From: Stylophora pistillata
Taxonomy: Eukaryota
NCBI RefSeq assembly: GCF_002571385.2
Contig: NW_019218008.1
Location: forward strand, 299,131-363,130
DNA: 64,000 bases
Reading direction: 5' to 3'
The notes beneath the pieces were generated by a model that had not been told where the DNA came from, made no database searches, and saw only the letters and a list, made by a program, of their open reading frames with translations. The position numbers and the translations under genes were made by a program. Of the stretch, positions 1 to 64,000 are shown in pieces. Numbering within the stretch: position 1 is the stretch's first letter; every line of letters begins with the position of its first letter.

Positions 1-99
1 TAGTTTAGTTTATTAGCTTCGCCGACAGGCAGGGACACCGCAACAGCTTGCGCCGATTACTGCGGTCCCAGTAAACCCACCCATCCCAGCCCAGGGTAG

Positions 100-292
100 G
101 ACATCCATCACACAGTAATCTCGTGTGTGGGAAATTAACGTCTCCTACCCCTAACCCTACAGGAGACGGGACCTCCATTTATTCGTCCCTATCCGAGAGG
201 ACTAGAATATCCAACCCTTTCTTGATGTTAAAGAAAGGCGGCATATTCTTCTCAATTATTTTAAGACCTTGAGTGTTGGTTCGGCCGGGGAC
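100..292 (-). mobile_element. tRNA-derived SINE fragment (same family as 34366-34760)
   Basis: Reverse complement matches the SINE body at 34440-34560 (ccggccgaaccaacactcaagg...ctagtcctctcggatagggacg). Confidence 0.75.
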
Positions 293-576
293 CAACTAAG
301 AAAGGTTATTCATCTCAGTCGTTTGTTTATTGTTAGCAAACGTTAATGTTTGTGGAAATGAGGCCATGGTTTGTTGTTGAATAACATGGACATCTGTCTT
401 TCAAGGGTTTAAAAAAAAATGCAACTCGTAAAGTTCCTTTGTACAATTTTGACAGATTCTTACGTTGTAAGGTGTGCTGTGACCGAAATGCCAAGCTTTT
501 TCTGGGACGGTGGTTAGCCTAGCGATTGAGACAGAAACATTAAGAGATATTTCCTGTTAATAGCTACTTCGTTTAC

Positions 577-3500
577 CTGTTTCGCTATTATTTTTACAAA
601 CCACTCCAGCATTAGTCCAATGCGCACTTCTGTATGTGATCAGTTCATAGGTACAGTTTGACAAAGACAGTTCGTTGCCAGTGCATTTCACACTGTCCAT
701 CCAGGTTAACGTGAAGTAACGTGGCGGGTAAAAACATTTATACAGAACTGTCAATACATCTGGGTACCCAAGCTGTCTGCAGGCGACGCGGCCATCTTCT
801 TGATCCCAGCCGAACATCCCAATCTGGCCCCAGATCCCTGCGTATTCCACTTGAACGCACCCAGCGTAAGGTACTGAGGCGTGGGCGAGACGAAGTGGTA
901 AGGGATGAGCTTAAAACAGACAAAGAAGTAAGTCTCATTGCACCAATGTTGATTCGTGCTTTCAATAAAAACTTTAAAGGAATGCATCTGTGCACGATTC
1001 TAAATGCATACTTCACATCCTTACAACTAAGATCTGATCAGAAATTAATAATAATAATAATTTCACAATAATAATTTAATATTTATATTGCGCAAATTAA
1101 CATATTTGGAAATGATCGAATGCGCATCACAACACTTTTCAAGGGAAATTTGCCGGACTGCATCAGCAGTTTACGATCAATGGAAGGAAACTTATTTGAA
1201 GATGTCCCCTCCCTCCCAATTCCCAGTAAACAGGCCAGACCACATCACAGTAACCTCGTGAGTGGGTTCTTTAACGTCCCCTGCCTAACCAAATTAACTA
1301 ATATATAGATGAAAGAGACGGGAACTACGGTTTATTCGTCCTTATCTGAGAAGACTAGAATGTCTATCCATTTCTTGATACTATAGAAAGGTAGCATATT
1401 CTCTTCAGTTATTTTAGGACCTTGAGTGTTGGTTCGACCGGAGCTCGAACCCTCGACCTCCCGCACAACAGTCCGGCGCTCTAACCAATTGGCCTAAGAG
1501 GGAGGTGGTTAACTTCCACAACGACTTGGTCTTCTTTGCAACTGCTCAGTCGAAGGAATTTCGCGCATAGGGGGAGTGTTGGGTGACATTCCAAAGAGCA
1601 ACGGCGAAGGGGACATCACGACCCGGATTTCATAATAGAAAAAAAAAGACACACAAGATCCAAAACAAACTTACTGACTGTCATGTTGAGTTTTTCACAG
1701 ACCACTCCCAAAGCACCTTTAAGCCCCTTTGTACAAGGAGCTCTTTCCCAGTTGTAATCACACTCAGCCAAGCTGCTTTCATTTCCATCACATCTGACAC
1801 TGGTCATCCCATAGCAAGTATTTCCAGGCCCAAAAGCATTATTACATGGGGTGGCAATGGCTTGTGGGTAACCAAGCTGTCTGCATATCACGTGGCCAAC
1901 ATTTATGTTTATACCGTAATCACAGACTCGACCCCAGTTTCCATTGTACTTCACTTCTACTCGGCCAGCATACGATCCTGGGCCATCAGTTAAGTTCACA
2001 GTTATCCTAAACGCTGAATTGCAATAAAAGAAAAAAAGATGAATATTGAAGTATTCATACGAAAATGAATAAAACAATACATAGTTTACTTCATGTGTAG
2101 TTAATTCTTACGTGCTGCCAAAACTAAAAATGATTTTGTAAAGCTAATAATTTGATTATATCAACAAAGTTGAAATGGTAAATTGGCCACCGTTGCGATT
2201 ATAAAAGCTGACGTTTCTAGCGTTAGCCCTTCGTCGGAGCGAATAGAGGAATTGTGGGTTGTGTGTGCTTATAAAGGCAGAAAATGGAGCTACGTGATTG
2301 GTGGGAACATAGCAATGAGAAAAACACGAATAAATTAGTGGAATGAAAAGCGTTCGTTGATACCCAGAGGAGAGTGATCACTTTCCACGTGATGTTCAGT
2401 AGCCAATCAGGTCACACCTAAACATCTTTTCACTTTTTGCGATTTGGAGAGAGGTATATACTAAAAGTTGAGGAATTTCGATTGGAAGACTTTACTTTGA
2501 CAGAAATAATTTTATACAGATTCAAAGATACATAAACGAAGATTGTTCGTGGCGAGAATTTTTTGAAGGTAAGATTTATTTGTGTTGTTTCTCTTCTCTC
2601 AAAGGAGAGGCAGTAAAATCGCCATAACTTGTAAATGTTAAGAGGTGCATTCGGGTTCATTGCAATATTTAGCTTCAGCATATATTCCAGCATCTTTCTC
2701 TGTCAATTTTGGGAGTATTCATCGCGTTTGATAGAAGTTAGAAGCATTTGAACACGAGCAAAATTTGTCCGAAGTTGAACGTTGTGCGTTATGACTAAGT
2801 CGTAGTAGTAGTGGCCGGGTGATCTGAGACTTGCAAAGAGCGCCACACGAAAAGATAGAACTATGGCTAAAAGAACTTCATAGAGATGCAAACAAATCGT
2901 CAAACTAGCTAAAATTACAGTATTCAGTTTAAGAAACTATGTTGGAGAAATTTTCAAGAGACAAAAATTCAATAAAAATAACAATATTTGCAGGAATGAG
3001 CAAACGTGGCTGTCAACCTCAGGGAGATACTCCGGGGAAAAAACAGATCTAAAATAAACAGGTGGAGTTCTTCAAGGAAAGTTTTGTTCGCTGAAAAAGA
3101 TGTTAGTAAATGACATTATGCTGCAAAAAATCGACACCAAACGCATTGGTAGTTGTGGCATCCATAAGAGAGCACGGCACCGAGAGCTCCGAACGCGGTG
3201 AAGGTCAGCTCAAATGAAGCGAGATTCTCTAAATCACCCATGATCCTTTCCGAACCGCGATCACCCTCCTCTGGTTGATACCTGTGGGATTTAGACTGCC
3301 GGTTTGAAAGATGAGCTTTTAATTTTTTAAAGAGTTTTACGGCTTTCCGTGCTACCTAAGTGTAAGGAAAGACCGCAGATTGCCATATGTTGTTTAGAAT
3401 GATTAGGTAAATTAAAATGTCTAGCGACTGGTTTCGATGTGTCCTTGTCATTCTCCTCCACGTCGCGAATGTCTTCTCGGAATCGATCACCAATAACGTA

Positions 3501-4182
3501 GCTCCATTTTCTGCCTTTAAAAGCACACACAACCCACAATTCCTCTATTCGCTCCGACGAAGGGCTAACGCTCGAAACGTCAGCTTTTATAATCGTAATG
3601 GTGGCCAATTTACCATTTCAACTTTGTTGATATATTCAAATTATTTCGTTACCCCGACCGACGCAGCCCCAAACAGTTTCTTTAGAAACTATCAGCCTTT
3701 ATTCATTTGCAAAGCTAAGCCGAGGTCACTTCAGATCCAGCTTTAAGGAGCTAATTATGAGAAGATGACACAAGCTTTCAGATTTTTAAATCAAAAACGG
3801 AAAGATCAGTCGCAGAAGTGGCATGCCTTTAAAAGGATATTACACAGAACCACCTAAAGAAGGCAAAGAAAGCATTGGCTTTGCCGCAAAAAAATTAAAA
3901 ATGAACCCTTTACACTCCAACATCAGTATGCATATTCTCCATACCGTTCTTTATACATTTCCTAATGTGCGGAGAAAGAGAATTTTTTTGAACAATCAAG
4001 CTTCTTTACTTGGTAATCATTTCCTTTATTCTTGTGACTTCAACGTTTGATACTGGGATGATATTTATTATAAGTAGAAGCTAGATGTTATTCACTCTTA
4101 AGGACAAAAGACGGAGTCAAACAAAAACATTACCTTGTGTCTCCAAAATTACCATGAAGAAACTGATCCATAAGCTGCACAT
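577..4182 (-). CDS. SRCR-domain (DMBT1-like scavenger receptor cysteine-rich) protein, 5' part; continues beyond the window start
   Basis: Exon 4182-4134 (MCSLWISFFMVILETQ, signal peptide-like, GT donor). Exon 2013-1675 (VNLTDGPGSYAGRVEVKYNGNWGRVCD...VICRQLGY...VRCDGNESSLAEC...GVVC). Exon 909-577 (LRLAHASVPYAGCVQVEYAGIWG...ACRQLGY...WMDSVKCTGNELSLSNC...AGVVC). All introns are GT-AG and phase 1. Confidence 0.9.
1235..1510 (-). mobile_element. tRNA-derived SINE
   Basis: The minus strand has an A/B-box-like head (ttggttagagcgccggactgttgtgcgggaggtcgagggttcgagctcc) followed by the same body as 34366-34760. Confidence 0.8.
2365..3273. mobile_element. Non-autonomous TIR DNA transposon (~909 bp) nested in the Penelope element
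   Basis: TIRs cagaggagagtgatc / gatcaccctcctctg (1 mismatch). Flanking direct repeat gttgatacc at 2356-2364 and 3274-3282. Confidence 0.8.
3548..3586 (+). ncRNA. Minimal type I hammerhead ribozyme motif (Penelope-type), CCGA core variant; second copy on minus at ~2205-2243
   Basis: gct-CCGACGA-a-gggc-taac-gctc-GAAA-cGTC-agc: core, 4-bp stem II, palindromic ACGT stem III and GUC triplet. Confidence 0.7.
3903..4105. repeat. Short interspersed MITE-like repeat (related copies ~8244-8412, ~16181-16385, ~25419-25594)
   Basis: Shared motifs (aacatcagtatgcatattctccatac, cactcttagg, aaacaaattctc) recur in both orientations. Confidence 0.55.
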
Positions 4183-7100
4183 GATTAGTTTACGTGGCTG
4201 AAAGAAATGACACAACATTATTTTAAAAGTTTCGTTGTGGGTGGCCATGGGCGCGCGGCCAGGCATTTTTCATACTCCCAGAATTCTAACCAATCTACGA
4301 CATTACACGTTGAATCAAAATCATATTTCTCCATTAATTCGCAGTCACATAGTGAGTGTTTAAGTGAAGAGAGAAAAGGACGAGTCGTGTCTCGTGACAC
4401 AGTCCTATTAGCCGTTAATTAAGAACTTATGTTAAGCCCTAAACTCGATACTCATCAGAATGTTCAGCTATCGATATGAGCTGGCAAGTGCACTCAAAAG
4501 TCAAAAGGGAAATGCCATGAAATGTCTCGAACGGAGGAAATATGTGCAGGCGGAATATCAAATTCCTACACTTGTTAATGGAAACTTGTCTTTTCAGTCG
4601 GCAGTTACTCTCAAGTTTTAAAAGCTGACAAATAAACAGGAAATTATATTTGCTTTCCAAACAAAGAATTGTTAGCCGTTCTATAGCCACTTCGATTCTT
4701 GATCGCCGATAACTCGATGGTTTAATTTAACAAAACTCAAACGCACGAAACAATATTTCGTTATTTTCAGCGAGGCAAAAGTAGCTCTACACGAACAGCA
4801 AAGCGATGAAAAATCTGCGGCTGCGATGTGGATAGAAAAACCTATCAAAGTATTTTGAAGAAGTCATCTGCACCACGCGATATCTGACGACAAAGAAAAT
4901 GAAGGGGCGTGTTTACAATAGAGTTTGTTATCATTCACGCTGTATAGCAAGAAGCTCGTGAAGATTTTTAAATTATTTGATTTTGAAACAGAAAGACTTA
5001 ACTATTTGACTGCAAGTGTGAGCGGAAGACACGACCCCACCACACCGTTTGCAAGTTTTCTCATGAGTTAACAATAGCAGAGAGAAAGATTTGCAACCAC
5101 ATGGCCACATCGAAAGCGAATAGTAACGGAGGCTTTATTAACGTACAGAAAACCAAGTACACTTTACTCACCCACCGATCGTCAAATATCCACAGAAATC
5201 GGAACAATTGGTAATAAATGGCACAACAGTTTCCTTCTGAAACAAAAATCACAGCTTGTAGCGGTTGTTCTGAAGTAACCTTTTAACCCTCGGCATGTAA
5301 TACGAATAAAGGTTTTAATTCAGTATGCCGCCGGTGTCAATCAGTCACACTGACTTTGCACTCGCGTCCAAGCCCACTCCTGCGAGTCACCCCTCAGGCA
5401 CCCAAGATCGTTTTACAAGGAAAGAAAACCTGACCCGTTTTTTAATGTGTTTCTCTATCACCGGTGTTGTTTTTGAGTCGATTCAGCGTGATAATTAATT
5501 CATACTGTTTCGAGTTTAACTTTCAATGTAGGGTTCTAAACGCAAACTTTTTCTCGTTCGAGTATATTGAGCTTGGGTCATCTGTGGTTTCTCCCCTTAT
5601 CGCCAAGTGCCTGTTTAGGGACCTTTGGATATATTGTTTGAGAGATAATAAACCGCGTATTTTCCATTTGCACTGTAAAGTACTACTGAAAACCATTCAA
5701 ATAAAATTCAGTAACGTCCATTCTTCATAACTACTGATGGACTGTTTAATGTTTATCCTCAAAGAGGCGAAAGGGTTGATGGTCATAACTCCATGATCAA
5801 GACTTAACTCACCACCTTTCAATTAACTTTCAGTATAGTGTCGGCGTATTTACCATATTTAGTGATGTGTTTAGAGAGCCAACCTCCACTTAATGAAAAA
5901 ATTTATCTGAAATCTGCGTGATAAGATAACTGAATGAAGAGAACTTGCGATGTTCAAGTCCTCTTTACCGGAGAGAATGCCTACTACCACGATAGGTAAC
6001 AGAAATGTGATAAAAGAAGAGAATAGATTGATCCTGAGCTAATTGCAACGCGAGAAAACCAGTGAAAGTAACTGACACGATTGACACGAACGCGAAACGT
6101 AAAAAAAATCATCTGGGTTGTTCCCCCGAGGATTCGAACCCAACTTAGTTCGATTTCAAGATGTCTGGGATTTTCTACCGACTTAAATTTACTCTCTTTG
6201 TTACGTCTTCCAGCGAAAAATAAAACTCTTATTTATCACACGCCCCTCTCAGACTGTCAAATCAGACGGTGATTTCGGAAAAAGCTGTCTGATTGTAGAA
6301 AGGACTTGAGTCCTCAGTATTGACTTTGTTTGTTACAAAAGACAAGCATAATGTACACGATGATTTCTGTAAAAATAAACATAATGACTTTTCACAAGAA
6401 ATATGTATCTTAAAAGTAAACCAAACTATTCTCAAACTATTTTAACAACCTCGTTTCAATCATTGTTGATAAACGAAATAGAGAGAATACAGATAATGAA
6501 AATTGTTGCATGAATTCACCTATTGTCTGGCTTATTGTCAGGTATTTCACAAGCTTTAGGAATTTAATTCTCAGTGACTTTATTTGGGTTTCGCGTCAGT
6601 TGATGTACAGTTTCCCTGTCACGCCACTTATACTAGAACAGATTCCGCAAATTCTTCTGTAAAAGTTTCCACCTCTAGAAAACAATCTATTCTTTCGCGA
6701 TCAAAGTATTTTGCAATTAAGAAAACGATTCAGCGATGTCAAGCAGTATTCGAACTGGATGAACAATGGAAAGTTTATTGAATCGAGTTAAAATTTAAAA
6801 AGTAAAACTTTTCATAAGCTTTCTTTGTTGGACTACCGGATACCGTGCTTTAGATGCAAATATTATGACGAAGCTTGGTAATTATGTTGTGTTATTTCAA
6901 CTAACGCCATTTGATTACTTTCCCACGCTACGAATTGTTGCAATCACGTAACACTTTCAGTATCTAGTATTATTAGATATTCATCAGATAAACGTATGTG
7001 GTAAGAACATGACATTCTTGTTACTTTATCAAGTTTTCATTCTTTAAATGCTGTAATTTTCGTATCATGGCTACACAACTTTAGTCACGCAAAATCCAAT

Positions 7101-8529
7101 TGTTTAGTTTGTGTGTTTGATTAAGCATGCAGCGTTTAGACAAAATTATTGCATCTCTTAGGACTAAACCGAAGCTTGCTACACCCAAACCTTCTGGATT
7201 GTAAGGCACCTTGCAAACTGCGCTAACTACAAATCTTTTTCCATTCAACCTCCAGAAGTAATTCCCAAATCTGTATTATCATAAAATCGTCACTACTTGG
7301 TTTTTTTTTAAATATTTAAATATTCGTTCGACAAGAACATAGCAGATTATCAATATCCAAAAAGCCTTTGCTTATTGTTAAATTTCCCAAGGGTATAAAT
7401 GTTAAGTAACTGAGCTATCTGCAATAAAACTAACTCCATACCCTATTTCGGAGTCTTCCTCGAATCATGAAACTTTCTTGAACCTCGTGATGCGTTCAGC
7501 AATAGGGCAAAATTTTGAAGTCGATCGATAATTACTTGCGCAGCAACATTTTTCACACGGCCAGTAACTTCCTTTGCAGCGAATCTGTTAATATAGCTGT
7601 GGTGCGTCGTTTGAAGATTCCGTCCACTTCGTAAAGTGAAGCGAAGTTCATTAATTTGGCCTCTTCGTCCTAATTACTAAGTGAAGAGGAGAACTGGTGA
7701 CTAGCACATTTAACGATTCCAGTGTTCCTCGTAACTTTGCTAATATCCAGACTAACCAATCGATTTTGGGGGCTTTTTAGATAACCAACCGAAAAACTGG
7801 TAGAAATTATTGAAAAGTTTAAAATTACTTCCGACAAATTTAGATATGGTGCAAAGAAATACCTAGGGAAAAGGTTAAGCTTGTTTATCACAGCTTGTTT
7901 GGCCTTAGCCGGCCAACAGATCCTACATATCACGGGTAATGTTAATTATCAGAGGTCATTTTCAAGTCAATCAGTGTTGGTACACACGTGTTAGGTTTGC
8001 TGTTGATTGTAACCAACCAGAACAATTCTTATTTCTTCTTCTCAATAACGGCTGGGAAATGCCTTCCAAAAAGACTGAATCGCTTCTCAGAATTAACAAT
8101 TTTAAATTCCACCGGTCTTAAACTGAATAATCTTGACGGCTTAAATTGATGAGCATGTTATGCTCAGCCAATCAAGCCTTTTGATGATAGCTTTGTAGTG
8201 CAAACGCAGGAAGAAACTCTAAAACAAGTCAAGAATTTTCAACTTCTAACCCCTAAGAGTGACTATATATATTCAGTATATACAGAAAAAAGGAAACGAT
8301 CACCAGTTTACAAGCTCCTGATTGTTAAACAAATTCTCCTTGTTAGTTCTGTTGGGGACGTTAATTTAACAGTGTGGAGAATATGAATAATTATGCTACG
8401 ATAGAAAGGGTTCGAGGACGTGACTTAAACACTGTTGATAGTTTGAGAGCACAAAATACATGAATAACAAAAAAAAAAGAAAAATTTTTTTTTTTTTCGA
8501 ACTTAAATTTTAAGAATATTATGTGTCGT

Positions 8530-8979
8530 ATGATGTGCGATCCTCGCAGTAGATAGCGCTATTTATGCAATAGCGAAAATCAGACCTGAAAAAAATCAGG
8601 CCTGTACGGGACTCGAACCACTGACCTCTGCGATACTAGTGCAGCGCTCTACCAATTGAGCTAACAAGCCAACTGGGAGCAGGCCGTTAAGTTGATTCGT
8701 AATAAACCCGTGAAAGTGAGGGTTTATTACGAATTCACTTTCACGGGTTTATTACGAATCAACTTAACGGCCTGCTCCCAGTTGGCTTGTTAGCTCAATT
8801 GGTAGAGCGCTGCACTAGTATCGCAGAGGTCAGTGGTTCGAGTCCCGTACAGGCCTGATTTTTTTCAGGTCTGATTTTCGCTATTGCATAAATAGCGCTA
8901 TCTACTGCGAGGATCGGTCATCATACGTATCTAATACCGCAGTTCAAAATATATGAACTTCATATATTCATTGCATCTC
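8530..8979. mobile_element. tRNA-Thr(AGT)-like retroposon inserted as a perfect 182-bp inverted repeat with a 14-bp TSD
   Basis: Arms 8538-8719 and 8735-8916 are exact reverse complements. TSD atattatgtgtcgt at 8516-8529 and 8980-8993. Confidence 0.85.
8784..8856 (+). tRNA. tRNA-Thr(AGT)-like sequence inside a repeat (probably not a functional tRNA); mirror copy on minus at 8598-8670
   Basis: GGCTTGT TA GCTC AATTGGTA GAGC G CTGCA CT-AGT-AT CGCAG AGGTC AGTGG TTCGAGT CCCGT ACAGGCC T. It folds as a cloverleaf with mismatches in the anticodon and T stems and is followed by a T7 tract. Confidence 0.5.
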
Positions 8980-10333
8980 ATATTATGTGTCGTTAATTAT
9001 CATGAACAATAAATGATAATAGAATAATAAGCTTAAGATAATCCTGAAATAACGATTTGGTATTCACTAACCGTACGTGCTAAAGAGTCATAACTATTAA
9101 AGATAAGAAGTCGTGATAAACAATCATTTTCCCTTTCTATGCCTTTATATTTGACTTACTACCGCAGGGGAAGGAAAACACATAATGCATTGAATATATG
9201 TAGAAGGAAAAAGTCAGAAATTCATCATTTCAATTACGATTTATTCATTTACTCATTTTCTTCAACAGAAACGCTAGGTTTTGAAGGTGAAATCGGATCA
9301 AGTAATTTTTACATGACTGTCAGTGTTGCCATTTTCATAGAAATTTCAGAGCTGACTGCTGGGGTCCCTGGGTAGGTTCTCATGTTTATTTTCCCATTTC
9401 ACACGTAACTTGGGCGCAGACTTATCATTTTGTTTTATTATTTTTTCTTTAGCTCAAAACCACAAAAAACGAATGATCTCTCTTCGATTTACTTTAACCT
9501 TTTCTTTAAACTTTTTTCAGTGTAATTGATGATTATTTTAATAGAAAGACATTTACAGTTATGAACAAAACACAAACTTATCAAACTTAAATTCTTCATG
9601 GATCGACGTCGCTTACAAAATAATCCTTGAAGCAGAGCGGAAAAAAGGCTTTAGGTAACTTCTTCGGATTGAACCGAGTAAAGGATATTATTTTCAGGAC
9701 TTTCCCAGTGTAGAATGTACCGCTGAGAAATAGAAACGAAATCGTAATATTGCATGGGCACTGATAATTATGCAATGGCGACTGTGATTATATGAATGTG
9801 ATAATTTAAACAATTGAATATCGTTTGCTGAGAGTACTGAATGCCGAAATCAAATCAAGCTTGTTTGGATGAGATTTTTTTGGGGGGAGATTTTAAGCTG
9901 TTAGGTTACGAAGCAGTTGCCATAATTCTGAATTTCCTAAATGGTAGTCAATATGATATGCAAAATACTTAAGATTTAATGAAACAGCGGAAGGCTTCCG
10001 CAGTAGGAAGTGGATTGAATATCTGAAAACCTTATTTATAAGCTCTCAGTTCAGAAACTCGCTTGAAAATTCCGAGGTTTAACTGTTGGCTTATTTTTCC
10101 AAATGATAATTTTGACTGTTAGTAAGTATGGAGTTAGAGTGTTAACGTGTTCACGGTTACTACTCCGCTAAACCAAATCAACAAAAAACATAATTAAATA
10201 CCATGCATACGGCTGGTTTCGAGAAAGCATGTTAGGAAAAAGGAGAAAGTATACGCGATAGTCTCAAAAGGTGTTCTGTATGTCAGGTAATCAATGATGA
10301 TTTTTGATAAATAAAAACAAGGAAAAATTCATC

Positions 10334-10500
10334 GAAAATCGGACACTAGTGTTCAAAGTCTCAAATCGGACGCTAGTGTCCAAAGTCTAAAATTGGACGC
10401 TAGTGTTCAAAATGTGACACTACTGTTGAAAATCTAAAGTCGGGTACTGATGTCCAAAATTTAAAATTAGTGTCTAAAATGTAAAATCGGAGATTAGAGT
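10334..10500. repeat. Degenerate ~27-bp tandem repeat
   Basis: aaatcggac(a/g)ctagtgt(t/c)caaagtct repeated about 3 times cleanly, then decaying. Confidence 0.65.
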
Positions 10501-11105
10501 GACGTTTCCTCAGATTTTCCCGAATCCTGAGGCAGAGGAACCGTGACACGAAAACTACCCATAATGTCTTCCAAAGTTGTTGCGTGAACTTTTTCGCTTT
10601 TTTTCTGACAATCTTTCTCAAAACAGCTCTTCATGGGCGTTTTCACATAGAGTGTCAAAATTGATGTGGGGCTAAGTGGATGGCAACATTCCTAACCAGT
10701 TATTTTGCTTTATTTATATTTGTCCAGTCTTGCAGGGTCAGCAGAAATTAATCGGCATGTACATGGGGCATCTTCTGTTGGTACAAAGTATACTTCTTGC
10801 ATTTGGAGGTGAAAATTTCAGCACAAGAATTTTAGAACACGTCTTATTATAAATCTTGGGTGAATAAGCTGGTTGCACTAAATTATATACGAAGATATTT
10901 GTTTATATTAAATGTTTAAGCTGTTTTCGTTAACTTCTTAAAGGTAAGCCAGGAGAGGTTATGGAAAGAGGAACGTAGGGAATTATAAATCTGCTCATCA
11001 TATGATCTTGATCTTTAATGAGGGTGCTCCACTCATGCAAACACGGTTTTCAGGGAGGTCCTAACTAAATGTCAAAAAATATAAATAAATAAATAATAAG
11101 GATAT

Positions 11106-11330
11106 TTAACAATTATTATACGAACGCGTGTTGGATATGAGGTGATAGAAAGCCAATTAGGCGCGTAGCGCCGAGTTGGCTGTAATCATTTCATATCCAA
11201 TAAGCGCGAGTGGGATAATTGTTTTATTAAAAACGTTAAATTTAATTAAATTTTATTCAATTTTTAGCTCCTTTTAATTTTAAGCTGACACGTACGCTTG
11301 CCATATTTATAGATTATGGTATATTGGCTG

Positions 11331-11385
<55 letters not shown>

Positions 11386-11400
11386 TAGTTTTTAATAATG
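11106..11400 (+). mobile_element. Hairpin-headed non-autonomous element (second copy inverted at ~37992-38290)
   Basis: ~118-nt imperfect palindrome (aacaattatt...ataattgtt, centre ggcgc-gta-gcgcc) plus a ~175-nt body. The reverse complement matches 37992-38290. Confidence 0.75.
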
Positions 11401-11787
11401 ATAATTATAAAACAGATTGAAAAACCTGGGTCATAAAAGGTATAGTAATATTCCCATGTTTATTTCCGTTTTGGACAACATTCCAGATAAAGTAAATTCA
11501 ACAACGGTCAGAGAAGTTTCATAGTTGTAACACCTGCTAGTATAATATGACAGCCACCATACAATGATGCGACCATACTCGCGTGGTGGCATTAACTTAG
11601 GATATGAATTGGAAGAAACCTAAAAACATTGCTCAGAAAAAAAAAACGTTTGATGCTTTGTCCTACCTAAGAAAAGCGAAAATCAAATCACTGTAAGCTG
11701 GCAGGTTTCGCAAGATTCTATCGTGCCTCGTTCGGAAGTCTCCTTAATATAATATTCTTGGCGTATCGGGTAATTCGTGTGCACACC

Positions 11788-12420
11788 NNNNNNNNNNNNN
11801 NNNNNNNNNNNNNNNNNNNNNNNNNNNNNNNNNNNNNNNNNNNNNNNNNNNNNNNNNNNNNNNNNNNNNNNNNNNNNNNNNNNNNNNNNNNNNNNNNNNN
11901 NNNNNNNNNNNNNNNNNNNNNNNNNNNNNNNNNNNNNNNNNNNNNNNNNNNNNNNNNNNNNNNNNNNNNNNNNNNNNNNNNNNNNNNNNNNNNNNNNNNN
12001 NNNNNNNNNNNNNNNNNNNNNNNNNNNNNNNNNNNNNNNNNNNNNNNNNNNNNNNNNNNNNNNNNNNNNNNNNNNNNNNNNNNNNNNNNNNNNNNNNNNN
12101 NNNNNNNNNNNNNNNNNNNNNNNNNNNNNNNNNNNNNNNNNNNNNNNNNNNNNNNNNNNNNNNNNNNNNNNNNNNNNNNNNNNNNNNNNNNNNNNNNNNN
12201 NNNNNNNNNNNNNNNNNNNNNNNNNNNNNNNNNNNNNNNNNNNNNNNNNNNNNNNNNNNNNNNNNNNNNNNNNNNNNNNNNNNNNNNNNNNNNNNNNNNN
12301 NNNNNNNNNNNNNNNNNNNNNNNNNNNNNNNNNNNNNNNNNNNNNNNNNNNNNNNNNNNNNNNNNNNNNNNNNNNNNNNNNNNNNNNNNNNNNNNNNNNN
12401 NNNNNNNNNNNNNNNNNNNN
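11788..12420. other. Assembly gap (N run)
   Basis: Run of n. Confidence 1.
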
Positions 12421-12816
12421 GTTTGTTTCTAGTATTGGAATCAAGCCTATTTTTAAACAGACACGATGTCACAAGTATTAGGAAAATAGCTTTAAATTGC
12501 GAAACTCAAAATTACGCTCGCGGCTTGACAATTATTACATCCCTTTGTGGACACTAATGTCCCATTTTGAGCACCAGTGTACGATTTTAGACACAAGCTG
12601 GCTAAAAACATGCTGATCACAATTTTGTTGAAAGTTGAGAAATTATGCCAGTACAATCTGAAGGGGTTTATCCTCCCCCGGAAATAAAAAATTTCCAACG
12701 GGATATAACCTTTCTGTTTCTCTGAATTCGCGAAAATCATGTAATTAATAAACCATTGTTATGTACCATCGTCTTAAGTTTCTTCTCATCTCTCTCTTCA
12801 TCCTTTGGGGCCACAG

Positions 12817-14289
12817 GTAACCAGGCTATTCGTTCCGCCGAGTCCGCAAATGGAGGAAATTCATCGTCACGTGCCACAGACCACCCAGCCACAAGTTACT
12901 TTCCACGACCATCATCTAGTGCCACAGGTTTCCAAGCTACAGGCTCCCTTCACAAAATTAGTTTCCACGGTCTATTAGGAATAGTATTCACTCCATTATC
13001 ATCTGTCACTTTTGTTCAGGAAACTGCGTCTTCACTGAAATTAACAAAATCATCAAATCATATTGGCTTTCAAACGGCTGCGAATTTCTCTGTATTTTTT
13101 GAGCGGTCGAGTCCAACATCCGGTATTATAGATCTTTCCTCAGGTTCCTTAGTATCAGCGCAGACGTCATGCTCACCGTCAAGTGCCAGAGGTGTTCAGA
13201 CAACCAGCAACTCGATAGGTTCAGGTAAATTATTTCTCATTTTTTTAAAAGATTTGAAATGTTTGATGAGTTTCTTTAATTTAATAACCACCCCCATGCT
13301 CTTTCCATCTCATTTTCTATTTTCACGTCTCTTTGTCTTACTAATCCTAATCTGACCCATTCCCTCACGCCTTTTTTGTCTGATCACATGATGCACCTTG
13401 TCTTCTTATTATTCCCCTCTTGATCGAAAGCTTTCTGTTACCTATGAGACAGAAACTCACTGCCTGCAAGGAGATTGGACACTAGTCCATAGTATTATGG
13501 TATGTAGAGAGAAACCACGAGGAGAGAGACATCAAAAGGTTGAGTTGAGTTCATGTGTGCTCGTCGCTTCCCTACAATAACACTGCCAAAACATATAAGG
13601 TTTGTTTTTTATTTCCCTTGCTTGTTTTTAATGAAAGCTTTTACACATTCTATATTTATAGTGCAAATACCTGGTGCTGTCTCTGGGTTTACTCCGGGAG
13701 AACCATCGACAGTAGGTAATCATACAATAACGTACGGATATGTTGTGCGACAGAATATGCTCTGAGTTTACTCCATTGTATCTTTTACGGACCGTTCAAC
13801 ATCTTTAGGTGAACCGTTGCCTCTTCTGGCTAAGATACTCATTCCTGTGGTTGGAGTCCTGTTCGTTGTGGTAGTTGGTGTCGCTTGGTGTTGCTGTGTA
13901 CGAGGAAAGGAAAGAGAAAACTTCGAAAACCCCACCGAATCAACACAGATGGTAAGTAACCACTCTGAAACTGGTTGTGCGTTCTTTGGCTGGATACATG
14001 ACTAGCATAAAACTCTCTTTATTTAAAACATAAAACTCTCTTTATTTAAAACATAAAACTCTCTTTATTTAAAGGAGATCTTTAAAAAAGCACAGGCGAA
14101 GCCTCTGTCTCTTGAAGGCGCTAAAGTTAAAGCACTGCGCTTAAAACGAGAAAAAAATGCTTTTAGTCAAGGAACTGTCCCTATCTTCCCTTATCTTCTG
14201 TTGTTTAAGCTTAATATGTGATTTGCTTTGTCGACACGTTTTGTTAGGTACGACTTGATGGGACCGAAAATCGTGGAGGGTCCTGTTAA
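12817..14289 (+). CDS. 3' exons of a Ser/Thr-rich (mucin-like stalk) type I membrane protein with a short tail; 5' end not resolved
   Basis: Phase-compatible GT-AG exons: 12817-13224 (S/T-rich), 13662-13715, 13809-13951 (TM ILIPVVGVLFVVVVGVAW followed by CCCVRGK) and 14248-14289 (VRLDGTENRGGSC*). Confidence 0.65.
14006..14073. repeat. 23-bp tandem repeat x3 in an intron
   Basis: cataaaactctctttatttaaaa x3. Confidence 0.9.
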
Positions 14290-14571
14290 CTCCATGCGGT
14301 GTTATTCCTGTGTCAATTGCAACTCTAACAGGTTTTTAAACGAAAAGATAAACAAGAACGACACACAAGACGGGAATGAGTCTTTACATTAACAAGTCAT
14401 GTCTCACTAACCACTACATCGAGATTAAACATTTTAAAGCAAGAAGTGCAGAACATTAAAATCTAAGAGCATGTATTGCAATTTTGTAATCTGACCATTG
14501 ATCAACCCATAGGAAGTCTTAGAACTGTTGCACTCAGACTCTGATATCTGAGGGACAACAAACCATTATAA

Positions 14572-14673
14572 GCATTCAGCTGTCACGTGACTTTCGGAAG
14601 GAACTCAACTGTATGACCTCCGACTGTAGGTGACTATCACGTGACTTAAAGCGTGACATGAAAACGAGTCTGA
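14572..14673 (-). pseudogene. Duplicated 3' end of the neighbouring GPCR
   Basis: About 90% identical to 15048-15147 (last ~32 codons and the stop). Confidence 0.8.
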
Positions 14674-15049
14674 TAAGGGACCACTCATTACTCATCGCTT
14701 TGGGNACAGAAAATTGACTGCCCACGAGGGGAATCATTAGAATACTTCAGAACCGGGGAAGGTGGGTCAGAAAAAATTAATTATGAGATAACCAAAGATC
14801 CTGTTCCCCCCTCCTGCTGGCGATAAATGATGTCTGGTCCCTCAAAATTTTCAACAAATTTCTATGTGTCAGGTGAACATAAATGTTCATTGTAACACCT
14901 GGATATCATTTCTAGTATGTTTGAAACACTTAATGTAATCAGAAAATTCCCTGGCAGGATTGTATTAATAAATAACAAAATGTCAATTTTATTGTTGTTG
15001 TTCATTCACGAAAGATGATGCTCCGAGGAAGTTAGCATTTCACTCGTCA

Positions 15050-16015
15050 TTAGCTGTCACGTGACCTTCCGAAGGAACTCAAATGTATGACTTCCGGCTG
15101 AAGGTGACTATCACGTGACTTAAAGCGTGACATGAAAACGAGTCTGAACGCCCGCCGGATGTGGGCAAGCCTGAAGTTGAATATCAGAGGGTTGGCGGTA
15201 GGGTTTAAGTAGAGAAACGGGAGGAAAAATCTTACACCGGCGAAAAACCAATCCTGCCCTCTGCATTCTGGTAAATAGAGATCCAATAGTTTAAAGATGA
15301 GATAAGGAAGCAGAGATGTCACAAAACAAAACACTATCAGTTGTGTGGTGACTGCCAAAGCCCTCTCTCTCTTTCTCCGTCTTAATTCAACGCCGGTGGA
15401 GTTTAATGACCGTTCAGAATCTTCTAAAAGACATTCTGCTTTCCTGTTGTGCAGTCGCACCACTATAATAAGCGCTATATTGAATGCAATCAAAGCCAAA
15501 AAGGGTGCAGTGGCAGTCAAGTGAAAGCGTGAAGGTGCACTCATCTATTTTGACCCCGCTAAACTTAATAAGCTGAAGGTCAGGGAATAAACCACCACGG
15601 ATACCACAGCAATGACACCTCTCCTCACCGTGGGCTTTTGCCGATAGACGATTGGGAAAGCTACAGCAAAGAGCCTCTCACAGGACAGCAGCAGTGCTAA
15701 CATATTTGCTGTACAAATTGTAAACCCGGCGAAAACTGCCGCGAATATTGTACCTTCAAGTGAGGAGGTGTTCTCTTTTCCAAGTACGCATAAAATGGAA
15801 TTGTAGACAACATCAATTCCTGTTATACTTCCGCTCAAAATGTCTATCAGCGCCAGAACGGCTTTGCAGACCACTATAGGCTTCCTGAAGCATCTTAAGG
15901 GATCTTTGTACAGAACAACAAGGAGTAAACCATTAGCGACGGATGCCACAATGAAAAACACAACGAGAAAAATCAACCCCGTTGTACAGATTGCTACTCT
16001 AAAATCGCTTCCCAT
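15050..16015 (-). pseudogene. Intronless class A (rhodopsin-like) GPCR with a single in-frame TAG
   Basis: ORFs 16015-15545 (TM1-4; ANGLL, LALID, SCERLFAV) and 15544-15050 (TM5-7; LLPY, NPLIF) are contiguous and in frame across AAA-TAG-ATG. Confidence 0.8.
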
Positions 16016-16665
16016 TTCCTAGTAAACCAACAACGAACTTCGTCAGCAAGTTCTCAATGTCGTCTGCTCCGCGCACCACCAAATTAAGAACAACAAAAAA
16101 AATGAACGCTAGCACCGGTGTTTACACCAAGAGACTTCCCCTGAAAGTTTTGATTTTTATTATTAATCTTATTATTAATCTTTTAATCCCTAAGAGTGAC
16201 TGGTATCTAAATTCTCCTTACAATATTAGCCCCGAATCGAGCATTGAGGTCAGGAGAATGAAAGTAAATGATCACCAACCAGAAAAGCTTTTGATTGTTA
16301 AACAAATTCTCTTTGTTAGCTCTTCAGCACTTTAGGAATAGTATACAGAACAGTATTGAGAATTCGTATACTGATGTTAGGGTGCACAATCATCCCTAAG
16401 CATTTTAGTTAAAAATATTCTTAATTGAAGTCCCCGTGGATGTTCTTGAGCTAAAAACCCATTTCTATTTCAAACAGTGTTGATATTTCGTCCTAATCAC
16501 ACTGATAATCAATACATACACGATGGCCTTCAAATGAGGTTTTCATCTCTCGATGAAAGATATACTTTTTCCCAGTGTGAAATATCGGTCTACATGAATG
16601 CTCCATGATCGGCTGAGTGTGTCAGCAGACGAAGACCATCTAATAATGCTGTGAGAACCAAGAAC

Positions 16666-16885
16666 AATAGTCCATTTTACAGTTGTGTGCTTGGTTGCCA
16701 GGCCTTTTAACGGGAGTGAGGCTAGGGGTGACCTTGTTATGATACAGACCTCACTGTCTTTCAAATGTAAATCACTTTGTTATCATGCTAACTAAATACA
16801 GGTCTCTATCACGACAAGGTCACCTTCAGCCTCACCCCAAATCAAAGGCTTGGCAACTAAGTACACAACTGTAAAATGGCCTATT
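16666..16885. mobile_element. MITE (long TIRs)
   Basis: aatagtccattttacagttgtgtgctt...aagtacacaactgtaaaatggcctatt; the arms pair over ~80 bp. Confidence 0.85.
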
Positions 16886-17759
16886 AACATTTCTTTCCTA
16901 ATGCTTATCTTTTGTTTCCTTGAAATTCACTAATTCCATTAACACTTAACGAAACGATTTTACACTTGAACCCAAGCAATTAGATACTCCTTAAAAGGTT
17001 TGAAAAGAAATTGTGTAAATCATGTCTTAAACAGCGCTATCCCATGGATTTTGGTGAAAGATTGTTTTGTTGTTTCAGTTGAAGAGCAATATCAGGCTCG
17101 TTTGTTTGATTGCTTCACCTTAACAAATAAATTTTTGGTTAACCTAAATTGATGATTCTGTTGCTGTAGAATTCAAATTTTCGTTCAGCTGGAGATTGGG
17201 ATGGTAATTTTCTAGTTGGGAAATAACGGTGATGATAAAATAACCATTTTTTTAAAAAACGTTCTTAAGAAAGATATCAGCCGCTTTAAGTTACTTGCTC
17301 CGTACAGTAACGATGATTGGAATTCCATGTCGTATCAACAAAAAGCCACTGAGTTATACAGCTGTCATACACCTTAACTCAACAGTTTAAGATTGATTCC
17401 TTAAAACCCGTAGACCAGGTAAACAACTTTAACTTTCTTGACAATAAAGGCCTGTTTGTTGAGCTTATTTCATGATGAATTTGGGAGAAATAGATGATGG
17501 ATATCTTATCGCTAGTTGTACGAATAAATGAACTAACCTGAGTGTGTAGAGAACAGTAGTTGACACTCCCTTCGAACCACACCGACAAGCAGGTACATAC
17601 TCGCATATTCACACAATCACGCTTTCAGGGGAACGTTAAAAAGGGACTGGTGGAAAGTGGAGAAAGCATACACCCCCCTCCGGGCTTCTCTTATGAGCAG
17701 CCGCATATTAGATTTACAGGAATGTCACAACATCTATTTTTACCACAGCTGGCGTAATG

Positions 17760-18050
17760 TGATTGGACAATTTGCCCTAGTCGATAAACGGTACAGACAA
17801 CGCTACTCGCGTCAACGTGTCACGATCTTGGTCACGCATTAAAAAAAAGTTTTATTCGACGTCGATTTTCTGGTAAGAAACAAATCGATAGTAGTTAGCG
17901 TGGTCTTTACTCTTATCGACAACAGTATTCGTCATCGCAGTGGTCGAAGTTTATTGCGGACTTACTCGGCTGCGGCTCGTGAGTCCACATCCTTTTAACC
18001 ACTTTGATGACGAATGTTATTGCCGGTAAGAATACAGACCACGCTACCAC
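17760..18050 (-). mobile_element. Hairpin-containing interspersed repeat
   Basis: Imperfect palindrome ~17910-18030 centred on ggacttactcggctgcggctcgtgagtcc. Confidence 0.6.
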
Positions 18051-19197
18051 TGTCGCTTTGTTAAATTTCAAGCATTCAGGGGAACGCAGAAAAGGACTGG
18101 AGAGAAGTTTTTGCGGAGACAAAGAAAAAAATTAGAAACATTTAAAGAATATCAACAACGGAACGTCGAGGAAGACGTCGATTACAGAATGAATTCATGT
18201 TTTTGGTTACATTTTCGCAAATGGTTGGATGCGTTTAATGTCTCCTACGGAGCCACACCTGAACTTCAGCATAGCATATGCGAGAAGCGTCGAGCTGCAC
18301 ATGGAAACATAAATAATTTACCGTCTAGGTTTCCGTCAATAGTCCACGCAAATTCTGGTACTTTCACGTTGTTTTTTTGGGGAGGACATCTGAGAAATGT
18401 ACGAAGTCTTAAAACGCACGTGCTAAGCTGTTGCTTTGCTCATTACATCTTTTTGTTTTGCCATGTCCTCGTTTCCGTCGCCGTCATGGTCTGCCAAAGT
18501 TTCCTATGGTCACATATTCGAGAAGAAATAACTTTTCAATTTTTCCTTCAAATCGAATATGAGCCACATTATGATTGGCTTACATGTTAGATGTGCATTC
18601 ATTGAGATATGTGGAACACGGGAGGTTTGGAAAACATGACGGATGCTTAAGAAGTCCTCTAGGCGGAGCAGGGAGTGTCTATAGCTTCGAAACGGCTCGT
18701 CAAATGCCCAAGTGCTTCTCGATGAAAGCAAAGTGTACAGAATAAATAACATATTTTGTAATATTTTCAAAGCGGTAGCCTGAATGTTTTAAAAGAGAAA
18801 ATTCTCACTGCCACGCCTCTGAATGCACACGCCCACGTCACCAGCTTGCACCTGGTTTTGAGTCATTGAGACACGCCCGTGAAATTGATTTACTGAAACA
18901 CAATTTTTCTTGATTTGCAATTTAAAGAAAGAGAGTTTGAGCCATGGGTTCTTTTATTTTTGTAAAATGTTCTTTTTGTAAGGAGTGGTTCATCAGTAGC
19001 TATGAACCACACCTTAAAGCAAAGTCCCCAGATCGGTCCATCAAAATAATCCTTTTTAAATTTTTTTTTACCAGCTATTAGTATAAAGAATTCAGTCAAT
19101 TTACCAGAGTCAACTGCAGATTTAGCGGGTCATCAGCAATATAGCTGTTTGTTTCGTTGAAATGGGCTTATTTCAATTCTCAGACATGCAAAATTCG

Positions 19198-19780
19198 TAT
19201 AGGTAATCACATGATTTCGAGTGCAACTTCGAATAAATAAGCACGAGTAAGTTTTTTCAAAGACTAACAAAATTGCATGAACCCGTAGGGCGAATGCAAT
19301 TTGTAAAAGAAATTTTACAAGTGCTTATTTATTTCAAATTTCACGAGAAAAATCATGTGATTATGTATTCATAATATACGTGAAAAAATACGAGGTAGCT
19401 TATCACAATTATGTAAAAGAAAAGCGCGCGCATCACGTGCAAAAATAATTAATTTAAACCCTGCAAGTGACATTGTGAGTTAGGTCAAAACCACCGCGTA
19501 CGATCAAAACAATAAGATAAAATGAAATTTTCACATCTTAAAGGCGCGAAAAAGTTCAAAGTCCGGCCAAACTGTTCAAGGAATTGTTCAGTGAGTTTTG
19601 GTACTTCTGTGAGTTTCTTTCATTACTGACCAACCAGAATGTCTGGTTTGTTATTTTCTTTGCACTGAATTAACCCTCTTCTGCGCTGAATTAACTCTCT
19701 TCTACGCTAAATTGCCTGAAAACTGCATATATCTTAACCAATCAGAACTAAGTAATTTTTTCACTTATTTCATTAGTTGA
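19198..19780 (+). mobile_element. Hairpin-headed non-autonomous element
   Basis: ~160-nt palindrome 19204-19364 (taatcacatgattt...aaatcatgtgatta) centred on ccc-gta-ggg. The right boundary is approximate. Confidence 0.6.
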
Positions 19781-20945
19781 TAAATTATATAGTAATCGAT
19801 AACACGATCCTCTTCCCAAAGTTAGAACACGAAATCCTATTTTTAGTCTTGATATATTCATCTTTATTTTAAATTGTAAGATTTGGTGAGTGAAATATGT
19901 TCGGCCATATGGTATTCAACATAGTCGATGGTTTGGTTTGGTTTGGTTCAGTGACTTTAGCACCTGCTTGATTGGCATTTCAACAGAGCAGACTGGTTTC
20001 GTTGAAAAAATATTAATTACTTCCTATGATGTCAAAATTCAAAGGGGATTTTAAGGAATCAGAAACAATCTTTGTCGATTTTTGGATTTAATAGACGAGG
20101 GAAAACTTTCACACAGCTGTCTTCATGAGCAAAAACATATGATAATGAATAAAGCTGAGAAATTTGTGACGATCTAACTAGAAAATATTAATTTTGTGAT
20201 GGATTCATATAAATTGGGAAATTATGCCATCGCGGTGGGACGCTAGATACTCTGTTTAATTCATTATGTACGAAACAGAATAACAGAAACGACTCGATCA
20301 GTTCATTCTATGTCCCTCCGGCAGCAATTGGGGACTGATCCTTTGAAAAGACCAAAAGTTGTTTACATTGTGTATTCATAATCAAGTTTTATGCTGGAAT
20401 AAGAGAGCTTCGCGATGCAATTGGTTATGTAAACTTTTTCAGTGTCAAATAGCATGTACGCGATGGGCCTCAGAGGGATTTTTGCATAAATCTACAACAA
20501 TGTCAACGGATAACTACTTTATATTGAACTTTGTTAGCGTAAGTACGCCATTTGATTCATTCTGATCACAATATTTAGTACATTTAGTTGCATTTTACCT
20601 GACATAATCATGTTGCTGTAATAAACTTCTGGATTGTTAAAGCACTACACGGAAGGTCTTTCATCAAACTTTTCTTTTTGCATTCAGTGGTTAAAGAAAA
20701 CACGCGCTCGAATATTTTTTGGGCGCTTTAACCGCGGTTAACTTTGGTGCCGTAGCTCTACGAGAGTTCTGCAGTTTACTAAATAATCTACGCAACTTGA
20801 GTCAAGGACTTGAGCAAAATTCAAATCCATCTCCTCACTTCAGTTATGTTAATTTTCTCTTTCTTGGAAAATTCTCTTTTAAGTCCAAACGCCTCTTAAA
20901 AAGTCTAAAGCGTTGAGTATAGTTTCTGAATTTAAAACGCAGGTG

Positions 20946-23900
20946 ATGATAGAAACTGGGATCATAATTCTGTTTTTAAGAATCTCTGATGTAACAGCAG
21001 GTATGTATAAACAAAAAAGCTGCAATCCACAACACATCGCAAATTATTCATCTGTGGAAATTTGTTGTTTGACTTCATCTGAAAATAGTCTCGAGGTTCC
21101 TAAATGATGGTGATATACATTGGATAATCAATGCATGTCTCATTGCACGTCTCAAGATACAGAGAACTGACAGTTAAAAACAATTAAAATAGTTTATGTG
21201 GAGCAAAATTTGTGTGATTTTCCCGGCATAAGACCGAATTTAAGTCTTTGTGGTGAAGAGTCCCAGAACTGCCCCCTGGGTGGAGTGTTAGACCATCGCA
21301 ACTTCCCGCTCTCCGCCTCCCCTCTCCACTCCATTTTGTCAGGCTTCCCAAACAGTTTTCCTGTACCCATTTATTCACCTGTATTAACTAACAACACAAC
21401 ACGACGACCCGGTCAAGCCATTGCATTTCATAATAGGAAAAAAGGAAAAGGAAATTGTTGACAACTTTTTTCCTTTTCAGCGGTTCGACACCTTGGTCTG
21501 GTAAAGAGACATCCTATCCCAGTTCTATAAGGCCCATTCGACTTTACTTCTTTGTTAGAATGTCATAAAAAAAACCAAGATAAGTTGTTGCGACAGATTG
21601 CTATCTGTTTCAATGACACTTCACAACAGGAAGACTCCTGCGAGAAATAAACTTTCTCGTGCCAAGCCCCCTTCGGCTTAAGATTCTAACAGCTTCATTG
21701 AGAATCTGAAGACAATAAATTATTTTATCACATTTTACCTCAGCTGACTTGGCATTGAGACAACCAGCAAAAATATCCGGTCACGGCGAGTCAGAGGCTG
21801 CATTGGCTGTTGAAGGTACATCAGCACGGTGTGCAGTCACCAGTCTACTTACAGACCCTTGGTGGCGTGTAGATCTGGGGAGGAGTTACGTTGTCGATGC
21901 AATAAGCATTTTGACCGGTGCACATGCATTAACAGATTTCGAAATACGAATCGGTGAGTGGTCCGAGTTATACAACCAAACATTTGCTCAACCTTTAGTA
22001 TATTTTCTTTTTCTTTTCCAATGGCTGATTAGAACAAAGGAGAGAAGAAGAAACCAGTAAGATTCCAGCGTGGTACTTTCAACCGTGTGAAAACGGGAAT
22101 GACTAATTCTCGACTGATTTTAGTTTTAAATCTGATTGGTTCGGGAAGGGGGGTTGCTTGAGGTTCCCAGACCAATCGTAGCCCAGTGTAAGATTTCGTC
22201 GCTCCATCGGTAAACTTAATGAAGATCCTTAGGCACTTCTTATCAAAGGATCGTGAAGCGAGGAGAGATAAAGTCAGTTGTATCCTGTATTTCTGTTTAC
22301 TAACTTTGCATTTTCTTATTCCTTAGGTGACAGTCTCGATAATGAAGGAAACTCAAATCAAAAGTTTGGAGGACCATACACTACAACTTCATCACAAGAA
22401 AAGTCCTTCTTCTGCATCCCGGGTATCAGAGGTCGGTATGTGAACATCCGAATAGCGGGAGACAACAAGAAACTGGAGATCTGTGGGATGTCAGTAAATC
22501 CTAATCCAACAGGTGGGCCGCAAGTATTCTCCTATGAGGTAGATAAAGATGTAGGTAGGAAACTTAATAATGGTGGTGGATAAGAAAGCAGAGAGAAAGG
22601 AAGGAAAGATGGTAGGGATGTAACCTGATGGGTAAGAAGAAAGAGAGACTGGCTGATCGGCAGCTATGTATAGAGAAAGAGAGAAAGGAAGGAAGGATGG
22701 TAGGGATATAAGCTGATGGGTAGGAAGGAAGAGAGACAGGCTGATGGGTAGCTATGTATAGAGAAAGAGAGGGAGCAAGGAAGGATGGTAGGGATGTAAG
22801 CTGATGGGTAAGAAGAAAGAGAGACAGCCGGGCCGATCGGTAACTATCTATAGAGAAAGAGAGAAAGGAAGGAGGGATGGTAGGGATGTAAGCTGCTGGG
22901 TAAGAAGGAAGAGAGACTGGGTGATCGGTTGCTATGTATATAGAAAGAGAGGGAGGAAGGAAGGATGGTTGTGATGTAAGCTGATGGTTAAGAATGAAGA
23001 GAGACAGGCTGATGGGTAGCTATGTATAGAGAAAGACAGAGAGGAAGGAAGGATGGTAGGGATGTAAGCTGATGGTTAAGAATGAAGAGAGACAGGCTGA
23101 TGGGTAGCTATGTATAGAGAAAGAGAGGGAGGATGGAAAGATGGTAGGGATGTAAGCTGATGGTTAAGAAGGAAGAGAGACAGGCTGATGGGTTGCTATG
23201 TATAGAGAAAGAGAGGGAGGATGGAAAGATGGTAGGGATGTAAGCTGATGGTTAAGAAGGAAGAGAGACAGGCTGATGGGTTCGTGCTGGGTAAGAAGGA
23301 AGAGAGACTGGCTGATCGGTAGCTATGTATAGAGAAAGAGAGGGAGGAAGGAAGGATGCTAGGGATGTAAGCTGATGGGTAAGAATGAAACGGGACAGGC
23401 TGATCGGTTGCTATGTATAGAGAAAGAGAGGGAGGAAGGAAGGATGGTAGGGATATAAGCGGATGGGTAAGAAGGAAGAGAGACAGGCTGATCGGTAGCT
23501 ATGTATAGAGAATGAGAGGGAGGAAGGATGGTAGGAGGGTTGGAGGGATGATGTGGAGGTTAGCTGGAGGAAAGTGAAAGGGAAACAACCAGTTATGCCG
23601 GGCAATAAAACGGCATCTGAGCTTTTTCCTTCCCCTGAGACCAAATTAGCGTTTAAACGCCCCACCCAAAAGTCAGACTAGATTGTCAATTTGTAAAACT
23701 GAGGCAAGATTAGCGACGGTGACTTCCTTGTAGCCCTTTTCTGAGCCATCTGTTTGCGAAAGTGAACATTGAACACTTCTATACACCGAATGCAAATATG
23801 GCGTCCAATTTGAATTGCCATTGTTCTGGACTGACTAGCCTCTCACACATGTATTAATCCTTTTGTGTTTCCACGTGAAGACAAGGCTAGTCAGCCCAGA

Positions 23901-26900
23901 ACAATGGCAATTCAAATTGGACGCCATATTTGCATTCGGTGTATATTAAAGGATAAAACGCGTTTATTTCGCTGGAAAGACTTAACAATTCCGCTTCAAA
24001 TTTCTCACACCACCCAGGTAAGGTTCAAATTTTTTCCAGCCTACCCGGGTAATGACGACAGTCATTACCCGTGGGTTATCCAGGTGGGAGGATGTTGTAG
24101 CTTCGAATTGATTGATGTATTAGCAAGCAAAAATTGTGCAGCCATCATGTAGTTATAGTGGTAAATGATAAAAAATTGGAAGTAGAGACCATAATGAGTT
24201 GTCAGTTTTGAACATTGAACTGTTCTTCCTGTGACGAGACTGTTAGAGGTGGGTTCATGTAAGCTTTTAAGTTATATTGCTATCAGCATAGTCGGTTACT
24301 TTTGCTTCTACTTTGACAGCAAACCTTGCTTTGGGCAAGTCAGCATCTCAGTCCACTGTGTCCCACTCTGCTTATCCGGTGCGAGCATTGGATGGAAATA
24401 TTGACGGCCGTTTTTCCTCATCATGTTGTACACATACATATACAACAACGGATCCTTGGTGGCGTGGGGATCTGGGATCAAGTCAGTACGTGTCAGAGGT
24501 GTTCATAGTCAACAGAGTAGAAGCTAGCTACAGGCTTTTCAACATAGAAATCCGAGTGGGTAGGCTAAAAATTCCCTCTGGATATAATTTACTTTCATGT
24601 TATTATTTCATCTTATTTACAAACCCCACTCAAACAAGCTTGCAGCTGAACTTGGCCAGCCTAGCTTTGGCTAAAACTCACGCTAGGATATATCCGATGA
24701 ACTACATCAAGTAAAGCTTACGGTTAACATAGTATCCGTGTTAGGTAGATAAGCTCTTTGTTAAGGCTTTGAACTCAAATGCGTTTTCCGATTGGAGGAG
24801 AACTTATCACGTGCCATGTATCAATACTCATTCACTCCCTAGCAAAATAACAACTTATATGGACCTTTCGACCCGCATGTGCCGAAAATTTGTGTGCCAG
24901 CGCGCGTCAAAAAAAAATATTTTGCAGTTCTTTTTCTAATTTCAGAGTTCATGACTAGCCCAATTGGAAACAGTGAGTTTATTTCCACCCGAGCAAGAAA
25001 CCCTCAGCGTTTTCACTTTGGAAAGTCAAAAGTCAATAAGTGCTTATTACATATGGAAAGAGTATCAAGTCGTAGTTTGTATTTTGTCATTTTGAAAAGG
25101 AAAGCTTTAACCCTGATTAACTGCAGGTATTTGACTTCAACGATAAACAAGGTAGTCTAACCGGAAGTTTTTTTCCGCCTCAGGTGATAGTTTGGTAAAT
25201 AACGGGAACTCGAATCCGAGGTGCGGTGGGTTGTACTCTATGGCCACTTCGCTCAAAGATTCGTTTTATTGTAAACCGAGAAAAACTGGACGATACGTAA
25301 ATATCAGACTTGTGGGAAGTAAAATGATTCTGACTTTGTGCGAAGTGGAGGTGTATTCTGAAAGCAGAGGTATTTTGCAATTTAACCTTTTGTTTCAAAT
25401 CCCAGAAGTGATTAACATGTAACTTCTCCCTGTATTATCCATACATTAGCCAGAAAACGAGTTATGAGAGTATTCAAACTTATAAGGAAGTTTTTATCTC
25501 GATCTAAAACCAAATTCTCGAAAGTAATTTACAAGAAAAATGTAGCAGCTAGAGAGGAGAATTAACAATCAGATCTTGAAAGCTTGAGGGTTAAGTCCAT
25601 AAAAGCTTTTCGTTTGGTCATAAATTGACGTGCCTAATTTAAGTTCTTTATCTATAATGAAGAGTCTAATAGGGGGAGATGGGAAAGGGCGAATTGGCAG
25701 GGAGTAGAAGGTGGGGAGTGTTATACATCAATGGCTCAACAATGGACATAGAGAGAGCTTCGTCCGTATCTAATTGGTAATGATAGAGAAACGACACTCG
25801 TTGTTAGTTCCTAATTCCACTCAGCAGCCCTTGGTTACAGCACTTACTGTAAGATTGTCACTGAATACGAACTTAAAGAGTTGGTTTTTTAGAGAAATTC
25901 AAAAAAGATGATAACAGTATCTCTTTCTTTCTAGCCATTTTGAAATACAAGCCAGTGGAACACTCAGTGCAGGACGCATATGACCAAACTTCTTTAACTC
26001 TGGTCTGTCCAGAGCCTTTCGGTTACCCTGAACCGCTCGTGGCCTGGGTCAAAGATGGTGTCGTCCTTCAAAACAGTTCATCCGACCTGACGCTGAATCT
26101 GTCAATCATTATTCAAAGGGGTATTACCACGTGGGCGATTGACTGTGTGGCCAGTAACAAACATGGTGCTGATTACTACAGATTTATTTTGAACTTGCGC
26201 AGTAAGTAAAAAAGTTTTATAAGCGAGTGCCAAGCTTGGATCTTTTAAAGGAAAACTCTACCGGGCAGTGCAATAATTATTACTATACTAAGAATCCATT
26301 TATCATTAGCTTCCCTGCGATCAGTCCTTTTTTGTTCCATTATTTATATCTAATGCATTTTTGTGCTCTCTGATTTACATAAATTTTACCCCAAATTGGC
26401 TGAGCTATTTTTCCCGAAAAACTGCTAAAAAAATTTTAGAAACGCAGTGGCCAAAGACTTCTAATGGTCAGTGCACTGGACTCCGAATCGAGAGATCCCG
26501 GCTCGAGACCTGGGAAGGTCAATGTGCTGTCTTCTTTAGCGAAACGCCTCACTATGACTTTACCTCTCTCCACCCAGAAGTATGTATGGGCACCTGCGAA
26601 TTGTAATGGAAGCCTGATGTAATTTTGGGGGTAGCATTGCGATGGAATGGCATCCTATCCAGAGAGGAAAGGGGTGGCGATACGCTTGGTCGCTTCATGT
26701 TTCTAAAAACCGGTATAAGCTCCGGTTGGGTGGGCCAGTAGGCTGGAGTATAGACTTTATCTTATTTACCTTTACTCAGTTAATATCAAAAGCTATCCTC
26801 TGTTAAATTCAAGGCAGACGTGAGATGTGCACGGAATTCAGAGACCTAGTGGAAGGGACTAGAACAGCTCATCACGTGGTACATAATCAAGTGTTGGCGC

Positions 26901-28622
26901 AAAATGATAATGACATCGACAACAGCATATGGTACCGCTTTGTTAGTCCAGCCACAGCGACCCCAGTGCAGGTCTGCTTTATATTTACAATTATTGTGAG
27001 GGGAGGTCTTGAAGTTTAAACTTTCAAGGGAGAGTTTTGATCGGGTGGGGCATAAAATTACAAAATCTATGCTGCTAAAGGGGGAAATATCGCATGACTT
27101 GAATGGGTATTGCGAACTGCTCTAGACTAGTTCCCTAGCAGACTAAAGAAAGAGCTAATTTACGAATTACCCATATTTTGAATATGTGAATTTTTTCACC
27201 AGTTACCTGACTCCTGTACAGAACCTCGGACTTGTGGAACCCAGGCTTCAGGTTGGCTTCGCGGAGGTCACCCATCTGCGGAGGAAGGCCTTGTAAACCG
27301 GACTGTTTGCTTTAGTTGGAATGACAACTGCTGCTTCGCCGAAGTTCCGGCGCAAGTCAAGCATTGCTATGGATACTATGTGTATAAGCTGCAGCCGACA
27401 GCTTTGGAAGTGAAAGCAAGATATTGCGTAGGTGAGAAATCCATCAGTTGGGTTTAAAATAGTTATAGGCCACTCCAGACTTAGAAGAGAGAGAGTTGGT
27501 CGTATTTCAAGAATTCTTACAGCATAGTAATTCTCTTGTGCCATTAAAACAAATCTTAGTAACTGTGACCAAAACTGATTTTTTTCTGACTTCCAATTGA
27601 TTGATAAATAGAAATTAGAACTTGAGAGAACACTGCATAAAACGACTTTCTCAGAAAATAAAAATGACATCAGTGACACCCTCAGCTGCGCCTCATGAGC
27701 TACTTTTTTATATTTACCACAATTTTAGTGTCACTAGTGATTTATTACTGAAGAGATACGGATTCGATTGGTTAAATCAGGAGCCCATTACCTGGAGCTT
27801 CAATCTTCCATACTGACCCTCTGAGCCAACCCTGTCCCCTATCTTTCTATTTTTAGAAGCACCTCCCACGGCGGTTTTCGCGGGTGTTTTTATGATAGCC
27901 AATCATAAGAGAGCTGTCGTCCTATTGTGTTACGTCTCTATTGTGTTACTTGCAGGTCGCACAAAATTATTTCAATAATGACGGAAAGCGCGGAAAGTTT
28001 AAGGATAAGAACCCCCGCAGATATCTCATCTCTAAAAATAAAAAGATACGGGACAGGGTTGATTCAAGGGTATGTAACGTTTAATAAACCTCCTTTAATA
28101 CAATTAGCCGCGGCGACACTACCTCAACACAACAAGATGGCCGACCAGATTTTCCCGCTCTTCTTCCTCCAAGTCCTGGGGTGAGAGGAGCCTCGTTTCC
28201 TAGCAACGTTACAGGAACAACTGAGATGGAAGCTCTGGGTAATGGGCTCCTGGTTAAATAGACACAAGGTGCCATATTTAATTAATCTCTGTGATGTTAT
28301 TTTCACCCATATCAAAGAAAACCAAGACATCCATCATGAAGATGCTTTGTTTCACCTCCTCGTGTCAAAAACCGGTGTACAGTTAGCATTGACAGGTCAC
28401 GTGATTCACACGGAGTATCACGTGACCTCTTCATGGAAGTGTATGGCCTATTGCCTTATAGAGGTGACGTGTGTCTCATTCAACTACTACCCCCAGAGCA
28501 ACACATGTGAGCTTAACAACAGCACTGTATCAAGTAACCCGGAAAGTTTGAGAGAGGGACCTGGGACCGAATATTACGAGAGGATGAACTTAATAAGTCT
28601 AGAAGCTGGCTCACATCTATAA
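20946..28622 (+). CDS. Secreted mosaic protein: signal peptide - FTP/fucolectin x2 - Ig-like - D8C (UMOD/GP2/OIT3-like) - PAN/apple
   Basis: Nine phase-compatible GT-AG exons: 20946-21000, 21744-21953, 22327-22512, 24320-24559, 25184-25369, 25935-26201, 26814-26971, 27203-27431, 28318-28622. Motifs: DLALRQPA/NLALGKSASQS, DPWWRVDLG, GRYVNIR, LTLCEVEVY (FTP); LVCPEPFGYPEPLVAWVKDG...CVASNKHG (Ig); WYRF...CGTQASGWLRGGHP...RTVCFSW..NCC...YYVYKL...RYC (D8C); CMAYC...CVSFNY...CELN (PAN). Confidence 0.88.
22575..23535. repeat. Intronic 88-bp purine-rich minisatellite (~10-11 units)
   Basis: Unit gctatgtatagagaaagagagggaggaaggaaggatggtagggatgtaagctgatgggtaagaaggaagagagacaggctgatcggta starts at 22663, 22751, 22931, 23018, 23106, 23194, 23322, 23410 and 23498. 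Confidence 0.95.
23780..23945. mobile_element. MITE, TA-flanked
   Basis: tatacaccgaatgcaaatatggcgtccaatttgaattgccattgttctgg...ccagaacaatggcaattcaaattggacgccatatttgcattcggtgtata; ~60-bp TIRs. Confidence 0.9.
26445..26772 (+). mobile_element. Second tRNA-derived SINE family (fragments also at ~21230-21380 and ~48190-48250, minus)
   Basis: tRNA-like head (taatggtcagtgcactggactcc...ggctcgagacc), core cacccagaagtatgtatggg and a tttacc-like tail. Confidence 0.65.
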
Positions 28623-28859
28623 GAATCGAATCAATGGTAAAATCTCCCAGACAGTAAGAGTGTAAGTTTTCCTGCGCGGAACAATTTGACATAGTAGAAT
28701 AGTATTTATTGTTAAAGCTGTGATCGAAATAGACTCATTTTTAGCAAAGCATTGGACGTCACATCAACGCAACATTTCACACTAGTTCAAGGAATTGTTT
28801 TTCATTTTCTAATTCAGGGTTTCAGTTTGAAAATTTAGAGACAGGGTAAGAGATACAAT

Positions 28860-29882
28860 CACATAAAGCATAGTTAGCAAGTTTTGCACTACATAACCGC
28901 TCACATATTGTAGCCCAGCCTTTTGTTTGTTTGTCAATTCGTGGATGGACTCATCGCTTACAGAAGATAACTTCTGTTTTTTTTTAGTTTGTTATCATAG
29001 TGTCTGTCACCTTAGTTGCCAAAAATGTTGCTGCATTTCGTGTGAGTCCTTTGAAGTACTTGGTGGCATTCAATGCAACAGTTCCCTAAAAATTAGAATA
29101 AAACTTTTCAACATCTCCTTTCTTTCTTAGTGATTCATAGATTGTTTTGAGATAAAAGAATTCATCAGATCTTTCCTCTAAGTCAAATATCAATACAGTC
29201 AGCTCATTCTTAATGCTTAAATTGAACACCTTCCTTTCTTTAATACTCTGTACAGCACTGTTCACCACCTCGGCGACAAGGCTGGTTGTGAACAGTGTAG
29301 CGGACTTACTTTCGATGTTCCCATGTTTTGCGGTCCAGTGTCTCTCATATCCAGCTTTGGTTTTGTAGCTTTGCCCACATTCACAAACGATATGATAAGT
29401 TTGGGTCTAAAAAGGGGGATAATAATGAATACACTGAATACATAGCATAATAAAGTAGAAAGTTCGGAGTTAGCAAAGTCTAGGCAAGAAATTGTTGTAG
29501 CAAAGGGTCGATTATAGGGAAACATCGTTCATGGTTTTGAGATCTTTATGGTCATTTTTCTTTGTTTTTTAATTCAGTTTACTTTTTAAATAATTGCTAA
29601 ATGTACTGAGATTAAAATTCTGCAAAAAGCCTACACATTTCATGCTATTTTTACTGGCTGTATAAATCCAAAATACAAGAAAGTTGTGACTGTTTACAGA
29701 AACAGTTTGAACACTTTCGAGTGTATTTGTCGATAATTTGAGTCAAAAATAAAATCTTCAACACTTACCAGGTTCACTGCTTCCGAGAAGTCACCTCGTA
29801 TTCTCTCATCTTCTTCTAAAACATCGAAAATAGCTTCTAAATCATCACCAAACATGAACAGCGCGTCTGTCTCGTCCGCCAT
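28860..29882 (-). mobile_element. Decayed transposon-associated ORF remnant
   Basis: Reading through stops and one frameshift gives GDVEKFYSNF*GTVALNATKYFKGLTRNAATFLATKV...KQKAGLQYVSGYVVQNL. The LQYxxGYV motif resembles the C-terminal YIAGY motif of P/THAP9-type transposases. An acidic N-terminal exon (MADETDALFMFGDD...) lies at 29882. Confidence 0.4.
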
Positions 29883-30239
29883 ATTGCTTTATGATGTGCA
29901 GGGTCACGATCACGTGATGGACTTGTTCAACCTCAAAAGCGAAACAATAGGCCGGCCTTCTGAAGTTTGCCAGGTTTCATAACCAGTTCCCCTCTACTAA
30001 CTATGCATAAAGCAACAACAACAACAAAACTAAATTAATCCCTCGGTCCAGAGCGTGTAGCCGAGGGAAACTCAGCTTTTTTGTTTGTTTGTTTTTTATC
30101 CCTCGTTTCTGGCAACACGAATAAAATGAGTTCAAATTTTGCCATCTCTCTCATTTTATAATCACACAAACAACGAACCTGTGCCGTCGAATTAATATTT
30201 CTGTGTAAGTAAATCAGTCTCTCGCGTAAGCTGCATGAA

Positions 30240-31322
30240 TTTTGACGTGAAGAACATCACCAAATCGCGCCGTATAGTTTTACCTATGACTGTTCTGATA
30301 TTTGAAGCGAAGGATTTTACACACTATGAAATTGCATTCTCACCTAAACTGCCTATTCATGGCACCGTATATGAAAGGTGCTACTCAGGTACAGAAAGAA
30401 CGCCATTGGAAGATACCCTTGTCTTGGCAAAGTATGTTTCTTGCTTTTCACATCAATGAAATCCATAACGTAAACTGGAACCAAACAACATACAAATCCG
30501 AGGACAACCACTACTAAATTCTTTGTCACTTTTGCTTCTCCTACATTTGCCCGTAGTCGCTGGGGGTTATTTTTGTGTGAGAAGACACGATTTGATCATG
30601 AAACAGCGCGGAATACTTTGACGCAGCAGACTGTGATAATGGCGAAAGGAGTGGCTATATAAAAAACGTTTCCAAAGACTATAAAAGCTGCGTCGTCACC
30701 TTCGAAGACGATCAAACACATCGCTTTGCCCGGATGAAACTGAAATACGTCGGTTCCAGATTTGAAGAATGAAAGCGCAGATCCAGCGAAAGCCAAACAA
30801 CAAAAAATAGCAATGTAAATCAAATGTATTTTTTCTTCGTAAACAACATGCGATACTTTGCAGGTTTCACGACGCAGAAATATCGACTCACTGCATTTAT
30901 TCCCATGGTAAAAAAGGACACAATTGAAAAAGCGTACACTCCAAAACCCTGAAGGGAGCAAAAGCTTTTGCCAAAAACCCAACGACCGTAAAAAAGACTT
31001 GTGACCGTAAAAAAGACTCGTGACCGTAAAAAAGACTTGTGACCGTAAAAAAGACTTGTGACCGTAAAAAAGACTTGTGACCGTAAAAAAGACTTGTGAC
31101 CGTAAAAGGTGTACAACAGGTGGAGATCTGAATATCACTTACAGTCAGAGCTATCACAAACATGTTGGGAGGCGTGCGAAGCCTGTGGTTTTTACACACG
31201 GCGAAACAAATGAGAAGATTGGCGAAGAAAGCCAAAACATTAATGGCAGCAAACAAAACTGTTTCAATTCAAACTAGAGATTTAGCCCGGGTAGCAAATT
31301 CGAAAAAAGGGTTTTTCATCAT
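30240..31322 (-). pseudogene. Melatonin-receptor-like class A GPCR pseudogene
   Basis: Paralogous to 35768-36769 (RLRTPPNMFVIAL, AVSRYFCVVKP, FQFHPGKAMCL). It has an early W-to-TGA stop, a VNTR insertion, further frameshifts and a TGA after RAVS. Confidence 0.85.
30984..31107. repeat. 19-bp VNTR x6 inside the GPCR pseudogene
   Basis: gaccgtaaaaaagacttgt at 30984, 31003, 31022, 31041, 31060 and 31079. Confidence 0.95.
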
Positions 31323-31774
31323 AGCTTTCGGCTACCGGAACAAAAAGCGGGAAAACTTTGAAGCAAGATTCATTAACAAAATTTTCTTTACTATTGAGCG
31401 GAGGTAATTGGCGTCACTTGTTTTAAAACAAAATGCAAATCTTTTGTGTTTTTCCTCCTGAAAAATTAATACTCGTCAAAGTTCACGCCTTCAAAAATGA
31501 AAAATTTTCACTATTTTCGAGAGAAATACTTTAGCCTCCTGGAAAACAATCAGAAGATATTGGTAACTGAATTTGCTGGTTTTGATCGATCAACGAAATG
31601 TAATATTAGTATTCTGACAGGTTTGAAAGTCAGGAAATTGATTCACTTCGGAGAGAAAATTAAATACACTTTGGGGTAAAAGATTACGTTAATTTTTAAG
31701 TGACAGCATATACCATTTTGTCAACTATTTCCGTACTTGGCACTCTATAACCAGTTAAGATCTTTAGCTTTAAC

Positions 31775-31958
31775 AGGATAATTTGGTTTTATCAACTGAG
31801 TTGATGTAAATTGGCCCCTGAAAAGAGTTTGAAAAGCTTTCTATTTGCGGTGGCCGATTTATATTATTAACTCAGCCGATAAAACCAAATTATCTTGTAG
31901 ATACCCCCACCGATGTAGCACTACAGTTTCTTTAGAAACTTACCCCATTTATTCATTT
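31775..31958 (+). mobile_element. Decayed Penelope-like terminal repeat fragment
   Basis: Similar to 3595-3705 (gcggtggccgattt...ccaccgatgtagcactacagtttctttagaaacttacccc). Confidence 0.55.
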
Positions 31959-32487
31959 TTAGTTTTAACACCTTTATAAGCCATAAGCTGTAAGGAGCAA
32001 CAAACCAGCGCTAAAATGTCCTCTATGAACTTACAATTTGACGAGCGTAGTGCAAATTGTTACTTTTAATTTGCGATACAAAGGGGACATACGCGAGCGT
32101 TAAATGAAATACTCGTGTGTGAAACGCTACTCTCGAGCGTGACGTTAGATACTCGTAACATTCGAGCTCAAAGGAGCGAGATACACGAGTGCAGTATCAT
32201 GAAGAGCGGCTTTCATGTCAACATATCTTGCGGTATCAAAATGCAGGACTCTCACAACACTAGATTGAAGTGGCACGACGATATGATAGCTTTGACACCC
32301 AGACTGTATGATAAGAATTACTAGGGATCTAAAGGTAAAAGGTAAAGTATTCAGGGCAGGTGGCATACGCTCGCTCTTAACCGGCTAAATTTCTAAGAGC
32401 ACGTTTAGTCGACAAGGATGAGAGGGGGTTGGTGAGAGGCTTATTAAGTCAAGGTGGGGCATGGAGCTCATTTGAAAAAGGTAGTAT

Positions 32488-33250
32488 TTAACAATTATTC
32501 GCCGAAGGCGAGGTGAATATCGTCGAATAATCCCCGAGACGAAGTCGAGGGGATTATTCGAAAATATACACCGAACCTGAGGCGAATAATTGTTTTAGTA
32601 TAATTTCCGAGCTGAACAACAGAGATATTTCTAAAATTATAACATTTTAGTAACATTTATTAACATTTTATTTTAACATTTTATATAAACCGCGTGGAGC
32701 GGTTCATATAGCGTCATATAAGGAACCGTTCGACCAATCAATTAAGATATTTGCCTTTACTTAAGCTCCCCTTCCTTTCCTATTCACGTGTTCATTTGGT
32801 ATATACTATACACCTCCTGGAGCAAGCAAACTGAAACAAGATCGCGCGTCAAGGGTTTTAAATTTCCAACCATTTTCAATACTTATAGAAATAAACTCAT
32901 GTTTATTAAAAATTATTCGCCTCAGGTTCGGTGAATATCGTCGGATTTTTCGACAATATTCACCGAACCTGAGGCGAATAATTGTTTTAGTATAATTTCC
33001 GAGCTGAACAACAGAGATATTTCTAAAATCATAACATTTTAGTAACATTTATTAACATTTTATTTTAACATTTTATATAAACCGCGTGGAGCGGTTCATA
33101 TAGCGTCATATAAGGAACCGTTCGACCAATCAGATTGCTGGAAACTCTTTGCTCAGCTCTGAAATTATACAAATTGCTATTACGAATTTTATTAACCGGA
33201 AAAGCGATGTCAGCCTTTAGATTGGAAATGTTTAAAATATCGGGAAAAAA
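32488..33250 (+). mobile_element. Hairpin-headed element with an internal tandem duplication of its head (32570-32741 = ~32961-33132); may extend to ~34340
   Basis: ~108-nt palindrome 32489-32596 centred on gac-gaa-gtc. A rebuilt palindrome sits at 32910-32986, followed by a near-identical body. Confidence 0.7.
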
Positions 33251-34365
33251 TTGGGTTGCACAGCAGGAGAGTGATCCAATCTCTGTCACAGGTGCATGCA
33301 ACAAAGTTCCACGCCGTTTTTTGCGATCGATCGTTGAGTGCAGCGATTGAAAAGTTTTGATTAGCACTTTTTTCTGTTTTCTAATTTTAAAACTATAACA
33401 AAGTAAATGGCTGTGATTGATATGGCCAGGAGAGACTAAAAGATGCTCCTCGAAAAAAAATGCAAAAAAATCAACAGGAATTGGTGGCTTACTAGTTAAA
33501 GCTTTGAGGTTGGGGCCGAGTTTTTTACACGTGATTCTTTGATTATGTATGCCGTGACACTTCATTAGATTCACGGATAGAACTTCGTTGTATTGTTGTT
33601 TCAGTTTACGATCCATAGATTGATTGATTGTGAGATTGATCGTGATTTTCATCGTTGAGTGTGGTTCGTGGTCAATTGCCTTTCAAGAATAAAGATTTGC
33701 GCAAACAGTCGACTTTGGTTTGTTATCTCGATCTCTAAAATAGTCCCCAAACACCTTGTTAACCGCGTTTTGGAGCGACGCCCCCTTGAACTTGAGCATT
33801 TAGATTTTTGGTGGCCGCAAACGTTACAGCCGGTGTTGCTGTCAATTTGTGCCTGGTTTCTTAAAAATGGTTTATGCCTCTTGCTCGCTTGCCAATAACC
33901 AAGTGTTGTACACTGTGCATTGCGAGGGTTGAGCTCGGTTTGCTGGGAGAATTAAACGGACAACCTTTATCAAAATACGATTTATGTCTTAACTTCCGAG
34001 CTAAGGTAAAGCGATCGCAGAGATAACTCGTGGGTAGCTTGTATTATCCTGAATCAAGTCGCCCAATCTGAGCTAAGGTAATTAAAATGGAGGCGGTGCT
34101 GCGAATGTTTTCCAGATCGTACTGGATTGTTTTATCCACTCTACGCCGCCCTGTCCGAGAAATACTACTAAAAAACAGACACACAAGTCTAAGTGAAGCC
34201 TTCCAAGTGATGTTTGGATCGCTACTCCTGCAATCTAAGTACTAACGAAAGACTAATCTTAGACGTCTACACGTGGTTTTCGCCCGCCGCCACGTGATTA
34301 GTTTGCATGATCTGTTGTAGCGATTAACTGTACTAACTATGGCTAAAATCAAGTAAATACAGTCT

Positions 34366-34760
34366 ACCACCGCCTCCCGGTTAGCTCAATTGGTAGAGCG
34401 CCGGACTATTGTGCGGGAGGTCGTGAGTTCAAATCCGGCCGGACCAACACTCAGGCTCTTTGAATAACCGAGAAGAAAGTGCTGCCTTTGTAATAATATC
34501 TGCAAATGGTTAGACTTTCTAGTCTTCTCGGATAGGGACGATAAATGGAGGTGCCGTCTCACAAACCCTTGTGTGTGATAAAAAAATTTGTGGGACGTTA
34601 AAGAATCCACACAGTGTTCGAAAAGAGTAGGGCACGTAGTGCCCGGTGTTGTGGTCTATCTTTGTGTAGTGTCTATCAAATTGATGGGGGGTACTGCGCC
34701 TTTGAATATTGTATAGAAAGGGCCCAATATAAATAAGGAATTCCTTCATTCATTCATTCA
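34366..34760 (+). mobile_element. Near full-length tRNA-derived SINE
   Basis: A box tagctcaattgg, B box gttcaaatcc, body shared with 100-292 and 1235-1510, and a (ttca)n tail. Confidence 0.85.
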
Positions 34761-35767
34761 CTTAACTGAACGTGAAATGGACACCTCTCTTGAAATCCTT
34801 CTGAAATGGGATAAGGAGGATTCCTTCTAAGAGCCATTCAGTTTTCAGTAACATATTTGCCCTGCACTGAAGCTTAACTAAAAGCGGCCCGAAATCACAT
34901 GTTCACAAGTATCTGCCATTGTAAGTCCCGGATGTAACCTATCTGGGATAATGATAAAACGCTGTGCAAGCTGCATAAAATAATATACTCCCTTTGGAAA
35001 TAAATGTCATTTCAAGAATGTTATCAAATCCGTATTGATTCCCTGGCAAGTCGAAAGTAGCAGCTTTTAGTCGATTTCATGAATTTTGACAGTTTTCCCT
35101 TCATAACAACGACTGAAATTGCAAATTAGAGTAGGTGGCTCTCACTTAATTCAATTTTTGCTTCTTGAGCCTTTATCTGTTTTGAAAATTTAAAAACGCC
35201 CTCTTCAAACTGTCATCATCGGTTTTGTGAGATTAATGTAATTGGGTGACCGTTAAGACTCTATAACAGGAAAGTGCACAACTTGATCTCAAATATAAAT
35301 TATAGAAAACAAATGCACGCTTTGCCATAATTCCCCTACAATCAATTAACCTGGAGGTGATAATGAATTGATATGTAGATTAACAAGACTTGAAAAAAAT
35401 AAATGATGTCATTTGAAAAATTCCTGACAAGTTGCAAATTGACAAATTTCACTTGGTTTGTTCAAGTTTATTGAAATATCACTATTTAAGCTGTCACTCA
35501 TTACCAATATTTGCCAACCTCCACTTTTCAGTGCTGCTATCCTCTGATGCCCACAAAGGTTAGGTTTAACAAAAACAAAAATAAAGAACAAAAAGTGGGC
35601 AGCTGACATTTTATGAAGGATATCGGCTTTGATACGTGATAATCATGATAAAGTCGTTAATGCATCAAATCCAGAATTTTGCAATCTTCCGTTGGCGATC
35701 GTGAATTATATTCGATGCTTCTTCATCCTGCGACTCCAGAACGGAAAGAGAGGATCTGAAAAACGTC

Positions 35768-36769
35768 ATGAAGGAATCACACTCTCTCGAGCTCGCATCA
35801 AGGTCCGAAATCTCAATTTGGACCGAGACAGTTTTGTTTGCCATAATTAACGTTTTGGTTTTCTTTGGCAACCTTCTTACTTGCTACATCGTGTACAGAA
35901 ACCACAGGCTCCGCACAATTCCCAACATGTTCGTGATAGCATTGGCTGTAAGTGATATTCTGATTTCCATCTGCTGTATGCCATTTACAGTTGTAACTCT
36001 TTTCTACGGTCAGTGGATCTTTGGTGAAACTTTTTGTCGAGTTAATGGTTTCGAGGTGTTCACGTTTGCAGTGGCTTCAATTTATTGCATGGGAGTCATT
36101 GCAATCAGCCGATATTTCTGCGTTGTAAAACCAGAAAGGTACTTGGTGTTGTTTAGGAAGGAGAAAATTTCTTTTTACATTGCTTTTGCGTGGTTGGCAG
36201 CTCTCGTTGGATCTGTACCTCCCATTTTCTTTGAGAAAGGCGGATTTGAATTCAAGCCGGGAAAAGGGATGTGTTTGTACACATTCGAAAGCGACATTGG
36301 TTATACATTGTTTGTCGGATTTGTTTGTATCACAGCCCCCTTAACACTTATAACCATCAGCTATGTAATGGTGTTCCGCGCAGTTTCAAGATCAAATCGA
36401 GTTTTCTCGGAAGAAAGCGATTTTCCTCGTTTACGAGCGAATATTGAGGAAGCCAAAGTGAGCAAGACTTTAGTTGCAGTTCTAGTTGGTTTTGTGTCTT
36501 GTTGGATGCCAATTTATGTCATCGACACCACTGATGCCTTGCGCGGGAACAACGCTTTCCCGCGAGAAGTGTACATTTCTTACGCGTTCTTGCTTTACTT
36601 GAGTAGCACCATAAACCCGGTTATTTACGGCGTCATGAATAAGGAATTGAGGCGAGAATACAAGGATATCTTTAGCAAGATTCTTCGTTGCCAGCACCAT
36701 AATATTATAGAGACTGAGACTAATCCTGAAGTAAGGTTTACCGCTCGACTGGAAGGCAGGTCTACTTGA
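35768..36769 (+). CDS. Intact intronless class A GPCR, melatonin-receptor-like cnidarian family (333 aa)
   Basis: Seven hydrophobic segments; GN (TM1), LAVSD (TM2), SRY in place of DRY, CWMP (TM6), NPVIY (TM7). Confidence 0.92.
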   Translation: MKESHSLELASRSEISIWTETVLFAIINVLVFFGNLLTCYIVYRNHRLRTIPNMFVIALAVSDILISICCMPFTVVTLFYGQWIFGETFCRVNGFEVFTFAVASIYCMGVIAISRYFCVVKPERYLVLFRKEKISFYIAFAWLAALVGSVPPIFFEKGGFEFKPGKGMCLYTFESDIGYTLFVGFVCITAPLTLITISYVMVFRAVSRSNRVFSEESDFPRLRANIEEAKVSKTLVAVLVGFVSCWMPIYVIDTTDALRGNNAFPREVYISYAFLLYLSSTINPVIYGVMNKELRREYKDIFSKILRCQHHNIIETETNPEVRFTARLEGRST

Positions 36770-37627
36770 ATATTCAGAAGAAGAGAAAAAGCAAGTCATA
36801 TGCGAGAGGCAATGCCTTGCAATGTCTCAGTTTTTGATCGGCTTTAAGAATAAACTAAGTGCAGATATCATTTTGAAATTTTTTTGTATCGTTCCTAAGC
36901 AACGTACGACCGACATTCTATTCACTGGTGAGATCAAAAGTGGCCCGCCATGATGAAGTATTTACTGAAGCTCAATAACACTCTTAAAAATCTTCACCAC
37001 CTGATAGCTTGCAGCTTACGTGTTCCCCATCTGGATTTACCGAACCATTCAGGGCTTTGATTAATCGCTTTTTATCTGTAGTAGGAAAGATGAATAGCTA
37101 AGCTCTTATTCAAAAATCTCTTGGATATTTTTGATGTAAAACAACCCGGAATATAACTGTCTATATGATTAGCGCGCGTTAAAACAGGTGACACTTTTTT
37201 GGAGTGTTTATTGATTCTTGGAAATTTACATCAAAGGAGCCACATTTAAAATTGTGTTTCTTAGAAGTGCATGTTGTAATAAATAGAGTAAGATTTGATG
37301 ACTATTTCAAATACTTATCGAGTGTTTCAAAACTCTATTATCATTCAAAACTGGGAAGACTTGGGCTGCGAAGGCAGTTAGTTTTCTTTCAAGTAAAAGT
37401 GTTTTGTAAGTTTGTAGGAACGTTTAGAGAGTAACAGGCTTCCAAAAATATTTTCTTTACGTCAAAATAACGCCGGCTATTTTCAAAACTACTTCCCTCT
37501 GATATTTGATTGAATAGAATAGAGTCATGAATGGAGGTAGTGGAGGAATAGGTCACCTTCGGAAGCATACAATTTGGACACCGATAGAAAAATCAATTTG
37601 GAAAGAGGGTTAATTTTCTTCAGAGTA

Positions 37628-37993
37628 CTACAATGAACTCTTTGCCGTGTCTAGTTTCTTGTGTTCTTCTTCAGTTATAAATTCTGGACCGATGATGATG
37701 TATTCCGGTGTCCCTTCCCCGCCGTCAATAACTGGTTCACGTACAGGTGGATTTCCAATATCTGAGAAAACAAACACATGAAATTTGAAACTTTTGTACC
37801 TTCATATCTTAGCATCCTTGCCTCAGTTTCAAAAGCCAAGTTAGAATTTCTGGCATACCCGCGTGGATGTTACTGTGAACTCCTGCAAGTTTTACGGTAT
37901 TCCCCTGGGGGTTTTAGAGGAGACCATGTGCATCAGTTTTAAGCCTCAACCCCACAGGGACTTACACCCTATATACCCGGTGGATATTTTACA

Positions 37994-38082
<89 letters not shown>

Positions 38083-38155
38083 AAAATATGGCAAGCGTAC
38101 AAGTCAGGTTAAAATTAAAAGGGAGCTAAAAAATTTAAGATTTTTCTAATATCTG

Positions 38156-38186
<31 letters not shown>

Positions 38187-41100
38187 TTGCGCTTGTTGGA
38201 TATGAGATGATTATAGCCAACGAGGCGAGTAGCGCCTCGTTGGCTATCTACCATCTCATATCCAACGCGCGCTTTTGGAATAATTGTTACTTATACACAA
38301 GTGTCTTTCAGCTTCCAGTGAACACCATGTTGATGGATATTCAAAGTTGAAAAGTGTAAGCCCCCCCCAAAAAAACGTCAACAAAAACGGTAATGTTCAC
38401 AAGCAATTAGTGCGTGTGCATAGAACTTACGATAATTACAAAGGAAGACCCTCTTTTTAAACCTGAGGGTTTCTCGAGCAGTAAGTTTAGAATGAACTAA
38501 AGAAAGCGAGATTTTCACCATATAGTCAGATAAGTGAGTTGAAATAAAACAAAGGAAGTAAGGAACTTTTGATAAAAGTAAACTTTTTCTAGACCGTACT
38601 TTCCCTATAATTCTTGCACAAGTTATCGTTCACGTACCAAGATGTCTCCTTAGAAAAGCCCAGATAGCTTGTCTGTTAAGTTTCACTGCAGTAGTTGGAT
38701 CAAGTTTACTACCGAGTGAAGTCCAATACAGCATGTATGGTGGTAAAACTGACGGTATGTCACATTGGTTCATATGTCTTGTCCACCTGATGAAGAAAAA
38801 CACGTGGAAACTTTTTTGCCACCATTTTTGGTAAATGAAAGTTCCTTTAGCATGGACTGTTGGAGCCAAACTGGCAGCAAGGGAATAAGTTTAAAGTCAA
38901 ACCGGAAAACTATGGATAAGGCTTTTTATGGACAACTTCACTTCACAGAGGTCAGTGGCTGCAAAAGAAAAAAATTATTCCGCAGAAGATCATTTATAAA
39001 ATAGTAAAAAGACAAGTTCTCACCTAATCGCTATGATTGACCGTGTTTCTGCAAAGAACAAAATTCAAAAACCTCATTTTTAAGCCATTTCGTTAAAAAA
39101 TGGACCAGTTTTCAGTTGATCATCGAAAGTAATGCGAGATTGTAACGGTTTTGCTTTACTTTGCACTGTGATTGGTTCAGGAACTCATGCCATCCTCTCA
39201 ACCAATCAGATCTAAAACTTAACCGAATAGCGACTTTGTCATTTGCGTTTCCGGCGCTTTGCACAGTTTACTCGTTTTCACTTTGTGTTCCCATTGGCTC
39301 CTTGTGACATTTCCTTCGCTCTGATTGATTGTTGTGATTTCTTTGGTTTTGGTTTGATGAAACTCAATAGAAACGTGCTGTGACTTTTGAATAAAAGTTT
39401 GCTCTTAAGCTAAGAAATAGGGAATTCATAAAGAGGAGTAAGAAAAAAAAAAGAAAAAAAAAATGTAGGAAAGCAAACCTGGCTTATCATTAATTAACTT
39501 TTTAAGAGGATCCATGTTTTGGTCCCAGCGATGAAATTGCTGTGAATTGACAAACAGTAATGGCTGATCAAGATTATAGTTATATATCTCTTTTCCTAAT
39601 GGCAGCATCCACACATCAAGAGCCACACCACACCTAAAACATAAATAAAAGAGTTGAGAACTTAATTAAGTCAACAAAGGTACTTAGAAGAAGCTTGTAG
39701 CTAAAGGTTGAAAATAACAAATTTATTTGATGAAAAGGTGTTATTGGACACATTTATAAAGTCAGGTCCATCTAAATTTTCTCCTAAATCTGAGATGGTG
39801 AAAATGCATTCTTTTTTAAGAAGCTCTGCAACTTTTGCTAACAATGTAAGATATGAACACAGGCAAGCTTTGTTCAAATACCAATCTTAATGAAGTCCTA
39901 CTGTAACAAACAATGTAATCTTTTTTTATTTGAATCTTTCCATCTGTGAGGTACTGTTAACTAAATACATTAAAAAGAGGAGCCTGAAAAGAACTGAGTT
40001 TAACAAATTTAACTTTATCAATGTTGTGATGTGCACTGTACCTAAATCGCTTGTCCTTTGCCAAAGTCAGGACAGTAGTAGCACCTCCAAACGAATGACC
40101 AACAACTGCAAACTTTTTTAAGTCCAGTCTTCCCTTTAAAAGAAGACAAAGAAAAAAAATTTATAAATTAGCTCTATTCTAGCAGTCAAAGTGGGGAGTA
40201 ACCATTCAAATGGAAAGCTATTGATAGTATCTTTTTCTAGTGTCTGACTCTATGAGCCGTAAACGATGTTATATAAAAAAACATGAAATTTAAAATAAAC
40301 TGAATGGACTGCTCTTCACAGGAGAGGTGTCACCAAAACAAACTTCTCTGCTTATCCAAAGAACAGTGGATTATTTGCTACAACATCAAAAGCATTCTCA
40401 TTCCTTGAAATAACTAGTGCCAATAAATAGATTAGTGGATGGAAGGAAAGAAGATAAAAAGACCAGAAAAAAAAAATTCACGAACAAAGAAGCAAATTGC
40501 CTTCAATTACCTTTAGTTGTTGTAAAATAGAATTTTCCTGGAATAAATTTGTTGGAAAACGTCCAGACTGAATATTTTCAAGAATGTTATGGGCACTTAT
40601 ACATTCATTTGCTCTGATGTGAACCTGTTAGATAAAAAATACACCAAAAGTAAAAGTAAGGTTGTAATATTAAAAGAGAGAGTAAAGGTGCCTTAATGGC
40701 AGGCATTGGGAACTCAGTGAAGCGTCAACAAGAAACTTCAACAGGTCTCACTTTGAGCACAGGCTGGGTTGCTGGGCTGTATTCTTCTGCAAGAAACTTA
40801 ACTCTAAAAATGGCTCTCTGTAGCTGAGGGTAAATGAGTCTCAGGGAATTATTACAAACTAGGATAAGCTATGTCAGAATGAGCCACTAAATGGAGGTAC
40901 AAACTGTTATTGTACCTTTACTACAGTGGTATCTGAAATACAGATTAAACACACCTGCTTGTTTCGAAGTTCAGACCCATCATCATTTGCTTGGAGATGG
41001 CGGTACTGGATCCATTCCTCTGTTGTCTTTTCATCTCCTTCATTCTTCTTCAGAACATAAGTAGCAGAAGCTGATTCGTCTCTATTATTTTAAAAAAGAA

Positions 41101-42264
41101 AAAGTTTTATATTCTATTTTGATATTTTCAAATTAAGTGTTACGCAAGAGACACTAACACAAAGCCCTGAAAAATAAACTTTGGATTCTGCACCATTAAT
41201 TCTCCAAGGACTTGTGGTTAGATATTTTGTTTTGTGCTGGTTTTAAAATAAAAATTGTTTTAGGCTTTCAATTTTCAACTGATGCTTACTGTAAAAGTCA
41301 AGTTAACCTCTTTTATTGTCCCATCTGATTGATGAAAAATTCACCACAATGCTTCATTTGTGCAGTGGATTAATACACTAACTTTTGAATGCTAATACTC
41401 ACCTTCCTAACATGAATCATAACATACTCACAAAACTGACTAAAGCAAGAATTTCTCACCTGTGTTCCACACATGCCACCAGACAGCCATGGGAAGCCAA
41501 CTCACAGCAGTACGTACTATAGATCAACCTGTTACCACCCAGGCCATGTGAAAATACAACACAAGGTAACAACTGTTCCTCTCCAGTAGGTTTACAAAGA
41601 GGTGCATTATAAATTGCAGGGATCTGCAAGCCACCTAGAATATTAAAAGTATGGTGCTAAGCTGACCATAGACCTGTCGAGTGGACTTTCTACTCACACA
41701 TTCTGAATAAAGGAATGCACGTCTTGAGTATTTCATTTTTTCCTCATTTTTTTCCGGAGATGCATGCCGCTGCCCCACCCCCAGGAGGAAGGTGATTCCC
41801 GCTGCATCGCAATCAACAGCTCAACAAGCGAGAAGAGACTCGAATGAAACGAGACGCGTCTCGAGAGAAACGAAACACATCTCTCGAGACGATGGTAACT
41901 TACATTTGAGCCGTACTGTACGCGGTCGATTACTTCAACCTTTAGCAGCAACTCAACTTTGAACTCTGCACCTACCAACACACCAGTAGAAAAATCTTCC
42001 CAGAAGCCAAACCGGAAGTTTCATGAAGTTTACAAGCCCTGATGCGTATTGTTGACGAGGTATCCAAAAACATCTTTTCGATTCATTCAATGTTGCGGCG
42101 GTCTTCTCCGCTGGGTAAAAGAAACGTATAAAACTACCGGCTACTGTAGAAACACCTGTAAATTCATCTTTAGCGCACATTAAATCAGTGCAGCCAACAA
42201 AAAACGGCCCTGTACATTCCTCTAGCTTCGTCTGGACTCTCCAAAATGAGAACCAGCCCGACAT
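37628..42264 (-). CDS. PAFAH2: Platelet-activating factor acetylhydrolase (PAF-AH II / PLA2G7 family, intracellular type)
   Basis: Nine GT-AG exons: 42264-41976, 41634-41460, 41081-40955, 40624-40511, 40133-40042, 39633-39479, 39048-39024, 38786-38638, 37761-37628. Motifs: [40 protein letters not shown] (Ser), ALDVWM (Asp), TRHMNQCD (His). No signal peptide. Orthology to PAFAH2 versus PLA2G7 is not resolved. Confidence 0.93.
37992..38290 (-). mobile_element. Hairpin-headed element, intronic copy of 11106-11400
   Basis: Reverse-complement similarity over the whole length. Confidence 0.75.
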
Positions 42265-42479
42265 TTTTCTTCTAATCATAAGATTTACGAAGTACAACAC
42301 TGTTTTACTACTGCAATATTCCCAGCTGATGCTACATAATTTCTTCCAGGCGTTTTACGTAATTAACGTGAAGGACTGGAACTCGGAGTTGACCTTCACA
42401 TTGTTTTCCCGGAACTTGAGGAACTGGTCTGTGCACGGATCAGGAAACAAATTTATCGATTAAGACCTGCATCTCAAGT
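42265..42479. promoter_or_regulatory. Putative bidirectional promoter between PAF-AH and SLC6
   Basis: The ATGs are divergent and 215 bp apart. The interval contains the palindromes TTACGTAA (42355-42362) and TTCCCGGAA (42406-42414). Confidence 0.6.
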
Positions 42480-45400
42480 ATGTCTGACGGAGAACATCGC
42501 CCGCTTTTACGCAGTGACTCTAGCACAAGTTCAAATTTCCAAAATGAGGTACAGAAGTTTTTCAAAATTGATTTGTTATTCCACGCGATGTCGCATAATG
42601 AAAAATAAATCTACTCAGTGTGATGTAATTTTGTGAATTCCTTCATTTGATGTGGCGCAGAGCCCTCTTACGTTTTCAAGCAAATGGGGCCTTGTTTTGT
42701 CGTGCTTGGGCTGCGTGATAGGGACAGGAAACATCTGGAGATTTCCAAGGATAGTCGCGAACAACAGTGGAGACGAAGGTAGAGAAATTATCGATGCAGT
42801 TGTTTCTGTATCTGTTTGTTTACGTTTACAAAATTCCATTCAATCTGTTCGTCTATGGAGTACAAATAGCCTTTAGATTATTGTCACAAACTTGTAGATT
42901 TTTTTCATCAAAGACAGTTTTGCTCAGAAGAATCACGCGAACATTATCGTGAATTAATAATCCATGCCGGGTTCTAAGAATTTTGGTCGGTTCCAATAAC
43001 TTTGTTTACTTTGGAGGCTTGTCAGGGGTGGGTCGGGGGCTTGGCGGTGTGACAAGGAGAGGTGTTTGGGGGGGTGTAGAGGATATAACCCCTCCCCCAC
43101 CAGAAGTACCTTGTCTAACAACATGTTATCAGTATTACATAACATGCCTTGTTATTATAATAGGTGGACTCCAGTTTTTGTTGGTGTGGTTATTGTTCCT
43201 TGGTCTGTGGTCAATACCAGTGATCCTGATAGAATATTCTGTTGGCCGATATACAAGAAAAGCTCCTGTGAAATCATTCAGAGTGCTCCTTGGACCCTGG
43301 TCATTATGGTGTGGGGGATGGATGGTTGCAGTTGTTATTTGCATTGCGTAAGTGTCCAAGTGTCTATTTTCTTAATGAGTAATTTATTGTGTACCAATAA
43401 TCTTCCCATTCAGTTAACTTGACTTTGTAGCAACAACTTGCCTTTACCATTGAAGTTTTCAATGCCTCACTCAAGCACAATTTTTTATTGAACAATACTT
43501 TGCATGAATGAAGAACTTTGTAGAATCTAGCAAAGTCATGTAGTGATTTTTGGTGCTGCTGTTTGGTTTTTTGATTGAAAGCATGATTCTACAATGTGAA
43601 AATTTTCCTCTAAGCCATTTACTCAGAAAAGCAGACTCTTAACCCTTAAACTCCTCCATATGTAAGATTAAAAAATGTGTATTCCTTCGGTTCCACATTT
43701 CCACCCCACTCAGGCAAGGTACAAATTTCCGCCCCCCCCCCATACACAGATGACAGTCAAATTCCTGTGAGTTGCTGGGGTAAGGGGGGATGTTGAAACT
43801 TTGATCCCTTCTCCACAAAGTGAGAGTTTGATTTGTCAATTACAACCCACTAATCACCAAAACTTTGAAAAAACAACAGTTAACTTGGCAAAGTGTGTGA
43901 CAAGAGCTGGTGCACATAGAGTATATACTCTCCAGTTACACGGGCATGACATGAACATTGTCCATTTACAAAGCATGATGGGTACACTATGGTGGTTACA
44001 CTATGGCTGGTGAAAACCAATCATTTTCATGAAAATTGTTATTTGTTTTATCGTTGAGCTGAGATGATCACCTGATTGGGTTTCAGGTCTTATTATTCTG
44101 TGGTGGTTGGTTGGTGTCTTTATTATCTCTTTTATTCCATCTCCCATCAACTGCCTGAATCGTTAAAAGCAAGCCAAAATATTTGGAATGAATTAAAGGT
44201 GATGTGTTTTTTAGTAATTTGTGACTTGATTTACCAGATGTAGTTAATTTCTTGAAATGAGCAGCCTTGTGTCTGCTCAGCAACAGATTATGGATGACAT
44301 CAAAATGTGATGAGAACAACAAATTAGCAGGTGAGAAGCTGCTGAGTGTGTCACTGATGTTTGTACCATACTTTGACGTCTTCTGTGACCTATAACTGAA
44401 ACCAAACTTATGGCAACATGGAATCAAGTTGTTTTATATGGATTGACAAAAAAGCAAAATGTCTTTGATGATGACATCATCATCTGTGTCTCTATCTTCC
44501 AGTAGATCATAAGTAAGAACCAGATAGAATGCATGACTAAATCAACTTATTATATAATTACTAATGCCAAACCCAGATGACATAGAAATTTGAAAAATAC
44601 TTAAAAAATATTCCTTTTTTTTTTTTTTATCAGAATCACAAGTGGTTACCTGTCCTTCTTCTCTTTTTAAGCCTGTCATTGGCTGGCTTCTCAGTGACCA
44701 GAGCTGTGTCATCTATTGAACGAGTGAACAGCATCATCATGCCACTTCTATTATTTGTACTGTTGGTGTCATTCTATTGGTCACTGACTTTGGAATATGC
44801 ATCATATGGGATTACTTACCTCTTTACACCAGACTGGGGTATGTTGCTATATGATGGTTGCGGTATACAAGTCTTGAGTTAGGGTATGAGCTAGTTTTGG
44901 AGGTCTATTACACTTGCTGCACGTGTGTATCACTTGCCATGTGCACCAGAGCTTTCTGGTGGACCATAGCAGTAAATACCTCTGTTATTTTTGACTGATG
45001 GGTCTGCAGTGCATAAGATGTATTTATTGTTTGGGCTTTGGAAGTCACTGTGCACTGCAAAAAGCATCAGTTTTGTTGTTATAAAGCTAAGCTTTTAAAG
45101 AACATTTTCACCTAATAATTATGAAGAACGCATCCGGTGGTTTGAAATGTAAAATAGGGGCCCTGGAAACCAAAGTTGTTGCAGATCTTTTGTTTTTCTC
45201 TTGTAGCTGAATTGAAAACCCTACGTCTGTGGGTGGATGCAGCTTCTCAGAATGCTTGGGATACAGGTAAAAAATGATTTGAGATAATTTTATCTCATTT
45301 ATTTCTATTTCATTTCATTTCTTTTTATCCCATTCCATTCCATTCTACTCTCTTACTTTCCATCCTATTTCATTTAATTTCCTTTTAATTTGAAAAATTT

Positions 45401-48400
45401 TTTTTCCTGTCACAGAATTTTTCCCATTTTATTTCACATCATTTCATCTCCATTTCCTTTAACTGGTTGGAACACTGCAACTGCCTTTGCCAGTATTAGT
45501 AGGCTGGGATTTTTATATCATTATTTGAACTAACTATATGATAAAAATCATTATTTAAATTAACTTAATGGAGTTGATGGTACCATACAAGTTCACTTTT
45601 TGTTTACTTTTATTTTATTTCATGTTTTCAAAAATCCTTTTCTTTAATTCTCCCAGGTGCCGGTTCAGGGTTATTTTTAACATATGCAACATACATGTCC
45701 AGACAGAATAGCGTGGTCAAATTAGGAATCCTTCTTCCACTTTGTAACAATTTAGTGAGGTGAGCACAAGGAAGATCTTAACTGAACAGTTGTGGAGCTG
45801 TGCAATCATCAAGAAACTATGACTTGATCCTTTTATCTTCAATGCTTCCTTCAAAGCGTTTTGCACAATTTTCAAACGTGTGTAACTTACATTATGCCAC
45901 AATTTTATCCATGCATGTATTCCAAGAGTACTTATATGTCATCGCTTTTCTCTTCCTCAGTTTATTAAGCGCTATAACACTTTATTCCACGGTATTTTCT
46001 ATCAAGATGAAAGAGGGTGCTAATAAAACTGAAATCGCACTGCTATTAAGAGAGGATGGCTTTGCCAATACGGGACTCACCTTTCTTTGGTAAGTTAAAA
46101 AAAAAAGGAAACTTGTGAACATAAACTCTCGCTCAAGTAAGCTAAGATGTGCAGGTTTTACTGTTATACATTACACTCTATGGTTGAACCGAACAAACTC
46201 GCGTTACCTCTGTAACTGATCAGATTTGAAGTGCTTTTTGATTCGATAATCACATTGGCCAATCAGAAGAAAGGATTAGAGACTGTCTAAAGCGCGGCAA
46301 AATGCGGGTGACCAAGACGTAATTGGATTTCGTTTTGTATCTGATTGGCTGAGAGAGTGGCGTGAATTTTATGGACCAATCACAGAACCAAGTAAAGGAA
46401 AACCAATGCAATCCTGGATTACTTTCGACACTCTATTGAAAATTGCTTTAAAACTAATCATGACATGGTCAATATAGTTTTCCCGCACTTTAAGTAGTGA
46501 GGTTCAAGTGTAAACGATCTGACTATAAAATCAAGAAAGGTGAGATGAGAGCTCAAATTCTCAAAGAGGGTTCAATGTATTTATTTGTCCTATCCTCGGG
46601 GCAAATGTGCGTCGTCTTTGTTTGACAATTTTATTATTCTTTTATTTTTGTCAGGATGCCAGTTCTTTACAAGCAGCTTGGAATTCCAGGGCGTGTTCTA
46701 TCGTCGCTGTTTTTTCTCTGCTTATCTCTTGGGGGTATCACTTCACTTTTGGCTATGATAGAATTGCCTGTTCGTACGCTTCAGGAGATGCAAGGTGCTT
46801 ATATTTATCCATTCATATATTAATTTAATTATTCAATTTTTCAGTTATCAATGTAAACTTATTTTTTCGATGCATTCAATTAAGTGTTGTAACACCAAAA
46901 ACCACAGTTGTTATGATGACCAATCAAAACAAAGGAATACGTCACAAGCAGCCAACCAGAACTCGTCCTCAAGCACGGGAAAATGCAAGTAGTCAAGTTG
47001 TGATTGGTTAAGAAGGAAGTGCAACCTTTTTGAACCAATTAGTGAGGAAACTTAAGCAAAAGCAATTAAGTAGTTGATAAGTTTTGACCTAAATTGTCTG
47101 TTTATTGTATTCCTTTTCTCACAGTTCCTCGAAAGTATGGCCTCCCTGTAGTGTTATTGGTGTTGTTCTGTTTTGGCTTACCATCAGCACTGGATTTGAA
47201 CATCCTTGTTAATCAGGTAAGGGCTTATTTATTATTATTATTACTATTATTATTATTATTATTATTATCATTATGATTATGATTATTACTATTATTATCA
47301 TTATTATTATTATCATTTTGTTTGTATTATTGACCAGTCTTCAATGAAAAGTCGTAAACGCCAGTTTGTAAACGCCAGAGGTTAATTCTAACGTTCTGTG
47401 ATTGGTCCAGCAAACTCCTGCCACTCTGTCGAGCAATCAGATACAAAACCAAGAACAATCGTAATTAGGTCACCCTTGTTTTCTTGCGCTTTAGAAAGAA
47501 AGAGATAAATGAAAAAATAAATAAATGGTTGAATGGATGAATGGGATAAATGAGAGATTGAAGAAAAAAAACTAAGTAAAAAAAGTAAGTAAGTAAAACC
47601 TTTATTTAAACACGATGAGTATTGAAGGTATGCAGCTTGTGGTTTTTTCATTTATCTTTTTCTAAAACATCAATAAGTTTGTTAGTTCCACTAACAATTC
47701 ACTGTTTGCTTTACTTCTTAGATATTTTCGCTTGCTAGAAGAAAAAGTGAAATGCGATTAAGGCTGTTAAAATATATTTTTTACTGCAGGATTTTGTGTG
47801 GGCGTTTGGTCAAGTCCTCGCTGGTGTTGTTTCAATATCATTACCCATTCTTTATGGAGTGACCAAATTTAGGGAGGATCTAGTCAATCAGGTGTGTTGT
47901 CATGGACCATCGCGTTTTTCATTTTATCACCTTTGGTTTTAATGGGAAAAAAGGATTAAGTTTGTTTCTGAAATTAGTGGCTTAATCAGCGGGTAATTTC
48001 GTACCAAGATCCTACCGTCTTACTGAAGCGACCACATGGCTGTGGAAGGTCTAGATACGAGACTAATCAGCGTGGGCACTTGTCTCGGTTTGCCTAGCCA
48101 CTGATTATGTTAGTTCATTCCAGGTTCACCTTGTTATTTCGTCTTGTTTCCATGGCAATACGTTTTTAATTTTACTCATTTATACCCCCAGGGACACAAC
48201 AGAATGACACGCTAGGGCTCGAACCTAGACCTCTCCACCCCGAGTCCAGCGCCAATTTCAAGGGCTTTCCATTTCCCGGACTGTGTAAAACGTGTGAATT
48301 TTTGTCTTGTTTGTTCTCTAGTTTGGACTTGACGACTGGAAACTTCCAAAGATTTGGGATTATATCGTAAAGTATGTCACGTTATTGTTATTTATTATTT

Positions 48401-49041
48401 TGGTTGGGCTTTGAAACGTGTGCGCATAAAAAGGAAAAAATTGACGCGATTATCAGTTTTTTTTTTGTTTCTTGTTTCTTGTTTCAGTTTTCTTGATCCC
48501 GTGATAGCAGTTGCCTTGTTAGTGTCATTTGTGGCTGACACTGTCAGCAATGATAAATCGGATTGGTATAAGTTTAAAAGAGAATCACTTATGTGGTGTT
48601 TTGTCGAGGTAAGTGAAGAACCTTGAAGAAATAAATAAATAAATAAATAAATAAATAAGGAAAGAATAACACGCAGGTTTTTTCGATCTTAAGTTGCGGA
48701 AGCTTTGCAACATGGAATCAATAAGTAAAATTTAGCAATCGTCGTCAGTGAAACACTCGGCTGCCTCTCCTGTACAACGTTTTCTTTCACCACATTTTGA
48801 CGTCATCAGTGATTTTTTTTTTAACAGACCTACGGTAACATGGAATCTATGTGTTGAAAAAATAGCGTTTATATTAACCAATCAGATTGCAGCAGTTGTG
48901 AATGAACGCTTTTTTTTCTTCATTTGTGTTTTTCAGTGGCTTTTTGTACTTTTGCTGTTGTTGCTGTTGAATTTTTTATGGATCTTTCGTCGTCGTACTC
49001 GCGGAAGAATTCGTAGAATATCCAGAATACGTGACTCTTGA
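42480..49041 (+). CDS. SLC6/NSS sodium-dependent transporter, prokaryote-like subfamily
   Basis: Fourteen phase-compatible exons: 42480-42548, 42661-42778, 43164-43347, 44087-44198, 44634-44838, 45207-45266, 45657-45759, 45961-46089, 46655-46794, 47125-47216, 47790-47891, 48322-48371, 48488-48608, 48937-49041. Motifs: IGTGNIWRFP, EYSVGR, SYYSVVVGW, LFTPDW, WVDAASQNAWDTG, TGLTF, GGITS. Confidence 0.93.
47224..47316. repeat. (TTA)n microsatellite
   Basis: Imperfect tta run in an intron. Confidence 0.9.
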
Positions 49042-49953
49042 GTGAAAAATAACAATCATGATATCACATATTTCTAATTAATGTATTCGATTTTAATTCT
49101 CACAGTTAAGTTATTTAGATATCATTTTTAGTTTACCTCCATTTTAGTATTGATTCGTTACGCTATGTGATTGGTCAAGAGAATTCGCGCCAAATTCTAA
49201 ACCAATCAGATGCAAACTAAAACCAGTCGTGACTTGGTCACCCTTGTTTTCTCGTGCTGGGTGATTCTCTTTGTTATTATTGGTCCTTACTATTTCCTTG
49301 GCTTGATTATATCACTCCGAATTAAAAACCGCGCTTAAGTTCTAAAACTCTGCTGTGATGTTATGAGCATATATCGATGGCTGGCATTATATTCATCAAG
49401 TGTGTGTTCAAGTCAGACAGGTTATTTCTTATTGCCTAAGATACTTGTGAGTAACATCTTTTAAATCTTTCAACTACGTCAATAGAACTGATCTTAAAAA
49501 ATGCACAAAAATACCGATTTCTCGACCCTCCCTTTTCGGAAACACTCGAGAATTCGCTTCCGAAAAATTTATAAATTTACACCCAATTCTTAGCGTTCAG
49601 TCACTTTGTTGGATTGTTTATGTATACTGAGCTCGTACATGACCACTAGCGTTGAACCTTCAAAACACATCGCTTTGACAATGAGCACGTAGATTGAATG
49701 CCAATAGGGTTAGGGACTACTTCGTATCGTATCAGTAAATGTTTGCACTCGTCGGGTGATGACCTTGACATGTTATACTGCATTCGGCTCCAAGGTTTCC
49801 AGCACCTTTTAAATTTTCAGTGTCAAGATGTGTAAGTCCTAAGTTTCTGATTTTATCAGGAACAAACTCGGACGAAATATGAAAAACATTCCATTTACTA
49901 CAACATTTCTTAAGCTAATTCAGTGAGGCGTTGCCGTTCTCGCTGTCAACTCA

Positions 49954-50799
49954 TTATTGGGAGCCGAAAATGTTCCTAATAATAACCTTTTACTCTCGCC
50001 TGAACTTCTTATCTGTGGCACAATAGATAAAGGGGTTTCTGGTGCTACTCAGATAAACTAAGAAGCTGTAAGTTAAGTACACTTGTCGTGGTAGTTTGGG
50101 TTCTCCACGTACCATGTCGATGTTCTTGACGACGAAGACAGGAAGCCAACAGCATGCAAAGCCGACCACAACTACCACCAAACGTTTCGTCACTTTGCCT
50201 TCTTCCACATTCACCCGAAGGAGTTGCAGATTATTTTCCAACGAGAAAACACAATTTGATCTTGGCACAGTGCGAAACACTTAAACATAGCAGATCTTGA
50301 TGATGATCAAGTGAGTTTTGATGATACAGCAAAGGATTGAGACAGAGTAAGCAATGTTACTTTCAAATTTGTACAGACATATTGCTTTTCCAGGCTGGAA
50401 TTCAATGCTGTCGTTTTTGAAGAGTAATCACGATGGGCACAGATGCAGCCAGAGCCAATACTTTTCTTGATTGACAACACAGAAATACCGGCTGACTGCA
50501 ATTGCTGCCATAGTTCCAAGACTGCCCATCCCAAATGTAGATGTATCAACTGCTTGAAAGCGACAGACCGTTTCACCAAAGATCCAGCTGCCGTGGAAAA
50601 TACTTGCCACTGTAAAAGGCATACAGCAGGTACACATCAGAATATCGCTGACAACCAGTGCTATTACGAACATGTTGGGAATTGTTCGCAGCCTTCGCTT
50701 TCGGTAAACGGCGTAACAAGCAAACAAAACTGTTTCAGTCCTAACTAAGACTTCAGATCTAATAGTAAGCTCATGGGAAAGTGTCTTGGACACCGTCAT
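49954..50799 (-). pseudogene. GPCR paralog A1 (pseudogene)
   Basis: TM1 deletion, frameshifting deletion after NQEKY, further indels and a premature stop after KFRRE. Confidence 0.88.
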
Positions 50800-52541
50800 T
50801 CTTGACAAATGAGTGAAGAAAACTGTGACTGTAACCGCTGTGGAGATTCTGAGGTAATGGTTGATGAAAGGGTGTTAGGAATATTTTTCTTGGTAATTTT
50901 GACGACCTCATTATCTGTCTTTATCATTATTCACCCAATATAGCCCGGTTTTATTGTCCCAGCAACGGTTTCCAATTATTATTATTTACGTAACAGGATT
51001 TCTTTTTGAATATCTATATCAGTTGCTGGCATTTCTCTGTTTTTTTAAACATTTTTTTGTTTTGTTTGACTTACTGTGCCCTTCAATGACTTCCCCTAGG
51101 CTCGGAGCCAAACTAGAGATGAACGAAATGAACAACTAAATACAGATATAATTAAAATAGAGTAAATTTGTTCAATCGCGGCTCAGGGAAAGACTGTTTG
51201 AGTTTCGATGTGGTGTCCATCATCATTATCCACTTTTAGGAGCAATTGTTGTTTTAAGTAAGAAATCACCGTACCGAAACCTGCTCAATATTCATTCAAA
51301 TGTTCAACATTTCAACATAGAGTTACTTCCTCCTAACAAACCTTATTTGTGATTACATGACAGAACCATCTAGGATGTTGAGGTGACTTTTTCGCGTCAA
51401 TATTTAGAAACAAGATGTTTAGACAACATCTGCTACAGTTTTGAGTTAACTTTTTAAGCAGTTTTCAAGCAGAAACGTGAGTTGGTGCAAACATCAAATT
51501 TCACTGACACTTGACTTCCGCGGTCTTATANGATGTAGATGTAACAGCAGCTTTTAAGAGCCTCTTAAAGTTCTTAAGCTACATCACAAGGTAACTTGGC
51601 TTACCATGCATTTCTTTGAAAGTACGTACAAAGTAAATTTTAGAAACATCCTTTTTTTAGCTAAAATCGGTCTATTAACTGTAACTCTTGTTAGGAAAAA
51701 CCTACATTATTTAAAGATCAACTTTTCCTTAGAAATAAGCAGTTTTGTTCGTTCTATAAAAGTTAGAAATTTAAACAGTTTTTAAAAAGCGGCAATTTCC
51801 TTGGCCTATTAAAGAAGAATACATTTTGTCAACTATTAAGAGTCAAGCAGCTGGTTATGTCAGAAAAATAATTTACCTATAACATTTTCACCATTTGATT
51901 TATTTAAAAAATTATTTTAAGTAGCAACAAATGATAGAAAAGTAAACATTTCTAGACAATTGCCTCTGAAGCCGCATAAAAAAAAGGTATCTTGTTGCCA
52001 TGGCTACTGAGTAAAACATGTTGTAAATTCTAAAGACCATGAAGGATCTGAATGTCCACGATAAAACATTGTCATGGCAACAAATCTACCACTAATTTCT
52101 GAAACACTCGAGAATTCGCTTTCGCAAAATTTGTAAATCTACACCCAATTCTAGTCAACATGTACTTCATGATACAACAGTGTTCAGTCACTTTGTTGGA
52201 TTTCTTACGTATACTGAGCTCGTACATGACCACTAGCTTTGAACCTTCAAAACACATCGCTCTGACAATGAGCACGTAGATTGAATGCCAGTAGGGTTAG
52301 GGACTACTTCGTATCATATCAGTAAATGTTTGCACTCGTCGGGTGATGATGACCTTGACATGTTACCGCATTCGGCTCCAAGGTTTCGAGCACCTTTTAA
52401 ATTTTCAGTGTCAAGATGTGTAAGTCCTAAGTTTCTGATTTTATCAGGAACAAACTCGAACGAAATATGAAAAACATTCCATTTACTACAACATTTCTTA
52501 AGCTAATTCAGTTAAGCGTTGCCGTTCTCGCCGTCAACTCA

Positions 52542-53422
52542 TTATTGGAAGCCGAAAATCTTCCTAATAATAACCTTGTACTCTCGTCTGAACCTCTTAT
52601 CTGTGGCACAATAGATAAAGGGGTTTCTGGTGCTACTCAGATAAACTAAGAAGCTGTAAGTTAAGTACACTTGTCGTGGTACTTTGGGTTCTCCACGTAC
52701 CATGTCGATGTTATCGACGACGAAGACAGGAAGCCAACAGCATGCAAAGCCGACCACAACTACCACCAAACGTTTCGTCACTCTGGCTTCTTCCACATTC
52801 ACCCGAAGGAGTTGCAGATTATTTTCCAACGAGAAAACACGATTTGATCTTGACACGGAGCGAAACACTTTAACATAGCAGATCTTGATGATGATCAAAG
52901 GAGTTGTGATGAAACAGCAAAGGATTGAGACAGAGTAAGCAATGTTACTTTCAAATTTGTACAGACACATTGCTTTTCCAGGCTGGAATTTAATGCTGCC
53001 GTTTTTGAAGTGTAACATGGGCACAGATGCAGCCAGAGCCAATACTTTTCTTGATTGATAACACAGAAATACCGGCTGACTGCAATTGCTGTCATAGTTC
53101 CAAGACTGCTCATCCCAAATGTAAATGTATCAACTGCTTGAAAACGACAGACCGTTTCACCAAAGATCCAGCTGCCGTGGAAAATACTTGCCACTGTAAA
53201 AGGCATACAGGAGGTACACATCAGAATATTGCTGACAGCCAGTGCTATTACAAACATGTTGGGAATTGTTCGCAGCCCACGCTTTCGGTAAACGGCGTAA
53301 AAAGTGAGAAGAGTTCCGAGGACAGCTGCAACGTTGATAACAGCAAACAAAACTGTTTCAGTCCTAACTAAGACTTCAGATCTAATGGTAAGCTCATGGG
53401 AAAGTGTGTTGGACACCATCAT
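52542..53422 (-). pseudogene. GPCR paralog A2 (frameshifted)
   Basis: TM1-3 lie in ORF 52895-53431 and TM4-7 in ORF 52542-53042, in different frames because of a deletion after INQEKY. Confidence 0.88.
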
Positions 53423-54861
53423 TCTTGACAAATGAGTGAAGAAATCTGTGACTGTAACCGCTGTGGAGATTCTGAGGTAATGGTTGATGAAAGGGTTTTA
53501 GGAATATTTTTCTTGGTAAAGTTAACGAACTCATTATCTGTCTTTATCATTATTGACCCAATATAGCCCGGTTTCATTGTCCCAGCAACGGTTTCCAATT
53601 ATTATTATTTATGGCATTTCTTTGTTTTTTTAAACATTTCTTTTTAGGTTGACTTACTGTGCCCTTCAATGACTTCCCCTAGGCTCGGAGCCAAGCAAGA
53701 GATGAATGAAATGAACAACTAAATACAGATATAATTACAATAGAGTAAATTTGTTCAATCGCGGCTCAGGGAAAGACTATTTGAGTTTCGATGTGGTCTC
53801 CATCATCATTATCCACTTTTAGGGGCAATTGTTGTTTTAAGTAAGAAATCACCGTACCGAAACCCGCTCAATATTCATTCAAATGTTCAACATTTCAACA
53901 TAGAGTTACTTCCTCCCGACAAACCTTATTTGTGATTACATGACAGAAACATCTAGGATGTTGAGGTGACTTTTTCGCGTCAATATTTAGAAACAAGATG
54001 TTTAGACAACATCTGCTACAGTTTTGAGTTAACTTTTTAAGCAGTTTTCAAGCAGAAACGTGAGTTGGTGCAAACATCAAATTTCACTGACACTTGACTT
54101 CCGCGGTCTTATATGCCGATCAAAATAAAATAATGTAAGTTAAACTTTTTTTAATCTTGATCGCATACGACATTTAATAATATTCCACGCATGCTAAACA
54201 AGCTGACCAATAGAAACTTTCCACTCATTTTTTCAGTCACACTGTGTGCACAATATTTGATATGTTTGTGCTCAGTCGATGAACTCTTGTACCACACTGC
54301 GGCACCGCTGTTTTCATCTTTGTTGTCAATTTTTATAACCACTCACTTCTACTAATTGTAACAAAATAAATTTTTGAGTAAGTGAAAATGGGAATGGTTG
54401 GAAATAAAAGAGAAAAACGCAAAGATCACACACATAAAGAATTTGAAATTGAGCTTCAAATATAGTTTTAATGTTGAAATTAATGTACATGTAAGATAGA
54501 ATCGCCGTCACTAAAATAACAATCGTCTACATGTCTTTCTTTGCTGTATAAGAAGTTTGTCTATTTTTGATAATACTCTTTGTCGTTAAAGACGGTCTCT
54601 TTTGATCTGAATCGGCTTTGCTTCTGAAACAAAATTGCAACGAGGAAACACAATGTCGCGAAGAAAACGTAAATATAATTATGACTTTTCCTTTGTTACT
54701 ACGAGTTTTGCAAGTAAGTAAAATAAAAAAATTGCCCTGAGAGCTAGACTTCAGTGTGGGAAAATCTTCGGCTTTAACATTGAACTTGCAAGGTCACTTA
54801 TCGGTCTCATTTTGTTGGGACGCCTGTGAAACTCTTTAAGATTGAGGAAGATGAAAACAAT

Positions 54862-55330
54862 TCAAGCAGCACACTCAGTGCTGTGGCTGCTGTTGTTGTT
54901 GCTGCTATTTTGGCGCCGAAGGTAAGTAATCTTGCGCCAGAGGATCTTGTACTCTCGCCTGAACTGTCTATTCATGATGCCATAAATGAAGGGGTTGATG
55001 GTGCTACTCAGATAGGCCAAGAACGCGTACGTCAGGTAAGCCTGTCGTGGTATCGTGGGTTCTCCGCGCCCGGCGTCCACGTTGTCCATGACAGAGATAG
55101 GAAGCCAACAACATGCGAAGCCAAACAGAACTGCTACTAAAGTTTTCGTCACTTTCGCTTCTTCCACATTCGCACGGAGTTCACAGGGGTTACAGTCTGA
55201 AGAAAAAACGCGATTTGATCTTGAAACTGCACGGAACACTTTGACATAGCAGACTGTGATGATTGTTAAGGGTGTTGCGATGTAAAGACATTCGGTTGTT
55301 ACAGTGTAAGCCATGTTACTTTCAAACGCA
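54862..55330 (-). pseudogene. 5'-truncated copy of GPCR B (TM5-7 only)
   Basis: Nearly identical to 58369-58828 and cut at the duplication junction. Confidence 0.9.
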
Positions 55331-56009
55331 AAAAATAATTTACCTATAACATTTTCACCATTTGATTTATTTAAAAAATTATTTTGAGTAGCAACAAATG
55401 ATAGAAAAGTAAACATTTCTAGACAATTGCCTCTGAAGCCGCAATAAAAAAAAGGTATCTTGTTGCCATGGCTACTGAGTAAAACATGTTGTAAATTCTA
55501 AAGACCATGAAGGATCTGAATGTCCACGATAAAACATTGTCATGGCAACAAATCTGCCACTAATTTCTGAAACATTCGAGAATTCGCTTCCGCAAAATTT
55601 GTAAATCTACATCCAATTCTAGTCAACATGTACTTCATGATACAACAGTGTTCAGTCACTTTGTTGGATTTCTTATGTATACTGAGCTCGTACATGACCA
55701 CTAGCTTTGAACCTTCAAAACACATCGCTCTGACAATGAGCACGTAGATTGAATGCCAGTAGGGTTAGGGACTACTTCGTATCATATCAGTAAATGTTTG
55801 CACTCGTCGGGTGATGATGACCTTGACATGTTACCGCATTCGGCTCCAAGGTTTCGAGCACCTTTTAAATTTTCAGTGTCAAGATGTGTAAGTCCTAAGT
55901 TTCTGATTTTATCAGGAACAAACTCGAACGAAATATGAAAAACATTCCATTTACTACAACATTTCTTAAGCTAATTCAGTTAAGCGTTGCCGTTCTCGCC
56001 GTCAACTCA

Positions 56010-56890
56010 TTATTGGAAGCCGAAAATCTTCCTAATAATAACCTTGTACTCTCGTCTGAACCTCTTATCTGTGGCACAATAGATAAAGGGGTTTCTGGTG
56101 CTACTCAGATAAACTAAGAAGCTGTAAGTTAAGTACACTTGTCGTGGTACTTTGGGTTCTCCACGTACCATGTCGATGTTATCGACGACGAAGACAGGAA
56201 GCCAACAGCATGCAAAGCCGACCACAACTACCACCAAACGTTTCGTCACTCTGGCTTCTTCCACATTCACCCGAAGGAGTTGCAGATTATTTTCCAACGA
56301 GAAAACACGATTTGATCTTGACACGGAGCGAAACACTTTAACATAGCAGATCTTGATGATGATCAAAGGAGTTGTGATGAAACAGCAAAGGATTGAGACA
56401 GAGTAAGCAATGTTACTTTCAAATTTGTACAGACACATTGCTTTTCCAGGCTGGAATTTAATGCTGCCGTTTTTGAAGCGTAACATGGGCACAGATGCAG
56501 CCAGAGCCAATACTTTTCTTGATTGATAACACAGAAATACCGGCTGACTGCAATTGCTGTCATAGTTCCAAGACTGCTCATCCCAAATGTAAATGTATCA
56601 ACTGCTTGAAAACGACAGACCGTTTCACCAAAGATCCAGCTGCCGTGGAAAATACTTGCCACTGTAAAAGGCATACAGGAGGTACACATCAGAATATTGC
56701 TGACAGCCAGTGCTATTACAAACATGTTGGGAATTGTTCGCAGCCCACGCTTTCGGTAAACGGCGTAAAAAGTGAGAGGAGTTCCGATGACAGCTGCAAC
56801 GTTGATAACAGCAAACAAAACTGTTTCAGTCCTAACTAAGACTTCAGATCTAATGGTAAGCTCATGGGAAAGTGTGTTGGACACCATCAT
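56010..56890 (-). pseudogene. GPCR paralog A3 (frameshifted)
   Basis: Same lesion as A2 and differs at only a few positions. Confidence 0.88.
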
Positions 56891-58368
56891 TCTTGACAAA
56901 TGAGTGAAGAAAACTGTGACTGTAACCGCTGTGGAGATTCTGAGGTAATGGTTGATGAAAGGGTGTTAGGGATATTTTTCTTGGTAAAGTTTACGACCTC
57001 ATTATCTGTCTTTATCATTATTGACCCAATATAGCCCGGTTTTATTGTCCCAGCAACGGTTTCCAATTATTATTATTTATGTGACAGGATTTCTTTTTGA
57101 ATATCTATATCAGTTGCTGACATTTCTCTGTTTTTTTAAACATTTTTTTTTAGGTTGACTTACTGTGCCCTTCAATGACTTCCCCTAGGCTCGGAGCCAA
57201 GCAAGAGATGAATGAAATGAACAACTAAATACAGATATAATTACAATAGAGTAAATTTGTTCAATCGCGGCTCAGGGAAAGACTATTTGAGTTTCCATGT
57301 GGTCTCCATCATCATTATCCACTTTTAGGAGCAATTGTTGTTTTAAGTAAGAAATCACCGTACCGAAACCTGCTCAATATTCATTCAAATGCTCAACATT
57401 TCAACATAGAGTTACTTCCTCCTAACAAACCTTATTTGTGATTACATGACAGAACCATCTAGGATGTTGAGGTGACTTTTTCGCGTGAATATTTAGAAAC
57501 AAGATGTTTAGGCAACATCCGCTACAGTTTTGAGTTAACTTTTTAAGCAGCAAGCAGAAACGTGAGTTGGTGCAAACATCAAATTTCACTGACACTTGAC
57601 TTCCGCGGTCTTATATGCCGATCAAAATAAAATACAATTAAGTTAAGCTTTTTTTAATCTTGATCGCATACGAAATTTAATAATTTTCCACGCATGCTAA
57701 ACAAGCTGACCAATAGAAACTTTCCACTCATTTTTTCAGTCACACTGTGTGCACAATATTTCATATGTTTGTGCTCAGTCGATGAATTCCTGTGCCACAC
57801 TGCGGCACCGCTGTTTTCGTCTTTGTTGTCAGTTTTTATAACCACTCACTTCTACTAATTGTAACAAAATAAATTTTTGAGTAAGTGAAAATGGGAATGG
57901 TTGGAAATAAATGAGAAAAACGCAAAGATCACAGACAAAAACAATTTGAAATTGAGCTTCAAATATAGTTTTAATGTTGAAATTAATGTACATGTAAGAT
58001 AGAATCGCCCTCATTAAAATAACGATCGTCTACTTGTCTTTCGTTGTATAAGAAGTTTGTTTATTTTTGATAACACTCTTTGTCGTTAAAGACGGTCTCT
58101 TTTGATCTGAATCGGCTTTGCTCTGAAAGAAATTGCAACGAGGAAACACAATGTCGCGAAGAAAACGTAAATGTAATTATGACTTTTCCTTTGTTACTAC
58201 GAGTTTTGCAACTACATAAAATAAAAAAATTGCCTTGAGAGCTAGACTTCAGAGAGGGAAAATCTTCGGCTTTAACATTGAACTTGCAAGGTCACTTATC
58301 GGTCTCATTTTGTTGGGATGCTTGTGAAACTCTTTAAGATTGGGGAAGATGAAAACAATTCAAGCAGC

Positions 58369-59346
58369 TCACTCAGTGCTGTGGCTGCTGTTGTTGTTGC
58401 TGCTATTTTGGCGCCGAAAGTAAGTAATCTTGCGCAAGAGGATCTTGTACTCTCGCCTGAACTGTCTATTCATGATGCCATAAATGAAGGGGTTGATGGT
58501 GCTACTCAGATAGACCAAGAACGCGTACGTCAGGTAAGCCTGTCGTGGTATAGTGGGTTCTCCGCGCCCGGCGTCCACGTTGTCCATGACAGAGATAGGA
58601 AGCCAACAACATGCGAAGCCAAACAGAACTGCTACTAAAGTTTTCGTCACTTTCGCTTCTTCCACATTCGCACGGAGTTCACAGGGGTTACAGTCTGAAG
58701 AAAAAACGCGATTTGATCTTGAAACTGCACGGAACACTTTGACATAGCAGACTGTGATGATTGTTAAGGGTGTTGCGATGTAAAGACATTCGGTTGTTAC
58801 AGTGTAAGCCATGTTACTTTCAAACGCATACAAACACATTGCTTTTCCAGGCTGAAATTTGAAGCTGTTTTTGCCCTCAAAGAAAAACGGGGACAGAGAT
58901 CCAGCGAGAGACACCCTCCAAACAATGACCATGTATATGAACACTCTTTGCTTCTTAAACAAAAAGAGATACCTTTGTGGTTTTACAACGCAGAAGAATC
59001 GGTTGACCGCAATCACACTCATGGTAACCATGGCGACACTTCCAAAAGTCAGTGCTGCAAAACCTTGGAAGAGACAAAATCTTTCGCCAAACATCCACCG
59101 GCCGTAGAACAGAGTGTCAACTGTAAAAGGCATACACCAGGTACACATCAGTAAATCACTCACAGCCAGTGCTATCACGAACATGTTGGGAATTGTTCGC
59201 AGCCTGCGCTTTCTGTACACGGCGTTAAAAGTGAAAAGATTTCCGAGGACAGCCACAAAATTGGTTACAGCAAACAAAACTGTTTCAGTCCAAACTAAGG
59301 CCTCAGTCCTATTGGCAAGCTCAAGGGAAAGTGTGTCTGTCATCAT
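58369..59346 (-). CDS. Intact intronless class A GPCR B, melatonin-receptor-like family (325 aa)
   Basis: Seven TM segments; GN, LAVSD, NRF, CWLP, NPFIY. Confidence 0.9.
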   Translation of the reverse strand: MMTDTLSLELANRTEALVWTETVLFAVTNFVAVLGNLFTFNAVYRKRRLRTIPNMFVIALAVSDLLMCTWCMPFTVDTLFYGRWMFGERFCLFQGFAALTFGSVAMVTMSVIAVNRFFCVVKPQRYLFLFKKQRVFIYMVIVWRVSLAGSLSPFFFEGKNSFKFQPGKAMCLYAFESNMAYTVTTECLYIATPLTIITVCYVKVFRAVSRSNRVFSSDCNPCELRANVEEAKVTKTLVAVLFGFACCWLPISVMDNVDAGRGEPTIPRQAYLTYAFLVYLSSTINPFIYGIMNRQFRREYKILLRKITYFRRQNSSNNNSSHSTE

Positions 59347-60868
59347 TGCATTTGGTCAATAACATCGGCGAAAAGGTGCGAAAGCTAAGCTTTTGCAAAG
59401 TCTTTCTTGACAACTTTTGGAATCATTGATCGTTGAAACCCATTTAAACGCCGTAGTATTGTGAGTTCTGAACTGAATGACAGATGTAAACACATTGCAA
59501 TCAATAAATAATAAATACGGTTTTGATGTCATCGTTGTTGTCATTCTAATCACGTTGGATTTTGTAACACAAAATTTGCAACATGTAATAACAGATCGAC
59601 TTTAAGTTTCTGGTGTCCGAGAGCACGTGTGGTCTGTCAGTTGTTTAACTCCGAATAAATGTTAGTGAGTCGCTATTAGCGATTGGTATAACTCTTTTGA
59701 GTGAAAGAGAAGATGTGGCTTCTATTTTTCCATATCTTGTTTATCTCCAGACACCTGGCTTGAAAACTGAAACAAACGTTATGTAATCCCACCGTTCACG
59801 AAAGGGATAAGATATCTTGAAGAGCCTCAACAACTTTAACTTCCGCATTCAAGAATAACTGAAAGAAAAAGAATTGCTACTCTCAATAGAAACTTTGAAG
59901 TCAAGTTTGTAACTTTTAGTTCAGCTAGTTTGTTGGCATTGTATAGGGGAAGTTAAATTTAAGTTAAATTTAAAATTTGAAATTTAAAACAACGTCAATT
60001 TGTGTTTGAGCTGAAAAACTTAATTTAAAAATCGAGAGGATGCTGTCCGAGCATCTTGTTGCTGAATAACCAAAAGAAAATTTCATTTTAAACAATAAAT
60101 CAACCACTGGTTAACGCGTTTCAATTTGTTCAAGTGTCCAGATTGAAAGAAGAAACTAGAAAAATCTTGCCAAACAGTAATTTAGAAGTTCAACTAAAAC
60201 TCATGAGATTCAATCGATCATTTCCCTTCATCGACTGTTCGAAATGTGACTATATGTAGCCGTAAATAGACAGACATGACTTCTTTTAGACAACACTCAT
60301 CAAAAAGCCGTTTGACGTACCGCTGTTCGCGTGCCCAAATCTGCTGGTGGAAATTTCAAGAAAACAATATTAAAGTTTCATTTGGAAAAAGTCGTTCTGC
60401 AGCTGATTAGGGTTAGGGCTACAGTTTCACTAGCTCGGAATCTCCCAAAGATTACCGACAATTTTTTCCTGAGATAAACTTGACCGCCATCTTGACTTTT
60501 TCTTAAAAAAAAGGAAACAAAGTATTTAAATTTTTCCCCCATAATAAAAGTTAATAAATATCTCGGCCGAACCTAAAACACTATTTCATTCTCTCAGATA
60601 GTAGGCGCCCTATGATGGGGCATTGGTCAGACTAACCTGTCAGACTAACTTATGCGGAACACATAGCCGTCCAGAATTCAATAGAAAGATGTCATAATTG
60701 TTTAGGCTAACTGGCAATAATTTTCTTTCTTTCGTGTGACGTTCTGTTTTTCTCGCCGAAAAAAGACTTTTTCATTTTCTTTTTTGTGTTTTGACTGCCT
60801 CATTTCTCATGGTAAAATTACTTGTAAACTTGATCTAACTTAAAATGGTGACACTTCAGTTCCTAAAG

Positions 60869-60905
<37 letters not shown>

Positions 60906-61093
60906 AACAAATTACTTACGGCTCTGACTCCACTTAGAATTCTAATAAAACTAGAAGTACATTTGTGTCTTTTATTTCATAACTTTTTAATCATTGAAAA
61001 ATTCTACATGTCCATCATCTGTACTTTGATTGCTTCATTTAAACTGACTGTTATATTGGAAAAAAGGGTTGTTTACTAAAGAAATTTTGGTTA

Positions 61094-61484
61094 CAATGAA
61101 ATATATGAAGTTCATATATTTTGAACTGCGGTATTAGATACATATGATGTACGATCCTCGCAATAGATAGCGCTATTTAAGCAACAGCGAAAATCTAATA
61201 CCTATGTCTTTGTTACAAAATCTAATACATATGTATCTGATACAGCAGTTCAAAATATATGAACTCCATATATTTCATTGTATCTGATTTATCACTTTCA
61301 CGGGTTTATTACGAATCAACTTAACGGCATGCTCCCAGTTGGCTTGTTAGCTCAATTGGTAGAGCGCTGCACTAGTATCGCAGAGATCAGTGGTTCGAAT
61401 CCCGTAGAGGCCTGATTTTTTTCAGGTCTGATTTTCGCTATTGCTTAAATAGCGCTATCTACTGCCAATATCGTGCACCATATG
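61094..61484. mobile_element. Second insertion of the tRNA-Thr-like element (permuted unit plus inverted partial copy)
   Basis: tRNA-like part at 61341-61413. TSD taaagaaattttg(g/t)tta at 61077-61093 and 61485-61501. Confidence 0.85.
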
Positions 61485-61632
61485 TAAAGAAATTTTGTTT
61501 ATTTCACAGCTCATGATTGAAGACAGTGTAATGAATTACAGAAAAATTTCTGACCCCTTTAAAATGGAATTGTGGCAATTTTATTTTCGGATCGTCCTTC
61601 TAAGTATTTCTTTCGGAAGTCTCTGAAAGCTT

Positions 61633-62495
61633 TCAAATGGACCAGGCTCGCGTCAAAAAACTTCTTCCTCCACTTTCAGAGCTGCTGTCGCTGCTCCAGC
61701 GACGAACACAAAGAATTTTCTTAAACACTACTTTGTATCCCCGCCTAAACTGCTTGTTCATGCAACCATATATGAAGGGGTTTATGGTGCTACTGACATA
61801 TGCCAAGCATGTGTATGTCAGATATGCTTGTCTTGGCAAAGTATATTCACCCCGGGCGGCGTCAATGTTATCCATGACAGAAATTGGGAGCCAACAAGAC
61901 GCAAACCCAACCAGAACTGCTACCAATGTCTTTGTCACTTTTGCCTCTTCCACGTTCGCCCGGAGTTGACTGAGGTTATTTTCTCGGGAGAAAACGCGAT
62001 TTGATCGCGAAACTGTTCGGAAAACTTTGACATAGCAAACTGTGACGATCATCAAGGGCGTTGCGATATAAAAACACTCAATAAAGACAGTGTAAGCAAT
62101 GTTACTTTCAAATGTGTACAAACACATTGCTTTTCCAGGTTGGAAATCAAATGTACCTCCTTCGAAGAAAATAGGTGGAACAGATCCAGTGAGAGCCAGG
62201 AACCAAACTGTGACACCTGAACTGTCTATTCATGATGCCATAAATGAAGGGGTTGATGGTGCTACTCAGATAAACTAAGAAGCTGTAAGTTAAGTACACT
62301 TGTCGTGGTAGTTTGGGTTCTTCACGTACCATGTCGATGTTATCGACGACGAAGCCTTTGGTTTTTATACACGACGTATAGAGTTATATGATTTCCAGAA
62401 AGGGCTGTAACATTGATAACTGCGAACAAAAATGTTTCTATCAAAATTAGAGAATCAGTTCTCTCGGCAAGCTTGAGTGAAAGAAACTCTGTCAT
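61633..62495 (-). pseudogene. GPCR paralog C, chimeric pseudogene
   Basis: The N-terminus (MTEFLSLKLAERTDSLILIETFLFAVIN...KNQRLR) and TM4-7 are intact. TM2-TM4 is replaced by ~140 bp of paralog TM6-7 sequence (62215-62354). Confidence 0.85.
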
Positions 62496-64000
62496 GGCGG
62501 AGTACAATAGCAGACGGGTTGAGTTTCCCTACCAAGGTAAATTGCATCATAGAATCGGCTCAGCTAAATTTCGGTAACAGAAAGCTGTCAAGCTGCTTTC
62601 AGTTCCTTTTTTTGACTTTCAAATAAGGAAGATTTTACCTGTCTCTTTGTGTCATAATCGAACTGAATCGGAAATGAAGTGTTTGTTTTCTGGCTCCAAA
62701 AATGACGATCGAAAATTGATCTTACCGCGAGAAATGTCTGTTTGTTGACCAAAGCTTTTAATTTTTTCAAAAATAGACTGACGTGATAACATAGAAAAAC
62801 AATCTGTAAAATGGTAATTTTAAATGGTAAAATAAAGGAAGTTCAAATTTAACATTGCTCTTAATTTTTAGTCGATGCTTATCCTTTTCGGGGTGAATTA
62901 GTAAATTAGAAAAAGTCCATACACAATAAAACTATGGGAAGCCCCCAAAATAATTTGTTGTGATAAGTGTGCGCAAGATAACAAAAGGTTGAAAGCTAAA
63001 ATCCGGTCAGCAATAGCATTAACAGTGCACCCTTTCATATCTTTCTAATTGGACTTTCCCCCTTTTTTTTCTTTCATGATCAAGTGCGAGACTCATTATT
63101 TAAACACAAAACCGAAATGGCCATCATAGCACCGTGCATATCATAAGCTTGAGGTGAGATACGCGCGCGTGAAAAAGTGAAATGAAGTGCGAAGTGTGAA
63201 ATGTGGAGTTTGAAGGGCGAGTGTGAATTGTGAAGATCGAGCACCATAAGTGAAACAGGAGCATAAATTTTGAGCCGCAAGTTAAGTGACGTACGAGAAT
63301 GAAGTGCTAAAAACGTGTGAAATGTGAAGCGCTTGAGACACTTAGGCGCGAAGTTTGAACTACGACTTTTGTGCATGAAACAAGAACATTTAGGAGGTGG
63401 CGTTTTTAATTCATGATAAGTTTTTCCTGATTTTTGTACTCCTCAACTATTTTTTTTAAAGACCGCTTGAAAATTTACTGTTCAGCCTCACTCTAATATG
63501 AGAATGCCATTAAAAAGAGATTCTGGTGCAAAACTGACGTTCCTATGACGTCATAGCTCATGACGTCACTTCTACCTGATCGGTGCGGATGATTTATTTC
63601 TCAAATATTTATATTAAAGAGCAGTTGAGAGATCAAAGATGGCTTTTTTTGTCGATTTTCCAAATTTTAATCCTGGAATTACCACAGAAAACAGGAAGAA
63701 ATTCATCCACCAAGACTTCTCTTCTCCACATGGAAAAATACATCGATCTACAAATAGAGAACACTTCATGATTAAAAGCCTCATTTGCACAGATAAAACT
63801 ACATTGTAGGAACAATTTCAAATGGCTAAGAACTGTATAAGTTTAAAGATAGATAGATAGTTTATTCAAATATACCTAGCAGCCTTGCGGCTGAATTTTG
63901 ATAAAAGTAAAACTGGTATCTAAGAATAATTTTCAAAGTTACTTCTATAACTGATGTAGATGTAACAGCAGCTTTTAAGAGCCTCTTAAAGTTCTTAAGC

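What the first reader, a model, noticed from the sequence alone, without database searches (positions are those of the whole stretch)
8516..8993. Perfect 182-bp palindrome of a tRNA-Thr-like retroposon with a 14-bp TSD and a templated spacer
Seen: the arms are exact reverse complements. The 15-nt spacer (gggtttattacgaat, 8720-8734) is a copy of arm sequence. The tRNA-like part is internal to the unit, not at its 5' end as in a normal SINE, and there is no simple-repeat tail. Established: inverted partial copies at insertion are characteristic of Penelope-like elements. Inference: a very young insertion made by an RT with fold-back or template jumps. If transcribed, it would give long dsRNA from divergent Pol III-type promoters.
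Basis: partly seen in the sequence, partly recalled or inferred. Interest (0 to 1): 0.7.

Follow-up and report, generated by a model that had tools for sequence, protein, structure and literature searches.

The report
Penelope-type tRNA-mimic repeat, head-to-head insertion
The palindrome is two back-to-back pieces of a 250-base, tRNA-mimicking repeat present in thousands of copies in a coral-type genome, likely pasted in by the enzymes of a Penelope-like retrotransposon, and RNA from this repeat family shows one-strand A-to-G changes that likely mark it as double-stranded RNA edited by the cell.

Summary
Observation confirmed: exact 182-bp arms, a 15-nt templated spacer, a perfect 14-bp duplication and two tRNA-like modules. 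The palindrome is the family's normal insertion form, not a one-off. The unit is a 250-bp tandem monomer with at least 9,407 matches in this genome. Of 127 sampled clusters, 66 are head-to-head and none purely tail-to-tail. All 41 with a 10-16 bp duplication have one end near unit 195 and the other near 246. That is the Penelope-like (PLE) inverted-repeat-plus-tail signature, also seen in this genome's coding PLEs. No partner PLE and no ribozyme were found. Simple fold-back fails for 12 of 31 insertions; priming at both nicks fits better, and this copy's centre was probably closed by snap-back synthesis. The proposed dsRNA route is wrong: divergent Pol III transcripts would be identical, not complementary. 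Family RNA nevertheless shows strand-specific A-to-G changes at 8 sites, consistent with editing of dsRNA. No listed contig spans the centre. The scan already reported this family three times elsewhere in this genome.

The parts
8516..8529 (+). Left copy of the 14-bp target-site duplication; its last 3 nt (CGT) also match unit 191-193 (microhomology)
8527..8719 (-). Left (short-end) arm: unit 1-193 in inverted orientation, equal to the young 'CA' subfamily majority throughout
8598..8670 (-). tRNA-like module of the left arm, facing outward
8635..8640 (-). Self-complementary anticodon-loop hexamer ACTAGT, left copy
8720..8734 (+). 15-nt templated spacer (unit 11-25); with 8735-8740 it forms a 21-bp hairpin on 8689-8709 with a 10-nt loop (-24.1 kcal/mol as RNA)
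8735..8981 (+). Right (long-end) arm: unit 1-247, almost one full monomer
8784..8856 (+). tRNA-like module of the right arm: A box about 8791-8802, B box about 8835-8845, T-stem with 2 mismatches; 47.6 bits against 63-76 for the best-scoring tRNAs of the genome
   Evidence: box names recalled
8814..8819 (+). Self-complementary anticodon-loop hexamer ACTAGT (ACCGGT in older and other-host subfamilies)
8859..8865 (+). T7 run in a hairpin loop right after the tRNA module (Pol III terminator-like)
8917..8918 (+). Dinucleotide GT in the right arm only (left arm CA); the only GT among the 100 listed of 132 pattern matches
8928..8981 (+). About 54-nt extension ('tail', unit 194-247) present at one end only
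8980..8993 (+). Right copy of the 14-bp target-site duplication; its first 2 nt also match unit 246-247

Best explanation
This is one head-to-head insertion of an abundant, non-coding, 250-bp tandem unit that carries a tRNA mimic and is likely mobilised in trans by the reverse transcriptase and GIY-YIG endonuclease of a Penelope-like element. Shown: the anatomy, the family-wide rule of one short end (unit about 195) and one long end (about 246) inside a 10-16 bp duplication, variable inner ends, tandem and permuted copies, and no hammerhead core. Inferred: staggered nicks about a dozen bp apart each primed reverse transcription of tRNA-sense, multimeric or circular RNA, at the long and the short site, using 1-5 nt of microhomology; the two cDNAs were then joined at their 3' ends. 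In this copy both stopped at unit 1, and one end likely snapped back and copied 15 nt of itself before joining, which gives the spacer. The arms are perfect because both come from a very young subfamily. A transcript reading through the centre would form a 193-bp hairpin, and such duplexes are the likely source of the family's strand-specific A-to-G changes.
For: Family size: 3,389 and 9,407 exact pattern matches, reversed-pattern controls 0; 250-bp tandem arrays. Of 127 de-duplicated clusters, 66 are head-to-head, 60 single-orientation, 1 complex, 0 purely tail-to-tail. Of the 66, 56 have both outer ends resolved; 41 have a duplication of 10 bp or more (36 of them 12-14 bp) and all 41 pair a short with a long end; control 0 of 400. 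Passages of PMC8557442 and PMC3846280 describe this for PLEs: partial tandems, an inverted 5'-truncated copy, a 30-40 bp tail at one end, 8-10 bp duplications. Coding GIY-YIG PLEs of this genome show inverted copies with unequal ends and 11-16 bp duplications in 5 of 16 structures examined (L042, L060, L219, L185, L211). Arms within an insertion are closer than the median for arms of other insertions in 40 of 47 cases (2.5% against 5.0%). RNA: A>G at unit 58, 70, 83, 86, 91, 115, 149, 160 in 13-28% of reads of one orientation against 0.4-6.5% of the other, in 4 of 4 runs (2 studies); the four other variant rows checked are symmetric; genomic copies carry G there at 0-3%; 7 of 8 sites have a 5' U against 14 of the other 53 A (p=0.002).
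Against: No coding partner was found: in 70 loci around GIY-YIG hits the unit matched only 4, which look like separate insertions and were not examined further. Fifteen of the 56 resolved head-to-head clusters lack a duplication of 10 bp or more, and 9 of those break the short/long rule. Six of 31 insertions, this one included, have both arms starting within 4 nt of each other, where about 1 is expected (counted); independent priming does not predict that. The orientation of the template RNA is inferred from fixed and variable ends; PMC3846280 argues for an antisense template and self-priming. No listed contig spans the centre, and many relatives have N at their centres, so assembly may have evened out arm bases. 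The editing signal is for the family, not this locus; DNA and RNA are from different samples; only differences of 10% or more were listed, so T>C on the other strand could be hidden.
Confidence: 0.75

Rival explanations
1. Same family and enzyme, but this copy arose by pure fold-back: one cDNA (unit 247 to 1) jumped onto itself, copied back to unit 193 and was resolved by the endonuclease, leaving the tail on one side.
For: The short arm is nested in the long arm and both start at unit 1; 16 of 31 insertions have the short arm inside the long arm and 6 of 31 start symmetrically; the spacer is hairpin-templated; self-priming is proposed for PLEs in PMC3846280 (passage).
Against: 12 of 31 insertions are not nested either way, so it cannot be the only route. 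The GT at 8917-8918 is in one arm only, so it was not copied across, though it may postdate insertion.
Confidence: 0.3
2. A tRNA-derived SINE moved by a LINE, with an inversion from LINE-type twin priming.
For: A and B boxes are intact and a T run follows; 10-16 bp duplications and 5' truncation are also LINE-type features (recalled).
Against: The tRNA is internal, there is no simple-repeat tail, copies are tandem and permuted, there are two fixed 3' ends, about half of sampled clusters are inverted, and the T7 run would stop Pol III before the 3' part.
Confidence: 0.07
3. An assembly fold-back artefact at a high-copy repeat.
For: No listed contig spans the centre or the left junction; many family inversions have N at the centre.
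Against: A mirror artefact would not give a 14-bp duplication, unequal ends that obey a family-wide rule, a templated spacer or a variant in one arm only; the right junction appears in contigs of 3 samples; a second copy at 61077-61497 has the same plan.
Confidence: 0.04
4. A MITE or other DNA transposon whose terminal inverted repeats are the arms.
For: Long inverted arms inside a duplication.
Against: Arm lengths vary from about 40 to over 1,300 bp, ends are unequal, 60 of 127 clusters are single-orientation, and tandem multimers are common.
Confidence: 0.02

Closest known systems
Endonuclease-bearing Penelope-like elements (Penelope/Poseidon, Neptune, Hydra, Naiad, Chlamys) and their non-autonomous forms such as MRC1 (PMC8557442, PMC3846280; passages read)
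   Same: Partial tandems, head-to-head inverted 5'-truncated copy, tail at one end only, short duplication, no poly(A); MRC1-type elements give multicopy head-to-tail insertions.
   Different: No ORF; no 3' similarity found to any PLE sampled here; tail about 51-54 nt against 30-40 nt reported (about 47-95 nt in this genome's PLEs); an internal tRNA mimic instead of a hammerhead.
Animal non-LTR retrozymes (PMC7229834, passages; bioRxiv 10.64898/2026.07.22.740005, abstract to methods)
   Same: Non-coding 170-400 nt tandem monomers in corals, low GC, larger duplications, proposed PLE dependence; some need a palindromic loop and dimers to be processed.
   Different: Defined by a type I hammerhead and circular RNA. 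No CUGAnGA core on either strand here, no Rfam ribozyme, circles untested.
tRNA-derived SINEs (SINE2; definition recalled)
   Same: tRNA-like A and B boxes, high copy number, target duplications.
   Different: The tRNA is not at the 5' end, there is no LINE-like or simple-repeat tail, and copies are tandem, permuted and inverted.
tRNA intronic circular RNAs (tricRNAs; bioRxiv 10.1101/497545, passages)
   Same: A tandem dimer of the unit folds with a bulge-helix-bulge-like motif closed by a C-G pair in the anticodon helix.
   Different: The 'intron' would be a whole monomer, the predicted central helix is 6 bp and fully paired, and the D and T arms are not formed in the minimum-energy fold; no processing has been shown.

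Membership tests
Non-autonomous Penelope-like element | Partial tandem (pseudo-LTR-like) arrangement with variable 5' truncation | tested here: met
   Arrays of 1 to about 6 units; 134 inner ends spread over the whole unit
Non-autonomous Penelope-like element | Inverted 5'-truncated copy, head-to-head | tested here: met
   66 head-to-head and 0 purely tail-to-tail of 127 clusters
Non-autonomous Penelope-like element | Tail extension at one end only, with a short target duplication | tested here: met
   41 of 41 insertions with a duplication of 10 bp or more have one short and one long end
Non-autonomous Penelope-like element | 3' sequence shared with a coding PLE partner | tested here: inconclusive
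   No shared end in 70 loci around GIY-YIG hits; only 150 of 1,590 candidates were scored, and N-terminal-endonuclease clades were not searched separately
Non-autonomous Penelope-like element | Mobilisation by PLE RT and endonuclease | not testable with these tools
   Needs a retrotransposition or in vitro priming assay
Non-LTR retrozyme | Non-coding tandem monomer of 170-400 nt | tested here: met
   250-bp monomer
Non-LTR retrozyme | Type I hammerhead ribozyme in each monomer | tested here: not met
   No CTGAnGA core on either strand, while two PLE 3' ends of this genome have one; Rfam to E=10 finds only tRNA
Non-LTR retrozyme | Abundant circular monomer RNA | tested here: inconclusive
   Reads that go back 250 nt fit both circles and tandem read-through; no pile-up of ends; 63-65% of reads run on into unlike sequence
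tRNA-derived SINE | tRNA-derived head at the 5' end | tested here: not met
   tRNA at unit 50-122; only about 6 of 134 inner ends fall at 49-52
tRNA-derived SINE | Single 3' end with an A-rich, simple-repeat or LINE-derived tail | tested here: not met
   Two 3' ends and no simple-repeat tail; similarity to LINE tails was not searched
Functional tRNA-Thr gene | Intact cloverleaf and close similarity to host tRNA-Thr | tested here: not met
   47.6 bits, 2 T-stem mismatches and an A-C pair in the anticodon stem; about 48 of 73 matches to the host tRNA-Thr(AGT)

The most novel reading that the evidence does not exclude
The tRNA mimic does the job that the hammerhead does in retrozymes. Its anticodon loop is kept self-complementary (CUAG here; CCGG in older subfamilies and in another host, at the cost of the near-universal U33), so two tandem copies swap stems into a symmetric bulge-helix-bulge. 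The host tRNA-splicing endonuclease would cut it and RtcB would close a 250-nt circle, the template for a PLE reverse transcriptase: a ribozyme-free retrozyme that hijacks tRNA splicing. For: 95 TA and 2 CG but 0 CA or TG among the first 100 of 9,407 loops; 125 CG copies in this genome; 35 of 37 CCGG in metagenome loci; the unconstrained fold of a dimer gives bulge(3)-helix(6)-bulge(3) at the loops. Against: the host tRNA-Thr(AGT) also has CUAG; CG to TA can follow CpG decay; a wider sample holds 4 CTGG and 2 CCAG among 183; the young subfamily has a damaged T-stem; over-paired helices reduce splicing in 10.1101/497545 (passages); a T7 run follows each tRNA; no circle is shown.
Probability: 0.15. 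Interest if true: 0.8.

Novelty: new variant of a known kind. Interest (0 to 1): 0.45.

Why it matters
How PLEs make tandem and inverted insertions with a one-sided tail is an open question (stated in PMC8557442). A short family with thousands of young copies and a strict two-end rule is a natural dataset for it and a compact 250-nt substrate for an in vitro assay; the non-nested arms already argue against fold-back as the only route. Built-in inverted copies make the family a likely source of dsRNA for A-to-I editing in corals, as inverted Alu pairs are in primates (coral editing in non-coding dsRNA: PMC5850803, passages). It also inflates tRNA-Thr(AGT) counts in annotation. This particular palindrome is an ordinary member of its family.

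Tried and rejected
Ribozyme search: Rfam at gathering threshold (window) and to E=10 (three tandem units) gave only tRNA; a hammerhead-core scan of both strands was empty. Partner search: GIY-YIG family search, 70 loci compared with the unit, no shared 3' end; 11 of 16 inverted PLE structures gave no credible duplication. A fixed RNA 5' end: 134 inner ends show only slight excesses at unit 1-4, 49-52 and 124-126 and none at 87, the predicted splice point. Empty-site allele: none among the joints shown for 4 DNA contig sets, but 460 joints were not shown, X8 lacks cover at 9024-9199, and an A/T tract at 8458-8504 was skipped; inconclusive. Host gene context: no exon recognised near the insertion in stop-to-stop frames, so read-through at this locus is not established. 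Constrained cloverleaf-versus-swapped energies used imperfect D-arm indices and are not used; only the unconstrained fold is cited. Target preference is weak: GT follows the duplication in 14 of 41 and AC precedes it in 10 of 41, against about 5.5% background. Literature searches found no paper describing a tRNA-bearing PLE-dependent coral repeat; Repbase and Dfam could not be searched, and no supplements were opened, so the family may be catalogued there (for example in the supplement of PMC8557442). A look-up of earlier scan findings by sequence returned nothing.

Full report
OBSERVATION. The described features are all present. The arms are exact over 182 bp (8538-8719, 8735-8916) and 99% complementary over 193 bp; the spacer equals 8745-8759; a perfect 14-bp repeat flanks the whole. 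ARAGORN and Rfam call a tRNA-Thr(AGT) in each arm, 47.6 bits. The host looks like a coral: the runs that hold the stretch are labelled organism A, coral metagenome or metagenome.

THE FAMILY. The right arm matches a 250-bp monomer that lies in head-to-tail arrays elsewhere in the genome. Two tight patterns give 3,389 and 9,407 exact matches with 0 for the reversed controls; these are lower bounds. A young subfamily marked by CA at unit 183-184 accounts for nearly all of 132 matches. The left arm equals the majority of that subfamily everywhere, and the right arm differs by one dinucleotide seen once among the 100 matches listed. Perfect arms therefore reflect youth and need no special mechanism. 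Related units at about 75-80% identity, also tandem, occur in metagenome contigs, nearly all from one data set.

INSERTION RULE. I parsed 150 loci (best matches and pattern hits, so biased to young copies containing unit 170-210) into 127 clusters after removing duplicates and clusters at locus edges: 66 head-to-head, 60 single-orientation, 1 complex, 0 purely tail-to-tail. Ten of the 66 have N at an outer end. Of the other 56, 41 have a duplication of 10-16 bp, and all 41 have one end at unit 187-204 and the other at 231-257; of the 15 without one, 6 obey the rule and 9 do not. Mismatched flanks gave 0 of 400. Our copy fits: short end 193, long end 247, each overlapping the duplication by 2-3 nt. 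A second copy in the window (61077-61497, 13-bp duplication) has the same plan. Passages of PMC8557442 and PMC3846280 give this architecture as the PLE hallmark. The genome holds coding GIY-YIG PLEs (90 matches) with hammerhead cores and, in 5 of 16 inverted structures, unequal ends inside 11-16 bp duplications. None of 70 PLE loci shares a 3' end with the unit, so the partner is inferred, not identified.

MECHANISM. Fold-back predicts that one arm is contained in the other. Of 31 insertions with a resolved centre, 16 have the short arm inside the long, 3 the reverse and 12 neither (7 with N at the centre were left out). Two priming events on tandem or circular RNA explain all three classes. 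Arms of one insertion are closer to each other than the median for other insertions in 40 of 47 cases, which fits a shared template but is confounded by age and assembly. Against a pure two-primer model, 6 of 31 insertions have arms starting within 4 nt of each other (counted), this one among them. Here the spacer plus 6 nt pairs back on the left arm as a 21-bp hairpin, which reads as snap-back synthesis before joining; a slip on the RNA template fits equally. All mechanistic steps are inferred.

THE tRNA MODULE. It is a mimic: 47.6 bits against 63-76 for the best-scoring genomic tRNAs, a damaged T-stem, and no closer to Thr than to Lys or Ile among 36 sequences compared (several isotypes were not in that set). 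A T7 run follows it.

RNA. Raw reads of 4 runs (2 studies; 2-6% of each run read) were laid on one permuted monomer. Both orientations are about equally covered, 63-65% of reads run on into unlike sequence and no ends pile up, which fits mostly passive read-through. Eight positions show A>G in 13-28% of reads of one orientation and 0.4-6.5% of the other, while the four other variant rows checked are symmetric. Genomic copies have 0-3% G there, and the DNA contigs list none of these sites at 5%. Seven of eight have a 5' U (p=0.002). This fits A-to-I editing of tRNA-sense RNA if the libraries read the usual strand; coral editing of non-coding dsRNA is reported in PMC5850803 (passages). Limits: family-level, unmatched DNA, 10% listing threshold. 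The sense strand also folds strongly on its own (z=-4.8), so inverted pairs are not the only possible duplex.

READ SUPPORT FOR THE LOCUS. Contigs of X1, X4 and X7 run from 8952-8953 through the right duplication into the flank without a branch, with 0-1 differences. They hold 27-28 element bases, under the 31-base standard. The centre and left junction are not covered by listed pieces. An artefact is unlikely on structural grounds but is not excluded by reads. The insertion seems shared between samples.

NOVEL READING. An earlier, unreviewed note (e1-9589322) proposed that a self-complementary anticodon loop lets tRNA-splicing enzymes cut tandem copies into circles. I tested part of it. The loop centre is TA in 95 and CG in 2 of the first 100 matches, with no CA or TG; older genomic copies and 35 of 37 metagenome copies read CCGG; a dimer folds unconstrained into bulge(3)-helix(6)-bulge(3) at the loops. 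But the host tRNA-Thr(AGT) has CUAG too, CpG decay links the two states, a looser scan of 183 genomic copies found 4 CTGG and 2 CCAG, and tightly paired helices reduce splicing (10.1101/497545, passages). I put it at 0.15.

NOVELTY. It works like a non-autonomous PLE or retrozyme but fails retrozyme membership (no hammerhead) and SINE membership (internal tRNA, two ends). Five paper searches found no description; repeat databases and supplements were not seen. The scan has reported this family three times in the same genome; those notes agree but are not independent support. Papers seen: PMC8557442, PMC3846280, PMC7229834, PMC9977147, PMC5850803 and 10.1101/497545 as passages; 10.64898/2026.07.22.740005 from abstract to part of the methods; others as search listings only. 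Recalled, from no call: A and B box names, Pol III termination at T runs, conservation of U33, the SINE definition, LINE twin priming.

VERDICT. Real, an ordinary member of an unusual family; new variant of a known kind; interest 0.45.

Noticed in passing
window 61077-61497: Second head-to-head insertion of the same family (about 93% to the young unit), 13-bp duplication, same short/long end rule, with a rearranged 32-nt centre containing a 27-bp tandem.
   Followed up: partly
window 2146-3645: Inverted arms (2146-2303 and 3488-3645, 96%) with a frame at 3327-3617(-) that ends in the GIY-YIG endonuclease tail seen in loci L183, L201 and L217: probably a truncated head-to-head PLE insertion.
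   Followed up: no
window 8276-8363: A short, very high-copy repeat about 150 bp left of the insertion (summed contig depth 89,000-313,000 in three runs against about 25-60 in the flanks).
   Followed up: no
window 8466-8497: An A-tract followed by a T-tract forming a small palindrome just left of the target site; contigs break here.
   Followed up: no
window 34380-34408: 29-bp fragment of the tRNA module (unit 55-83).
   Followed up: no
window 30332-36769 and 49534-62354: Cluster of single-exon seven-transmembrane receptor-like genes and broken copies, with a 3.5-kb tandem duplication at 96.7% (51864-58828); family judged by eye from the translations.
   Followed up: no
G000 loci L040-L060, L219, L220: A very young coding PLE family (about 99% identity) with a hammerhead core, two 3' ends about 95 bp apart and 11-bp duplications.
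   Followed up: partly
L180 (G000:C211): Another insertion whose two arms both start at unit 2-4, with a 20-nt spacer; together with this locus it hints at a stop point near unit 1.
   Followed up: partly
G000 tRNA search: 43,618 rough first-look tRNA candidates in a 398-Mb genome, suggesting many more tRNA-like repeats than this family's counted matches.
   Followed up: no

What the first reader, a model, noticed from the sequence alone, without database searches (positions are those of the whole stretch)
11106..38290. One strand-specific DNA hairpin (stem - GA/GA - short stem - GNA triloop) shared by sequence-unrelated repeats
Seen: the centres of several dissimilar palindromic repeats have the same geometry. 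These are aaattgcat-GA-accc-GTA-gggc-GA-atgcaattt (19270-19302), cgaataatcccc-GA-gac-GAA-gtc-GA-ggggattattcg (32524-32560), gactcac-GA-gcc-GCA-gcc-GA-gtaagtc (minus 17959-17985) and agccaac-GA-ggcgc-GTA-gcgcc-GA-gttggct (reconstructed from 11151-11181 and 38215-38245). Decayed GA-ggc-GCA-gcc-GA versions occur near 27680 (minus), 44335 and 48755 (minus). I saw no TIRs or TSDs around them. Established: C-GNA-G triloops and tandem sheared G.A pairs make unusually stable DNA hairpins on one strand only, and HUH transposases (IS200/IS605, Helitron) and integron tyrosine recombinases recognise folded single strands. Inference: these repeats may be non-autonomous members of one ssDNA-based transposition system whose cis signal is a conserved fold, not a sequence.
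Basis: partly seen in the sequence, partly recalled or inferred. Interest (0 to 1): 0.85.

Follow-up and report, generated by a model that had tools for sequence, protein, structure and literature searches.

The report
Strand-specific hairpin caps coral transposons
Thousands of short non-coding transposons in this coral genome end in a long DNA hairpin that carries G-A mismatches and a GNA loop on one strand only; this conserved fold is probably the single-strand signal read by a Helitron-type rolling-circle transposase, though no such enzyme has yet been tied to it.

Summary
Family consensus sequences from genome copies show the same centre in all four window families: CGAG, a 2-5 bp GC stem, a C-GNA-G triloop, the stem's complement, then CGAG again.

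Genome-wide this pattern occurs 3,866 times against 248 for the reversed control. The version with TC on the GNA strand sits at background (232 vs 218). At least 11 different Watson-Crick inner stems occur, which is covariation. Further CGAG/CGAG tandem G-A mismatches lie along the arms, always on the same strand.

The repeats are not sequence-unrelated. They share the core and one of two terminal motifs.

Each palindrome (105-190 bp) caps one end of a 300-600 bp non-coding unit. The rest of the unit is bounded by its own 11-25 bp inverted repeats and often holds tandem repeats. I found no target-site duplication, and head-to-tail tandems are common. This is the Helitron-2/Helentron (HLE2, HINE) layout with an unusually long, structured stem-loop.

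HLE2 Rep-helicase genes exist in the genome, but none was linked to these ends.

Neither an IS200-type enzyme nor a tyrosine recombinase is supported as the mobilising enzyme.

The scan has noted this motif before, on other pieces of this genome.

The parts
11105..11416 (+). F4 unit: palindrome P 11108-11223 with decayed core at 11151-11181, followed by an IR-bounded body to about 11416
17896..18046 (-). F3 palindrome, an old copy about 80% identical to other copies; core at 17959-17985 on the minus strand
19199..19787 (+). F1 unit: palindrome P 19199-19368 with core at 19270-19302, followed by a body bounded by 21-nt inverted repeats, ending near 19787
27681..27695 (-). CpG-decayed F3-type core (TGAG-GC-GCA-GC-TGAG) in a degraded palindrome
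32485..32743 (+). F2 unit: palindrome P 32490-32594 with an exact core at 32524-32560 and two more tandem G-A mismatch sites in the arms, followed by the start of the body
32908..33175 (+). Second F2 unit whose palindrome (32908-32986) lacks the central core, followed by a body bounded by about 25-nt inverted repeats
37993..38299 (-). F4 unit in the opposite orientation: body 37993-38172, palindrome 38173-38288; core at 38215-38245 in the fully paired variant with its loop flipped
44300..44370 (+). Possible strongly decayed F3-like core
   Evidence: weak
48720..48790 (-). Possible decayed F3-like core (GAGA-GGC-A-GCC-GAG)
   Evidence: weak

Best explanation
The palindromes are terminal stem-loops of non-autonomous rolling-circle transposons laid out like Helitron-2/Helentron elements (HLE2, also called HINE or DINE-1-like). 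Each unit has a body bounded by short inverted repeats, often holding tandem repeats. A hairpin follows at one end. There is no target-site duplication.

What is unusual is the hairpin. It is 105-190 nt long. Its stem is interrupted one to three times by CGAG opposite CGAG, that is, tandem G-A/A-G mismatches in the pyrimidine-GA-purine context known to give sheared pairs. Its tip is a short GC stem closed by a C-GNA-G triloop.

All of these features lie on the same strand, the one that reads terminus, then hairpin, then body. Only that strand can fold into a compact, stable hairpin. The complement would carry pyrimidine-pyrimidine mismatches and a TNC loop.

Inferred mechanism: when the element is unwound, the folded GA strand marks the element end and its polarity for an HUH Rep-helicase, as a start or stop signal for strand transfer.

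Shown here: the anatomy, the conservation, the covariation, the strand bias, the copy number and the lack of a long TSD. Inferred only: that the signal is read as ssDNA, and that the enzyme is an HLE2 RepHel.
For: Core pattern 3,866 vs 248 control. The mixed-strand version is at background, 232 vs 218. At least 11 distinct complementary inner stems occur among the first 100 hits, with loops GAA, GTA or GCA only. Extra CGAG/CGAG sites lie in the arms of F1, F2 and F4 and in families picked blind from the pattern list. The terminal motif lies 5' of the hairpin on the GA strand in F1-F4 and in three further families. The layout of palindrome plus IR-bounded body with tandem repeats was seen. It matches published HINE/HLE2 descriptions: TIRs of 11-18 nt, a stem-loop after the right repeat, central repeats and no TSD (PMC4067079, PMC7492417, PMC11417382). 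No TSD of 9 nt was found for F4: 5.5 vs 5.2 matches of 9 in mismatched-pair controls. One paralogous empty site shows no duplication. Head-to-tail tandems occur, including between different families. HLE2 markers are present in the genome: Helitron_like_N 42 hits, DUF6570 47 hits, and an intact 2,013-aa ORF ending in a Pif1 helicase.
Against: No autonomous copy with these ends was found. About 6 kb on each side of the intact HLE2 ORF on contig C174, and 6 kb downstream of a second HLE2 locus on C68 (713 of whose bases are unread N), hold no such palindrome or core. A T^T target was not demonstrated. Flanks instead show a short A/T motif and one variable nucleotide at the junction. Published HLE2 stem-loops have 5-10 bp stems, about ten times shorter. 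If the hairpin is at the 3' end, as in canonical HLE2, the well-folding GA strand is the complement of the conventional top strand. Nearest-neighbour DNA folding energies differ little between strands: -34.8 vs -34.1 and -66.2 vs -64.6 kcal/mol. The strand argument therefore rests on published oligonucleotide work recalled from memory, not on anything computed here.
Confidence: 0.5

Rival explanations
1. The elements belong to a different, undescribed single-strand-based mobile system. Its enzyme would not be a Helitron RepHel: for example a Replitron-like or other HUH Rep without a helicase, or a recombinase acting on folded strands as integron integrases do on attC. The hairpin would be its recognition module.
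For: The strand-specific conserved fold. No TSD. A short conserved flank motif next to the hairpin terminus, and insertion exactly at the hairpin terminus of resident copies, as expected when target and end-cleavage site are alike. The HLE2 loci examined lack these ends. Variable junction nucleotides recall the fuzzy ends of Replitron-1 (PMC10288648).
Against: No candidate enzyme was found. Y1_Tnp occurs only on a bacterial-like contig. The tyrosine-recombinase ORF beside one F1 copy ends about 660 bp before that unit and has its own inverted repeats. Replitrons are not reported from animals. I did not search the genome for CRESS-type or plasmid-type Rep domains.
Confidence: 0.2
2. The units are ordinary cut-and-paste MITEs, or pairs of adjacent MITEs, of a DDE superfamily with a TA or TWA target. 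The palindromic shape would come from fold-back, and the GA/GNA centre would be a by-product, for example a stable mini-hairpin that seeded the fold-back.
For: Shared 11-13 nt palindrome termini among F2, F3 and F4. A conserved TA close to both unit ends in F4. AT-rich insertion sites. Fold-back and head-to-head rearrangements occur.
Against: The two ends of the repeated unit are not inverted repeats of each other. A TA duplication would need 1 and about 7 unconserved nucleotides inside the element ends. No longer TSD exists. A by-product would not keep GA and GNA on one strand across at least 11 families with compensating stem changes.
Confidence: 0.15
3. The fold acts as RNA. The hairpin would be transcribed and serve as a small-RNA precursor or a structured RNA motif. 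CGAG/CGAG is also a stable sheared tandem mismatch in RNA.
For: The same motif is favourable in RNA (background knowledge). Several single mismatches on the GA strand of F1 are G-T, which would be wobble pairs in RNA.
Against: No Rfam family matched; there were only weak generic similarities to long miRNA-precursor hairpins, far below their thresholds. There is no A-tail or pol III promoter. F2 and F3 carry C-A mismatches on the GA strand. Expression was not tested. An RNA function would not explain why the hairpin always sits at the boundary of the mobile unit.
Confidence: 0.08
4. The elements are relics of a hairpin-ended linear replicon of the parvovirus type (rolling-hairpin replication), with flip/flop telomeres.
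For: The F4 core exists in flip, flop and hybrid states. A G-A bubble in a terminal hairpin recalls the left end of minute virus of mice (from memory).
Against: There are no viral genes. Thousands of dispersed 300-600 bp units exist, and the hairpin is at one end only. Inversion of a palindrome centre is also expected from recombination between the arms.
Confidence: 0.03

Closest known systems
Helentron/Helitron-2 non-autonomous elements (HINE, DINE-1, Cg_HINE; the HLE2 group)
   Same: Short inverted repeats bound the body. A stem-loop lies beyond one repeat at the element end. Tandem repeats lie in the middle. There is no target-site duplication, copy number is high, and head-to-tail arrays occur.
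   Different: The stem-loop is 105-190 nt rather than a 5-10 bp stem. It carries invariant CGAG/CGAG mismatches and a GNA triloop that I have not found described for HLE2. A T^T target was not shown. No RepHel partner was identified.
Canonical Helitron (HLE1) 3' hairpin
   Same: A structural cis-signal near one end whose fold, not its sequence, is conserved.
   Different: There are no 5' TC or 3' CTRR ends, no clear A^T target, a far longer hairpin, and inverted repeats are present.
IS200/IS605 ends and REP/RAYT hairpins (bacteria)
   Same: Imperfect hairpins read on one strand by an HUH enzyme. A short conserved motif lies next to the hairpin. No TSD. Insertion occurs beside a fixed short sequence.
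   Different: The hairpin is at one end only. No eukaryotic Y1 transposase was found; the single hit is on a bacterial-like contig.
Integron attC sites
   Same: Sequence-diverse sites share a folded single-strand structure, and unpaired features fix which strand is used.
   Different: attC uses extrahelical bases and a tyrosine recombinase. No such enzyme was linked here.
d(GCGAAGC)-type mini-hairpins and sheared tandem G-A pairs in Y-GA-R context (biophysics, from memory)
   Same: The core is built from exactly these two elements, in their most favourable sequence contexts.
   Different: Those are oligonucleotide observations. Here the elements are embedded in a mobile-element terminus and conserved across families.

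Membership tests
HLE2 (Helentron/Helitron-2) non-autonomous element | Short inverted repeats (about 11-18 nt) at or near both ends of the body | tested here: met
   F4 11-12 nt, F2 about 20-25 nt, F1 21 nt. F1 and F2 are somewhat longer than the published range.
HLE2 (Helentron/Helitron-2) non-autonomous element | Stem-loop beyond one inverted repeat at the element end | tested here: met
   The palindrome abuts the inner inverted repeat in F1-F4, but it is about ten times longer than described.
HLE2 (Helentron/Helitron-2) non-autonomous element | Insertion between T and T without target-site duplication | tested here: inconclusive
   No 9-nt TSD. One paralogous empty site shows no duplication. 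Flanks are A/T-rich with a variable junction nucleotide and are not clearly T^T. No empty allele was seen in four other DNA runs.
HLE2 (Helentron/Helitron-2) non-autonomous element | An autonomous RepHel-coding partner shares the termini | tested here: not met
   Flanks of two HLE2 loci (L081, L083, L084) hold no such palindrome or core. Only two of 40 or more loci were examined, so this is weak negative evidence.
HLE2 (Helentron/Helitron-2) non-autonomous element | HLE2-type RepHel genes present in the same genome | tested here: met
   Helitron_like_N 42 hits, DUF6570 47 hits, co-located; a 2,013-aa intact ORF.
IS200/IS605-like (Y1 HUH) element | Y1 transposase encoded by the host genome | tested here: not met
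   The single locus is on a 28-kb contig with Sel1-repeat and phage-like genes, and looks bacterial.
DDE TIR MITE | Unit ends are inverted repeats of each other and flanked by a fixed-length TSD | tested here: not met
   The unit ends differ. No TSD.
Tyrosine-recombinase element (Crypton/DIRS) | A recombinase gene lies inside an element bounded by these hairpins | tested here: not met
   The ORF at L044:51-548 is followed by its own inverted repeat and ends about 660 bp before the F1 unit. Only one case was examined.
Known structured RNA (hammerhead, other Rfam families) | Match to a covariance model at its gathering score | tested here: not met

The most novel reading that the evidence does not exclude
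The hairpin is the recognition module of a mobile system that is not Helitron-dependent. In this reading an as yet unidentified enzyme, or a domesticated single-copy one acting as RAYTs do on bacterial REPs, reads a sheared-GA/GNA DNA fold on one strand. It inserts units at the foot of resident hairpins.
Probability: 0.15. Interest if true: 0.85.

Novelty: new variant of a known kind. Interest (0 to 1): 0.62.

Why it matters
What the terminal hairpin of Helitron-type elements actually does is poorly understood. It is usually described only as a fold without conserved sequence. Here the fold has precise invariant non-Watson-Crick features, a clear strand polarity, thousands of copies and natural covariation. 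That makes it directly testable with oligonucleotides and a recombinant Rep domain. It would be a rare eukaryotic example of a transposon signal defined by single-stranded DNA structure. The motif also offers a simple genome-wide marker for annotating a large, otherwise unclassifiable repeat fraction in coral genomes.

Tried and rejected
Strict descriptor on the window alone: one hit, too few for statistics.

Ungapped palindrome census of the sampled loci: it missed families with indels in the arms.

DNA nearest-neighbour folding of both strands: almost equal energies, so uninformative for the strand question.

Laying contigs of four other DNA runs on 32400-38399: both insertions were present and no empty allele was seen.

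Search for a 9-nt TSD in F4: none.

Empty sites within the sampled loci: one usable case only.

Flanks of HLE2 Rep loci on C174 and C68: no hairpin, no core, and only chance-level inverted 12-mers.

Y1_Tnp family: bacterial-like contig only.

Phage_integrase family: one hit beside an F1 copy, which is a separate element.

Rfam: nothing.

Literature searches for sheared G-A pairs or triloops in transposons found no description of this motif.

I redid it from files.
Full report
SETTING. The window is contig C225:299131-363130 of a 398-Mb, 5,513-contig eukaryotic assembly. Public runs that hold the stretch are labelled as coral or coral metagenome. GC content is about 38%. The assembly gap at 11788-12420 lies outside every element discussed. 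Nothing below depends on continuity across it, and I did not test that continuity.

THE OBSERVATION. A strict descriptor finds only 32530-32554 in the window. That descriptor requires an outer stem of 6 or more, GA, a perfect 3-5 bp stem, a 3-nt loop, and GA. The other window copies are decayed or are variants.

I therefore fetched genome copies of each family and built consensus sequences. I call the families F1 (window 19199-19787), F2 (32485-32743 and 32908-33175), F3 (17896-18046, minus strand) and F4 (11105-11416 and 37993-38299).
- In F1, F2 and F3 the consensus centre is exactly GA, a short GC stem, GNA, the stem's complement, GA.
- In F4, the copies most like my query have a fully paired centre.
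- The flanking bases are conserved as well. The motif is CGAG on both arms (TGAG on one arm of F1), and the triloop is closed by C-G.

GENOME-WIDE TEST. All counts cover both strands; the control is the same pattern read backwards.

| Pattern | Hits | Control |
|---|---|---|
| CGAG, 1-4 nt, C-GNA-G, 1-4 nt, CGAG | 3,866 | 248 |
| CTCG on both sides of a GNA loop (mismatches on the other strand from the loop) | 232 | 218 |
| Fully paired form, CGAG ... CTCG | 529 | 154 |
| Fully paired form, CTCG ... CGAG | 654 | 214 |

The CTCG ... CGAG count is largely an unrelated repeat.

Among the first 100 hits, about 93 have complementary inner stems. These fall into at least 11 different stem sequences, with loops GAA, GTA or GCA. 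So the stem covaries while GA and GNA stay fixed, and loop polarity and mismatch polarity are coupled.

I then fetched eight hits chosen only for having new stem sequences. Six or seven of them sit at the centre of long palindromes of the same design.

MORE THAN THE CENTRE. Aligning the left arm against the complement of the right arm of each consensus shows further tandem mismatches of the same kind.
- F1 has three sites, one of them CpG-decayed on one arm.
- F2 has three.
- F4 has one outer site in addition to the core.
- The blind picks show them too.
- Within a family all sites lie on one strand.

A GA-to-TC difference needs two adjacent transversions. These sites are therefore not ordinary decay of a perfect palindrome.

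From memory of the biophysical literature: tandem G-A pairs in a pyrimidine-GA-purine context adopt the stable sheared form, and C-GNA-G triloops give exceptionally stable DNA mini-hairpins. The motif uses both in their best contexts. The nearest-neighbour model available here does not capture this and gives nearly equal energies for the two strands. The stability claim remains to be measured.

ANATOMY OF THE UNITS. The palindrome (P, 105-190 nt) is never the whole repeat. In every family it sits at one end of a longer unit.

Directly beside P lies a body (B) bounded by its own inverted repeats: 21 nt in F1, about 20-25 nt in F2, 11-12 nt in F4. The body often contains tandem repeats. F1 carries a 12-nt array that runs into an assembly gap, and F2 carries four 11-13 nt units.

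Palindrome termini fall into two classes. One begins GTATAGG (F1 and the L085/L091 family). The other begins TTAACAA (F2, F3, F4 and L087). In all seven families where it can be read, the terminal motif lies 5' of the hairpin on the GA strand.

Loose ends of hundreds of contigs from other individuals start exactly at 32485 and 37993. This confirms those unit boundaries.

INSERTION SIGNATURE.
- For 23 full-length F4 copies, the best 9-nt match between left and right flanks is no better than for mismatched pairs (5.5 vs 5.2 of 9).
- Flank logos show a short A/T motif and one unconserved nucleotide next to the hairpin terminus. At the body end there are about six unconserved nucleotides followed by TA.
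- One paralogous empty site was found. An F1 unit sits exactly at the foot of another hairpin element. Three uninterrupted copies of that site show no duplication, and the junction nucleotide varies among occupied copies.
- New units often lie head-to-tail against the hairpin terminus of a resident unit, even one of another family. Some lie head-to-head at body ends.

CORE VARIANTS. In F4 the core occurs in four states: GA/GA with GTA, its exact inversion, and two hybrids that are fully paired. Recombination or template switching between the arms would produce these. This does not need a hairpin-primed replicon.

WHAT IT MOST LIKELY IS. The layout matches published descriptions of Helentron/Helitron-2 non-autonomous elements. 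Those have short inverted repeats, a stem-loop after the right repeat, central tandem repeats, no TSD and frequent tandem copies (PMC4067079, PMC7492417, PMC11417382). The last of these papers also describes a reversed form with the stem-loop at the 5' end.

The genome carries the HLE2 marker DUF6570 next to Helitron_like_N at many loci. One locus has an uninterrupted 2,013-aa frame ending in a Pif1-type helicase.

I therefore read the units as HLE2-type non-autonomous elements. Their terminal stem-loop has been elaborated into a long, one-strand-specific hairpin. The hairpin would be the end and polarity signal on unwound DNA.

This is an inference from layout. The flanks of two HLE2 loci showed no such hairpin. 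A T^T target was not shown.

RIVALS.
- A non-Helitron single-strand system remains possible. However, the only Y1 transposase gene is on a bacterial-like contig. The tyrosine-recombinase ORF beside one F1 copy belongs to a separate element with its own inverted repeats.
- Ordinary DDE MITEs are unlikely. The two unit ends are not inverted repeats of each other, and there is no TSD.
- An RNA role is not excluded, but no Rfam family matches.

EARLIER NOTES OF THE SCAN. The same motif has been noted by first readers on at least seven other pieces of this genome. One follow-up, on another window, reached the same Helitron-2/Helentron-like reading. These notes are not independent evidence.

Noticed in passing
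L082 (G000:C1546:13001-17000): A 28-kb contig holding a frameshifted IS200-type transposase, a Sel1-repeat protein and a possibly RecT-like ORF at about 35% GC. It looks like bacterial (symbiont or contaminant) DNA inside the coral assembly. No domain search was run on these ORFs.
   Followed up: partly
L044:51-870: The C-terminal part of a tyrosine recombinase (HxxR and catalytic Tyr region), followed by an inverted repeat of about 105 nt. A DIRS- or Crypton-like element lying about 660 bp from an F1 unit.
   Followed up: partly
L025:820-1180: Three to four tandem copies of about 100 bp, each made of host flank plus the left arm of an F4 palindrome. Each copy breaks right after the CGA of the core, suggesting breaks or template switches at the mismatch site.
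   Followed up: no
L039:780-865 versus L088:300-400: The same long palindrome exists with and without the central core module of about 37 nt. Likewise window 32908-32986 is an F2 palindrome lacking its core. The core can be gained or lost as a block.
   Followed up: no
L033:1028-1640 and L025:1172-1629: F4 units joined head-to-head at their body ends, or folded back at an internal palindrome of the body. These give 330-460 nt super-palindromes with a hairpin at both ends.
   Followed up: partly
L060:1925-2030 and L068:2360-2560: A nested palindrome: the outer arms resemble the F1 hairpin, and the inner part is another hairpin family with its own CGAG/GCA core. F1 units are inserted exactly at the boundary between the two parts.
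   Followed up: partly
G000:C174:45347-51400 (L081, L084 flanks): An uninterrupted 2,013-aa HLE2 frame (DUF6570, Rep, Pif1 helicase). About 500-bp tandem repeats and a 355-aa ORF with no Pfam match lie downstream. Its termini were not found.
   Followed up: partly
window 8527-8927 and 61092-61486: tRNA-derived repeats: a 193-nt-arm palindrome with two tRNA matches, and a further copy near 61341. These are unrelated to the GA hairpins.
   Followed up: no
F4 and F1 unit junctions: There is one unconserved nucleotide between the conserved flank motif and the hairpin terminus. About six unconserved nucleotides follow the body end. Both occur in copies that are otherwise 93-98% alike. This is unexplained and resembles the 'fuzzy ends' reported for Replitron-1.
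   Followed up: partly
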